A stretch of 64,000 nucleotides of DNA from Stegostoma tigrinum (lineage: Eukaryota): positions 1,736,001 to 1,800,000 of the forward strand of contig NC_081396.1 in NCBI RefSeq assembly GCF_030684315.1. The letters run 5' to 3'. The notes under the pieces are model-generated. The model did not search any database. It was not told where the DNA came from and saw nothing but the letters and a program-made list of their open reading frames with translations. The translations under genes were made by a program, and so were the position numbers. This document shows positions 1-64,000 of the stretch, in pieces. Position 1 is the first letter of the stretch. Each line of letters opens with the position of its first letter.

Positions 1-377
1 AGGTTGGGAAAAATAAGCAAACATCTCCGAGTGGGTGATGGCAGAAATATAAGGTGTGAAATCCAGCGAGGATTGAAACTGAGCTGATTCGGCAGAGGAT
101 TGAATCTTAAACTCCAGTGATCAATTCAATATGCAAGATTTTAATGGTGAAATGGGAAATTATCTCATCAAAACGTATGGCCTGCAAATTAACAGACGTT
201 TGCTTCAGTCTGTCGATGCTCTTCCAGGTCAAAGCCACTGATTTGTATGAAATTAACTGGTGTATAAGATTCCCTGACTTACTTCTCCGGCTATTGTTCA
301 AAGTGAATGGATTAATTCCGGGCGGTAAGAATCTTAAAGTGACTTATTTTATGGCTTGTTATTCTTGGCTCTTACAG

Positions 378-684
378 GACTTTGTCGAGGCGAATCTGTC
401 TCACAAACACCGTTTGTAATCACCGTGACTGAGGGAGATGATGTCCAGTTGTTTTGTAATTACACTGCTACAGCAAGCGACGATCCCAACCTGTTCTGGT
501 ACCGTCAGAAAACCAGCGGATCGATGGAGTATCTGTTACAGAGAAGCCGATATATCAGAAACATGGAAAGATTTCCAGGAGATCGGCTTTCCTCGGATTT
601 TGACCATGCGAACCGCATTATCCAGCTGAAAGTGCTGAAAACAGAACTGACCGACTCTGCAGTGTATTACTGTGCTTTGAGACC
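378..684 (+). CDS. T-cell receptor alpha/delta-type variable (V) gene segment, V exon; open frame
   Basis: Acceptor cttacAG (376-377), then GLCRG-ESVSQ...LFCNY...LFWYRQK...TDSAVYYCALR with canonical Cys, Trp and YYC, followed directly by a 23-RSS. Leader exon not resolved. Confidence 0.92.
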
Positions 685-723
685 CACAGAGGCTCAGGAC
701 AAAAGTAACGCTGTACAAAAAAT
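685..723 (+). other. V(D)J recombination signal sequence (23-RSS)
   Basis: Heptamer CACAGAG 685-691, exact 23-nt spacer 692-714, nonamer ACAAAAAAT 715-723 (consensus CACAGTG/ACAAAAACC). Confidence 0.9.
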
Positions 724-3700
724 GTCAGAACGTAACAGAACATGTAAATGTGTCAGGCAACCAGTGAGATCAGAAATAGATCAAAATACATGATGGTATT
801 CAATAATTTTACTAGAAAATATAGCTTTTTGTTATAAAAATGTCATTTAAATGAACAACTGTCAGTTTAATGAATGAAACATATCGTGTTTTTTTTTGTT
901 TTTAAGGAGTCCCAAAGTCACGTATTTCACTTTGGCAGCAATGAGTTGGCATAGAAATGCAGCAAATAACTTTGGTCCAGCAAAATCCTCCAGTGAAACA
1001 GAGAATTTCAAAACTCAGTTCAAGAGGCAATGATTTGTCGTAGTTTTCTAATAATGAAACACTAGGACAACCTGAATAAAGTCAAACACAATGTGTTTCA
1101 TTGAGCAACTTATTTTCTTATATTTCCGCTTTTGTAACGAAAACATTGTTGTGCTGAACTTTTTTAAACCTATTGCTAACATTTCTACTAACATAAATAC
1201 GAATTTGTTTCGAGGTATTTTGTACTTTTGATGTTTCTGTATGTGGTGATAATGTACATTTTTGACTCTACTCTTCTGGCCCTGTACTAGTGTACGCCTG
1301 ACAATAAAACCTAAATTTAAATGCTAACAAGCCCAGGAGAGCTGGTGATAGATTCACTGCTCCCAGGTAATGGACACATGTTTTATAATATCAGTAAGAA
1401 AGCTAGTACTCACATTGAAAAATACTAAACAAGTGAAAAGATTCAGTTGTATATGATTACTGGATGACAGCTGGCAGTGAAAGTTTCAGTCACACGAATT
1501 TTGTGCTGATAGTAACAGAAACTCAGTCGCTTAGTTTTGGTCACAAGTTGAAAGAAACAAGATAGCAGTGACCAAATATTAAACTAAAGTGACACTAAGT
1601 AAGAATCATATTCATTCACCGTGAAAATAAATTGAAATTCCTGCAGACAATAACTTTTTTTTTCTTTTGCTGTATTATGGCCTTGATTGGAAAAGCAAGA
1701 AAATCCTCCCTCATTCTGTTGCCTCCTCTGATTGGATAAAATCTGTTAGCTTCTGGCTCTATCGAAACCGTATTTTATGCTTAGCTGCCCTATTGCCCTC
1801 TTTCTTTCATATTGATTCTGCATCATTCTTTGTATCAAGTTTAATTATTTTCATTATTTACCCTGGACAGTTTTTTTTCCCATGTTATACTCGGAAACCT
1901 ATATGGAAACAAGATGTATTATTGTTTGTAAACTTCCACAAATCAAATATTAGCCTAGATTTCAGTGTCAAGCTGGAATTATTTCTCCGTTTGTTATGGT
2001 TTCGTAAAACAGATTCGGGACATTGCTATAATGCGGAGTTTATTTCAGAATGATATGGACAGATTTATGGATCTTCAGGGAAATCACATGCTGAGAGAGA
2101 ACACACAAAGGTGTTGAGATTTGGAAAAGAATCATCTCATTGAGTGGAGGAGCAGGTTCGAATTGGCAATTGGAGTCGTTCAACTTTTACTCATTGTGAT
2201 CTTGTGACCAGCTCTTTTACATTTATGTCAGGAGAGTTGATTGGGCACCACTTCCGGACAAGAAGAATATATCAATTGGCAATGAAACTAAAATAATTCA
2301 TCTTCAGTTTACTCAAAGTAATGATTAGCTCTGAATTGTAACAAAAAATAGTTTCTGCTCCGTATGGTCAAATCTACAATCAGGTCTCAGGCTAAAAGAA
2401 TTCAGCTTCAGCTCCCCAGTTCAAAACCGTTATGACGTTTGTAATTACATTGGCCATCGTGATTTGCTTGTTCCATGCTGTTCGAGCTATCTTGATCTGT
2501 AAAATTAAAAAATGCAACGATTTTCATTTGCAAGCAATAATGATCAAATAACCTTCACTTTAACAGGGTGATGTCGTTGTTTGTAGCATTTCCACTTATT
2601 TTATTAGCATTGATCATTGTTTCTTTAAAGGATTAGACATCACTTTATTCTAGAGTTTTCGAGCTTCAGTCTTGCAGGATAGAGTCATAATACCAAATTA
2701 GCATGCGATTGTATTTCTTTGGTTTCGTTGTTCTGGTGATGAGCAACATCTTGGTATAAATGATTTAATTGAGGACAGTTGAAATGTATAAACAGGCAAT
2801 ATATTCTGATTAAGCGTCGACATTATCGTCATTACTGTTCATAATATGTAAAAGGAATTAGCTGGACATAAAATGAAGATGGCAAGAATTTAGTGAAGAC
2901 GGTTATTCATTTTAATGTGCAGGACACTGACAACAATTGTTAAGAATCTGGAGGTTGAATAGTATGACATCTCAGTGATTTCCCAAAGGGAACAGAAAAA
3001 TCAATTTTACTAAATTCGGTTTTGCAGCATCAAACAATGGAAAGTAATTTCAATGGAAATAGAAAACCGATAGCATTCACTCTCCAGTTTAGCATCATTG
3101 GTGGATAGTGTCGATTCATCATTTTACAATACCCAACATAAGTCATAAGATTTATTTTTGATTTAGAAATATGGCAGAAATTGAATCTCCACGAAGCTTT
3201 TTAACAATTCACGACAGAAGGGGAGTCAGAAAGAGTCAAGGACAGATGGAGATCAATTCCTTCCAAGAGACGACTGAAGAGTTGTTGTCTTTGAGACGTC
3301 CAATCTTCGAGTGGGAAACTAAATAATATCTAATTACAATATATTACAAGTGGTTGCTTACAACGTCGCCAATAGTCTATTCTTCAGTGAATAGAATGCA
3401 ATGTTATTATTTTTCCTTCCGTTCTCAACCACTGAGAGTCCTACACTTACCACTGAGAATCCAAAACGCGGCACGAAGTCTTAGACTTGACCTGCCTTTT
3501 TGTCTCTAGTGTAAGATTGGCTGAACTGTAATGCTAACTGCCTGACATCGATGTAGCCTGCTACAGACAAACACTTACAACGACTCCAACATTTATCAGC
3601 TTCAGAGAGCAAGGGATCCTGATGACAATCGACAAAATTCTGTCCTTATTCCACTCAAGGAAATTCAATACCATTTCAATAAGAGATACTGCTGCCCAAG

Positions 3701-5529
3701 ATATCCGTACATAGTACAATGAAAAACAAATGCAGTAAAAAAAAAGTGGTCACAACTGTACACAATCTTGGTGGCATTCTGTTCCCACTTCTCCACTATC
3801 CCCAAATCTAAAGTTTCAAAATTTTGGTAATCATCACAAATGTTACTTTGCATTTTAATAAAATCCATTTTGATAAGCACACTATTTCTTGTCGGCCTTA
3901 CTACAAATACAATCCATAAATTACCATAATATGGTGATACTATATGCACTGTATGTATCGGAAGAATGACAAGAGATTGCATTCTTATCCAAAGTTTTAT
4001 CTAAGATAAAGCTAAAACCACAAGTAGAGTAAGTATGAGATGCCTTTTGAATTTTTTTTACAGGAATGTTTTGGTAAAGAGACATCTAAATTAAACCAAA
4101 AAAAAAGCCAGTGAGCCTTTTCTTTAAGTGGGAATAACAGAAGCAGCGTCAATCGACGGGGCCAGGCTCCCATAGAACCAGTTTCTTTTTGTTTGTTTTT
4201 TTGGTAGGGTTAGGAAGTTAGCTTTATGGCTATCTGTTTCTTTTCCTACTAAATCTAAAAGACGTCAATTGCATCCATCTCTGCCAGAATCACATGTGAC
4301 ACAATCTGTTTTACTGAATTTTCCTTTACCAAGTGTGTTTTATCTAATGTTGCAATATTGGGACAGTTTCTGTTTCATCATTTTAAAAAAGCCTTTGATT
4401 CTGTAAAGTTTATTTTTAATAAAGTTAAAGTTGTGCCAATTCCCCTTTCCTCTTTTATAGTTTATCCAGGCGTTAAAATAAATTGTGTTCTTCTTAATAA
4501 TGTGTCGTATGACCTATTTGTTTACATCTATGACACACACCATATACTTAGCTTTCATTAGATAAAAGTTAAGGTTCAGGCTATCTCCGTGATATCAATT
4601 CAGGGGAGGGGCTTGGTTGTTTTGATCCATGGCATATATGTGATTGTATGTCGTTTTTTTGAACAACGGGAGAAAGCCTCCTGAATTCAATGACAAGCTT
4701 TGATATAGACTTGAAAAATGTAACTGTAGATATCACCAAGATGCATTTCTCTGCGTTGAAGCTCTCACGAGTATGGCAGTTCAATCAAATGGTACAAAAC
4801 CTGTCTTGCACCATCGCCTCCTTCCATTGAATCATGTCTGCGACTGGAATATGCAAGAACATCTGGCCCCACGATTTGAGGCATCAAGTTTGTTTTCCAA
4901 AAGATCGTTTCTTGTTTCGATCAGTGCGTGTCATCCATCTAAAATTCCACTTTCGAGTCACTTTTTTTTATTTGTCAGGAAACAGCTTCTCGTATGGCAG
5001 ACTGTGTTCCACACTTGGCAACAACAGCAAACATGACCCTTCACTTCCACACTTCAAATATTGACCACGAGAAAACCACTATACTCTCCCAGTTCTCGCT
5101 AAAGCTGCAAAGCCCCAGAAAGTCATCGTGCTTGTCCCTCCATAGAGAGAAACAACTGTTGATGTGATTAACCAGAGAATCGTTCGTCCTCAGGCAAAGG
5201 GGGGAAACTGAAAAGACGGTGCCTTCATGGGAAACTTCAGACAGTGCAGAATTTAATCGACGCTGTTGACATTGCTCTGCACAACTAACCAATCCTCCAG
5301 CCGACTTAACTAACTGACCACAATGTTTCAAAAGTACAACTATGTCGTTCACTTTAATAATATGACAAACAGAAATCCTGAAACTGTAGATGTTTGTTTA
5401 TCAAACTGCAATTAAGATGCATGCTATAAAATGCTTTTCCCTGTGGAACTGCTTGGTTTAAATAAATATTGCACTTTTCACTTGTGTTGCAGAACTAAGT
5501 CCTATCGCTTCTTCAGCTTCCAAAAGACA

Positions 5530-5599
5530 ATGCATGGGGCAGTAAAAGGACTCTTTTATGTCATTTGTTATCCTATTATTGCTGTTATTGGTGTTCCAG
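5530..5599 (+). CDS. GPR139/GPR142-like orphan class A GPCR, copy 1, exon 1 (MHGAVKGLFYVICYPIIAVIGVP)
   Basis: ATG at 5530; 70-nt exon ending CCAG|GTAAGT; its phase-1 join to 9693 restores the TM1 GVPAN motif; conserved in all three duplicons. Confidence 0.88.
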
Positions 5600-7164
5600 G
5601 TAAGTCATGGTTGCCAAAAAAGGGGTTTTCTTTTTATTTTGAAAATCTCCAGAAAGGTAATATTTTCACTTTCAGGAATGTAGGGGGACAACAAACGGTT
5701 TCCACATTTCTTTTTTATGCGTGATATGATATTACAATGTGATTTGGTGAATGATAGAGTATTAATTGTGCTTGTACAATGGAATATTGCTAAATATCGT
5801 TTAATTCAATATGCTGCACTTTTATGGAAATGTTGTTTATTAGACTGCTGAATCATGACTTACAATTATTCGCAATGTCTGAATAAATGGTCTGATAGAA
5901 ACCTTTAATTTTAACTTTTCAAAAAGAAAATGAGTATTTGTTGTGCGACAGGATTTTTTAAAATATAAAGCGCCAACTTAACAAAATACCTCAATGCGTG
6001 GATTTCTTGCTGGAGCAGAATATTACTTATTCCATACAGTCATGATACTGACAAAATGTTGACACACAAAAATAAACACGTTCACTGAGTACAGAATTTA
6101 CAGTCCGACTTTTGCAAGAATGTAACAGTTGCAGTAGAGTGAGTGTCCACACATAAGCTCCAATTTTTAACGTAATCTGATGAACTAATTCGGCAAATAT
6201 TTGAAAACATCTGAACAGGCGAGAAGTTTAATCTATTGCTGGTGAATACTCGCTCCTGATGGGTTTTGCATATTGTTAAACACGCATAAACCATAATAGG
6301 CTATGCTGGCCGGAATCAATAATCACTGTTCATTGCGAGTTTCTGAGAATGGTGAAAGGTTAAAATCAAAACGGTTGGAATGATTTTAAGCAACATGCGA
6401 GACTAGTCAGGAACAGTTGACGACTGTCAGTGATGGAAGGCTTCGCCCCACATTGGGACAGTTGAAACCGAAATCATTGTAATTCTGCATTGTCAGTTGA
6501 CTGAACTCAGCTATTGCTCACATCAAGCATGTAAGGAAGATCAGTAGGCAAGGCACTGTTTTGAATTATTCAATCATTAAACTTATTTGTTTTTCCAACA
6601 CAAGTTTAAGTTTAGTAATTGATGTAAGTAACTCATGAAATGTGTCAGGAAGGAGCAAGACCAGAATGTGCACCATATTAACGTTGGAAAGAAAGCTCAA
6701 ATTAATTCACGGACATGTTTAAATTTATAAGCATCAATTCGGACGAAAGCAATATAAAAATATGAATTCAAGATTTAAAGAAATTTTCAAGAAATGATCT
6801 TCAAATCTATATAAGTCAAGGTTCAGCCATCTAATAAATGGTATTCCGTAATGATGCAGATATGAATTGAATAACGTGTTGTAACAGTCCATTCAGTGAA
6901 CACAATTAATATGGTATCATTCACAATATTAAAGTGCTATATCATATAACACATAAAAATACAAGAAATTTGCAAATTGAATAATTCATGAATTCATACA
7001 CAAATTATACAAATAACCACGTTCTCTTTTTTCACAATTTGCAGCAATTCTTTTCCAGGAAATCAGAGATAATGGGAACTGCAGATGCTAGAGAATCCAA
7101 GATAACAAAGTATGAAGGTGGATGAACACAGCAGGCCAAGCAGCGTCTCAGGAGCACAGACGCT

Positions 7165-7192
7165 GACGTTTCGGGCCTAGACCCTTCATCAG
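7165..7192 (-). ncRNA. Minimal type-I hammerhead ribozyme motif (PLE family A)
   Basis: CUGAUGA-AGGGUCUAGGCCC-GAAACGUC on the minus strand. Confidence 0.72.
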
Positions 7193-7259
7193 GGAGGGGG
7201 ATGGGGAGAGGGTTCTGAAAAATAGAGGGTTTTTCAGAAGCCTCTCCCCATCCCCCTCT

Positions 7260-7287
7260 CTGATGAAGGGTCTAGGCCCGAAACGTC
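7260..7287 (+). ncRNA. Minimal type-I hammerhead ribozyme motif (PLE family A)
   Basis: CTGATGA AGGGTCTAGGCCC GAAACGTC: core, stem II, palindromic stem III and GUC cleavage triplet. Confidence 0.72.
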
Positions 7288-9692
7288 AGCTTTTGTGCTC
7301 CTGAGATGCTGCTTGGCCTGCTGTGTTCATCCAGCTTCACACTTTGTTATATTTTCCACGAAATGCTGTTTTTTCTGATAACTTTGATTTGAACTGCAGA
7401 TGCAGGTTTTCACAATTTCTTTGGCCACATTGTCTGGCACTAGCTCCTGTGCTGAGTATGATAGATGACTATAGCGAAATAAATAAGTAAATACCAACGA
7501 TTCTGTCTGATAATGCTAAAACTTAAAAAGGACCAATTAAATTAGAGAACGGGAGAGTAGGAACTGGCCTATCCCTTCCCTACCTCACCACCTACATTCA
7601 CCTTCACTGGCTCTAACCCTGCCTCTTTGACCTGGCTGTCACCTCTCACCGTATCTTCTCCTTTATCCATCTTCTATCCGCCTCCCCCGTTTCCCTCTTT
7701 ATTTGAAAATCCCCTTCCCTTCCCCCACCTCTGAAGACATGGCCCGACCCAAAACGACAAGCTTTCCTGCTCCTCTGATGCTGCTTGGCCTGCTGTGTTC
7801 ATCCAGTTTCACATGGTGTTGTCTCAAATTAAACAACGATATTGATTGACTTAAAGTAAATTTATAAACATGCACCAATTCACGCAGCTTGCCCCCTCCT
7901 TGAATGTGTAAACTCTTCCATTTCCGGCCACATGCACCCTGGCATCTGTCACGAGACTGTGAGTGACGTTGAATAACTGTGGGTGACTGTATGTTGTAGT
8001 GATCACGATTGAGTGAGTTTGAGCCGTTCAATCGGTTCACAGTTCACTGTTGATGCTCACTTGTGACTCATATTTAGTCACAAATTGTAATATATTCCAA
8101 AGCAAATTGTAACTAAAAGTTACCAGTTCTTCTGCTTGATCCTGGTATAAAACTGTTGCAATATTGTAACGTGGCTCGGAGTTATAACTTGCAGCGCTTT
8201 TCTTTAAGAGTTCAAGGGATTTCCATTTCAGGATGAATTCAACTCATGAAGTCAAGGCCCTACTTGTTTCTTCAGCGACTGAAGAATGTATGGTGGGAAA
8301 TCGTCACGGGAACTTTAAACAAAACTCTGAAACCAAATTACATAACGTACAGAATGGGATCGAATATCCTGTGTTTTGAGGCGTACTCAAGCACAGAAGT
8401 TTAGGAGTACTGTTACTTTGAGATTTTACAATGTCGCTCCTTATAATGTCAACTTGGGTACAAACACATCGTTACAAATCTTAGATGCAAAAGAGGAATT
8501 AAAAAGAAATGTATTTGCATTACTTTATCATCATCAAACAATAAGACATCGAAATAAGACATAGTTAAAAGGAGATATATTACAGTCAGATAAACAATTA
8601 CAAATGAAGAGTATATTGCAGCCGCTGAGCTCAGAAACCTCGACACATGGAGTAACTGCCTGAACCTGACCTGAGTCGAACAACTGTCCCGGTTCCATTG
8701 TATGCGTCCAATGCATTCCGCCCCAGAAGGTAAGTCTTCACTGGGACTACTTCCATACATTGGCCTCTACCGAGGACTCGCTCCTCATGCTTTTAGGTTG
8801 CTTCAGGTCTGCTTACCCTGAGCTGGCCACTGCACCCGACTCACTCCCTCCAACAGCGGGTGCTCCCAGACTGCTTGCCCCGTGACAGCATCCAAATTGA
8901 AATTCGCCTACAGGCCTCTCCAGCTCCTCAATTCCCCACCAGTTTAGTCCAGTTCATTACTTGAAAACAAAATCGTGGGAAGCAGAAGAAAACATGAGAG
9001 AGAAAAGAAAAAGAGAAAGAAAGGAAAAGAACGGGTGGGGAAGAGCGGTTGCCACAGTAACTTGTAAATCTGCGGCAAACTTGTGGTGGTACTTTACTAA
9101 CATTTTCCTCAAAAATTTATCTAATCAGAAACGTCCGAAAGAAGGCAGTTTTCAAAAGAGTTATACATGTGAAGCTGAAGGCGAAACCAATAATGAAGGA
9201 AGACAGAATCTGAAGGCTTCAGAAAGTAATAGAATTAGAGGAGTGTGGAAAATGTAGATGATTGTTCTTGATCACCAAAATGGCAGCAGTGGGATTTTGA
9301 AGACATTTGAAAATTCAGTTGTTCTGATTGTTCAGACTGCAATGTTGGCGCATGGGAAGTCAACATATGTCAATAACCACAGAACTGTTGAATTTCTTAG
9401 TATTACTTACTAAGTAAGAAGGTATGTAAGGTGACCCATAAGTATTTTGGACAGTTTTGGGATGTGAAACCTAAACACGAGGGTAGATTCAGTGAACACA
9501 CAGTAGGTTTTGGGGTAGCAACTGACTTCAATGCCTTATATATTCACATACGTTTAGTCAAACAATAAACTTCAAATGGAATGTCCTTTGAATAGTCAAG
9601 AGTCTGAAGTTGTACTTTCGTAAAATACTGGATGAAACAGAGCCTAATGTTTCGAATAAGCTTAATAACATTTCTCTCTATTTCTTTCTCAG

Positions 9693-10591
9693 CCAATTTG
9701 CTAGCAATTGTAATCCTATCCCGAGGACGTTGTGGGCTCTCCAAATGCATCACCTGCTATCTGTTGGCAATAGCTGTCTATGATTGTCTCGTCATAATAA
9801 TTTCCGTAATCCTAAACAGGATTGGCCGCATTTATTTTGCGTACAGTGTCTTGTCAACCACCCCAGTGTGTAGCATTATTGCGGTGCTAGTGTATAGCAC
9901 ACGTGATGGCTCAGTCTGGCTGACAGTGGCCTTCACCATCGATCGTTTTGTTGCCATTTGCTGCCAGAAACTGAAGGCCAGATACTGCACTGAAAAAACT
10001 GTGTCATTGGTCATTGGAACAGTCTGCATCCTGAGCTGCATCAAGAATGTCCCTTTATACTTCATCTACAAGCCTTTGTACACAATTAGGGGAGTACCCT
10101 GGTTCTGCAATATCAAGTCCACTTATTACACATCTCCTGTTTGGCAGGCATACGACATGCTAGACCCTATCTTAATCCCCATTTTCCCATTTGTTCTCAT
10201 TTTTCTTCTCAATGCTTTGACTATAAAGCACATTTTAGTGGCCAACAGATCCCGTCAGAGGCTTCGTGGTATTGAGAACCATCAAGATCCTGAGATTATG
10301 AATCGCAAGAGATCCATTGTCTTGCTTTTTGCTATTTCACTCAGCTTTATCCTCCTGTGGGCTACCCAGGTCGGGCGTTTCCTCTACGTGCGAGTTAGAG
10401 GTGCAGGTTATTTCAACAGCCAGAATTTCAAAGACCCACAGTACATACTTTCAGAGACAACTAACATGCTCCAGCTACTCAGCTCCTGCAACAACGTTTT
10501 TATCTATGTCATGTCTCAGAATAAGTTTAGACAGGATGTTAAGGTGGTGATGAAATATCCCTTCATTATCCATAGGAGTTTATTCAAATGA
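9693..10591 (+). CDS. GPR139/GPR142-like orphan class A GPCR, copy 1, exon 2 (join 5530..5599,9693..10591; 322 aa)
   Basis: Polypyrimidine tract and AG at 9691-9692; seven hydrophobic segments; TVAFTIDRFVAIC (DRY-like); ECL2 WFC; TM7 SSCNNVFIY; helix 8 KFR; TGA at 10589. Confidence 0.92.
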
Positions 10592-12204
10592 TAGGAAAAC
10601 AAAATTTCTCGATCTTACTTCTCTCCTATTAGTTTGCAATGCTTTTTCACGAATTCAAATCTGAAATTAGTGGATAGAGCCTCCTGACTCGAAAGGTGTG
10701 ATGTCCATTGTCCAGCTGAGGTAGTTCTAGATTATTAATTCCAAAGTAATCAGAAATTATCGGACCTCTGGTCTTACACGATGAGATGCTCAGGCATGGA
10801 GCAGATCTGTACTCAACATTTCAATTCTGCAGTGTTCTGGGCCTATGTTGATTCATTTACTCTTTTTTTCCAATCACTCACTCTCTCTCCTCCCTCCCTC
10901 TTAAACGTCCTTCGAACCTTTGTTTCTTGTTTCCATACTGTCATCATGATGTGACCCATACGCTCCTCTAGGTTTTTGAAAAGTGAATTCAGCTTTCTTC
11001 CCAGAGTTGCTCACAGATCCGCTCATCACCTCCAGTAATATATATTGAAATTGTCCTCGTGTTAGATCCTGAATTTTGTGCCTTTAGCATTATGAGCTCA
11101 CGGACTGAAAGTCAGCAGACATGGATGAACTGCAGTAAAAGTTTAAAAACTTGACTCTACTGTACAATTCTCCACGGAACTTGGGACAATTTGGATCCAA
11201 TGGGAACTTTTTGGTTGTTCAAATTCCCGAGAGTAATGTGTTCATCTCACTTCTTGGTTTCCGTTTTATTCATTGCCTGGAGAGCAACTCTCCTCGCAAC
11301 GTTCCTTCCAAACCTTGTGTATTTTTTTTTCGAAAATTGACTCATTCCTTATGGGTCAACTTCAAAATGAAAATGACTCCAAAATATCACATGTTGCATG
11401 ATTTCTCTGTGACCTGGATGGAAGTTACAAAACTCTGACAAGTCTAGAATCTGTCTTTTCCACCAAACCGAGTTTCATTTCAGGATTCAAGCTATTAGTT
11501 TCATGATGAGGAGGTATGAGTGGGTGGACTCATAAAATGAGAAGAAAGGGCAGTTTTTGCTTCTTTTAAACGCCTTTGAATAAACTGATTCGGAAATAAA
11601 GTCATTGAAGTTACAGTTCTCTTTGTAATTGTGTGTTATTAGAGTGTCATTAAGGACATTTCAAAAGGATGTTCCATAGCCCTCCCCATCATCGATCCCA
11701 TTGCTTTTCACACAATCTTGTTCCTTTGCAATCTGTGAGTCATTCCATAGCTGTGTACTTTAATGAACCTCTGAACTCGGAATCGTCTGTTAATTATGTC
11801 CCCTTAAGATTGTGTGCCGTTTTAATGATCAGTGAGGTGTCTTCTCCAGGTAGAATGTCAATGATACTCAAACAAGAGCAACTCCTTCCGCTTCCTTTCC
11901 TAGTTTCAGAGGCGGACCCACTCTCAGAATTCTTTAATTCTGCAGCCTTCAGCACAACGTGGATAAGAGCTGCCAAAGTCCTGTGAAATCTATGTTTTCT
12001 TTTTTTAGTTTTTTGAAGCATGCACGTGCATCACACATAAACATCATTACAGTTGAAGTCAGAGCAGATTATACCATTTGACCCTTGAGATTGGACCATC
12101 ATTCCACAAAACCATGGTTAATGGCATAGCTGCTGAAAACCCAAATTTCTCCAGTGTCAATAAACATTGGCTTTCATAGAAATCCTCGTTACAAAACAAA
12201 ACAA

Positions 12205-14010
12205 AGTAATGAAATGTGAGGGTGGATGAACACAGCAGGCCCAGCAGCATCTCAGGAGCACAAAAGCTAACGTTTCAGGCCTAGACCCTTCATCAGAGAG
12301 GGGGATGGGGTGAGGGTTCTGGAATAAATATGGAGAGAGGGGGAGGCGGACCAAAGATGGAGAGAAAAGAAGATAGGTGGAGAGGAGAGAATAGGTGGGG
12401 AGGTAGGGAGGGGTTAGGTCAGTCCAGCGAAGACGGACAGGTCAAGGAGGTGGGATGAGCTTAGTAGGTAGGAGATGGAGGTGCGGCTTGAGGTGGGAGG
12501 AATGGATGGGTGAGAGGAAGAACAGGTTAGGGAGGCAGAGACAGGTTGGACTGGTTTTGGGATGCAGTGTGTGGAGGGGAAGAGCTGGGCTGGTTGTGTG
12601 GTGCAGTGGGGGGAGGGGCGAACTGGGCTGGTTTTGGGATGTGGTGGGGGAAGGGGAGATTTTGAAGCTGGTGAAGTCCACATTGATACAATTGGGCTGC
12701 AGGGTTCCCAAGCAGAATATGAGTGGCTGTTCCTGCAAACTTCGGGTGGCATCATTGTGGCACTTGGACATCTGGGATGTGCAGGAGCTCTTCAAGGACT
12801 GCAACTATCCCCCCACAGTGGACAAGAATGCCCTTGACCGCGTCTCCCACATTTCCCGCAACACATCCCTCACACCCCGCCCCCACCACAACCGCCCAAA
12901 GAGGATCCCCCTCATTCTCACACACCACCCCACCAAACTCTGGATACAACGCATCATCTTCCGACACTTCCGCCATCTACAATCCTACACCACCTCCCAA
13001 GACATTTTTCCATCCCCACCCCTGTCTGCTTTCCGGAGAGACCACTCTCTCTGTGACTCCCTTGTTCGCTCCACACTGCCCTCCAACCCCAACACACCCA
13101 GCACCTTCCCCTGCAACCGCAGGAAATGTTACACTTGCCCCCACACCTCCTCCCTCACCCCTATCCCAGGTCCAAAGATGACTTTCCACATTAAGCAGAG
13201 GTTCACCTGCACATCTGCCAATGAGGTACACTGCATCCACTGTAACCGGTGTGGCTTTCTCTACATTGGGGAAACCAAGTGGAGGCTTGGGGACCGCTTT
13301 GCAGACACATCCGCTCGGTTCGCAATAAACAACTGCACCTCCCAGTCGCAAACCATTTCCACTCCCCCTCCCATTCTTTATATGACATGTCCATCATGGG
13401 CCCCCTGCAGTGCCACAAATGATGCCACCCGAAGGTTGCAGGAACAGCAACTCATAATCTGCTTGGGAAGCCTGCAGCCCAATGGTATCAACGTGGATTT
13501 CACCAGCTTCAAAATCTCCCCTTCCCCCATGGCATCCCAAAACCAGCCCAGTTCATCCCCTCCCACCACTGCACCACACAACCAGCCCAGCTCTTCCCCC
13601 CCCCACCCATTGCATCCCAAAACCAGTCCAACCTGTCTCTGCCTCCCTAACCTGTTCTTCCTCTCACCCATCCCTTCCTTCCACCTCAAGCCGCACCTCC
13701 ATCTCCTACCTACTAACCTCATCCCACCTCCTTGACCTGTCCGTCTTCCCTGGACTGACCTATCCACTCCCTACCTCCCCACCTATACTCTCCTCTCCAC
13801 CTATCTTGTTTTCTCTCCATCTTTGGTCCGCCTCCCCCTCTCTCCCTATTTATTCCAGAACCCTCACCCCATCCCCCTCTCTGATGAAGGGTCTAGGCCC
13901 GAAACGTCAGCTTTTGTGCTCCTGAGATGCTGCTGGACCTGTTGTGTTCATCCAGCCTCACCTTTCGTTTTCTTGGATTCTCCAGCATCTGCAGTTCCCA
14001 TTATCACCAA
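12205..14010. mobile_element. Penelope-like element (Neptune-type GIY-YIG), 5'-truncated, with an inverted arm
   Basis: Minus arm ~12210-12787 and plus arm 12788-~14005, encoding CNRRKCYTC...CGFLYIGETKWRLGDRF. Site empty in copy 3 (~43640-43665). Hammerhead cores at 12269-12296 (-) and 13881-13908 (+). Confidence 0.85.
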
Positions 14011-14648
14011 AAAAAAGTATTAGTTGATGCTGGCATTCAGCTGCAGAAATGTAGTTGGCAAAAACTGGTACTCCTGGCAGATCACCGGGAGCTTTCATTG
14101 CATCACTGGTGGCATGATGTCATTGTGGGATCAAAGTGATATTCCTGGAGTGCAGCAACGACAAAAGTGGCCTCAGAGTGTTATTGCTGGAGTTTGCTGT
14201 GTTACAGAGGAGTTGCCGAGACCACAGCCACTGTGAGGACAATCCGCCAATGTCAAGATGAGCACAAAATGGGAGGGAAAACTCAGATTTTGATTATTTT
14301 GAGTCATATCTGAATATCTTCTGTAACTGAAAATTTGCCAAAGCATACCAATAACACACGTTTCACAATATATTTGTTATGCAAGTGACAGCAAATCATT
14401 CAATTCAATTTAAAGTAGCATGTCTGTATTGTAAGTGTCCAGTACAAGCCGTGAGAAAGGGCAACTGTACAATGGGTTTCACAGGTTCCCAAATGGTCTT
14501 CAGGAAACACATAGCTTATTAGGAAGATTGGATAGACGGGTCTAAGAAAGGAATATATCCAATTCTAGAAAATTGTGCGGCAAATATGTGTACACAAGTT
14601 GCTGATTTAAACTGGAATCATTGTGCTGACCTGACCTTAATTTCAAGT

Positions 14649-14798
14649 NNNNNNNNNNNNNNNNNNNNNNNNNNNNNNNNNNNNNNNNNNNNNNNNNNNN
14701 NNNNNNNNNNNNNNNNNNNNNNNNNNNNNNNNNNNNNNNNNNNNNNNNNNNNNNNNNNNNNNNNNNNNNNNNNNNNNNNNNNNNNNNNNNNNNNNNNN
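14649..14798. other. Assembly gap (150 N)
   Basis: Run of N; the paralogous position in copy 3 (~44780-44900) is a TG-rich simple repeat. Confidence 0.99.
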
Positions 14799-15183
14799 CA
14801 TAGCTTTGTGACCTTGTGTGCTGCAGTCTGCGTGTGATTGACTGTGGGTAACTTGAAAATACGAGTTTTAGTTTGCACCTCCATATATGCATTTGAACGT
14901 GATTGCCTGTGCATTTTTGACATTTGAAGCGTGTCCTTGCGTCCAATGCATTAACATGACTTGTACTGGACACACGAAGGAAACCTCATTGGATTCACCG
15001 TGCCCAAATTCCTGAAGGTCAGATAAATCGAGTTTTCAAGAAGTTATTCAGTCGAAAATCAACCAATTCCAATGAAAGTTTCAATTCACAGCCCCATCTG
15101 TGACTGCCCCTAAAAGTCAGTCGCCTTCCTGACTTGGAAATACAGCATAATTCCATCCATGTCACTGGGCTAAAATTGTGATC

Positions 15184-15740
15184 ATAGATGATGGGAACTG
15201 CAGATGCTGGAGAATCCAAGACAACAAAGTGTGAAGCTGGATGTTCCATTATCTCTGATGACAATTTTAATCTCAATGCAAAGTCTGTTCCAGGGATGCT
15301 TAACATGAAGAAGTTACCCTCCTCCCTCCGGACCAACACGAGGGAATCTCTCATCTTCGGTCTGTCTCCCCCTGTCTCCGTATTTATTTCAGAACCTTCT
15401 CCCTATCCCCCTCTCTGCTGAAGGATCTAGGCCCGAAACGTCAGATTTTGGGCTCCTGAGATGCTGCTTGGCATGCTGTGTTCATCCAGCTTCACACTTT
15501 GTTGTTTTGGATTCTGCAGTGTCGGCAGTTCCCATTATCTCTGATCGCAATGTTAACCTCACTGTGAAGCCTCTTCCAGGGATGCCTAACCTGAAGAGGT
15601 TACCTTCCTCCCTCCGGACCAACCTCAGGGAATCTCTCATCTTCGGTCCGCCTCCCACTCTCCCTATTTATTTCAGAACCCGCCCCCCCATCCCCCTCTC
15701 TGATGAAGGGCCTCGGCCTGAAACTTCAGCTTTTGGCCTC
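15184..15740 (+). mobile_element. Tandem ~285-bp Penelope pLTR-derived units with degenerate hammerheads, preceded by an inverted tip
   Basis: 15244 and 15529 begin near-identical units; hammerhead-like cores at 15415-15442 and 15700-15727; 15190-15243 is the element end in reverse. Confidence 0.7.
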
Positions 15741-18042
15741 ACTGGGATAAAATGTCAGTTTGTTTCAAAAAAATCTACGAAAATCCACCCCCCCCCCCCG
15801 ATTCTGTTGCCTCCTCTGATTAGATCAAATCTGTGAGCTGCTTGTTATATTGAAACTCTATTTTATGCTCTTTCTGTCAAGTTGATCGTCCGTCATTCTT
15901 TGTATCAAGTTTAATTATTTTCATTATTTACCATGGACAGATTTTTTCCCCATGGCAGGCTCGGAAACGAATATTGCAACAACATGTATTATTATTTGTC
16001 AATTTCCCCAAATCAAATATTATCCCAGATTTGAGTGTCAAGCTGGAATTATTGCTCGCTTCATTGTTATTTCGTTAAACAGATTAGGGTCAATGTTCTA
16101 CTGTTGAGTTTATTTCAGACTGATGTCGACAGATTTGTGGATACTCAAGGAATCAGAAGCAGAGAGATAACCCTCGAAGGTGGTTGAGAGTTGGAACAGA
16201 ATAGTACCATTGAGTGGCGGTACAGGGTCGAATTGCCAGTTGGAGTATTTCAACTTTTACCCATTGTGATCTTGTGACCAGCTCTATGACATTTTTGTCA
16301 GAAGAATTGTTTGGGCACCACTTTCGGACGAAAATAAGTACATCAATCGACAATGAAACTAAAATAATTCAGCTTCAGTTTCCTCAAAGCAATTACCAGC
16401 TCTGAACTATAACAAAAACTAGTTTCTGCTCCATACAGTCAAATCAATAATCAGATCTGAGGCTGAAATAATTCAGCTTCAAGTCCTCATTTCAACCCCT
16501 TATGACCTTTATAATTACATTGACCATTGTGATTTGCTTATTGCATGCTGTTCTGGCTCTTTTGATTCGTAAACTAACAAATTGCAATGATTTTTTTTTG
16601 CAAGCAAGAACAATCACGTAACCTTCACTTTAACAGTATGATCTCGTCGTTTGTAGTATGTCCACTTCATTTAAAACCATTGATCATTATTTCTTTAAAG
16701 GACTAGACACCACATTCTTCCATATTTTTCGGCCTTTAGCCTTGCAGGCACAGAGTCGTAATACCAAATTAGCACGAAGCAGTTTGAAGAACGATAGTAA
16801 CCATAAACTCACTTTGTCAATTCCAGCTGTATATGTTTGTTTCAAATGTACATTCACGAAGGGGCAAAGCCCCACATTCATGATCTACGTCTTTCAATGC
16901 TATGATGTTGTGGCTTTTGAGGGTTTGTGGTCCACATTTTCTGCACCAATCAACAAATCGTGAAGTGGAAGAAGTTTCACCATCTGGAAAACTGTTACTA
17001 TGGGACAGGTGACAGATTAGAGAAAAATCTGAACTTGTAAAACTTTTTTTTCTGGAAATTCTTTGACTTGAAATATGTTTAAATACTTAATGAGCCAAGA
17101 TTTAATAAGTGCAGCATTGCAATAATGAATATATTCTGCAGAATATATTTGACAGATTTGATAGGGCTATTTATATCAATTTGTACTTCATAATGTTGTG
17201 GAAGAAATAATACGCAAGATATTGATTCGAGCCCTGAGCGAAGATATACACAATAGGTAAATGCAACAACTGACTAATTACATAATGTGTACTACACGAA
17301 AACAGAATAAAATGGCGTTTTTATTTCAAAAGATGTTTATCCGAAGTGTACAGATTGTGCAATATACTTCTAACAGTTCCGGGAAGTATTTGTTTTATTA
17401 CGAAAAAGTGCTTTGTGCGCTAATGTATGATTCATACTATCTGTCATGATAACACTGCATTGTTCTCATTGATTATGTATTTGTTAATCATTGTTCGACA
17501 GCTTTAATTCGTAAGGGAAACAGCCTATATGACTCTGAATTCATTATGGGTTCTTTCAATGTTTATAGTATGCAAGCGTCTATGATATTGACAGCTACTG
17601 AATTAGAATTTCATAATTGTCAAATATTTCCTAACTTGACGTGCTTCAATCTACACCAGTGTTAGCCACACTTCTCCACGAAATGCCATATTTCAATTAA
17701 CATTTCTCCTTAGGAATATATTAATTCGATTCAATAGCTTGACAGATAAAAGTCAAAAATTTTCTCTTCTGCCAACAACTCTTTCAAAAACGGTTTACGG
17801 ACGCCATTAGTTCCATATCATATGCAGGATTTTACTTTCTATATGAGAGGGTGTTCCCATAGCTTCCCGGGTAAATGGCCGTTTACGCTGTTCTTCTGAA
17901 GTGAATGTAATAATTAGAACCAAAGTTCATCGTGATCAATTTCGTCTATATTTATGTGTTCCTGGTCTTTGCACTGAAGTGCCGGTGCATGTGTTGTTAA
18001 CAACCATGAACAGGCTGCAGCTGTGACCCAGAAACATGCGAC

Positions 18043-18081
18043 AATTATTGTAGGAGGCTTCTGATCGTCCCTGCCACTGTC
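18043..18081 (-). other. Degenerate 23-RSS of V pseudogene 1
   Basis: Minus strand: GACAGTG, 23-nt spacer gcagggacgatcagaagcctcct, then ACAATAATT. Confidence 0.8.
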
Positions 18082-18364
18082 AGGCTCACTGCACAATAAT
18101 ACATCTCGTTGTCAGACAGTAGCAGATTCGAGAATATCAATTGATTGTCTGCTTAGGGTATCAGAAACCCCAACACGAGTGAATTTTGCTTTATATGGAT
18201 CGCATTTAATTGTGTACCTCTGGAATGCGAACTCAGGCTGTCTGCCTGGGCAAGATAGGCATTAGAAGAAGGATTAAATATCATCTGTGTACGTGGTGTT
18301 TAAAGTAGCGTCTTCTATCTGAGTAAGCGATCCTGCTAAGTAACAGATTCTCCATCGCTCACAT
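18082..18364 (-). pseudogene. TCR alpha/delta-type V pseudogene
   Basis: Minus strand reads VSDGESVT*Q / EDATLNTTYT / FF*CLSCPGRQPEF / QLIFSNLLLSDNEMYYCAVS. It has frameshifts and stops, has lost the first Cys, has an AG>AA acceptor, and is followed by a 23-RSS. Confidence 0.82.
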
Positions 18365-18639
18365 TTGAAACACAAGTTTAAAGAAACAGGATGTCAACAT
18401 CAAACGTTAAACTAAGCTTACAGTAAATAAGAGAGTCGCATTTGTTCAATGTAAAAATAAATTGAATTTTCACTCGCTAATAACATATTCATTTTCTTTT
18501 TCTGCTCATGTCGATGGCTGGAAACCCTGCACCCAGTGGTGGCGGCCTCCTCTTGATCATATATGTGCATCCTCTTTACATTGTGCAGAATGGTGTCATG
18601 GCTGTCTGTTCCTCCATGAAGAAAAATCCTCCATCATCT

Positions 18640-19570
18640 CCATTCACCATCACCCTCCTTAGCCTGAATTTCTGCCAGCTCCAGGTGAAATCATCACCAG
18701 AGACATGCTCCCATTCCATTCCAACATTCCCCAGGAGCCCACTCTTCAAGAAACCTTGGCTCACTCCTCCTCGTTTCTCAATCCATTTTCGCACACCCAC
18801 GGTGCCTCCCCACGTGAGCTCAGAAAATGTAATACCTGCCTTATATGTCATGCCTCCTGACTTTTCAAGAACCCAGACACATCCTCTAGGTGAAATATCA
18901 CTCCAGTCAATCTAGCCTTCTGAATTTGCTGCACATAACCTCGCCTGTTCCAACATAGAGGAGGCAAAACAAAGATCAGTGACTTCTTTGAAAAAACGCC
19001 TATTTCCTGTTCACAAAAACGGCTCTAAGTTTTCTGTTTCCTGTCAGCTTAACACACCACCATACTTCCTATCACCTTCCCTGTCTCAAATTTGCTGTAG
19101 CATTCCAGTGAAGGTCAGAATAAGTTGGAAGACGAGTACGTTTTTCCTCTTGCGGACCATGCAGCCTTCAGGAATCAATATTGAGTCCAATCACTTTTGT
19201 ATCTGAGCACCAACTATTAAGTCCTTATCCCAACTGCCATACAGTAAACATTGTCTTCACATAGGTGGCGAGCACAACAAACCCTTCATCAACTGCTAGT
19301 AGTTTCCATTAGCAACTATTGATACTTCCAAGCTGCTTCTTTACGATTCCTTTCTCTGTCCAGCTTCTGTTGTATCTCTCTGAGCTCTATCTATACACGA
19401 TTCATTCGTTCACCCCTAGACCCATTCAATTTTCAGCATGTATGCAAACCATTTCCTACCTCCAATCAGTTCTGAAGAATTACTGGACCAAAATGATGAA
19501 CTCTTCTTTGTCTCTCCAGATGCCGCCAGACACGAAAAGTTTTATCGCAATCTCCATCCTTGTTTTTGGC
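18640..19570 (+). mobile_element. Old degenerate Penelope-like element fragment
   Basis: Diverged similarity to the GIY-YIG region and 3' end of the family-A copies (e.g. accatgcagccttcaggaatcaatattgag). Confidence 0.5.
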
Positions 19571-19659
19571 TTTGTCAAGCACTTTGTCAAGTATCTGATA
19601 AGCTTGATTAAATTATTTGATAAGGTGGCACTGGCATGGAACAGGGTGGTATTATGGAC

Positions 19660-20700
19660 CTTGTAGTTTTGGACCATCAAAAAATCATTTGGTAAAGTGT
19701 CACATGCCAAGCTACTTAGAAAAATCGAAACCTATTTGATGTTGATGGCTGCTAGGCAGCATGAGACGTTGTTTGAAAGATTGGAAACTGAGGGTGGACA
19801 TAAAAGGGCAATTTTCCGTTTGAGATATCTTGAAAGTCGTGTCCAAGAGAACATTTTAGGGTCCATTGTGTCTTCTTATTTACATAAACAGTTTGGTGAT
19901 GGGTGCTGAGGACAAAGTATCTACATTTGCAGACGATACTAAGCCTAAGATAATAGTGACCTGTGAGGCTCATGCTGGACGAATTCAAAGGAGAATGGAC
20001 AAGTTGGTAAAAAGGGCATAGACATGGGAGATGAATTCCAATGCATGTCAAGTGACAGTTAGTAAGATTTTGTGGGAGAAGCATGGAGAGGTCTGACATG
20101 TTCAATGGCCGAACTTTTGAGCGGAATACAATAGTAGAGAAACCTGGGAGTTCAAGTGTTTAATTCTTGACAGATCTGCAGGAAAGTTGAGACAATGGTT
20201 AAGAACGCTAATAAAATTGCTATATTTAGACATGGAGGTTTCGAGTGTATAAACAAGAAAGTGACCCTCCACCACTCCAAATTATTGGTCAGAGCACATT
20301 TGGACTATTGTCTTCATTTGTGGGCAGTTTATTTCAGGATTATGAGGTTAATTTACTGAGGAGTTCAAAATTGTGAATAGTTTTGATGGAATAAAGAAGG
20401 ACATTCTGTTTTCACTGCTTGGTACATCATAAGTGGAGTTACAATTTCAAGGCTGTCAGCAGAAGAACTAGGACTGAGATGTAGACAAACTTCTTAACTA
20501 ACAGCCTTACTAGGATTGGGAATGCATCTCTTGAGAGAATGGCAGAGGCAAATTCCTTGCAAAGTTTCAAAATGTGTTGGAAATATATTTCAAAGTGGAT
20601 TTGGAGAGCTACAGAGCTAAGGCTGGAGAATGACACTAGCTGGGTAACTCTTTCAAAGCCTGGGACAACCAGGATGCGTTACATGACTTCTTTCTATACT
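19660..20700 (+). mobile_element. Degenerate CR1 LINE, RT C-terminus and 3' end
   Basis: tttgcagacgatactaag (FADDTK); paralogous copy at 33450-34360. Confidence 0.75.
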
Positions 20701-23700
20701 GTACAATTCTATGATTCTATACAGCATTCATACTGAAAAAACATTCACTCAATTTCAGATCATGCTTGTTTAATTCCTTTCTAAATCAAGCAACTGAATA
20801 AACATTTCAAATAGTTAACATTTGTTATGCTTTGGAATTTTATGTTGAACGGTCAAAAAGCGAAACACGATCATTTCTATAATAAGTAAATAAATAGTAC
20901 ATGATAAGTATAGCAACATTCAGCTCAACAGCGTACTTCCTTTCCTTTCGAAGCTGATCACAGCTTTCGACCTGATATTGAGAACAGAGGGCGCAGTGGA
21001 GATTGTGTTGAATGCTGCGGAGCAATTCGACTGAAGCAAAAAGATTTTCTGTCAGGGTGTTTATTTGAAAAGTAATCGATTCCACGTTTCTATACGCGGT
21101 TCGTTCATGGCAAAGGGTTTTTTTTTTTGTGCGTGTGTGTGTGCGATTTTTTCAAACTGTCACGTTTCTGCTCATATGTGATGTGATCATTTTTATGTCT
21201 TGGTCCTTCGTTGTTAGTCCCAGTAGATACACTTAGAAGCCATTCTTCCTGCGGTCTGAATCTCCATCTGTTATCTGTCTTTTTAAATTTTGTTGCAGTA
21301 TTGGAAAGCAGCCTTTTCACTAATCACTGTCAATATAATATTGACAAGTGCTTTAATGGTGAACATTTTTTCTCTGTAAAATACTAGATCAGAACGAGGC
21401 ACTTGGAAATTTCAATTAAATTTATTGTGTTTCTCTGGCTTCGTTGTCCCGTTGGTCAGCAACATTATTGGTATAAATAACGTAATTGAGGACTGTTGAG
21501 ATGTATTCAGGAAATGTATTCCAATTAAGCATCTATATATTATCATCATTTTTGTTCATAATAAGTAAAAGGAATTAGCTGGACATAAAATGAAGATCGC
21601 ATGAATTTAGGGAAGATGTTTATTCATTTTAATGTGCAGGACACTGACAACCATCATTAAAGGTCGGGAGGTTCGAACAATATGAAACCTCAGTGATTAC
21701 CCAAATGGGACTGAAAAACCAATTTCCCTAAAGTCGGTTTTGCAGCATCAAACAATGGAAAGTGATCTCAATGGAAATAAAATCCAATAACATTCACTTC
21801 CCAGTTTACCATCATTGGTAGATGGCGTCGATTTGTCACTTTACAATTTCCAGCATAAGTCATGAGGTTAACTTTTGATTTAGAAATATGGCAGAACTTG
21901 AATCTCCCCAAAGCTTTTTAATAATTCACGACAGAAGGAGAGTCAGAAAGAATGAAGGACAGATGGAAATCAATTCCTTCCAAGAGATGGCTGAAGAGCG
22001 GTTGTGCTTTGAGACAACCAATCTTCGACTTGAAAACTAAATAATACCTAATAACAATATTTTACAAGTGGCTGCTTACAACATCGCTAATTAATCTCTT
22101 ACTCAATGAATAGAATGCAATGTTATCCCTTTTCCTTATTTTCTCAAACACTGAGAGTCCTAAACTTACAACTGAGAGTTCTAAACTCAGCAGGAAATCA
22201 GTGTCTTGTTGTTAGGTCATCGTGTTTGTACGAGGTTCTGAAAGAGTTACCCAGCTTTTGTCATTCTGCAGCCCTAGCTCTGTAGCTCTCCAAATCCATA
22301 ACTTTCAAATATATTTCCAAATCATTTTCAAACTTCACAAGGAATCGGCCTCAGCCTTTTCGTCTCTGGAGAAATTGTGTCTGAACTGTAATGTTAACTG
22401 CCTGATGTCGATGTAGTCTGCTGCAGACAAACGCTTACAACGACTCCAACATTTATCAGCTCTGTACGACATGGGATACTGATGACGAAATTCTGTCCTC
22501 ATTCCGCTCAAGGAGATCCAACATCATTTCAATGAGTGATATTGCTGCCCACGATATTGGCACGTAGTATAATGCAAAACAAATACAGTTAAAAAAATGA
22601 TCACAACTGTACAACATCTTGGTGGCATCCGGTTCCTACATCCTCACTTTCCCCAAAGCTAGACCTTTATAAATTTTGGTAATTATCACAAATGTTACTT
22701 TGCATTATATTAAAAACCCATTTTGATCAGCATACAATCTCTTGCCGGCCTTACTACAAATACAATACATTCAGTAACATAGTACAGTGATACTATGTGC
22801 ATTGTATTTATCGTTAAGAGTGGCAAGAGATTATATTGTTATCCAAAGTTTTTTTTAAAATAAAGTGAAAAACCAAAGTAGAGGAACAATGAGATGCATT
22901 TTGAAATTTTTAACGGAAGATTTTGGTAAAGAGGTACCTAGATCAAACCAAAAAAGTGAACAGCTGTGCGTTTTTTCCTTAAGTGGGAACAACAGAAGCA
23001 GCGTGAATCGATGGAACCAGGCTCCCACAGATCCTGGTTTTATTTTTGGGGTTTGTAAGCTTTAAAGCTGTATGTTTCTTTCCCTACTAAACCTCAAAGA
23101 CGTGAATTGTATCTCTCTGACAGAATCCGGTGTGACACAATCTATTTTTCTGAATTTACCTTTGCCAAGTGTGTTTTGTTGGACATTGGTGTATTGGGAC
23201 GGTCTCTGTTTCATCAATAAATAATCTTTGATTCTTCAAAGTCTTTTAATTTTACAGGGTTAATGTATTACCAATTCTTCTTTCTTCTTTTATAATTTTA
23301 CTGGGGGTTCAAATAAATTGTGTTCTGCTTAATAATGAGTTGTATGACCTGTTTATTTACGTCGAGGACACACACCTTATACTTACCTTTCATAAGATAA
23401 AAGTTAGGATTCAGGCGATGTCCTTGATATTTTTACAGGGGAAGGGCTTCTTTGTTCTGGTCCATAGCAGAAATGTGATTTTCTGTGTTTTTTTTAGCAA
23501 CGTTAGAAAATCTCCAGGATTCAATGACAAGTTTTTATATGGACAAGAAAAATGCACCTGTAGACGTCATCAAGATGCATGTCTCTGCTTTGAAGCTCAC
23601 ACCAAACCAGAAGTTCAATCAATTGGTACAAGACCTGTCATGCACTATCACCTCCTACCATTGAATAATTCTGCAACTGCAATTTGGAAGTACATCTGAA

Positions 23701-24373
23701 CTCATAATAGTAGGTATCAGAGTTTTTTTTTCCACTCCAAAAGATGTTTTCTTGTTGTGCGGCATGCGTTTCATTCCATCTAAAATTCCGCTTTCTCGTC
23801 ACTTTGCTCTTGATCAGGGAGTAGCTTCTCTTATGGCAGACTCTATTCCACACTTGAGAACAACAGCAAAAATGACACTTCACTTCCACACTTTAAAACT
23901 GACCACGAGAAAACCACTTTACTCTCACAGTTATAGCTAAAGTTGCAAAGTCCCAGAAAATCATAGTGCTTGCCTCTCTTTCAAGAGAAACAACTGTTGG
24001 TGTGATTTACCGGAGAACTTTTAGCCCTTTGGCAAAGGGGGAAGCTGAAAGACAGTGCCTTCATGGGAATCTCCAGGCAGTGCAGAATTTAATCGACACT
24101 GTTAAACTCATTCTGCACAACTGACCAATCGTCCAGCCGACTTAACTAACTGACCGCAATGTTTGAAAAGTATAATTATGTCGTTCACTTTATTAATTGA
24201 CAAACAGTAATCCTGAAACTGTGGACCTTTGTTTATCGAACTGTAACTAAAGTGTGTGCTGTAAAATACTTTTCCCTGTGGACCGTCTCAGTTCAAATAA
24301 ATATCGCACTTTTTGCTTGTGTTGCAGTATTAGGCCCTATAGCTTCAGGGACTTCTTCAGCTTCCAAAACACA

Positions 24374-24443
24374 ATGCATGGGACAGTAAAAGGACTCTTT
24401 TATGCCATTTGTTATCCTATTATCGCTGCCATTGGTGTGCCAG
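24374..24443 (+). CDS. GPR139/GPR142-like GPCR, copy 2, exon 1 (MHGTVKGLFYAICYPIIAAIGVP)
   Basis: ATG at 24374; 70 nt; CCAG|GTAAGT donor. Confidence 0.88.
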
Positions 24444-27400
24444 GTAAGTCAGGGTCGCCAAAAAAGTTTTTTTTTATTTTGAAAATCTCCAGAAAGGTAA
24501 TATTTTCACTTTCAGGAATGTAGGGGACATCAAACGGTCTCCAGATTTTTTTATGTATGATATGATATCACACTGTGATGTGATGAATGATAGAGTATTA
24601 ATTGTGGTTTCACAATGGAATATTGCAACATATCATTTAATCAAGATACTTCACTTTATGGAAACGTTGTTTATTAGACTGCTGAATCATGAATTATAAT
24701 TATTCGCAATGTATGAAAAAATGGCCCGATATAAAGTTTTAATTTTAACTTTGCAAAACGGAGATGAGTATTTGTTGTGCTACAGGATTTTTTTTTCAAA
24801 ATAAAGCACCAACTTAGCAAAACACCTCAATGTGTGGATTTCTTGACGAAGCAGAACATTACTTATTATATACAAGCAATATACTGTCAAAAAGTTGACA
24901 CACAAAAAATAACACGTTCACTGAATACAGGAATTTACAGTCCTACATTTGCAAGAATGTAACAGTTGCAGCAGAGTGAGTGCCCACACGTAAGTTCCAA
25001 TTTTTAACGTAATCTGATGAACTAATTCGGCAAATGTTTGAAAACATCTGAACAGGCAGGTAGTTTAATCTATTATTGGTTTATATCCTCTCCTGATGGG
25101 TTTTGCATATTGTGAAAGATTGTTAACCGATAACAGACTGTGGTTGCCCGAATCAATAATCACTGTTCATCACGAGTTTCTGAGAATGGTGAAAGGTTAA
25201 AATAAAAACGGTTGGAATGATTTTAAGCAACATGCGAGACCAGTTGGAAACTGTTGACGACTATCAATGAAGGAAGGCTTCTCCCCACATCGGGGCCGTT
25301 GAAACTGAAAGCATTGCAATTCTGCATTTTTATTTGACTGAACACAACTATTGCTCACATCAAGCATGTCAGGAAGGTAAGTGGTCGAGGCACTGTTTTG
25401 AATTACACAGGCTTTAATTTTATTTGTTTATCCATCATTGTTTTAAGCATAGTAACTGATGGAAATAACTCATGAAAATGGCAATCTATTGAATGTGTCA
25501 GGAACGTGCAAGTCCAGAATGTGCACCATATAAACCTTGGAAAGAAAGCCCGAATTAATTCACGGAAACTTCTAAATTTATTAGCCTCAATTATGACGAA
25601 AGCAATATAAAAATATGAATTCAAGCCTGAAAGAAATGTTCAAGCTCTGCTCACCAAATCCTTATTTGTCAAGATTCAGCCATCTGATAAATGGCTGCCT
25701 GTAATGACGCAGGTAATGAATTGAATAACATGTTATAATCGGCCATTCTGTGAACACACTTAACATCCTATCATTCATCATATTCAAGTGTTGTATCATA
25801 TTTAGCATAAAAATGCTGACAATTTGAGAATGGAATGGTTCATGAATACATACACAAATTATACAAATAACTACGTTCTTTTTTCCATAATTTGCAGCAA
25901 TTTTACAGGAAATGCTGTTTTTTGCTGATGCCTTTAATTTATACTGCAGATGCAGGTTTTCACAATTTCTTCTGCCACATTGTCTGGCACTGGCTCCTGT
26001 CCGGAAGATGAAAGATGATTACAGATAAATAAATAGGTAAATACAAACGGTTCTGTCCAGTCAAGCAGAACTAGCATAGGACCAAATAAATTAGAGAACG
26101 ATATCGATTGATCTATAGTAAATTTATAAACATGCATTAACATTGTCTCTTAATTTAACTCCTCTCTGTATTGAATTTTTCCAAAAATTTCTTCAAGGAA
26201 AATATGAGAAATGAAAATTAATATGCTCATTGGCTGTGCAGATCTTGGTTAGTAATTACTGAAATATTTCACACTCTTCCTCTGCCAGTTTCCATACGGT
26301 GCCTCAATTTATATCTCCCCACAAAATAACTCCAAAACAAATGCAATGAAATTGTCGCAATGTCTGAACATGATGATTGACACATGATGACTGAGAAATG
26401 CCTGCAAATCTTGAGTGGAAACAAAGTTTGAAAATGTCTGTTTTGGCCTCCAGCAGCCACAGTGCTTGTGGCTGATTTCCTGTCGTCTGTATTCGAACTG
26501 ACCTTCCCTGATGCGGGCCATTCACACAAACCAATCAAGCATCACAGAGGCTTGGTCACTCAGCACATATTAGTAATAGAGCATCCGATTTTACCTGGTG
26601 CGAATAGAGTTAGAAAAATTCCCCACTTTACAGGAAAGCAATACGATTTCAGTTCCCTTCCCCTTTCCCTTGTCCTGGATTCCAGAGATGGGCTCTGAAT
26701 AGGGGCCCTGGCCCTGAAAAGTTAAAGCTGCTTTCTTTTAGCACATGCTGCCAGACCTGATATGTTTCACCACCAATATCTCTTTGTGTCTCGGGATGAT
26801 AATCTTTTGCATCCATTTCGAATCTAAATTGCTGCTAACCCTAATACCAAGTGTTGCCATATTGTCTACTTCTCCAATTCAGCCTGCTGTTCTACCTTCA
26901 ATTAGCACACTAATCCTCTGGTGTTTGCTCAATGTATCCCAGCCATTTCTGTGCGCTGGTCCCCGAGAATCTGCCCAAATCAGACACAATGTCTATCCTC
27001 GACCCCTTCCACCTAGTTAGTCCACTAGTTCCTATCCACTGCCAAGTTGCTTGTTCCCCTTCCAGAGGCAAATATGTTACAACCACAACAATTACGTAAC
27101 GCACAACCTGACCCTGCACATTGATTCACGAAGTTTGACACCTTCATGAATTATTAAACTCTTCCAGTCCGGCCACACGCATACTGGCTCTTGTCATGAG
27201 GCTGCGAGTGATGGTGAATGATTGAGGTTGACCGTATGTTGTAGTGATTACGATGGAGTGAGGTTGAGCCATTCAGTCAGTTCACAGTTCACTGTTGATG
27301 CTCACTCGTAACTCATATTTAGTCACAAATTGTGATGTATTTCAATGCAAACTGTAACTAAAAAAAAGTTACTAGTTCTTCTGCTTGATCCTGGTACAAA

Positions 27401-28758
27401 CCTGTTGCAATATTGTAACGAGACTCGGAGTTATAACTTGTAGTGTATTTTTTTAAAGAATTCAAGGGATTTCCATTTCAGGGTTGAATTCAACTCATGA
27501 AGTCAAGTTTCTGCTTGTTTCTTCAGCGACTGGAGAATGTATAGTGGGAAATCGTCACAGGAACTTTAAACAAAACAATGAAGATAAATTACGTGATGTA
27601 TGGAATGAAATCTAATGTCCTGTGCTTTAAAGTGTACTCAAGCACAGAAGTACAGGAGTACAGAGACTTTTGTTTTATAAATGTCACTGCTGATAATGTC
27701 ATCTTAGGGACAAACACGTAGGTACAAATCTTAGATGCCAAACAGGAATTAAAAAGAAAAGTCTTTGCATTACTTTACCGTCATCAACCAATAAGTTAGA
27801 AATAAGACATCGTTAAGAGGATAAATATTACAGCCAGATAAACAATTACAAATATACAGTACATTGCAGTCGCTGAACTCAGCGACCTTGGCACCTGATG
27901 TATCTACCTGATTCAGACTGTCCCCATTCCGTCGCAGGCCGCCAGCGCATTCTGCCCCAGTTCTCATATTCTCCAAGGTAAATTTTCTTTTGGCCTACTT
28001 TTGTGCACTGGCGTCTGATGAGGACTCGCTTCCTGTGCTTGTGGCTTCTTCAGGTCTGCTTACCCTGAGCTGGCCACTGCACAGGGATCCCTCCCTCCAA
28101 CAGTCGGTGCTCCCAGACTGCTTCCCCCAGTACAACCTCCACAGTGGAATTTAACTCCAGTGCTCTCCATGTCCTCCATTCTCTGCCAGTTTAGTCCAAT
28201 TCATTAATTGAACAAAAAATTGTGGGAGGAAGAAGGAAAGAAGAGCGAGAAAAAAGAGAGAAACAAAGAAAAAGAAAAGGTGGAGCAGTGTAGTTACCAC
28301 AGAAACATAAATCTGCAGCCAACGTCTGGTGGTATTTTACCAATATTTTCCTCAAAAAATGATTCAATCAGAAACGTCCTAAAGAAGGCAGATTTCAAAA
28401 CAGTTAAACACATGAAGTTGGATGCAAAACTAACAATGAAGGAAGACAGATTCTGAAGGTTTCAGAAAGTAGTAGAATTGGAGGGATGTGGAAAATGCAG
28501 ATGATTGCTGTTTATCCGCAAGACGGCAGGAGTGAGATTTTAGTGGGATTTGAAAATTCAGTCGTCCTGATTGTTCAGACTGCAATGTTGGTGCATGGGA
28601 AGTCAACATGTGTTGGCAAGAATTGAACTGTTAAATTCCTTAGTAAGTATTTCTCGCCAATTAAGAAAGTAATTAAGTTGATCAGTAAGTATTTTGGATT
28701 GCGTTAAGATTTCAATCCTAAACACAAGGAGAGATGCAGTGAACACACAGTAATTTTT

Positions 28759-29120
28759 TGGATGTGAGTTTGCTCGCTGAGCTGGAAGGTTCGTTTTCAG
28801 ACGTTTCATCACCATTCTCGGTAACATCATCAGTGAGCCTCTGATGAAGCACTGGTGTTATATCCGGCTTTCTATTTATCTGTTTAGGTTTCCTTGTGTT
28901 GGTGATGTCATTTCCTGTTCTTTTTCTCAGAGGATGGTAGATTGGCTCCAAATCAGGGTGTTTGTTGTCCCAATCAAAGTGGTGTCCTTCCTCATCTGTA
29001 TGCAAGGATACTAGTGATAGTGGGTCATGTCGTTTTGTGGCTAGTTGATGTTCATGTATCCTGGTGGCTAGTTTTCTGCCTGTTTGTCCAATGTAGTGTT
29101 TGTCACAGTTCTTGCAAGGT
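28759..29120 (-). mobile_element. Penelope-like element (family B) 3' fragment in the GPCR2 intron
   Basis: Reverse complement of ~46930-47385; flanked by repeated acacagta; absent from copies 1 and 3. Confidence 0.8.
28797..28836 (-). ncRNA. Minimal hammerhead ribozyme motif (PLE family B)
   Basis: UCA-CUGAUGA-UGUUACCGAGAAUGGUGAU-GAAACGUC-UGA. Confidence 0.72.
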
Positions 29121-29321
29121 AAAACTTACACAGTACGTTTTGTGGTAGCAACTGACTTGAACGCCTTATGTATTCACACAAATTTAGTCAAAATATACAC
29201 CTCAACGAAATGCACTTTGAATAGCCAAGAGTCAGAAGTTGCATTTGAGCAACATACTGGATGTGTCAGGAGCTAATGTTTGGAGTAAGTTTAATAACAT
29301 ATCTCTCGTATTCTTTCGCAG

Positions 29322-30220
29322 CCAATCTGCTGGCGATTGTAATCCTATCCCGAGGACGTTGTGGACTCTCTAAATGCATCACATACTATCTGTTGGCGAT
29401 AGCCGCCTATGATTTTCTCGTCATAATAATTTCCGTAATCCTAAACAGGATTGGCCGCATTTATTTTAGGTATAGTGTCTTGTCAACCACACCAGTGTGT
29501 AGCCTTATTGCTGTGCTGGTGCACAGCACACGAGACGGCTCAGTCTGGCTGACAGTGGCCTTCACCATCGATCGTTTTGTTGCCATTTGCTGCCAGAAAC
29601 TGAATACCAGATATTGCACTGAAAAAACCGCTTCATTGGTCATTGGAACAGTCTGCATCCTGAGCTGCATCAAAAATGTCCCTTTATACTTCATCTACAA
29701 GCCTTTGTACACAATTGGGGGAGTACCCTGGTTCTGCAATATCAAGTCCACCTATTACACATCTCCTGTCTGGCAGGCATACGACATGCTAGACCCTATC
29801 TTAATCCCCATTTTCCCATTTGTTCTCATCTTTCTTCTCAATGCTTTGACTATAAAGCACATTTTAGTGGCCAACAGATCCCGTCAGAGGCTTCGAGGTG
29901 TTGAGAACCGTCATGATCCTGAGATTATGAATCGCAAGAGATCCATTGTCTTGCTTTTTGCTATCTCACTCAGCTTCTTCCTTCTGTGGGCTGCCCAGGT
30001 TGGGCGTTTTCTCTACGTGCGAGTTAGAGGTGCAGGTTATTTCAACAGCCAGAATTTCGAAGACCCACAGTACATACTTTCAGAGACGACTAATATGCTC
30101 CAGCTACTCAGCTCCTGCAACAACGTTTTTATTTATGTTGTGTCTCAGAATAAGTTCAGAGAGGATCTTAAGGTGGTCATGAAAAATCCTTTCATCATCT
30201 ATAGGAGTTTATTCAAATGA
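29322..30220 (+). CDS. GPR139/GPR142-like GPCR, copy 2, exon 2 (join 24374..24443,29322..30220; 322 aa)
   Basis: AG at 29320-29321; intact 7TM ORF; 21 aa differences from copy 1 in exon 2. Confidence 0.92.
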
Positions 30221-32556
30221 TAGAAAAACAAAATTTCTCCATCCTACTTCTCTTCTCTTAGTTTGCAATGCTTTTTCACGAATGCAAAGCTGAAATTTCC
30301 AATAAAGCCTCTTGACTGAACAGGTGTGATGTCTATTGTCCAGCTGAGGTTTTTCTCGATTAATAAATCAAAAAGGGCCAGAAGTCATCGGAGCTCTGGC
30401 CTTTCAGAATGAGATGCTCTGGCATGGATCAGACCTGGACTCAACATTTCAGTTCTGCAGTGTTCTGGGCGTATGTTGATGTATTTACTCGTATTTCTCT
30501 TTCAATCACTCACTCTCCCTCCTTCCTCCCTTTTTAAACTTCCTTCGAGCCTTTGTTTTTTGTATCAGTACTGTCATCTCTGTATGACAACACGTCTCCT
30601 CTATGTTGTTGAAATGTGAATTCTGCTTTCTTCCCAGAGCTGCTATCAGATCCGCTGAGCATCTATGGCAATTTCTGTTTAAATTTTCCTTGAGTTAGTT
30701 TCTCAAGGATGCTTCTTTAGCATTATGAGTCCAATAACTGAAAGCCAACATACATGTATAAACTGCTGTACAATTTTAAAAACTTTAAAATTCTCAACGG
30801 AACTTGGGACAATTTGGTGCCAGTAGCAACCTCTTGTTTGTTCAAATTCCCGAGTGTAATGAGTCCACCTTAGTTCTTGGCTTCCTTTTTATTCCTTGCC
30901 TGCAGAGCAACTGTCCTTGCAACGTTCCTTCCAAACACTTTGTATTTTTCTTTTATCGAAAACTGACTTATTCCTTATTGGCCAATGTCAAAATGAACAT
31001 TAGTCCAGAAGATCACATGTGGCATGATTTCTCTGTGACCTGGATGGAAGCTATAAAACTCCGACAAGGCTGGAATGTGCCTTGCCAGAGATTGTCATCT
31101 CCACCAAACCTAGTTTCTTTTAAGCATTCAAGGTGTTAGTTTCATGATGAAGAGATGCGAGTGGGTGGGCTCATTAACTGAGGAGACAGGGCAGAGTTTC
31201 TTCTTTTGAAAGTCGTTGAATAAACTGATTCATAAATAAAGATATTGAAATTACAGTGATTTTGTAATTGTGAGTTATTAAAGTATCATTAATGACACTT
31301 TGAAAGGATGGTCCCTAACCCTCCCAGTTTCATCGATGCCATTGATTTTTGCACAATCTTGTTCCTTTGCAACCTGTGAGTCATTCCATATCTGTATACT
31401 TTAATGAACTATTGACCCTCGGAGTTATTGGCTACCTATGTTGCCTTAAGTCTGCGTGCAGTTATAATGGGCAGTGAGGGGTCTTCTCCAGGTAGAATGC
31501 CATTGATGCACAAACAAGAACAACTCCTTACACTTCCTTTCCAAGTGTCACAGGCGGAGCCACGTTCAGAATTGTGTAATTCTTGTAATATATTTAAATA
31601 TTTAATAAGCCAAGACTTAATAAGTGCAGCGTTGCAACAATGAATATATTCTGCACATAATGGACTGATTTGATAGGGTTATATACATATATCAATTTGT
31701 AATTAATAGTGTTGTGGATAAAATAATACGCAAAATATTGGTTCGAGCCCTGAACGAAGATGCACACAATAGGTAAACGCAACAACTGACCAATTACACA
31801 ATGTGTACTTCACGAAAACAGAATAAATAGCGTTTTGTTTTTCAAAGTTGTTTATCCGATGTGTACAGATTGTACAAAGTGCTTCTAACAGTACCAGGAA
31901 GTAATTATTTTGTTATGAACAAGTTATTTTGCGCTAATTTACTTTTTAGACAATCTGTCATAATAACACCGCATTTATTCATTGATTACGTATTTGCTAA
32001 TCATTGTTCGACAGCTTCAATCCGTAAGGGAAACAGCTTGTGGGAATCTGAATGCATTATGGATTCTTTCAATTTTTCTAATATGCAAGCGTCTATGATG
32101 TTGACAGCTGCTGAATTAGAATTTCATAATTGTCAAAAAAATTCCTAACTTGACATGCTTTAATCTACACCAGTGTTAGCCACACTTTTCCACGAAATGC
32201 CACATTTCAATTACTATTTCTCCTTATAAATATATTAATTCGACTCAGTAGCTTGACGGATCAAAATCAAATTATTTACTCTTCTGCCAACAAATCTTTC
32301 AAAAAGGGTTCACGGACACCATTAGTTCCATATCACATGCAGCATTTTACTTTCTAGCTCTCCAGGTAAATGGCAGGTAACGTTGTTCTCCTGAAGTGAA
32401 TGCAATAATTAGAACCAATGTTTGACGTGATCAGTTTCATCTACATGTATGTGTACTGTGTTCGTGGTCTTTGCATATCGGTATGCACTGAAGTGCCGGT
32501 GCATCTATTGTTAACAACAGTGAACTGCCTGCAACTGTGATCCAGAAACGTGCCAC

Positions 32557-32595
32557 AGTTATTGTAGAAGGCTTATGGTCATCCCTGCCACTGTC
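32557..32595 (-). other. Degenerate 23-RSS of V pseudogene 2
   Basis: Minus strand: GACAGTG, 23 nt, then ACAATAACT. Confidence 0.8.
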
Positions 32596-32875
32596 AAGCT
32601 CACTGCACAATAATAGAGCTCGTTAGACTGTAGCAGATTCGAGAATATCAATTGATTGATTTCTTATGGTATCAGAAACTCCAACTCGAGTGAATTTTGC
32701 TTTAAATGGGTCGCAGTTAATTGTGTAAATCTGGAATGCGAACGCAAGCTGTCTGCCTGGGCAATGAAGGCACCAGAAGAAGGATTAAGTTTTGTCTGTG
32801 TACTTGCGGTTTAAAGTAGCATCTTCTGTCTGAGTGAGGGCTCCTGCTGAGTAACAGACTCTCCATCGCTCACAT
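32596..32875 (-). pseudogene. TCR alpha/delta-type V pseudogene (paralog of 18082-18364)
   Basis: tttcAG acceptor, then VSDGESVTQQEPS / EDATLNRKYT / SFFWCLHCPGRQ / LYYCAVS; frameshifts, a TAA, and a downstream RSS. Confidence 0.84.
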
Positions 32876-33449
32876 CTGAAACACAAGTTTAAAGAAGCAG
32901 GATATTAGCATCAAATGTTTAACTAAGTTTACAGTAAATAATAAGAGTCACAGTTGTTCAATGTAAAAATAAATTGAATTTCCAGCAACTAATAACTTAT
33001 TCATTTTCTTTCTCTGCTCATGTCGGTGGTTGGAAACCCTACATCAGGTAGTAGCTGCCTCCTCTTGATCATACATATGCATCCTCTTTACATTGTGCAG
33101 GGTAGTCTCATGGCCCTCTGCTCCGCCATGAAGAAAAATCCTTAATCATCTCCAGTCACCATCACCTTTCTTCGTCTGAATTTCTGCCAGCTTCAGGTAA
33201 ACCATCACCAGACACATCCTGCTATCTCTGTCCAGCCTTCCCCGGGGACTTCACTCTTCGGGAAATCTTGGCTCACTCCTCCTCCTTTCCCAATCCTTTT
33301 TTTTCACACCCACAGTGCCTTACCATGTCATCTCGGAAAATTTAGCAGGTGCCCCTTTATGTCATGCCTCCTGACTATTCAGGAACCAAGATACATCCTC
33401 CAAGTGAAATATCACTCCAGTCAATCTGGCCTCATGTATTTGCTGCGAC

Positions 33450-34360
33450 CAACGTGGGTGAAGATGGACAGAAAAGGGCAATTCTCAGATTGGAGATGTG
33501 TTGAATGTGGTGTTCCCAAGAGATCAATGTTGGGACCATTGTGTCTTCTGATTTATATAAACAGTTTGGGGATGGGTGCTGAGGACAAAGTATTTACATT
33601 TGCAGATGATACTAAGCTGAAGAGAATAGTGAATTGTGAGGCTCATGCTGTACGAATTCAAAGGGGAATGGACAAGTTGGCCAAATGGGCATAGACATGG
33701 GAGATGAATTCCAATGCATGTTAAGTGTGAGTTTATAAGTTTTTGTGTGGGAAACATGGAGAGATACGACATGTTTGAGGGGAATACAACAGTAGAGGAA
33801 CCTGGGAGTTCAAGTGTTTAATTCTTGACAGATTACCAGGCAAGTTGAGACAATTGGTAAGAACGCTAATAAAATCATTATATTTAGACATAGATGTTTG
33901 GAGCGTAAAAACAAGAAAGTGACCCTCCACCACTACAAATTATTGGTCAGAGCACATTTGGAGTATTGTATTCATTTATGGGCATCTTATTCCAGGATTA
34001 TTGAAGGTAATTTAATGAGGGATTCAAAATTGTGAATAGTTTTGACGGAGTAAAGAAGGATATTCTGTTTTCACTGTTTTGTAAGTGGAGTTACAATTTC
34101 AAGACTGTCAGCAGGAGAACTAGGACTGAGATGAAGATAAACTTCTTAACCAGCAGCCTTACTAGGATTTGGATTATGTCTCTTGGGAGAATGGCAGAGG
34201 CAGATTCCTTGCAAAGTTTCAAAATGAGTTGGAAATATATTTCAAAGTGGATTTGGAGAGCTACAGAGCTAGGGCTGGAGAATGACACTAGCTGGGTAAC
34301 TCTTTCAGAACCTGGTACAACCACGATGAGTTACATGACTTCTTTCTAAACTGTACAATT
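33450..34360 (+). mobile_element. Degenerate CR1 LINE, RT C-terminus and 3' end
   Basis: GVPKRSMLGPLCLLIYINSL...FADDTKL. Confidence 0.8.
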
Positions 34361-37300
34361 CTATGATTCTATACATGATTCATACCGAAAAAGCATTCAC
34401 TCAATTTCAGATCATGCTTGTTTAAGTCCTTTCTAAATGAAGCAACTGAATAAACATTTCAAATATTTAACGTTTGCTATGCTTTGCAATTTTTTGCTGA
34501 ACGGTCAAAAAGCTAAGCATGATCATTTCTATAAGAAGTAAATAAATAGAACAGGATACGTTTTGCAAGAGTCAGCTCAACAGCGTAATTCATTGCCTTT
34601 CGAAGTTGATCACGTCTTTCGACCTGATATTGAGGACAGCAGAGGGCGCAGCGGAGATTGCGTTGAATGCTGGGGAGCAATTCTACTCGAGCAAAAAGAT
34701 TTTCTGTCAGGGTGTTTCTTTGAAAAGTAATCGATTCCACTTTTCAATACGTGGTTGTTACATGGCAAAGGTTTTTTTGTGTTTGCGATTGTCAAACTGT
34801 CACGTTTCTGCTTATATATGATGTGATCCATATTTTGTCTTGGTCCTTCATTGCTTGTGCCAGTAGAAACAGTTAGAAACCCTTCTTCCTGCAGTCTGAA
34901 TCGCGATGGGTTATCTATCTTGTTTAAATGTTGTTGCGACATTGGATATCAGCATTTTCACTAAGTTATTGTCAATACAATATTGACGTGTTTTAATGAT
35001 GAACACGTTTCTCTTTAAATTACTAGCTCGGAACAAGACACTTGAAAATTTCAATTACATTTATTGTGTTTCTCTGGCTTCGTTGTCCTGTTGGTCAGCA
35101 ACATTATTGGTGTAAATACTGTAATTGAGGACTGTTGTGATGTTTTCAGGAACTGTATTCCGATTAAGCATCTATATATTATCGCCATTCCTGTTCATAA
35201 TAAGTAAAAGGAATTAGCTGCACATTAAATGAAGATGGTATGTATTTAGTGAAGACGGTTATTCATTTTAATGTGCAGGACACTGACAACCATCATTAAG
35301 AGTCAGGAGTTTCGAACAGTATGAAACCTCAGTGATTTCCCAAATGGAACTTTCCTTATTTTCTCAACCACTGAGAGTCGGAAACTCGGCAGGATGCCTG
35401 AGCCATGTTGTTAGGTCATCGTGTTTGCACCAGGTTCTGAAAGAGTTACCTAGCTTTTGTCACTCTCCAGCCCTAGCTCTGTAGCTGTCCAAAACCATCC
35501 CTTTCAAATATATTTCCAAATTATTTTGAAACTTCACAAGGAACCTGCCTCTGCCTTTTCGTCTCTAGAGTAAGTTTGTCTGAACTGTAATGTTAACTGC
35601 CTGATGTCGATGTAGTCTGCTGCAGACAAACGCTTACAACGACTCCAACATTTATTAGCTCTGTACGGCAAGGTATCCAGATGACGAGAGACAAAATTCG
35701 GTCCTTAGTCCGCACCAGGAGATCCAATATCATTTCAATAAGAGATACTACTGCCCACAGTATTGGCACGTAGTATATTGCAAAATCAATGTCGTAAAAA
35801 AAAGTGTTCACATCTGCATAACAACTTGGTGGCATCCGGTTCCTATTTCCTCACTTTCCCCAAAGCTAGACCTTTATATATTTTGGTAATCATCACAAAT
35901 GTTACTTTGCATTATATTAAAAACCCATTTTGATAAACATACAATCTCTTGCCGACCTTACTACAAATACAATGCATTCAATACCATAGTGCGGTGATAC
36001 TATGTGCATTGTATTTATCGTAAGAGTGACAAGAGATTACATTCGTATCCAACGCTTTTATTAACATAAAGCGAAAAAAAACAAAGTAGAGGAAGCATGA
36101 GATGCATTTTGACATTTTAAAAGGAAGATTTTGGTAAAGAGATACCAAATTCAAACCAAAAAAGTAAACAGCTTGTGAGCCTTTTTTAAGCGAAAACAAC
36201 AGAAGCAGCATGAATCGATGGAACCAGGCTCCCATAGAAGCAAGGTTTTAATTTTAGCGTTTGGAAGTTAGCTTTAAAGCTGTCTGTTTCTTTCCCTACT
36301 AAATCTCAAAGACGTGAATTGTATCTCTCTGACAGCATCGCAAGTGACACAATCTATTCTAATGAATTTACCTTCGCCCAGTGCGCTTTATCGCATGTTG
36401 GTATATTGTGACAGTATCTGTTTCATCACTAAATAATCTTTGATTCTGCAACGTCTTTATTTTTACAGAGTTGAAATTTTAGCAATTCTTCTTTCATCTT
36501 TTACAATTTTACAGGGGGTTAAAATAAAGTGTGTTCTGCTTAATAATCTGTCGTGTAATCTATATATTTTTATCTCGGACACACACCTTATACTTACCTT
36601 TTGTAAGATAAAAGTTAGGATTTAGGCCATGTCCTTGATATTTTTACAGGGGAAATGCTTCGTTGCTCTGGCTCACAACATAAATGTGATTTTCTGTCCT
36701 TTTTTCTGAGCAACAAGAGAAATTCTCCAGGATTCAATGACAAGTTTTGATATCGACAACAAAAATGGAACTGTCGGTATCATCAAGTTGCATGCCTCTG
36801 CGTTGAAGCTCACACTAACACAGAAGTTCGATTAATTGTTAGGAATCAGTTCTGTTTTTTTTTACCAAAAGATGGTTGCTTGTTATGAAAAGTGCGTGTC
36901 CTCCCATTTAAAATTCCACTTTCTAGTAACTTTTTTATTCGTCAGGGAGTAGTTTCTCTTCTGACAGACTCTATTCCACACTTGAGAACAACACCAAACA
37001 TGACACTTCACTGCCACACTTCACACATTGACGACGAGAAAACCACTTTCGTCTCACAGTTACAGCTAAAGTTGCAAAGTCCCAGAAAGACTCAAGGAAA
37101 GGGGGAAGCTGGGAAGGTGGTGCCTTCATGGTAAACTGAAACCAGTGCAGAATTTCCTCGACTCTGTTGACGTCACTATACATAACTAATCAATTATCCA
37201 GCCGACTTAACTAATTGATCCCATTGTTTCAAAAGTCCAAGCAAGTCTTTCACTTTATTAATGTGACAAACAGAAATCCTGAAGCTGTGGATGTTTGTTT

Positions 37301-37439
37301 ATCGAACTGCAACTAAAGTGCGTGCTATAACATTCTTTTCCCTGTGGACCGTCTCAGTTCAAATAAATGTCGCACTTTTCGCTTGTGTTGCAGATTTAAG
37401 TTCTATGACTTCGCGGACTTCCTTGGCTTCTAAAAGACA

Positions 37440-37509
37440 ATGCATGGGGCAATAAAAGGACTCTTTTTTGCCATTTGTTATCCTGTTATCGCTGTTATTG
37501 GTGTTCCAG
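37440..37509 (+). CDS. GPR139/GPR142-like GPCR, copy 3, exon 1 (MHGAIKGLFFAICYPVIAVIGVP)
   Basis: ATG at 37440; 70 nt; CCAG|GTAAGT donor. Confidence 0.88.
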
Positions 37510-40500
37510 GTAAGTCAGGGTTGCCAAAAAAGGTGTTTCGTTTTAAGCGTCAAATTCTCCAGAAATGTAACTTCTTCACTTTCAGGAAAGTAGGGGACAT
37601 CAAACGGTTTCCACATTTCTTTTTTTATGCACGATATGACACTAAGCTGTTTTGTGGTGAATGATAGTGTCTTAATTGTCGTTGCTCAATGGAATATTGC
37701 GATATATTATTTAATTCAATCTGCTGCACTTTAATGGAAATGCGGTTTATTCGATTTCGAATCATGACTTACAATTACGTGCAAAGTAGGAAAAAATGGT
37801 CTGAGAGTAAGCTTTAATTTTAATTTCGCAAAACGGAAATGAGTATTTGTTGCACTACAGGATTTTTTTTAAATAAAGCGCCAACTTGCAAAACACCTCT
37901 ATGCGTGGATTTCTTGCCACAACAGAACATTACTTATTCCATGCAATCATGACAATATCAAAATGTTGACACAAGGAAAGACACGTTCACTGAATACAGG
38001 AAACTATAGTCCGACTTTTGCACGAATGTAACAATTGCAGCAGAATGAGTGTCCACACATATGGTCCAAATTTTTGACGTAATCTGATGACCTAATACGG
38101 CACATATTCGAAAATCTCTGAGCAGGTAAGAATTTTAATCTATTGTTGGTGAATATTCTCTCCTGATGGGTTTTGCATACGTTGAAAGATTGTTAATCGA
38201 TAACACACTGTGGTTGCCCGAATCAATAATCACTGTACATCACGAGTTTCTGAGAATGGTGAAAGGCTATAATCAAAATGGTTGGAATGATTTTAAGCAA
38301 CATGCGAGACCAGTCGGATACTATTGACGACTAAAGACAACGGAAGGCTTCTCCCCACACTGGGGCAGTTGAAATTGAAGGCATTGCAATTCTGCATTGT
38401 CAGGCGACTGATCGTGGTCTTTCGTTAGTGAGCTATTGCTCACATCAAGCATGTCAGGAAGATAAGTGTTCGAGGCACCGTTTTGAATTATTCAGGCTTG
38501 AACGTATTTGTTTATCCAACATGACTTTAAGTTTAGTATTGATGTGAGTAACTCATGATAAGTGTCAGGAACGAGCAAGTCCAGAATGTGCACCATATTA
38601 ATGTTGGAAGGAAAGCTCGAATTAATTCACGGACACGTTTAAATTTATTAGCATCAAATAGGACGAAAGCAATACGAAAATATAAATTCAAGATTCAAAG
38701 AAATTTTCAAGCAATGATCATCAAATCTGTACAAGTCAAGATTCAGCCATCTAATGAATGGCGTTCTCTCATGATGCAGATAACGAATTGAATAACATGT
38801 TGTAACAGTCCATTCTGTGAACACACTTAATATACTGTCATTCCCATATTGAAGACTTATATCATTTAATGCATAAAAATGCAGAAAATTTGAAAATTGA
38901 ATAATTCATTAATACACACACAAATTGTGCAAACAGCCATGCTCGTTTTTCATAATTTGAATCGATTCTTGCCCAGAAAATGCTGCTTTTTGCTGATGTC
39001 TTTGATTTGTACTGCAGATGCAGGTTTTCACAATTTCTTCTGCCACATTGTCTGGCACTAGCTCCTGTGCAGAGGATGAAAGATGACTATAGAGAAATAA
39101 ATAGGAAAATACCAACTGTTCTGTCCGGTAAAACAAAACTGACAAAGGACCAAATAAATTAGAGAACGGCATAGTGGGAACTGACATATCCCCTCCCTGA
39201 CTCCCCACAAACATTCTCCTTCACTGGCTCTAACCCCGCCTCTTTGACCTCTCACCCTATCTTCTCCTCTATCCACCTTCTATCCACCTCCCCCTGTTTC
39301 CATCTTTATTTCAAAATCTTCTTCGCCACCCCCATTTCTGAAGAAGGGCCCGACCCAAAACGACAAGTTTCCTACTCCTCTGATGCTGCTTGGCCTGCTG
39401 TGTTCATCCGGCTTCACCCAGTGTTACCTCAAATTAGATAATGATATTGATTGATCTAAAGTAAATTTATAAACATGCAACGTTTCACGCAGTTTGCCCC
39501 CTCCTTGATTCAGTAAACTCTTCCAATCCAGCCACATGCATTCTGCTGTCTGTGAGTGACGGTGAATGATTGGGGGTGACTGTATGTTATGGAGTGATTA
39601 TGACTGAGTGAGGTTAAGCCGTTCAACCCCATATTACAGTTCACTGTTGATGTTCACTTGTCGCTCATATTTATTCACAAATTGTGATGAATTGTACTGC
39701 AAACTGTAACTAAAATATAAGTTACCAGTTCTTCTGCTTGATCCTGGGACAAACCTGTTGCATTGTAAACAGACATGGAGTAACAGCTCCCAGTTTTTTT
39801 TTAAGAATTCAAGGGATTTCTATTTCAGGGCGAATTCAACTCATGAAGTCAAGGTTCTGTTTGTTTCTGAAGCGACTGCACAATGTATGGTGGGAAAGAG
39901 TCACGGGAACTTTAAACAAAACCATGAAAACAAATTGCCTGATTTATAGAATAGAATCGAATATCCTATGCTTTGAGGTGTACTCAAGCACAGAAGTACA
40001 GGAGTACAGTGATTTTTTTTTTACAATGTCGCTGCTTATAATGTCATCTTAGGTACAAATCTTAGGTGCAAAAGAGGAATTTAAAAGGAACGTCTTTGCA
40101 TTACTGTACCGTTGTCAACCAATAAGCTGGAAATAAGACATAGTTTAAAGGACAGATATTACAGTCAGATAGCCAGTTACAAATGAGTAGTACATTGCAG
40201 CCGCTGAACTCAGGGACCTCGACACGTGGAGTAACTGCCTGCACCAGACCTGAGTGCAACAAATGCCCCCATTGCGTTGCAGGCCACCAGTGCATTCTGC
40301 CCCAGCTGTCAGCTTCTCCAAGGTAAGTTTTCTCCGTGACTAATTCCTTGCATTGGCCTCTGCCCAGGACTCGCTCCCAGCGCTTGTTGCTGCTTCAGGT
40401 CTGCTCACCCTGGGCTGGTCACTGCACGGGACTACCTCCCTCCAACAGCCGGTGCTCCCAGACTGCTGCCCCGTGAAATCCTCCACAGTGGAATTCGCTT

Positions 40501-41294
40501 CCAGGGCTCCCCGGCTCTACAGACTGCACCCCCCCCCCCCAATTTAGTTCAGTTCATTAGTTGAAAAGAAATTCATGGGACGCAGAAGAGAAGAAGAGAG
40601 AGAGAAAAGAGAAAGAAAGAAAAACAACAGGTGGAGCAGAATGGTTACTGCAGAAACGTTTAAATCTGCACCCAACTTGTGGTGGTCGTTTGCCAACATT
40701 TTCCTCAAACATTTATTTAATCAGAAACGTTCTAAAGAAGGCAGATTGCAAAAGAGTTAAACACATGACGCTGGAGGTGAAACTAATAATGAAGGAAGAC
40801 AAAAAAAGGAAGGCTTCAGAAAGTAGCAGAATTGGCGGGAGTGGAAAACGCAAATGATTGTTGTTTATCACCAAGACAGCAGGAGCGAGATTTTGAAGCC
40901 ATTTGAAAATTCAGTAGTTCTGATTGTACAGACTGCAATGTTGGTGCATGGAAAGTCAAAAAATGTCAACAAGCATAGAACTGTTGATTTTTTTTTTGTG
41001 AATATTACCTACTAAATAAGAAAATAAGTGAGATGATCAGTGAGTATTTTGGATGGCGTTGAGATTTGAAACCTGAACACAAGGGTAGATTCAGTGAACA
41101 CGCAGTAAATTCTGTGACAGCAACTGACTTCAATGACTTATGTATTCACACAAGTTTAGTCAAACAATAAAACTCAACGAAATGCCCTTTGAATAGTCAA
41201 GAGTCAGACGTTGTACTTGAGCAATGTACTGGGTGTGACAGTAGCTAATGTTTGGAGTAAGTTTAATAACATCTCTCTCTTTTTCTTTCGTCAG

Positions 41295-42196
41295 CCAATT
41301 TGCTGGTAATTGTAATCCTATCCCAAGGACGTTGTGGGCTCTCCAAATGCATCACATGCTATCTGTTGGCGATAGCTGCCTATGATTTTCTCGTCATAAT
41401 AATTTCCGTAATCCTAAACAGGATTGGCCGCATTTACTTTATGTACACTGTCTTGTCAACCACCCAAGTGTGTCGCCTTATTGCTGTGCTGGTGCACAGC
41501 ACGCGGGATGGCTCAGTCTGGCTGACAGTGGCCTTCACCATCGATCGTTTTGTTGCCATTTGCTGCCAGAACCTGAAGATCAGATACTGCACTGAAAAAA
41601 CTGCGTCATTGGTCATTGGAACAGTCTGCATCCTGACCTGCATCAAGAATATGCCTTTATACTTCATCTACAAGCCTTTGTACACAATTAGGGGAGTACC
41701 CTGGTTCTGCAATATTAGGTCCACCTATTACACATCTCCTGTCTGGCAGGCATACGACATGCTAGACCCTATCTTAATCCCCATCTTCCCATTCGTTCTC
41801 ATTTTTCTTCTCAATGCTTTGACTGTAAAGCACATTTTAGTGGCCAACAGATCCCGTCAGAGGCTTCGAGGTGTTGATAATCGTCAAGATCCTGAGATTA
41901 TGAATCGCAAGAGATCCATTGTTTTGCTTTTCGCTATCTCGCTCAGCTTCATCCTCCTGTGGGCGACACAGGTTGGGCGTTTCCTTTACGTACGAATTAG
42001 AGGTGTGGATTATTTCAACAGCCAGAATTTCAATGACCCACAGTACATACTTTCAGAGACGACTAATATGCTCCAGCTACTCAGCTCCTGCAACAACGTT
42101 TTTATCTATGCCGTGTCTCAGAATAAGTTTAGAGAGGAGCTAAAGGTGTTGGTGAAGTATCCCTTCACCATCCATAGGAGTTTATTCAAAAGATAG
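41295..42196 (+). CDS. GPR139/GPR142-like GPCR, copy 3, exon 2 (join 37440..37509,41295..42196; 323 aa)
   Basis: AG at 41293-41294; intact 7TM ORF; the TGA of the other copies is AGA here, adding one residue before TAG. Confidence 0.92.
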
Positions 42197-44229
42197 AAAA
42201 ACAAAATTTCTCCATCTTAATTCTCTTTTATCAGTTTGTAACACTTTTCCACGAATTCAGATCTGAATTTTGCGGATAGAGCTTCCTGATTTGAATGGTG
42301 TGAAGTCCATTGTCCAACTGAGGTAGTTCTCGATTATTAATTCCAAAGGACTCAGAAATCATCGGAGCTCTGGTCTTTCAGGATGAGATGCTCAGGCAGG
42401 GATCAAACCTGCACTCATCAGTTCAATTCTGCAGTGCTCTGGGCCTATGTTGATTTATTTACTTTTTTTTCATTTCAATCACTCACTCTCCCTCCTCCCT
42501 TCCTTTTAAACTTCCTCCAAGCCTTTGTTTCTTGTTTCTGTACTGTCATCACGATATGACACAATTTCTCCTCTAGCTTATTGAAACGTGAATTCTGTTT
42601 TCTTCCCAGCGATGTTGTCAGATCTGCTAAGCATCTACAGCATGTTATGTTGAAATTTTCCTTGAGTTACTTCCTCAAGGCTACTCCTTTAGCATTATGA
42701 GTCCACTGACTGAAAGTCAATATACATATGTGAGATGTTGTACAAGTTTAAGAACTTGACTCTACTTTACAAGTCTCCAGGGAATGGTCGACAATCTGGT
42801 TCCAGTGGGAACTTCTTGGATGTTTGAACTCCTAAGGGTAATGATTCCACCTTAGTTTTTGGCATCCTGTAGAGCAACTGTGCCCACAATGTTCCTTCCA
42901 CCCTCTTTGTACTTTTTTTTTCAAAACCTTACTCATTCCTTATTGGTCAACTTCAGAATGAACATGAGTCCAAAATATCACATGTGCCATGTTTTCTCTG
43001 TGACCTGGACGGAAGCTATAAAACTGTAACAAGTCTAGAATGTATCTTTTCAGTGATTCTCTTCTCCACCAAACCTTGATTCTTTTAAGCTTTCAAGGTG
43101 TTAGTTTCAGGATGGGGAGATATGAGTGCGTGGACTCATAAACAGAGAAGATCTAGAAGTTTATTCTACTTTTGAAAGTCGTTCAATGAACTGATTCAGA
43201 ACTAAAGACGTTTAAAATGCAGTTCTTTTGTAATTCTGTGTTATTAGACTAGCATTAATGACACTTCAAAAGGATGTTCTATAACCTTCCTCGGTTTCAT
43301 CGATCCCATTGCATATTGCACAATCTTGTTCCTTTGCAACCTGTGAGTCATTCCATATCTGTGCATGTTAATGAACCCTTGTGTAATTCTGTAGCCTTCA
43401 GTACAACGTGGATAAGTACTGCCAAAATTCTGCGAAATCTATGTTTTCTTTAGAGTTTGTTGAAGCATAAATATGCATCACACATAAACATCAGAACAGT
43501 TGAAGTCAGAGCGGATTATTCCATTTGGCCCTTGAGTTTGGGCCATCATTCCATAAGACCACGGTTGATGGCACAGCTGCTGAAAACCCACATTCCTTCT
43601 GGTCTCTATGAACATTGGCTTTCATAGAAATCCGCGTTACAAAACAAAAAAAAACGTAACAGTTGATGCAGGACTTCAGCTGCAGCAATATGGCAGAGAC
43701 AAATTGGCGCTCCTGGCAGATCACCGGGAGCTTTCATTGCATCACTGGTGGCATGATGTCATTGTGGGATCAGGGTCGTACTTCTGGAATGCAGCAGCGA
43801 CAAAAGTGGCCTCAGAGTGTTATTCCTGGAATTTACTGCATTACATGGGAGTTGCTGAAACCAGAGCTGTTGTGAGAACAATCCCCCAATGTGGAGATGA
43901 GCACAAAAAGGGAGAGAAAACTGAGATTTTGATTATTTTCTGTGATATCTGAATACCTTCTGTAACTCAAAATGGGGCCTGAGCATGGCAAAACCATACG
44001 TTTTACAATGTATTTGTTATGCAAGTGACACTAAGTCATTCAATTCAATTTCTAATATAGCATGGTAGCATTGTTAGCGTCTAGTGCAAGCAGTGATAAA
44101 GGACAATTGGACAATTGGTGTTACAGATTCTCAAATGATCTTCAAGAAGTATATAACTTGTTGGGACGATTTCATAAACGGGGCTGAGAAAGGAATACAT
44201 CCAGTTCCAGAACATTGCGCATCAAATAT

Positions 44230-44750
44230 GTAGAACATAGAACAAAGAAAATAGAACATTACAGCACAGAACAGGCCCTTCAGCCCACCATGGTGTGCCG
44301 ACCATTGATCCTCATGTATGCACCCTCAAATTTCTGTGACCATATGCAAATCCAGCAGTCTCTTAAATGACCCCAATGACCTTGCTTCCACAACTGCTGC
44401 TGGCAACGCATTTCATGCTCTCACAACTCTCTGTGTAAAGAATCCGCCTCTGACATCCCCTCTATACTTTCCTCCAACCAGCTTAAAACTATGACCCCTC
44501 GTGCTAGCCATTTCTGCCCTGGGAAATAGTCTCTGGCTATCAACTCTATCTATGCCTCTCATTATCTTGTACACCTCAATTAGGTCCCCTCTCCTCCTCC
44601 TTTTCTCCAATGAAAAGAGACCGAGCTCAGTCAACCTCTCTTCATAAGATAAGCCCTCCAGTGCAGGCAGCATCCTGGTAAACCTCCTCTGAACCCTCTC
44701 CAAAGCATCCACATCTTTCCTATAATAGGGTGACCAGAACTGGACGCAGT
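44230..44750 (-). mobile_element. CR1 LINE 3' end (5'-truncated)
   Basis: ALERVQRRFTRMLP...LSYEERL...RRRGDLIEVYKIMRG, ending in a short repeat tail; absent at the paralogous site (~14585). Confidence 0.88.
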
Positions 44751-45387
44751 ATGTGTGCCCAACTTGCTGATTTCACCTAGAATCATTGTACGTATCTAAC
44801 CGTTTGTTGGAATGTTTGTGCATATGCAACTCTTGGTGTGTTTGTGTGCATGTGTTTAGTGTATGTGTGTGTATGTTTTTACATGTTTGTGTGCATTGTT
44901 TTAATAGCCTTGTGACCTTGTGTGTTGCACGTTTGTATGGGATTGAGTGTGGGTATTTGAAAACACCAGTTTGAGGTTTCGCCTCCATATGTAAATTTGG
45001 AGGTGATTGCAAGCCTGTCCCTAAATGCCTATGTAGTTTTGGCATATGAAACCATGTACATGCGTTCAAAGCATTAAGATGACTTGTTTTGGACGGACAA
45101 ACGAAACCTCATTGGACTCACCATGCCCAATTTCCTGACGGTTTAAATAAATTGAATTTTCAAGGCGTTATTCAGTCGAAAATGAACCAATTCCATTGAA
45201 AGGTCCAACTCACAGTGTCATCTGTGACTGCCCCTTCAAGCCAGCCACCTTCCTGACTTGGAAATAAAGCACAATTCCATCCGTGTCACCGGAACAAATA
45301 GGCACAGCTGCCTTCCAACCAATATCCCTGGTGTCCCCACACTCCAGGGGCAGGAACAGTTCAATCATGCAGCTCACTGTCATCTTT

Positions 45388-45735
45388 GGGTGGCATGGTG
45401 ACTCAGTGGCTAGCACTGCTGCTCCACAGCGCCAGCGACCCGGGTTTGATTCCAGCCTCAGGCGACTGTCTGTGCAGAGATTGTACATTCTCCCCCTGTC
45501 TGCATGCATTTCTTCTTGGTGCTCCAGTTTTCTCTCACAGTCCAAAGATATGAACACTAGGTTGATTGGCTATGCTAAATTGCTCCAAGTGTCCAGTGAT
45601 GTTTAGTTTAGATGGGCTATACATGGGCAAAGTAGGTGGCAATGAATGGGTTTGCATGGAATGCTCTTCAGAACTTTAGTGTGGACCTATTGAGCGAAAT
45701 GGTCTGCTTCCACATTATAGGTATTCTCTAATTCT
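45388..45735 (+). mobile_element. tRNA-derived SINE (HE1/V-SINE type)
   Basis: A box tggtgactcagtgg, B box gggtttgattcc, V-domain-like core ...cacagtccaaagat...ggttgattggctatgctaaattg. Confidence 0.8.
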
Positions 45736-46149
45736 GGAGAACCATTAGGAATGGACAATAAATGCTGACTCAGCCCATGATCCACATATCCTGAGAAAGA
45801 ATTCCTATCGTACAGTCACAGCTTTAATTATTGCCATTTCTTTAGAGTAGGGCCATCTCCTTTACAATGCCCCAACCCAGATATAGGAATTTCCATTCAC
45901 TCACAGGCAGTTTAATCCATCCCAGTCTCAAAAGCAACTATGAGCACAAGGCAGTGAAGTGAAAGCATCCTGAATGATTATTGATCTTGGCTGCTTGGCC
46001 TGCTGTGTTCATCCAGCTTCACTCTGTTACCTCAGATTCTCCAGCATTGGCAGTTCCTATTCTCTCCGTAGCAGAGGATTGATGGTGGGGAAATAGAACC
46101 TTTGTCTTCAAATGTCCAGCTTCCTTTTACAAACCGGACAGAACAATGC

Positions 46150-46784
46150 TGTTAACAAAGTGTGGAGCTGGATGAATACAGCAGGCCAAACAGCATCTCA
46201 CGAGCACAAAAGCTGACGTTTCGGGCCGAGACTCTTAGTCTGAGAGGGGGATGGAGAGAGGGAACTGGAATAAATAGGGAGAGAGGGAGAGGCGGGCCAA
46301 AGATGGAGAGAAAACAAGATAGGTAAAGAGGAGAGTATAGGTGGGGAGGTAGGGAGGGGATAGGTCAGTCCAGGGAAGATGGACAGGTCAAGGAGGTGGA
46401 ATGAGGTGGTAGGTAGGAAATGGTGGTGCGGCTTGAGGTGGGAGGAAGGGATGGGTGAAAGGAAGAACAGGTTTGGGAAGCAGAGGCAGGCTGGGCTGGT
46501 TTTGTGATTCAGTGGGGGGAGGGGAAGAACTGGGCTGGTTTTGGGATGCAGTAGGGAAAGGGGAGATTTTGAAGCTTGTGAAGCCCACGTTGATACCATT
46601 GGGCTGCAGGGTTCCCAAGCAGAAGATGAGCTGCTGTTCCTGCAACATTCGGGTGGCATCATTGTGGCACTGCAGGAGGGCCATGATGGACATGTCGTCT
46701 GAGGAATGGGAAAGGGAGTTGAAATGGTTTGTGACTGGGAGGTGCAGTTGTTTGTTGTGAACCGAGCGGAGGTGTTCGGCAAAC
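46150..46784 (-). mobile_element. Penelope-like element family A, 3' fragment
   Basis: Same sequence as 54615-55280; hammerhead core decayed. Confidence 0.85.
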
Positions 46785-47385
46785 CATTTCAGACTGCCAG
46801 ACTACTCGGGCCTCTTGGCATCAGGGTAGCCCACAAACCCACCTACACACTAAAACAACAGCTAATGAACTTAAAAGACCCTATACAGACAACAAACAAA
46901 ACGAACATAATCTACAAAATAGCTTGCAAGAACTGTGACAAACACCATATTGGACAAACAGGCAGAAAGCTAGCCACCAGGATACATGAACATCAACTAG
47001 CCACTAAACGACATGACCCACTATCACTCGTATCCTTACATGCAGGTAAGGAAGGACACCATTTTGATTGGGACAACACATCCATCCTGGGACAAGCCAA
47101 ACAGAGACATGCACGAGAATTCCTAGAAGCATGGCATTCCAACCGGAACTCCATCAACAAACACATTGATTTGGAGCCAATCTACCATCCCCTGAGAAAA
47201 AGAACAGGAAATGACATCACCAACGTAGGAAATGACATCACCAACCCAAGGAACCCTAACCAGATAAATAGAAAGCAGGACATAACACCAGCGCTTCATC
47301 GGAGGCTCACTGATGATGTTACCTAGAATGGTGACGAAATGTCTGAAAACTAACCTTCCAGCTCAGCGAGCAATCTCGCATCCAG
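46785..47385 (+). mobile_element. Penelope-like element family B, 3' fragment with GIY-YIG endonuclease
   Basis: NIIYKIACKNCDKHHIGQTGRKLATRIHEH...REFLEAWHS...INK. Confidence 0.88.
47307..47346 (+). ncRNA. Minimal hammerhead ribozyme motif (PLE family B)
   Basis: TCA-CTGATGA-TGTTACC tagaat GGTGAC-GAAATGTC-TGA. Confidence 0.7.
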
Positions 47386-47389
47386 AATA

Positions 47390-49310
47390 GTTAGTACTTG
47401 AGGGAAATTGTTTGGATTACTAGTATTTCTTTTAGTTTGTTCATCGATGGGTTAAATAATCAAATTGGTATTTGTTTCTTCTCAAAATGGAGATCAGGGA
47501 TATTATTTTCATTAACCATTCTTTTTAATAGGCTATGAGGGGCAAGGTGAGCTTCTCTGGGATTTTTGGATTTAATTATTAGAAGAGAACTTCTGCTTTC
47601 ATCCTAACAGATTGGAGCTTGCATATCAATTTGATTATCAGAGGTGTTCAACTTGCGAACAGATTTGGGGGCTCAAGTCCAAGATCACGTGTTGGATCTG
47701 AATGGATCTGAAAAGATTTAAACAAACTTGGGGATTAGTGTCCTAGACCTTTGAATAAAACTTAGGTGAGAAAAATCTGTTTATGTTTGGTTACTTGAGG
47801 TTGGTTAAATCAAAGGTGAGGAAAATGGCTTATAACAATGCTAAAGGGGTTCTGGGGTTTGAAGATGATTCCTAAATTTGTCAAGAAAGTTTAGAACAAC
47901 AAAGCAAGCTGGGACATAATTTTACACTGAGCAAACAGGCGAGGTTTGACTTTAACTAAGGATAAAATAAAGCTGAAACTCTAAAGAATTGGCCAAGCAC
48001 TTAAGCATAACAGAGTTTAAGGCAAGTGAAATAGAATTTAAGACAATGTAATTGAAAATGAGGCTACTGGAGTTAGACGAGAAAGAAGGGGAAAGAAGAT
48101 CATGGTGGACAATAAAGAAAAGGCGAGAAGATTCTTTGCTGAGCAAAAAGGAAGAGAGAGAAAAAGAATGAGAGGGAGAGAGAGAGAAGAAAGAAAAAGA
48201 GACAGAGAAGGTGAAAGAATATTTGAGTTGGAAAACATGAGGTAGGAACCTGAAGCCAAAGGATGTCAAATGGCAGAAAGAAACATACACGAGAGAAGCA
48301 AGGATGACCAAACTCATTACAGCCAACAACCCAGTAGACATATATACAAATACATCCAAACATTACCAAAAGTCGATGAAAAATATGTAGAAGCGCTTTT
48401 CATTTCCTTTGATAAATTGGCTAGGCAGATGAATTGGCCAGAGACTTTGTGGGTCATGTTACTGCAGACCAAGTTGGTAGGCAGGGTTAGCGAGGCTTTT
48501 GCATCGCTGTCCGATGAGGTGTCAGGAAATTACAAAGATGTTTAAACAGGCTATTTGAGTCCCTATGAATTGGTACCAGAAGCCTATGGACAATGGTTCG
48601 GAAACATGATGAAGGAGCCAGTAATGTCGAGTTCAAAAGAATTTTACAAAGCAGCTTCAATAGATGGGAGAGAGCATTAAAGATTCAAAAATAAATGAGG
48701 ACCTTAAAGAAATCATGCTGCTGGAGGAGCATAGAAATTCACTTCCTGAGATCATAGGAATGCATATCATGGAACGGAAAGTTACCGAAGTAAGAAAAGA
48801 TGTGCAGATAGCAGACGAATATGCATTATTGCACAAATCAAAACTTAGCTTTCAACAGCAATTTCATTTTGTGATGAATAGAAGTTAGGAGAAAGAGAGA
48901 TGGTACAATGAAAAACAAAAGGTAGGCCACACTGGAGATAGCTTACCACAGGTGAAAGAAGAAGCCCAGGAGGGGAAAAACGAGTTGAAAGGCCTCACAG
49001 TTTTCACTGTAATGAAATGAGACACAAAGTAACAGAGCTGGTTGTTTAAGAAAGGCATTCTGAAGAATGATGTGGCAAAATATGCCTAAACAATGGGATT
49101 AGTTGAGGTCGTGAAGGAAACCCTGAAACACGTTCAGGAGCTAGAGGAGAATGCACAGCCCAGTTACCAGCCGGAGAATGAGATAGTGCTCAATTTGCAC
49201 AAAGACTTCAAATCTGCCGGTAAGTTTTACTCAGGGGCAACGGGGCAAGAGGTAAAGAAGGAAAAATATTGAAAATACCGGAGCTAATCAGCCTCTAGAG
49301 ATTAAAGAAA
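47390..49310 (+). mobile_element. Degenerate Gypsy (Gmr1-like) LTR retrotransposon: partial LTR, PBS and gag
   Basis: tRNA-Pro-like PBS tgggggctcaagtccaagat at 47666-47685; gag LPKVDEKYVEALFISFDKLARQMNWP...YELVPEAY; zinc-knuckle relic at ~49000. Confidence 0.75.
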
Positions 49311-49319
49311 CGTACTGCT

Positions 49320-52300
49320 TTGTTTTGCTGCAGCTGCAATGGCAGCAGTGAGAGCGAGGGCCAGGGAACTGCCGGGAAGGCACATTCTTCATTTTGGCAG
49401 TGGGCATGAGTGGGAGCGTTTGTATTGCGCTCTCAGAAGGTGGGTGAACTGATATATTTGGGCAGTGGCTGAACCCGAGACACTACACGTGTAGTGTCTC
49501 TCACCCTCCCTCCTCCTCCGACCAAAAAAAAACAATGACTCTGGTACGCTGATAAGGTAAGTGTTTTTTTATAAATCATGTGCTGGTAAGTAGAGTGGTT
49601 TGGTACAACTTTTTTTTTCATTTCATTCATCTAGTATTTAACATTACAAGGGCTAAGTTAAGCTTAATAGTAAAAATGGTAAGACATCCCAGGCCGGGGT
49701 AATGCTCCTCTTGGTCAATGTGGGAGCTCAGAGATGCGGCTGATGTCCGACTCCTACACGTGCAAGTGGTGTGTCCAGCTCCAGCTCTTACTAGACCACA
49801 TAATGTCTCTGGAACTGCGGATGGACTCACTTTTGAGAATCCGCCTTGCTGAGGAAGTTGTGGATAGCACATTCAGCAAATTGGTCACACCGCAGATTAG
49901 GATCACTGAGGGTGAAAGGGTGACCAGAAGGCAGAAAACAAAAGCAGGAAGTCAGCGCAGCTGTCGCCTGTGGTCATTGCCCTCCAAAATAGGTATATCA
50001 TTTTGGATACTGTTGGGGGAGATGGCTCACCAGGGGAAGGCAGCAGTAGCCATGTTCATGGCACTGTGGTTGGCTCTGCTGTACAGATGGGGTGGGAAAG
50101 AGAATGGAAGGGCTATACTCATAGGGGATACTATTCTAAGGGGAGCAGATAGACAGATCTGTGTCCAAAAATTAGACTTCTGAATGGGATGTTGGCCTCC
50201 CAGGTGCACAGGTCAGGGATGTCTCAGGTCAACTGCAGGACATTCTGAAGGGGGAGGGTGAACAGCCAGGTGTCGTGGTGTGGATAGGCACCAAAGATAT
50301 AGCTAAGAAACGCGATGAGGTCCTACAAGCAGAACTTAGGGAGTTAGGAGCCAAGTTAAAAAGTAGGACCTCAGAGGTAGTAATCTCAGGATTGCTATCA
50401 ATGCCATGTGTCAAAGTAGAAATGAAAGAATAGGCAGAATAAATGAGATGGCGTAAGATTGAGGGGTTCAGATTTTTGAGACATTGGGGCTAGTTCTGGG
50501 GGAGGTGGGACTATTGCAAGTCAGACAGTGTACACTTGGGCTGGACTGGAATGAATGCCCTAGAGGCTGTTTTTGCTAACGCTGTTGGGGAGGGTTTAAA
50601 CAAATGTAACAGGGGGATGGGAACCAAATGAGGAGGTTAGTGGACAGTAAGGGGGTAGTAACTAAAGCCTGTGAGGAACTACATAATGAAGTCAGTGTGA
50701 CTAAGGGGAAAAGGAGGCAGAGAGCAGATGATGAACACAAATGGATAGGTGGTCTGAGGCGCATTTGTTTTAATACGAGAATGTAGTAGGTAAGACGGAT
50801 GAACTTATGATTTGGTTTAGTACCGGTGAGTATGATGTTATTGCTATTACTGAGATTTGGTTGAGGGAAGGGCAAGATTGGCAACTAAATATCCCACGAT
50901 ATAAATGCTTCAGGCGCGATAGAGAGGGAGGTAATAGGGGTAGAGGAGTTGCGTTACTGGTCAAAGAGGATATCATAAATGTCTTGAAGGAGGGCACGAT
51001 GGAGGACTCGAGCAGTGAGGTAATATGGGCAGAGCTCAGAAATAGGAACGGTGTGGTTACAATGTTGGGGCTGTACTACAGACCACCCAACAGCAAGCGT
51101 GAGATAGAGGTACAAATATGTAGAAAAATTATGGAAAGATGTAGGAGCAACAGACTGGCGGTGATGGGAGATTTTAATTTTCCCAGCATTGACTGGGATT
51201 CACTTAGTATTAGGGGTTTAGGTAGAACAGATTTTGTAAGGAGCATCCAGGAGAGTTTTCAAGGACAGTATGTAAATGATACAACTCGGAAAGGGACCAT
51301 ACTGGACTTGGTGTTGGGGAATGAGCCCGGCCAGGTGGTTGAAGTTTCAGTAGGGGATTGCTTTCGGAATAGTGATGACAATTCCTCAAGTTTTGGAATA
51401 CCGATGGACGATGACAAGAGTGGTCCTAGAGGAAGAGTGCTGAATTGGGGGAAGGCCAACTATAGCAAAATTTTGCAGGAGCTAGGGAATGTGGATTGGG
51501 AGCAGCTGTTTGGGTGTAAATCCTCATTTGATATGTGGGAGGCTTCTAAAGGGAGGTTGATTAGAGTGCAGGACAGCCATATCCCTGTGAAAATGAGGGA
51601 TAGAAAGGACAAGATTAGGGAACCATGGATGACGTGTGAAATTGAGACATGAGAAAAGAGGTAAAAGGAAGTGTACATAAGGTCGAGGCGATTCAAATCT
51701 ATGAAGCTTTTGAAGAATACCAGAAAGTAGGACCGATCTGAAATGAAGAATTAAGAGGGCTAAAAGGGGTCATGAAATATCTTTAGCAAACAGCCTTAAG
51801 GAAAATACCAAAGCCTTTTACTCATACATAAGGAGGAAGAGGGTAACTTGAGAAAGGGTTGGCCCACTCAAGGGAAAAGGAGAGAATTTATGCTATGCAA
51901 GGAGTCAGAGAAATTGAGTGATATTCTAAATGAGCACTTTACATTGGTATTCACTGAGGAGAGGCACATAACAGATGTTGACGTTAGGGATAGATGCTTT
52001 ATTACTTTAAGTCAAGGTGGCATAAAGAGAGGGGAAGTGTTGGGTATTCTAAAAGACATTAGGGTGGATAAATCCCCAGGTCTGTATGGAACCTATCCAA
52101 GGTTCTGAGGGAAACGAGAGAGGAAATAACTGGGGTCTTAACACACATGTTTGCAGCATCCTGGAGCATGGTTGAGGTCTCAGAAGACTGGAGAATTAAT
52201 AATGTTGTCCCCTTGTTAAAGGAGATGAGCAAGGATTATTCTGGTAATTATAGACCGGTTAGCCGAACGTCAATGGTGGGGAAGCTGCTGGAGAAGATAC

Positions 52301-52853
52301 TGAGGGATAGGATCTATTTACAATTGGAAGAAAATGGGCTTATTAGTGATTGGCAGCATGATTTTGTGCAGTGAAGGTAATGTCTTACCAACTTGACAGA
52401 ATTCTTTGAGGAAGTGACAAAGTTGATCAATGAGGGAAGGGCTGTGGATGTCATATACGTGGACTTCAGTAAGGCATTTGATAAGGTTCCCCATGGTAGG
52501 CTGATGGAGAAAGTCAAGTCACATGGGGCCTGGGTGTACTAGCTAGATGGATAGAGAACTGGCTGGGCAACAGGAGGGAGACAGTTGTCATGGAAGGGAG
52601 TTTCTCAAAATGGTGAACTGTGATCGGTGGTGTTCCACAGCGATCCATGTTGGGACTACTGTTGTTTGTGATATACATAAGTGATCTGGAGGAAGGTATA
52701 AATGGTCTGATTAGCAAGCTGGCAGATGACACGAAGATTAGTGGATTAGCAAATAGTGAAGGAGACTGTCGGAGAATGCAGCAAAATATAAACAGATTGG
52801 AGAGGTGGGTGGAGAAATGGCAGATGGGTTTCAATCCATGCAAATGCGAGGTG
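49320..52853 (+). mobile_element. CR1 LINE with ORF1 (zinc finger/esterase), APE endonuclease and RT; decayed; 3' end missing
   Basis: YTCKWCVQLQLL; AILIGDTILRGADR; YDVIAITEIWL...YYRPPNS...VMGDFNFP; NYRPVS; GVPQRSMLG...ADDTK; ends at NPCKCEVM. Confidence 0.9.
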
Positions 52854-52918
52854 ATGCTCCAAGGAGACAATATTGAGCCAAGTCAAAGTGAATGGAGTTT
52901 GGCAATCATATCAGTTGA
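52854..52918 (+). mobile_element. Short Gypsy RT N-terminal relic
   Basis: MLQGDNIEPSQSEWSLAII resembles the Gypsy RT motif (GIIEPSxSxWxSP). Confidence 0.55.
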
Positions 52919-54299
52919 CCAGAAGTTTGGTTTGAGTTTCCTGTTCCCAATTCTCTCTTTGAATCATCTTCAATGGGAGATTACAGAAGTCATGATTGTC
53001 AATCCAGGATACCAATTCCAGTAAATGTGGAGCATTTTGTCCCTATTTTGTATACTCAAAAATGTAATTCCTGGTCTCACACTCTGTCCCTCTTCCCTGA
53101 ACTGAAATCCAAACTCATCTCCCTCATTTCTTCAAACAAAAAAAAACTGTGGAGGCAGGAATTTCTGAAACAATAACAGAAATTGCTGGAGAAACACCAC
53201 AGGTACAGCAACAAAAACATACTGCCAAACCTGCAGATTTTCTCCAGCACTTCCAGCTTTTGTACCCCGACTTCCTTTTTCCACTCGCTGTTTTTCCCAC
53301 CCACTCCTCAGAAATCTTCAGATCCCCAAGCTCCTGTGGCTCTATTTCAGGGCCTCAAGTGGACTCTGTGCGGTGAAGTGCCCGAGTGAAAACCCCAGCC
53401 CTCCCAGATGACATTCTCTGGACCCTAATGCGCGTCTCTATTCCTGTTGGCAGGCATGATGTGGAGGTGCCGGTGTTGGACTGGGGTGGACAAGGTCAAA
53501 AATCACACAACACCAGGTTGTCGTGCAACAGGTTTATTCAAAAACACTCGCTTTCATAGGTCTGTTCCTTTGTCAGTTTTAGCTTGAAAGAGGAGGGATA
53601 CCGACTCAGAATTTATCAGTAGAAAGCTAACAACGCTAAAAAAAAGTCCTGCAGCTTACTTGCTCTTGAGTCTTTAACCAGTTAGATAGGAGACACAGGT
53701 TTCTATAGATTAAAATGCAAATATTATATGTTTTTTTCAAATCATTGCCCCAACATAATTAAAGGCCAAATCAATATACCCAAGAGATGATATCTAAGGT
53801 CAGAAAATGCACTTTAGGTGTGACGCCTTGTTGAGAATCTGTCTGAGTTTTAGACTGAAGTCAGGCTGAGTATTTTTTGAACAAAATAAAATGTATCTGC
53901 AAATACACAAACATCTTTAATGAAATATTTCTCCCCGTGTGAGGGTATGCGTGTGCGAGAGAGACAGACTGCTTGAGAGTACATATCGTGGTGGGGTCAC
54001 ATGCAGAGCGACATGAACTTAACGTTATAAAACGAAAGATCTGCGGATGCTGCACATCAGGAACACAAGACAGAAGTTGCTGGAAAAGCTCAGCAGACCT
54101 GGCAGCATCCGTGAAGAGAAATCAGAACGAACGTTTCGGGTTCGGTGCTCTGAGCGTCACCGGGCCCGTAATGTTAACGCTGATTTCTCTGCACAGACGC
54201 TGCCACACCTGCTGAGATTCTCCAGCAACTTCTATGAGCCCAACATCGTGGTCGCCGCCGAGAGCCGCCTTCAGCAACTTTTGAATCTCCTGCCCAAGA

Positions 54300-54614
54300 A
54301 ACAAGCCCCACCCTCCGCTCACTGTGATTGGTTAGAGGACGTGCCCGCATGAGCACTCACGCTGCATGGTTGGAGGACCATCACTGCCACTCACGCACAC
54401 CGTCCGGTTGAAGGGCAGGTTCAGAACGTCATTCACGCTGAATGGCTTGGAGGCCCCGTCCTGCACCGCCTTCCCATTCACGCCGATTGGGTCCTGTCCC
54501 GCCTTCCCATTCACGCCGATTGGTTGCAGGGCCAGCCCTGCCAGTCATGCGCTCCGATTGGTTGGAAGACCAGTTCGCGCCCTCTCAATTTCTAAACTGG
54601 GCTCCCCCAGAGCA
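54300..54614. promoter_or_regulatory. CpG-rich multi-CCAAT promoter-like region (distal half)
   Basis: ATTGG at 54327, 54486, 54519 and 54557; GC-box-like gccccaccc at 54305; locally high CpG. Confidence 0.55.
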
Positions 54615-56607
54615 ATACAATGTGAGGCTGGTGAACACAGCAGGCCCAGCAGCATCTCTGGAGCACAAGAGCTGACATTTCGGGCCTAGACCCTTCATCA
54701 GAGAGGGGAATGGGGTGAGGGTTCTGGAATAAATAGGGAGAGAGGGGGAGGCGGACCGAAGATGGAGGTAAAAGAAGATAGGTGGAGAGTATAGGTGGGG
54801 AGGTAGGGAGGGGATAGGTCAGTCCGGGGAAGACGGACAGGTCAAGGAGATGGGATGAGGTTAGTAGGTAGGAGATGGAGGTGCAGCTTGGGATGGGAGG
54901 AAGGGATGGGTGAAAGGAAGAACAGGTTAGCGAAGCAGAGACAGGTTGGACTGGTTTTGGGATGCAGTGGGTGGAGGGGAAGAGCTAGGCTGGTTGTGTG
55001 GTGCAGTGGTGGGAGGGGACGAACTGGGCTGGTTTTGGGATGCGGTGGGGGAAGGGGAGATTTTGAAGCTGGTGAAGTCCACATTAATACCATTGGGCTG
55101 CAGGGTTCCCAAGTGGAATATGAGTTGCTGTTCCTGCAACCTTCGGGTGGCATCATTGTGGCACTGCAGGAGGCCCATGATGGACATGTCATCTAAAGAA
55201 TGGGAGGGGGAGTGGAAATGGTTTGCGACTGGGAGGTGCAGTTGTTCATTGCGAAACGAGCGGAGGTATTCTGCAAAGCCGTCCCCAAGCCTCCGCTTGG
55301 TTTCCCCAATGTAGAGGAAGACACACCGGGTACAATGGATACAGTATACCACATTGGCAGATGTGCAGGTGAACCTCTGCTTAATATGGATAGTCATGTT
55401 GGGGCCTGGGATAGGGGTGAGGGAAGAGGTGTGGGGGCAAGTGTAGCATTTCCTGCGGTTGCAGGGGAAGGTGTTGGGTGTGGTGGGGTTGGAGGGCAGT
55501 GTGGAGCGAACAAGGGAGTCACAGAGAGAGTGGTCTCTCCGGAAAGCAGACAAGGGTGGGGATGGAAAAATGTCTTGGGTGGTGGTGTCGGATTGTAGAT
55601 GCCGAAAGTGTTGGAGGATGATGTGTTGTATCCGGAGGTTGGTGGGGTGGTGTGTGAGAACGAGGGGGATCCTCTTTGGGCGGTTGTGGCGGGGGCGGGG
55701 TGTGAGGGATGTGTTGCGGAAAATGCGGGAGACGTGGTCAAGGGCGTTCGCGAACACTGTGGGGGGAAAGTTGCGGTCCTTGAAGAACTTCGACATCTGG
55801 TATGTGTGGGAGTGGAATGCCTCATCGTGGGAGCAGATGCGGTGGAGGCGGAGGAATTGGGAATAGGGGATGGAATTTTTGCAGGAGGGTGGGTGGGAGG
55901 AGGTGTATTCTAGGTAGCTGTGGGAGTCGGTGGGCTTGAAATGGACATCAGTTACAAGCTGGTTGCCTGAGATGGAGACTAAGAGGTCCAGGAAGGTGAG
56001 GGATATGCTGGAGATGGACCAGGTGAACTGAAGGTTGCGGTGGAAGGTGTTGGTGAAGTGGATGAACTGTTCAAGCTCCTCTGGGGAGCAAGAGGCGGCG
56101 CCGATACAGTCATCAATGTAACGGAGGAAGAGGTGGGGTTTGGGGCCTGTGTAGGTGCGGAAGAGGGACTGTTCCACGTAACCTACAAAGAGGCAGGCAT
56201 AGCTGGGGCCCATGCGGGTGCCCGTGGCCACCCACTTTGTCTGTAGGAAGTGGGAGGAGTCGAAAGAGAGCTGTTGAGGGTGAGGACGAGTTCGGCTAGG
56301 CGGATGAGGGTGTCGGTGGCGGGGGACTGGTCGGGCCTGCGGGACAGGAAGAAGTGGAGGGCCTTGCATGCGGAATATAGGTGTGTAGGGACTGGACTTC
56401 CATGGTAAAATGAAGTGTTGGGGGCCAGGGAATGGGAAGTCCTGGAGGAGGTGGAGGGCGTGGGTGGCGTCACAGATGTAGGTAGGGAGTTCCTGGACCA
56501 AAGGGGAGAAAATGGAGTCCAGATAGGTGGAGATGAGTTCGGTGGGGCAGGAACAGGCTGAGATGATGGGTCGACCAGGGCAGGCAGGTTTGTGGATTTT
56601 GGGAAGA
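54615..56607 (-). mobile_element. Penelope-like retroelement (Neptune-type): RT and GIY-YIG, 5'-truncated
   Basis: LPKIHKP...GRPIIS; MGPSYA; FLRYIDD; FLDL; CNRRKCYTC; LYIGETKRRL. Compensating frameshifts at ~56290-56410; 8-bp TSD CCAGAGCA (54607-54614 and 56608-56615); hammerhead at 54674-54701 (-). Confidence 0.92.
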
Positions 56608-56704
56608 CCAGAGCATGCAGGAGGAGCATGCGCAGCTTGACAGGTCGGACTTCGCAGGCGCAATGTGGTCCAAAGAACAGATTTGTTAATTCTGGGCGGT
56701 AAGG
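56608..56704 (+). promoter_or_regulatory. Proximal promoter half and putative non-coding first exon
   Basis: NRF1-like GCATGCGCA (56626) and GCAGGCGCA (56654); donor G|GTAAGG at 56699. Confidence 0.4.
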
Positions 56705-56874
56705 ACACAGCGAAGCAGAGGAGGTGCTGCTAAACGGGCAGCATTCATGAATACACAGGACAGGCATCACGCCCCGAACAGGAATCTGAGCGAAGAGCAA
56801 ACGTGAAGTCAACGTTCATTTTAACCTGGATCATTCCGATCGTCTGGACGCAGTCTTTTAACTGGGCACAACCT

Positions 56875-58235
56875 GGAAAAGGAGGCAGGAGGAGAGAATA
56901 GGCAGATGGGCAGTGGGAGCCGGGGCAGGAGGAGAGAATAGGGAGACGGGCAAAGGGAGCCGGACCAGGAGGAGAGAATAGGGAGACGGGTACAGGAGCT
57001 GGGACAGGAGGAGAGAATAGGGAGACGGGCAAAGGGAGCCGGGGCAGGAGGAGAGAATAGGGTGACAGGAAACGGAAGTTGCGGCAGGAGGAGAAAATAA
57101 GGTGATGGGAAACGGGAGCCGGGGCAGGAGGAGAGCATAGGGAGACGGGTCATGGAAGAAGAGACAGGAGGAGAGAATAGGGAGAGAGGCAATGAAAGAA
57201 GGGACAGGAGGAGATGGAGTCACGGGCAATGGGAGAAGGGTCAGGAGGAGAGAATAGGGAGATAGGCAATGGGAGCCAGGGAAGGAGGTGAGAATAGGAA
57301 GACGGGTCATTGATGAAGGCACAGGAGGAGATAATGGGGAGACATGCAATGGGAGCTGGGGCAGGAGGAGAGAATAGGGAGACAGGCAAAGGGAGCCGGG
57401 GCAGGTGGAGAGAATAGGGAGACGAGCAAAGGGAGCCGGACCAGGAGGAGAGAATAGGGAGACGGGTACAGGAGCTGGGGCAGGAGGAGAGAATAGGGAG
57501 ACGGGCAACGGGAGCCGGGGCAGGAGGAGAGAATAGGGAGACGGGCAACGGGAGCCGGGGCAGGAGGAGAGCATAGGGAGACGGGTCATGGAAGAAGGGA
57601 CAGGAGGAGAGAATAGGGAGAGAGGCAATGAAAGAAGGGACAGGAGGAGATGGAGTCACGGGCAATGGGAGAAGGGTCAGGAGGAGAGAATAGGGAGAAG
57701 GGCAATGGGAGCCAGGGAAGGAGGTGAGAATAGGAAGACGGGTCATTGATGAAGGGACAGGAGGAGATAATAGGGAGACGGGCAATGGGAAAATGGACAG
57801 GAGGAGAGAATAGGGAGAGAGGCAAATGTAGAAGGCACAGGAGGAGATAATGGGGAGACATGCAATGGGAGCTGGGGCAGGAGGCGATAATGGGGACACA
57901 TGCAATGGGAACCGGAACAGGAGGAGAGAATAGGGAGACGGTCATTGTGAGCCAGGGCAGGAGGAGAGAATAGGGAGACAGGCAATAGGAACTGGGGCAG
58001 GATGCGATAATGGGGAGACAGGCAAAGGGAACTGGGGCAGGATGAGAGAATAGGGAGACAGGCAATGGGAGCCAGAACAGGAGGAGAGAATAGGAAGACA
58101 GGCAATAGGAGCCGGGGCAGGAGGAGGGAATAGGGAGACAGGCAATGGGAGCCAGAACAGGAGGAGAAAATAGGGAGACAGGCAATAGGAGCTGGGGCAG
58201 GAGCAGAGAATGGGGAGACAGGAAATGGGAGAAGG
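56875..58235. repeat. Purine-rich ~40-bp minisatellite (~34 units)
   Basis: Unit approx GGGAGCCGGGGCAGGAGGAGAGAATAGGGAGACGGGCAAA, with a higher-order repeat at ~437-bp offset. Confidence 0.92.
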
Positions 58236-58299
58236 GCATTGGGCACTAGAGAGGGACATGCCCCTACAATTTGGCAGTACGTATTACTAACTATAAACC

Positions 58300-58620
58300 C
58301 GTGTCTGCTGGTCTTTGCAGGCTTCTAGATCCAACCAAACCGATTCCACAGTTCTTCTGCTCTGGGTTGCTCTGTCCCCCATCTTATGAAAATGCTGATC
58401 TCATCTCCAATTACCAGCACGAATCCACCTCCTTTTCCTTTTTTGTCTGTCCTTTCTAAACGTCAAATATCCTTGAATACTCAGTTCCTTGCCCTGATCA
58501 CTACGCAAAACTGTTTCTGCAATTGTGATTCTATCAGAACATTTTACCTGTATTTGTGCCTTCAGATCACCTGCATCATAGTTAATACTGCATACATTCA
58601 ATTAAAAAGTTCATAACTTT
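58300..58620 (-). mobile_element. Degenerate CR1 endonuclease fragment
   Basis: ITIAETVL...IQGYLTFRKDRQ. Confidence 0.6.
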
Positions 58621-60377
58621 GACTTTTTAAAAAATCATTCTGCATCTGAGACAATTTTGATGCTTGGTTTTGTTTGTCATGTCATCTCGCCTCCCTCACA
58701 GTTTTTCTATTTCTTGTTACCAACATAACTGTCTCCATTTTGAATTCCCCCTTGGATTGTCAGTTCAACACAAATTTTAGTCCTAGAAATTCAGAAACTC
58801 TTAATTCTGCATTCTGCCTTGCTGTAAAAACTAACTGACTCTATTCTTGGAAGACAAACTTCTGCGGAGAAGGTGTTCTTTCAATTTATTGAATGACTGC
58901 AGTCTGTATGCCGAAGGTGTTCCCACACTGCTGGACGGCAAACAGTAATAGCAATATTTTTCCAAAATTAACAAGAATGATTTGCATTTTTGTTGCACTT
59001 TTCTGAAAATATAATGCAGTAAGGTAGTTTACAAGAGTTTTGAAACAATATTTGACACTGAGGTACCTAAAGATGTAGAGAGCCAACTGCCCAATAGTTT
59101 TTTTTTATAAATAGGTCAGCTTTAAGGAACCCTTTAAAGAAGGGAACGGGATGAGCAAAGAGTCGAGTTTTGGAAAGTAAATTCCAGAGCTTATAGCCTT
59201 GGCAGCTCAAGAGGCAGTCACCAATAGTAGAACAGTTAAAATGAGGAATACTCAGGAAGCCAGGTTCAGATGAGTGCAGGTGCTTTCCATGGGGTTGGGG
59301 GAGATGGTGTCAGCCTGGAGCAGTCACAGATAAAGGCAGGGGCTTGAGCGTGAATAGGTTCAAAAACAAGGATGAGAAATTTAGAAAATTGGTGATTCTT
59401 AGTTTGGAGCTTCTGTTGGTAACTGAGCACAGGGGCGATGCATGAACAAGACATGTTTTGAGAAAGGACAGACTCAGCAGGGTGCTGGATCACCATAAGA
59501 TATTAGACAGGTTTAATATGGGAAACCAGACAGAAGTGTGTTCAGGTAGTTGACTCTCAAGGTAAAAAAGGAGGGGAGAAGGGGTTCAGAAGCAGGAGAC
59601 ATGAGACCAGGGTAGACTCGGGCTGTGTTACTGAGGTGGTCTTAGGAATGACGGGTATATATGGTTGAAAATTGATCACGTGGTTAAACATTTTGTCACG
59701 GCTGTCGACAGACTTGTTCAGCATTCAGACAATCACTGTGGAGAGGAATAGCTCAGAAATGGATGACAGAGCGAGCACCAAACACCATGGCTTCAGACTT
59801 CCCAATGTCAAAATCGAAGCAGTTTATGCTGATCTGAGATATGGATGTTAGGTAAGTATGAGCGTTGTGGGAGGGATATTTGGAGCTAATGGTGTTCACT
59901 TGCACTTGCTACCCTGCTGCTTCTGTGTGGAGGTTGAGGGTTTAGTGAGGATCTGTCAAACTTCCACTTGAATTGTAGGTATCTAAAATTCCTCTCCAAC
60001 CTCTGAATTGCCCTTTCTCTCTCTCTTTCTTTCCCCCCCTGTAGAGACCAGACACATGTGGTGGCAACAAGTGGCAGGTTCATTTTCAGTCCTGAAGGAT
60101 ATGAGTAAACTGGTTGTTTTTGTGACAACCTGCCAGCTTTTGCTGTCACTTTATCCCCGTGCCTGTCTCTCAAATGATCCAATTCGTTCAGCTCAGTTTC
60201 AGAATCTGCCTTTGCGTTCTTGTGATTGTTCTTTCTCTCAGTTTTTTTTTTCTCCCCCAGTTTTAAATTAATCTCTTCAAGTTTTGGAAGAATGGGAATT
60301 GAATTCAGAAAACCGAGGCGAAAATCTAACACTGCTGCATTTACCTTGAGCTGAATTGCATTGTAAATTGAACATGG

Positions 60378-62643
60378 ATGAGAAGAACAGATCACAATGA
60401 AGAGAAACCAGACATGGCTTCTGGCTGTGGAAGGGACTTCAGCCGAACGTCAGCCTGGGCTAATCGCCAGCTCACTCACACTGGGGAGAGGCCATTCATC
60501 TGCTCTAGGTGCGGGAAGGAATTCAGTCAGGCATTTTCGTTGCTCAGTCACCAGCGGGTTCACACTGGGGAAAGGCCATTCATCTGCTCTGAATGTCGGA
60601 ATGCATTTACTCAGTCACACACCCTGCTGGCACACCAGAGAGTTCATACAGGAGAGAGATCATTCATGTGCCCTGAGTGTGGTAAGCAATTTGCTCAGTT
60701 GTGCAACCTGCTGACACACCAGCAGGTTCACACTGGGGAGAGACCATTCAGCTGTTCCCAGTGCGGGAGGGCATTCATGAATGTGACCAATCTACTGCGA
60801 CACTGGCAGGTTCACACTGGGGAGAAACGGTTCACCTGCCTGCAGTGTGGGAGGTGATTCACTCAGTCAACTCACCTGGAAAGACACCAGCAAGTTCACT
60901 CTGGGGAGAAGCCATTCATCTGCTCTCAGTGCAGTAAGGAATTCACTCCAAAAACTGACCTTCTGAGGCATCAACAAGTTCAAACTGGGGAGAGACCATT
61001 CACCTGCTCAGAATATGGGAAGGGATTCATTTGGTTATTCAGATTGCGGAAACACCAGCGAATGCACACTGGCAAGAGTCCCCACACCAGCACTGACTCT
61101 GGGAAGGAAGGTATCCCAGTATCTAATATTCAGGGAAACCAGGTTAACACTGAGGAGAGACCACAAATCTGCACTGATGCTCGGCAGGGATTGACTGAGT
61201 TTTCCAACCTACAGAGGGATCAGCAAAGTGACACTGCAGACAGGCCCTTCACTTGTGCTGTATCTTGGCAGCGATCTGTTGAAATATCTAAAGAGCAGAG
61301 AGATGTAGTACATGCAGAGGAGAATCCTCTTCCACATACTGACTCTGGTAAGAAATTGCTTGCAATATCTGATCTTCAGAGAGACCAAGTTCACACTGAA
61401 TCAAGTCCCCTCAATAGCAATCTGTCTGCTGAGGGGTCTATTAGAATATCTAGCCTGCAGAGAGACCAGCAAAATCACACTGCCGATATTCCCCTTACTG
61501 GTGATGTGTCTAGGGAGGGATCTACTGATTTATCAAACCTTCAAAGAGACCAGCAAGACCACACCAGGAATTGGTCTTACGCCTGCTCCAAGTGCAGGAA
61601 GGGATTCAGGCGGTCATGTTCATTGCTCAGACACAAGCAAGACACCTATTCTGACTCTGTAGAGGAATCTATGCCAGCAAAGAGATCAGGTTCATACCAG
61701 GGCAAATCCAATCATCTCCACTGATTCTGAGGAGGGACCTCTTCCAATATCCAGCTTGCAAAGAGACCAGCAGGATCAGGCTGTGGAGGCTTCACTCAAC
61801 CGCACAGTGTCTGGGCAGGGATCTACTGTGTTATCCAGCCTGCAGAGAGACCAGCAAGATCATCCTGAGAAGGAGCCGTACACCTGCTCCAAGTCCAGGA
61901 AGGGACTCAGTCAGCCGTCTTCATTGCTCAGACACCAACGGGTTCACACTGGGGAGAGGCCATTCATCTGCTCTGAATGTGATAAAACATTCACTCAATC
62001 ATACACCCTCTTGGCACACCAGAGAATTCAGATGGGATAGAGACCATTCACCTGCCCTGAGTGTGGGAAGGGATTTGCTCAGCTGTGCAACCTGCTGACA
62101 CACCAGAGAGTACACACTGGGGAGAGACCTTTCAGTTGCTCGCAGTGTGAGAAGGCATTCATGAATGTGACCAATCTGCTGCGACACCAGAGAGTTCACA
62201 TGGGAGAGAGGCTGTTCATCTGTTCTGACTGTGGGAAGATGTTCACGCGGTTATCCCACCTCCTGAGACACCAGCAGCTTCACACTGGGGCGAACCTCTT
62301 CACCTGCCTGGAGTGTGGGAAGGTATTCACGCAGTCATCACACCTCGAGGGACACCAGCGAATTCACCTTGGTGAGAGGCCATTTACCTGCTCCCAGTGC
62401 AGTAAAGGATTCACTCAGATGAATGAACTTCTGAGGCACCAACAACTTCACAGTGGGGAGAGACCAGTCACCCGCTCAGAATGTGGGAAAGGATTTGTTC
62501 GTTTATTCAGATTACGGAAACACCAGCAAGTTCGCACTGGCAAGACTCCCCACACGAGCACTGACTCCATGGAAGGAGGTGTTCCAATATCTAAGCTGCC
62601 AAGAGGTCACATTCATACTGGAGAGAATGCCCTCACTGTGTGA
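60378..62643 (+). pseudogene. C2H2 zinc-finger array gene (~10 canonical fingers), disrupted
   Basis: Repeated HTGERPF-C-x2-C fingers; in-frame TGA at 60855-60857, frameshift at ~61675, TAG at 62038-62040; candidate acceptor at 60259-60260. Confidence 0.85.
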
Positions 62644-63409
62644 AGGAAAGGATACCCTTGGTCGTCTAACCCATTGACAGACCAGTGTGTCAACACCAAT
62701 TAGACACTCTAGTAATGTCCAGCTGTACAAAAGTATTAATATTCCTCGGAATTGATGAAGGAACATGCTGATATAGAGTCGTACAGCAGGGAAGAAGATC
62801 CTTCAATCCCATAAGTCCAAGACTACTTCGTTTCCCATTTGCCTGTGTTTGACCCATATTAATCTCAAACTCTCCGATTCAAGTACCTCTCGAAATGTCT
62901 CTTAAATGTTGTAACTATACCTACATCTGCGACATGTTCTGGAAGCTTGTTCCATACACACACCTGACATGAGATTATATTGTTGTTTACATTATTACTA
63001 CATGCAAGATGCCATCTCATTTTACACCAGCAAATTCACAGCGTTTGCCGATTCTGAATGCAAGAGCGAATTTTCCAGTTTCACCCACATGCTGAGACAA
63101 TAATATGCTGAAATGTAACTATGGTGATTGGATTTCGATTTAATCACATCAAACACAATGCAGTTATTGGGAGCAATATTCTGGCCAGAAATCAAGTAAA
63201 GCAACTTTGTGTGAAGTCGTGTGTCAGGTCTTTTCAATATTTCTGAAACAGGTTAGTTGCTGGTGAAGGGCTCTCTGTCTCTTCCCTGTATCCTCCATCC
63301 TCACCTCCAACAACAAGAGCTCCTGAGCTTATTTGACACTTATTTTGTGAGAATCTGATCAGCTGCCTTGGCTGCTTTCCTGCCTTTCTAAGCCACCAAG
63401 CCAAGCAGC

Positions 63410-63670
63410 ACACTGTGTGGCCTAGTCATAATGTCTTGGGCCTCATAGTAAACCCAGGTTAAGGTCCTTGGCACTGGGTGGTTCGAATTCCATCACAGCA
63501 GCTGGTATAATTTGAATTAAAGACGAGTCTAATGGCATAACTGTGTAGCTTTTTTTAAAAATTGGACTCATTAATGCCCTTTAGAGAAAATGTTCTGCTG
63601 TCCTGACTTGGTGTTGCCTATATATAACTCCAGATCCATAGTAATTTGGTTGACTCTTAACTACCTTCTC
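63410..63670 (+). mobile_element. Degenerate tRNA-derived SINE
   Basis: A-box-like gtggcctagt, B box ggttcgaattcc, body ending ggttgactcttaact. Confidence 0.55.
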
Positions 63671-63819
63671 TGAGGACTTCATAACACCCCTCATATGTGC
63701 AGCCAATGTTCCATCTACAGAGATAGAACAGATAAACATGGAGCTTCTGGTCAATTAGCGCAGAACCATGGTTATAACTCCACTGGGATACGGTCAACAT
63801 TTCTCATCTCCAGTCAGAG

Positions 63820-64000
63820 AAAGGAAATACAGGAACTGGAGAAGATGTTGCACAGATTAACAATGGTAAAACGAGAACTGACCACATTTCACTATTAGAA
63901 ACATCAGGGGTTTTGGGGTAGTGGGCTCGTGTGGTAGTTCTGGAAAAGAGCAGACTGAAGAGTGACCTAATGGAAGTCTTCAGGGTCATGTTGTGTTGGA
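63820..64000 (+). mobile_element. CR1 3' RT fragment
   Basis: ELEKMLHRLT...ctggaaaagagcagactgaagagtgacctaatggaagtc (LEKSRLKSDLMEV). Confidence 0.6.

What the first reader, a model, noticed from the sequence alone, without database searches (positions are those of the whole stretch)
378..45290. Orphan GPCR genes interleaved with TCR V segments: a V-GPCR tandem cassette
Seen: the order is intact V+23-RSS (+), GPCR1, V-psi (-), GPCR2, V-psi (-), GPCR3, and V-psi and GPCR lie inside one repeated unit. Established: olfactory receptor genes are interspersed among the distal V segments of the mammalian TRA/TRD locus. Inference: here an unrelated GPR139/142-like receptor family holds the analogous position. 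These receptors could share T-cell locus accessibility and be inverted or deleted clonally by V(D)J recombination, linking a 7TM receptor repertoire to TCR rearrangement.
Basis: partly seen in the sequence, partly recalled or inferred. Interest (0 to 1): 0.88.

Follow-up and report, generated by a model that had tools for sequence, protein, structure and literature searches.

The report
Shark GPCR genes among TCR V segments
In the zebra shark, three working copies of a little-known receptor gene related to GPR139 sit between T-cell-receptor V segments and were copied together with an already dead V segment. This looks like passive co-amplification of two gene families, as with olfactory-receptor genes in the mammalian TCR alpha/delta locus, not a functional link.

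Summary
The window is zebra shark (Stegostoma tigrinum), on a 16.4-Mb contig.

- **V(+):** a TCR alpha/delta-type V exon (378-684) is open, has the canonical Cys/Trp/YYC residues and abuts a good 23-RSS (685-723).
- **Repeat units:** three tandem units of 13-16 kb follow, 80-87% identical. Each carries one GPR139-like class A GPCR gene. Units B and C also carry an inverted V pseudogene.

- The GPCRs are two-coding-exon genes with a ~4-kb intron in TM1, so all three are intact (322/322/323 aa). dN/dS is 0.17-0.32.
- The two V pseudogenes share stops, frameshifts, loss of Cys23 and a dead heptamer, so the V died before the duplication and rode along.
- V(+) lies outside the repeat, and unit A has no V pseudogene.
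- The N gap is intergenic.

The GPCRs are not GPR139 orthologues (E 1e-16). They belong to a large family that I found described in no paper, and it also occurs on other chromosomes.

No RNA run was available, so T-cell, lymphoid or olfactory expression is untested, and J/C segments were not located.

Best reading: passive co-amplification. The scan noted the same pattern in other windows of this chromosome.

The parts
378..684 (+). TCR alpha/delta-type V exon (L-part2 plus V region), open frame with Cys23, Trp41 and YYCALR
   Evidence: Best solved-structure hits are TCR alpha chains. Relatives include teleost proteins named 'TCR alpha/delta variable'.
685..723 (+). 23-RSS: heptamer CACAGAG, 23-nt spacer, nonamer ACAAAAAAT
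1798..15165 (+). Repeat unit A. It lacks the piece that holds the V pseudogene. It contains a TE insertion at 12211-13966 and the N gap at 14649-14798.
   Evidence: Self-BLAST.
5530..5599 (+). GPCR1 coding exon 1 (ATG, 23 codons plus 1 nt, donor CAG|GTAAGT)
   Evidence: The product matches the NCBI model P0001.
9693..10591 (+). GPCR1 coding exon 2 (from mid TM1 to the stop codon). The spliced product is 322 aa.
   Evidence: DNA contigs of 4 runs cover it without indels.
15868..31583 (+). Repeat unit B
18043..18364 (-). V pseudogene B with RSS relic (heptamer GACAGTG 18081-18075, nonamer ACAATAATT 18051-18043). Stops, frameshifts and loss of the splice acceptor.
24374..24443 (+). GPCR2 coding exon 1
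29322..30220 (+). GPCR2 coding exon 2. The spliced product is 322 aa.
31582..45289 (+). Repeat unit C
32557..32875 (-). V pseudogene C with RSS relic (heptamer GACAGTG 32595-32589, nonamer ACAATAACT). It shares its lesions with copy B.
37440..37509 (+). GPCR3 coding exon 1
   Evidence: The product is 100% identical to the NCBI model P0002.
41295..42196 (+). GPCR3 coding exon 2. The spliced product is 323 aa. The apparent frameshift at about 41290 lies in the intron.

Best explanation
This is a stretch of the zebra shark chromosome that carries TCR alpha/delta-type V segments. Here a lineage-expanded, GPR139-like family of class A GPCR genes is interspersed with those V segments.

- Shown: an ancestral unit of about 15-17 kb, holding one two-exon GPCR gene and one inverted V segment, was amplified at the DNA level. 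Unequal crossing-over is the inferred mechanism.
- Shown: the V segment was already dead at that time.
- Shown: the GPCR copies were kept by purifying selection, and the V copies are passengers.
- Shown: V(+), at the left edge, is a separate V exon whose open frame and 23-RSS are those of a usable segment.
- Inferred: the GPCRs are autonomous genes whose expression has nothing to do with V(D)J recombination. If J/C lie downstream, T cells that rearrange V(+) or a more distal V simply lose these genes on that allele. The same happens to olfactory receptor genes in the mammalian TRA/TRD locus and to trypsinogen genes in TRB.
For: Species and family:
- GPCR1 is 99% identical to a Stegostoma tigrinum protein on a 16.4-Mb contig.

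Gene structure:
- Two-exon models with consensus donor and acceptor sites are conserved in all three units. They match the NCBI models P0001 and P0002.

Selection:
- dN/dS is 0.17-0.32. dS is 0.17-0.20, similar to the non-coding divergence of 13-20% between units.

V pseudogenes:
- Copies B and C align without frame-changing gaps. They share stop codons in both candidate frames, loss of Cys23, and a CAC-to-GAC change in the heptamer.

Timing:
- G1, G2, G3 and one whale shark gene form one clade (support 99/95), with a bamboo shark gene as sister. The amplification is therefore old, not an assembly duplicate.

Family distribution:
- About 110 clusters at 50% identity score E<=1e-30.
- Members lie on several chromosomes.
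- Over-long gene models of family members carry hemopexin, integrin, Na-channel or uromodulin-like domains, read here as fusions with neighbouring genes, and never V-set domains.

Precedent:
- Olfactory receptor genes are interspersed with TRAV segments in mammals (PMC2275272).
Against: - Expression was not testable. A lymphoid role is therefore not excluded.
- Unchecked first-reader notes of this scan place V/GPCR interleaving from about -190 kb to +7.8 Mb on the same contig.
- Five of the six closest Stegostoma relatives, and 10 of the 11 whale shark relatives among the listed best hits, sit on one small contig each. This persistent, Mb-scale association could reflect more than chance co-amplification.
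- J/C alpha/delta were not located by me.
Confidence: 0.7

Rival explanations
1. Functional coupling. The GPCR genes are expressed in T-lineage cells, share the accessibility of the V array, and are clonally deleted or inverted by V(D)J recombination. The receptor repertoire of a T cell would then depend on its TCR rearrangement.
For: - GPCRs and V(+) are co-oriented, and V(+) has a usable-looking 23-RSS.
- The association recurs along the chromosome according to unchecked scan notes.
- The GPCRs are under purifying selection, so they do something.
Against: - There are no expression data of any kind.
- The V segments inside the duplicated unit were dead before duplication.
- The family also lies on other chromosomes and beside unrelated genes.
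- Deletion of intervening DNA is an automatic by-product in every TCR locus.
- No cryptic RSS flanks the GPCRs beyond chance.
Confidence: 0.06
2. GPCR cluster with V debris. The region is essentially a GPR139-like receptor cluster, and the V segments in it are non-working orphons or relics that do not take part in TCR rearrangement.
For: - Two of the three V segments are dead.
- No L-part1 leader was found within 377 nt of V(+).
- J/C were not located.
Against: - The V(+) exon is open, with all canonical residues and a heptamer/nonamer that keeps CAC and the A-tract.
- The leader may lie beyond the window start.
- Scan notes report many V and NAR-TCR V segments on the same contig, and one was confirmed by a follow-up agent.
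- Elasmobranch TCR alpha/delta V exons are published as scattered among linked IgH clusters (PMC12227049).
Confidence: 0.15
3. Undescribed chemosensory family. The GPR139-like genes are an olfactory or other chemoreceptor repertoire of elasmobranchs, which have very few OR/TAAR/ORA genes. Their place in the V array is incidental.
For: - The family is large and evolves by birth and death, with tandem arrays.
- The N-terminus is short.
- From recall, the closest solved receptor, GPR139, senses aromatic amino acids.
- A TATA box, an O/E-like site (TCCCTGTGGA) and an AT-rich homeodomain-like site lie upstream of exon 1 in all three units. Other scan notes report similar modules.
- The literature reports a paucity of shark GPCRs and ORs without mentioning this family.
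Against: - The promoter stretch is no better conserved than neutral background among the three units.
- Putative pocket positions are not more variable than the rest of the protein.
- The coding sequence is split, unlike OR/TAAR genes.
- A catshark survey found no GPCRs among the top 50 genes specific to the 'brain & olfactory epithelium' library (PMC11979771).
- There are no expression data.
Confidence: 0.2
4. Assembly artefact. The three units are collapsed or duplicated haplotypes, or a mis-join at the N gap.
For: An N gap lies in unit A at 14649-14798.
Against: - The units differ by 13-20% in non-coding DNA and about 7% in coding DNA, far above allelic levels.
- The units have different indels and a private TE insertion.
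- GPCR1 and GPCR3 match separate annotated genes, P0001 and P0002. GPCR2 is a distinct paralogue of its own, 93% identical to GPCR1 in protein and with dS 0.20 to both other copies.
- Independent DNA contigs match GPCR1 specifically.
- The gap flanks are collinear with unit C.
Confidence: 0.02

Closest known systems
Olfactory receptor genes interspersed with TRAV segments at the 5' end of the mammalian TRA/TRD locus (PMC2275272; PMC3457774)
   Same: An unrelated class A 7TM multigene family lies between V segments of the alpha/delta type. It would be lost passively when distal V segments rearrange.
   Different: - The GPCR family here is GPR139-like, not OR.
- V pseudogene and GPCR were amplified as one tandem cassette.
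- According to unchecked scan notes, the interleaving spans megabases, not only the locus edge.
- The genes have two coding exons.
Trypsinogen genes embedded in the TCR beta locus (recalled from Rowen, Koop and Hood 1996; not checked here)
   Same: A non-immune multigene family sits inside a rearranging TCR locus with no known functional tie to rearrangement.
   Different: Different locus, different protein class, and no co-duplicated V-plus-gene unit that I know of.
Human GPR139 (PDB 7VUG, 9M42)
   Same: - It is the best solved-structure match, aligned over the full 7TM length.
- Shared features include DR(F/Y) in TM3, LWA in TM6 and a proline-less N-x-F-x-Y motif in TM7.
   Different: - The match is weak (E 1e-16).
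- It is not an orthologue. Coelacanth and anchovy proteins named 'GPR139' by NCBI are equally far from human GPR139.
- Of the agonist-contact residues I recall, W6.48 and the TM7 Asn are kept, F3.33 is Tyr, and the His in TM5 and the Arg in TM6 are replaced.
Elasmobranch antigen-receptor complex, AgRC (Flajnik et al. 2025, PMC12227049)
   Same: - It has the same kind of chromosome: TCR alpha/delta V exons scattered over a large region with linked IgH clusters.
- Scan notes place IgM and IgNAR remnants and NAR-TCR V segments on this contig.
   Different: The paper does not mention any GPCR genes in the complex. Zebra shark was not among its four mapped species.

Membership tests
Rearranging TCR alpha/delta V gene segment (V+ at 378-723) | V-set Ig domain with Cys23, Trp41 and the Tyr-Tyr-Cys104 motif in an open frame | tested here: met
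   TCR alpha chains are the top solved-structure hits.
Rearranging TCR alpha/delta V gene segment (V+ at 378-723) | 23-RSS directly 3' of the V coding end | tested here: met
   CACAGAG, 23-nt spacer, ACAAAAAAT at 685-723.
Rearranging TCR alpha/delta V gene segment (V+ at 378-723) | Split leader: L-part1 exon with ATG and a phase-1 intron | tested here: inconclusive
   A phase-1-compatible acceptor is present at 376-377. No convincing hydrophobic L-part1 lies in 1-377. It may lie beyond the window start.
Rearranging TCR alpha/delta V gene segment (V+ at 378-723) | Linked J and C alpha/delta segments, and use in transcripts | not testable with these tools
Scan notes did not name J/C.
GPR139/GPR142 receptors | Orthology or high similarity to GPR139 | tested here: not met
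   E 1e-16 to human GPR139. Bony-vertebrate proteins labelled 'GPR139' are equally distant from it. This is a sister-like family named by best hit.
GPR139/GPR142 receptors | Class A 7TM fold with family motifs (DRY-type TM3, W6.48, proline-less TM7 motif) | tested here: met
   7tm_1 E 5e-16. Residue-level alignment.
GPR139/GPR142 receptors | Conserved agonist pocket residues (list recalled from mutagenesis work) | tested here: inconclusive
   Two are kept, one is conservatively changed and two are replaced, read from the alignment. The residue list is from memory.
Vertebrate odorant-type chemoreceptor families | Large tandem arrays evolving by birth and death | tested here: met
Vertebrate odorant-type chemoreceptor families | Expression in olfactory sensory neurons | not testable with these tools
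   No RNA run.
Vertebrate odorant-type chemoreceptor families | Conserved O/E plus homeodomain promoter module | tested here: inconclusive
   The motifs are present. The region is not conserved above background among the three paralogous units.
Vertebrate odorant-type chemoreceptor families | Single coding exon | tested here: not met
   Two coding exons with a ~4-kb intron in TM1.
Non-immune gene family embedded in a TCR locus | Genes lie between V segments of one locus | tested here: met
   The order is V(+), G1, V-psi, G2, V-psi, G3.

The most novel reading that the evidence does not exclude
The Mb-scale intermingling of a large, selectively maintained GPR139-like receptor family with the shark TCR alpha/delta V array is functional. 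One possibility is that the receptors are expressed in T-lineage cells and are clonally edited by V(D)J deletion. Another is that both families use a shared stochastic-choice chromatin domain.
Probability: 0.06. Interest if true: 0.9.

Novelty: new variant of a known kind. Interest (0 to 1): 0.5.

Why it matters
Non-immune gene families embedded in TCR loci are known, but here the guest is a different family.

- It is a large GPCR family that I found described in no paper, in a lineage said to be poor in GPCRs and odorant receptors.
- It was amplified in one cassette with V segments.

If expression data place these receptors in olfactory neurons, they could bear on how sharks smell. If the data place them in lymphocytes, the locus would be a natural case of receptor genes subject to somatic deletion. 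Either way, the family deserves annotation in maps of the elasmobranch antigen-receptor complex.

Tried and rejected
- **Intronless 319-aa ORFs as the genes.** Rejected. Their first 20 codons are intronic. The frameshift of GPCR3 disappears in the two-exon model.
- **A third V relic at 1479-1655** (an ESFSH... peptide plus an RSS-like site). Alignment scores to the V segments equal those of shuffles. Treated as chance.
- **Leader exon of V(+).** No acceptable candidate in 1-377.
- **RNA evidence.** The one run search found only DNA runs. Laying them showed continuous genomic contigs and no splice joints.
- **V-set domains fused to GPCR models in other species,** as a proxy for adjacency. None found.
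- **Hypervariable ligand pocket across 101 family members.** Mean entropy of putative pocket positions is about 1.16 bits, by my estimate about the same as the protein-wide level. No signal.
- **Promoter footprint.** No excess conservation.
- **Literature.** No paper links GPR139 or GPR139-like genes with sharks, skates or cartilaginous fishes. The AgRC paper has no GPCR mention.
- **Spliced models.** The joined GPCR2 model was sent to no search tool. GPCR1 and GPCR3 were searched only through the identical database proteins P0001 and P0002. Exon joining was done only inside local scripts, for translation, dN/dS and the tree.
- **N gap.** Neither filled nor looked up.
Full report
**Source.** GPCR1 is 99% identical to a Stegostoma tigrinum protein annotated 'probable G-protein coupled receptor 139' on a 16,414,262-bp contig. 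The next hits are other zebra shark, whale shark and bamboo shark proteins. The window is therefore zebra shark.

**The V segment with RSS.**
- After a polypyrimidine tract and an AG at 376-377, an open V exon runs from 378 to 684. It encodes ...GESVSQTPFVITVTEGDDVQLFCNY...LFWYRQ...DSAVYYCALR.
- It is directly followed by the heptamer CACAGAG (685-691), a 23-nt spacer and the nonamer ACAAAAAAT (715-723).
- With up to 3 mismatches to the consensus 23-RSS, the window has 4 matches against 1.0 expected. No shuffle reached 4. Two of the four sit at V 3' ends.
- The domain's best solved relatives are TCR alpha chains. Its database relatives are shark and chimaera V domains and teleost proteins named 'TCR alpha/delta variable'.
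- I found no acceptable L-part1 leader in the 377 nt upstream. The window may start too close to the V exon. 'Intact' is therefore shown only for the V exon and the RSS.

**The GPCR genes.**
- Three + strand ORFs hit Pfam 7tm_1.
- The NCBI models P0001 (GPCR1) and P0002 (GPCR3, 100% identical) begin with a 23-codon exon about 4 kb upstream.
- In all three units this exon has an ATG in good context and a CAG|GTAAGT donor. The large exon is preceded by a pyrimidine tract and a CAG acceptor.

| Gene | Exon 1 | Exon 2 | Product |
|---|---|---|---|
| G1 | 5530-5599 | 9693-10591 | 322 aa |
| G2 | 24374-24443 | 29322-30220 | 322 aa |
| G3 | 37440-37509 | 41295-42196 | 323 aa |

- All three are open. 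The start of the 'intronless' ORFs, and the apparent frameshift of GPCR3, lie in the intron.
- Pairwise dS is 0.17-0.20 and dN/dS is 0.17-0.32.
- Non-coding DNA of the units is 79-87% identical. In a three-way comparison, exon 2 stands out at 0.82-0.96 invariant columns against a background of 0.65-0.82.
- All three copies have therefore been kept under purifying selection since duplication.

**The V pseudogenes.**
- On the - strand at 18364-18082 and 32875-32596 lie two V-like exons: GESVTQ......ATLN(R/T)xY......FFW......YYCAV.
- They align to each other without frame-changing gaps, apart from one 3-nt indel.
- They share stop codons in both candidate frames.
- They share the two frame changes needed to read the 5' end, body and 3' end.
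- They share loss of Cys23 and a heptamer changed from CAC to GAC (GACAGTG, 23-nt spacer, ACAATAA(C/T)T).
- Copy B has additionally lost its splice acceptor and has further stops.
- The V segment was therefore dead before units B and C separated.

**The repeat.** Self-comparison gives unit A at 1798-15165, unit B at 15868-31583 and unit C at 31582-45289.
- B and C are collinear from the V pseudogene to beyond the GPCR.
- A lacks the 4.6-kb piece with the pseudogene (junction 2703/2708 against 16774-21424).
- B lacks the 3-kb tail that A and C have.
- A carries a private 1.76-kb insertion with 550-bp inverted arms (12211-13966).
- V(+) lies left of unit A and has no DNA similarity to the pseudogenes.
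- The N gap (14649-14798) is in the non-coding tail of A. Both flanks are collinear with unit C, where the corresponding interval is 673 bp. The gap touches no gene, and I did not fill it.

**Age and independent DNA support.**
- In a tree of 46 family members, G1, G2, G3 and one whale shark gene form a clade (support 99/95), with a bamboo shark gene as sister (100/100).
- The triplication therefore dates to around the zebra shark / whale shark split.
- Many other branches are cross-species orthologue pairs, as in birth-and-death families.
- Four DNA runs (two samples, one study) cover GPCR1 with contigs that run through exon 1, intron and exon 2 and show no indels.

**What the GPCR family is.**
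- The best solved match is human GPR139 (E 1e-16), aligned over all seven helices. Ghrelin, cholecystokinin and galanin receptors follow.
- Shared features are DR(F/Y), LWA in TM6 and a proline-less N-x-F-x-Y motif in TM7.
- It is not a GPR139 orthologue. Coelacanth and anchovy proteins with the same automatic name are just as far from human GPR139.
- Against 1.84 billion representatives, 110 clusters at 50% identity score E<=1e-30.
- The 120 best 90%-identity clusters are all elasmobranch.
- The nearest outside relatives (31-34% identity) are in newts, axolotl, coelacanth and a silverside.
- Members lie on several zebra shark contigs: 16.4, 13.97 and 108 Mb.
- Over-long gene models of family members carry hemopexin, integrin alpha, sodium channel or uromodulin-like domains, which I read as fusions with neighbouring genes. 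None carries a V-set domain. The family is therefore not confined to antigen-receptor loci.
- Even so, five of the six closest zebra shark relatives, and 10 of the 11 whale shark relatives among the listed best hits, sit on one small contig each.

**Literature.**
- No paper in the library links GPR139 or 'GPR139-like' with sharks or cartilaginous fishes in substance.
- The whale shark genome paper speaks of a relative paucity of GPCRs in cartilaginous fishes (PMC8455134).
- The catshark sensory paper lists tiny OR/ORA/TAAR repertoires and no GPCR among the top 50 genes specific to its 'brain & olfactory epithelium' library (PMC11979771).
- Flajnik et al. 2025 describe the elasmobranch antigen-receptor complex, in which TCR alpha/delta is linked to IgM, IgW and IgNAR clusters and V exons are scattered between them. 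They do not mention GPCRs (PMC12227049).
- Olfactory receptor genes interspersed with one or two TRAV segments at the 5' end of the mammalian TRA/D locus are documented (PMC2275272; PMC3457774).

**Context from this scan (unchecked notes).**
- V/GPR139-like interleaving is noted at about -190 kb, -16 kb, +0.3 Mb, +3.7-3.9 Mb and +7.3-7.8 Mb on the same contig.
- NAR-TCR V segments are noted at +3.7-4.0 Mb, and one of them was confirmed by a follow-up agent.
- IgM and IgNAR remnants are noted at +2-3 Mb.
- One GPR139-like array is noted on another piece.
- The pattern in this window is therefore one instance of a chromosome-wide feature. No note names J or C alpha/delta.

**Mechanism.**
- Shown: DNA-level tandem amplification of a unit that holds a live GPCR and a dead V, followed by selection on the GPCR only.
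- Inferred: the amplification mechanism is unequal crossing-over in a duplication-prone array, and V segments and GPCRs are neighbours without a shared function.
- If J/C lie downstream on the + strand, use of V(+) or of a more distal V would excise GPCR1-3 on that allele. This is a by-product common to all TCR loci.

**Tests that gave no signal.**
- A TATA box, an O/E-like site (TCCCTGTGGA) and an AT-rich site lie upstream of exon 1 in all units. The stretch is no better conserved than background. A possible acceptor just upstream of the ATG leaves the true promoter uncertain.
- Putative pocket positions are not hypervariable across 101 members.
- No RNA run was found.

**Handling of spliced models.** The joined GPCR2 model was sent to no search tool. 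GPCR1 and GPCR3 were searched through the identical database proteins P0001 and P0002.

**Verdict.** The GPCRs are ordinary in mechanism: passive co-amplification, analogous to OR/TRAV. They are noteworthy as a large receptor family that I found described in no paper and that lives inside the shark antigen-receptor chromosome.

Noticed in passing
window 12211-13966 (copies at 46154-46783 and 54619-55786): A GC-rich element of about 1.76 kb with ~550-bp inverted arms (94% identical) is inserted only in unit A. Its 426-aa ORF (12455-13735) has no Pfam hit. It is probably a transposon whose ORF spans its own inverted repeat.
   Followed up: partly
window 6970-7954 (GPCR1 intron): Very high-copy repeats. 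Summed contig depth in four DNA runs is 1e5-1e7, against about 10-50 in the flanks, with hundreds of variant joints. Probably SINE or satellite-like elements.
   Followed up: no
window 6395-6529, 25232-25366, 38302-38451: The N-terminal 50 residues of a whale shark GPR139-like model (P0003) match a stretch inside the intron of all three units at 66-80% identity. This is either an alternative first exon or a mispredicted exon in a shared repeat.
   Followed up: no
window 50807-51652: An ORF with an endonuclease/exonuclease/phosphatase domain, that is, a LINE fragment. The region 46-58 kb has strong positive GC and AT skew.
   Followed up: no
window 56995-57850: Two blocks of 40-nt tandem repeats in a GC-rich (0.57), strongly G-skewed stretch.
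   Followed up: no
window 60383-62570: Two runs of 84-nt periodic repeats with ORFs and a weak zf-H2C2_2 hit. Probably C2H2 zinc-finger arrays just right of the cassette.
   Followed up: partly
window 1617-1655: An RSS-like site (CACCGTG, 23-nt spacer, ACAATAACT) with no V in front. A faint V-start-like peptide at 1479-1520 does not align to any V above shuffle level.
   Followed up: yes
protein family (P0001-P0120): Intracellular loop 1 (LSRGRCGLSKC) is nearly invariant across 101 elasmobranch family members, as are W160/C162 in extracellular loop 2 and W174. This is an unusually conserved ICL1 for a diversified receptor family.
   Followed up: no
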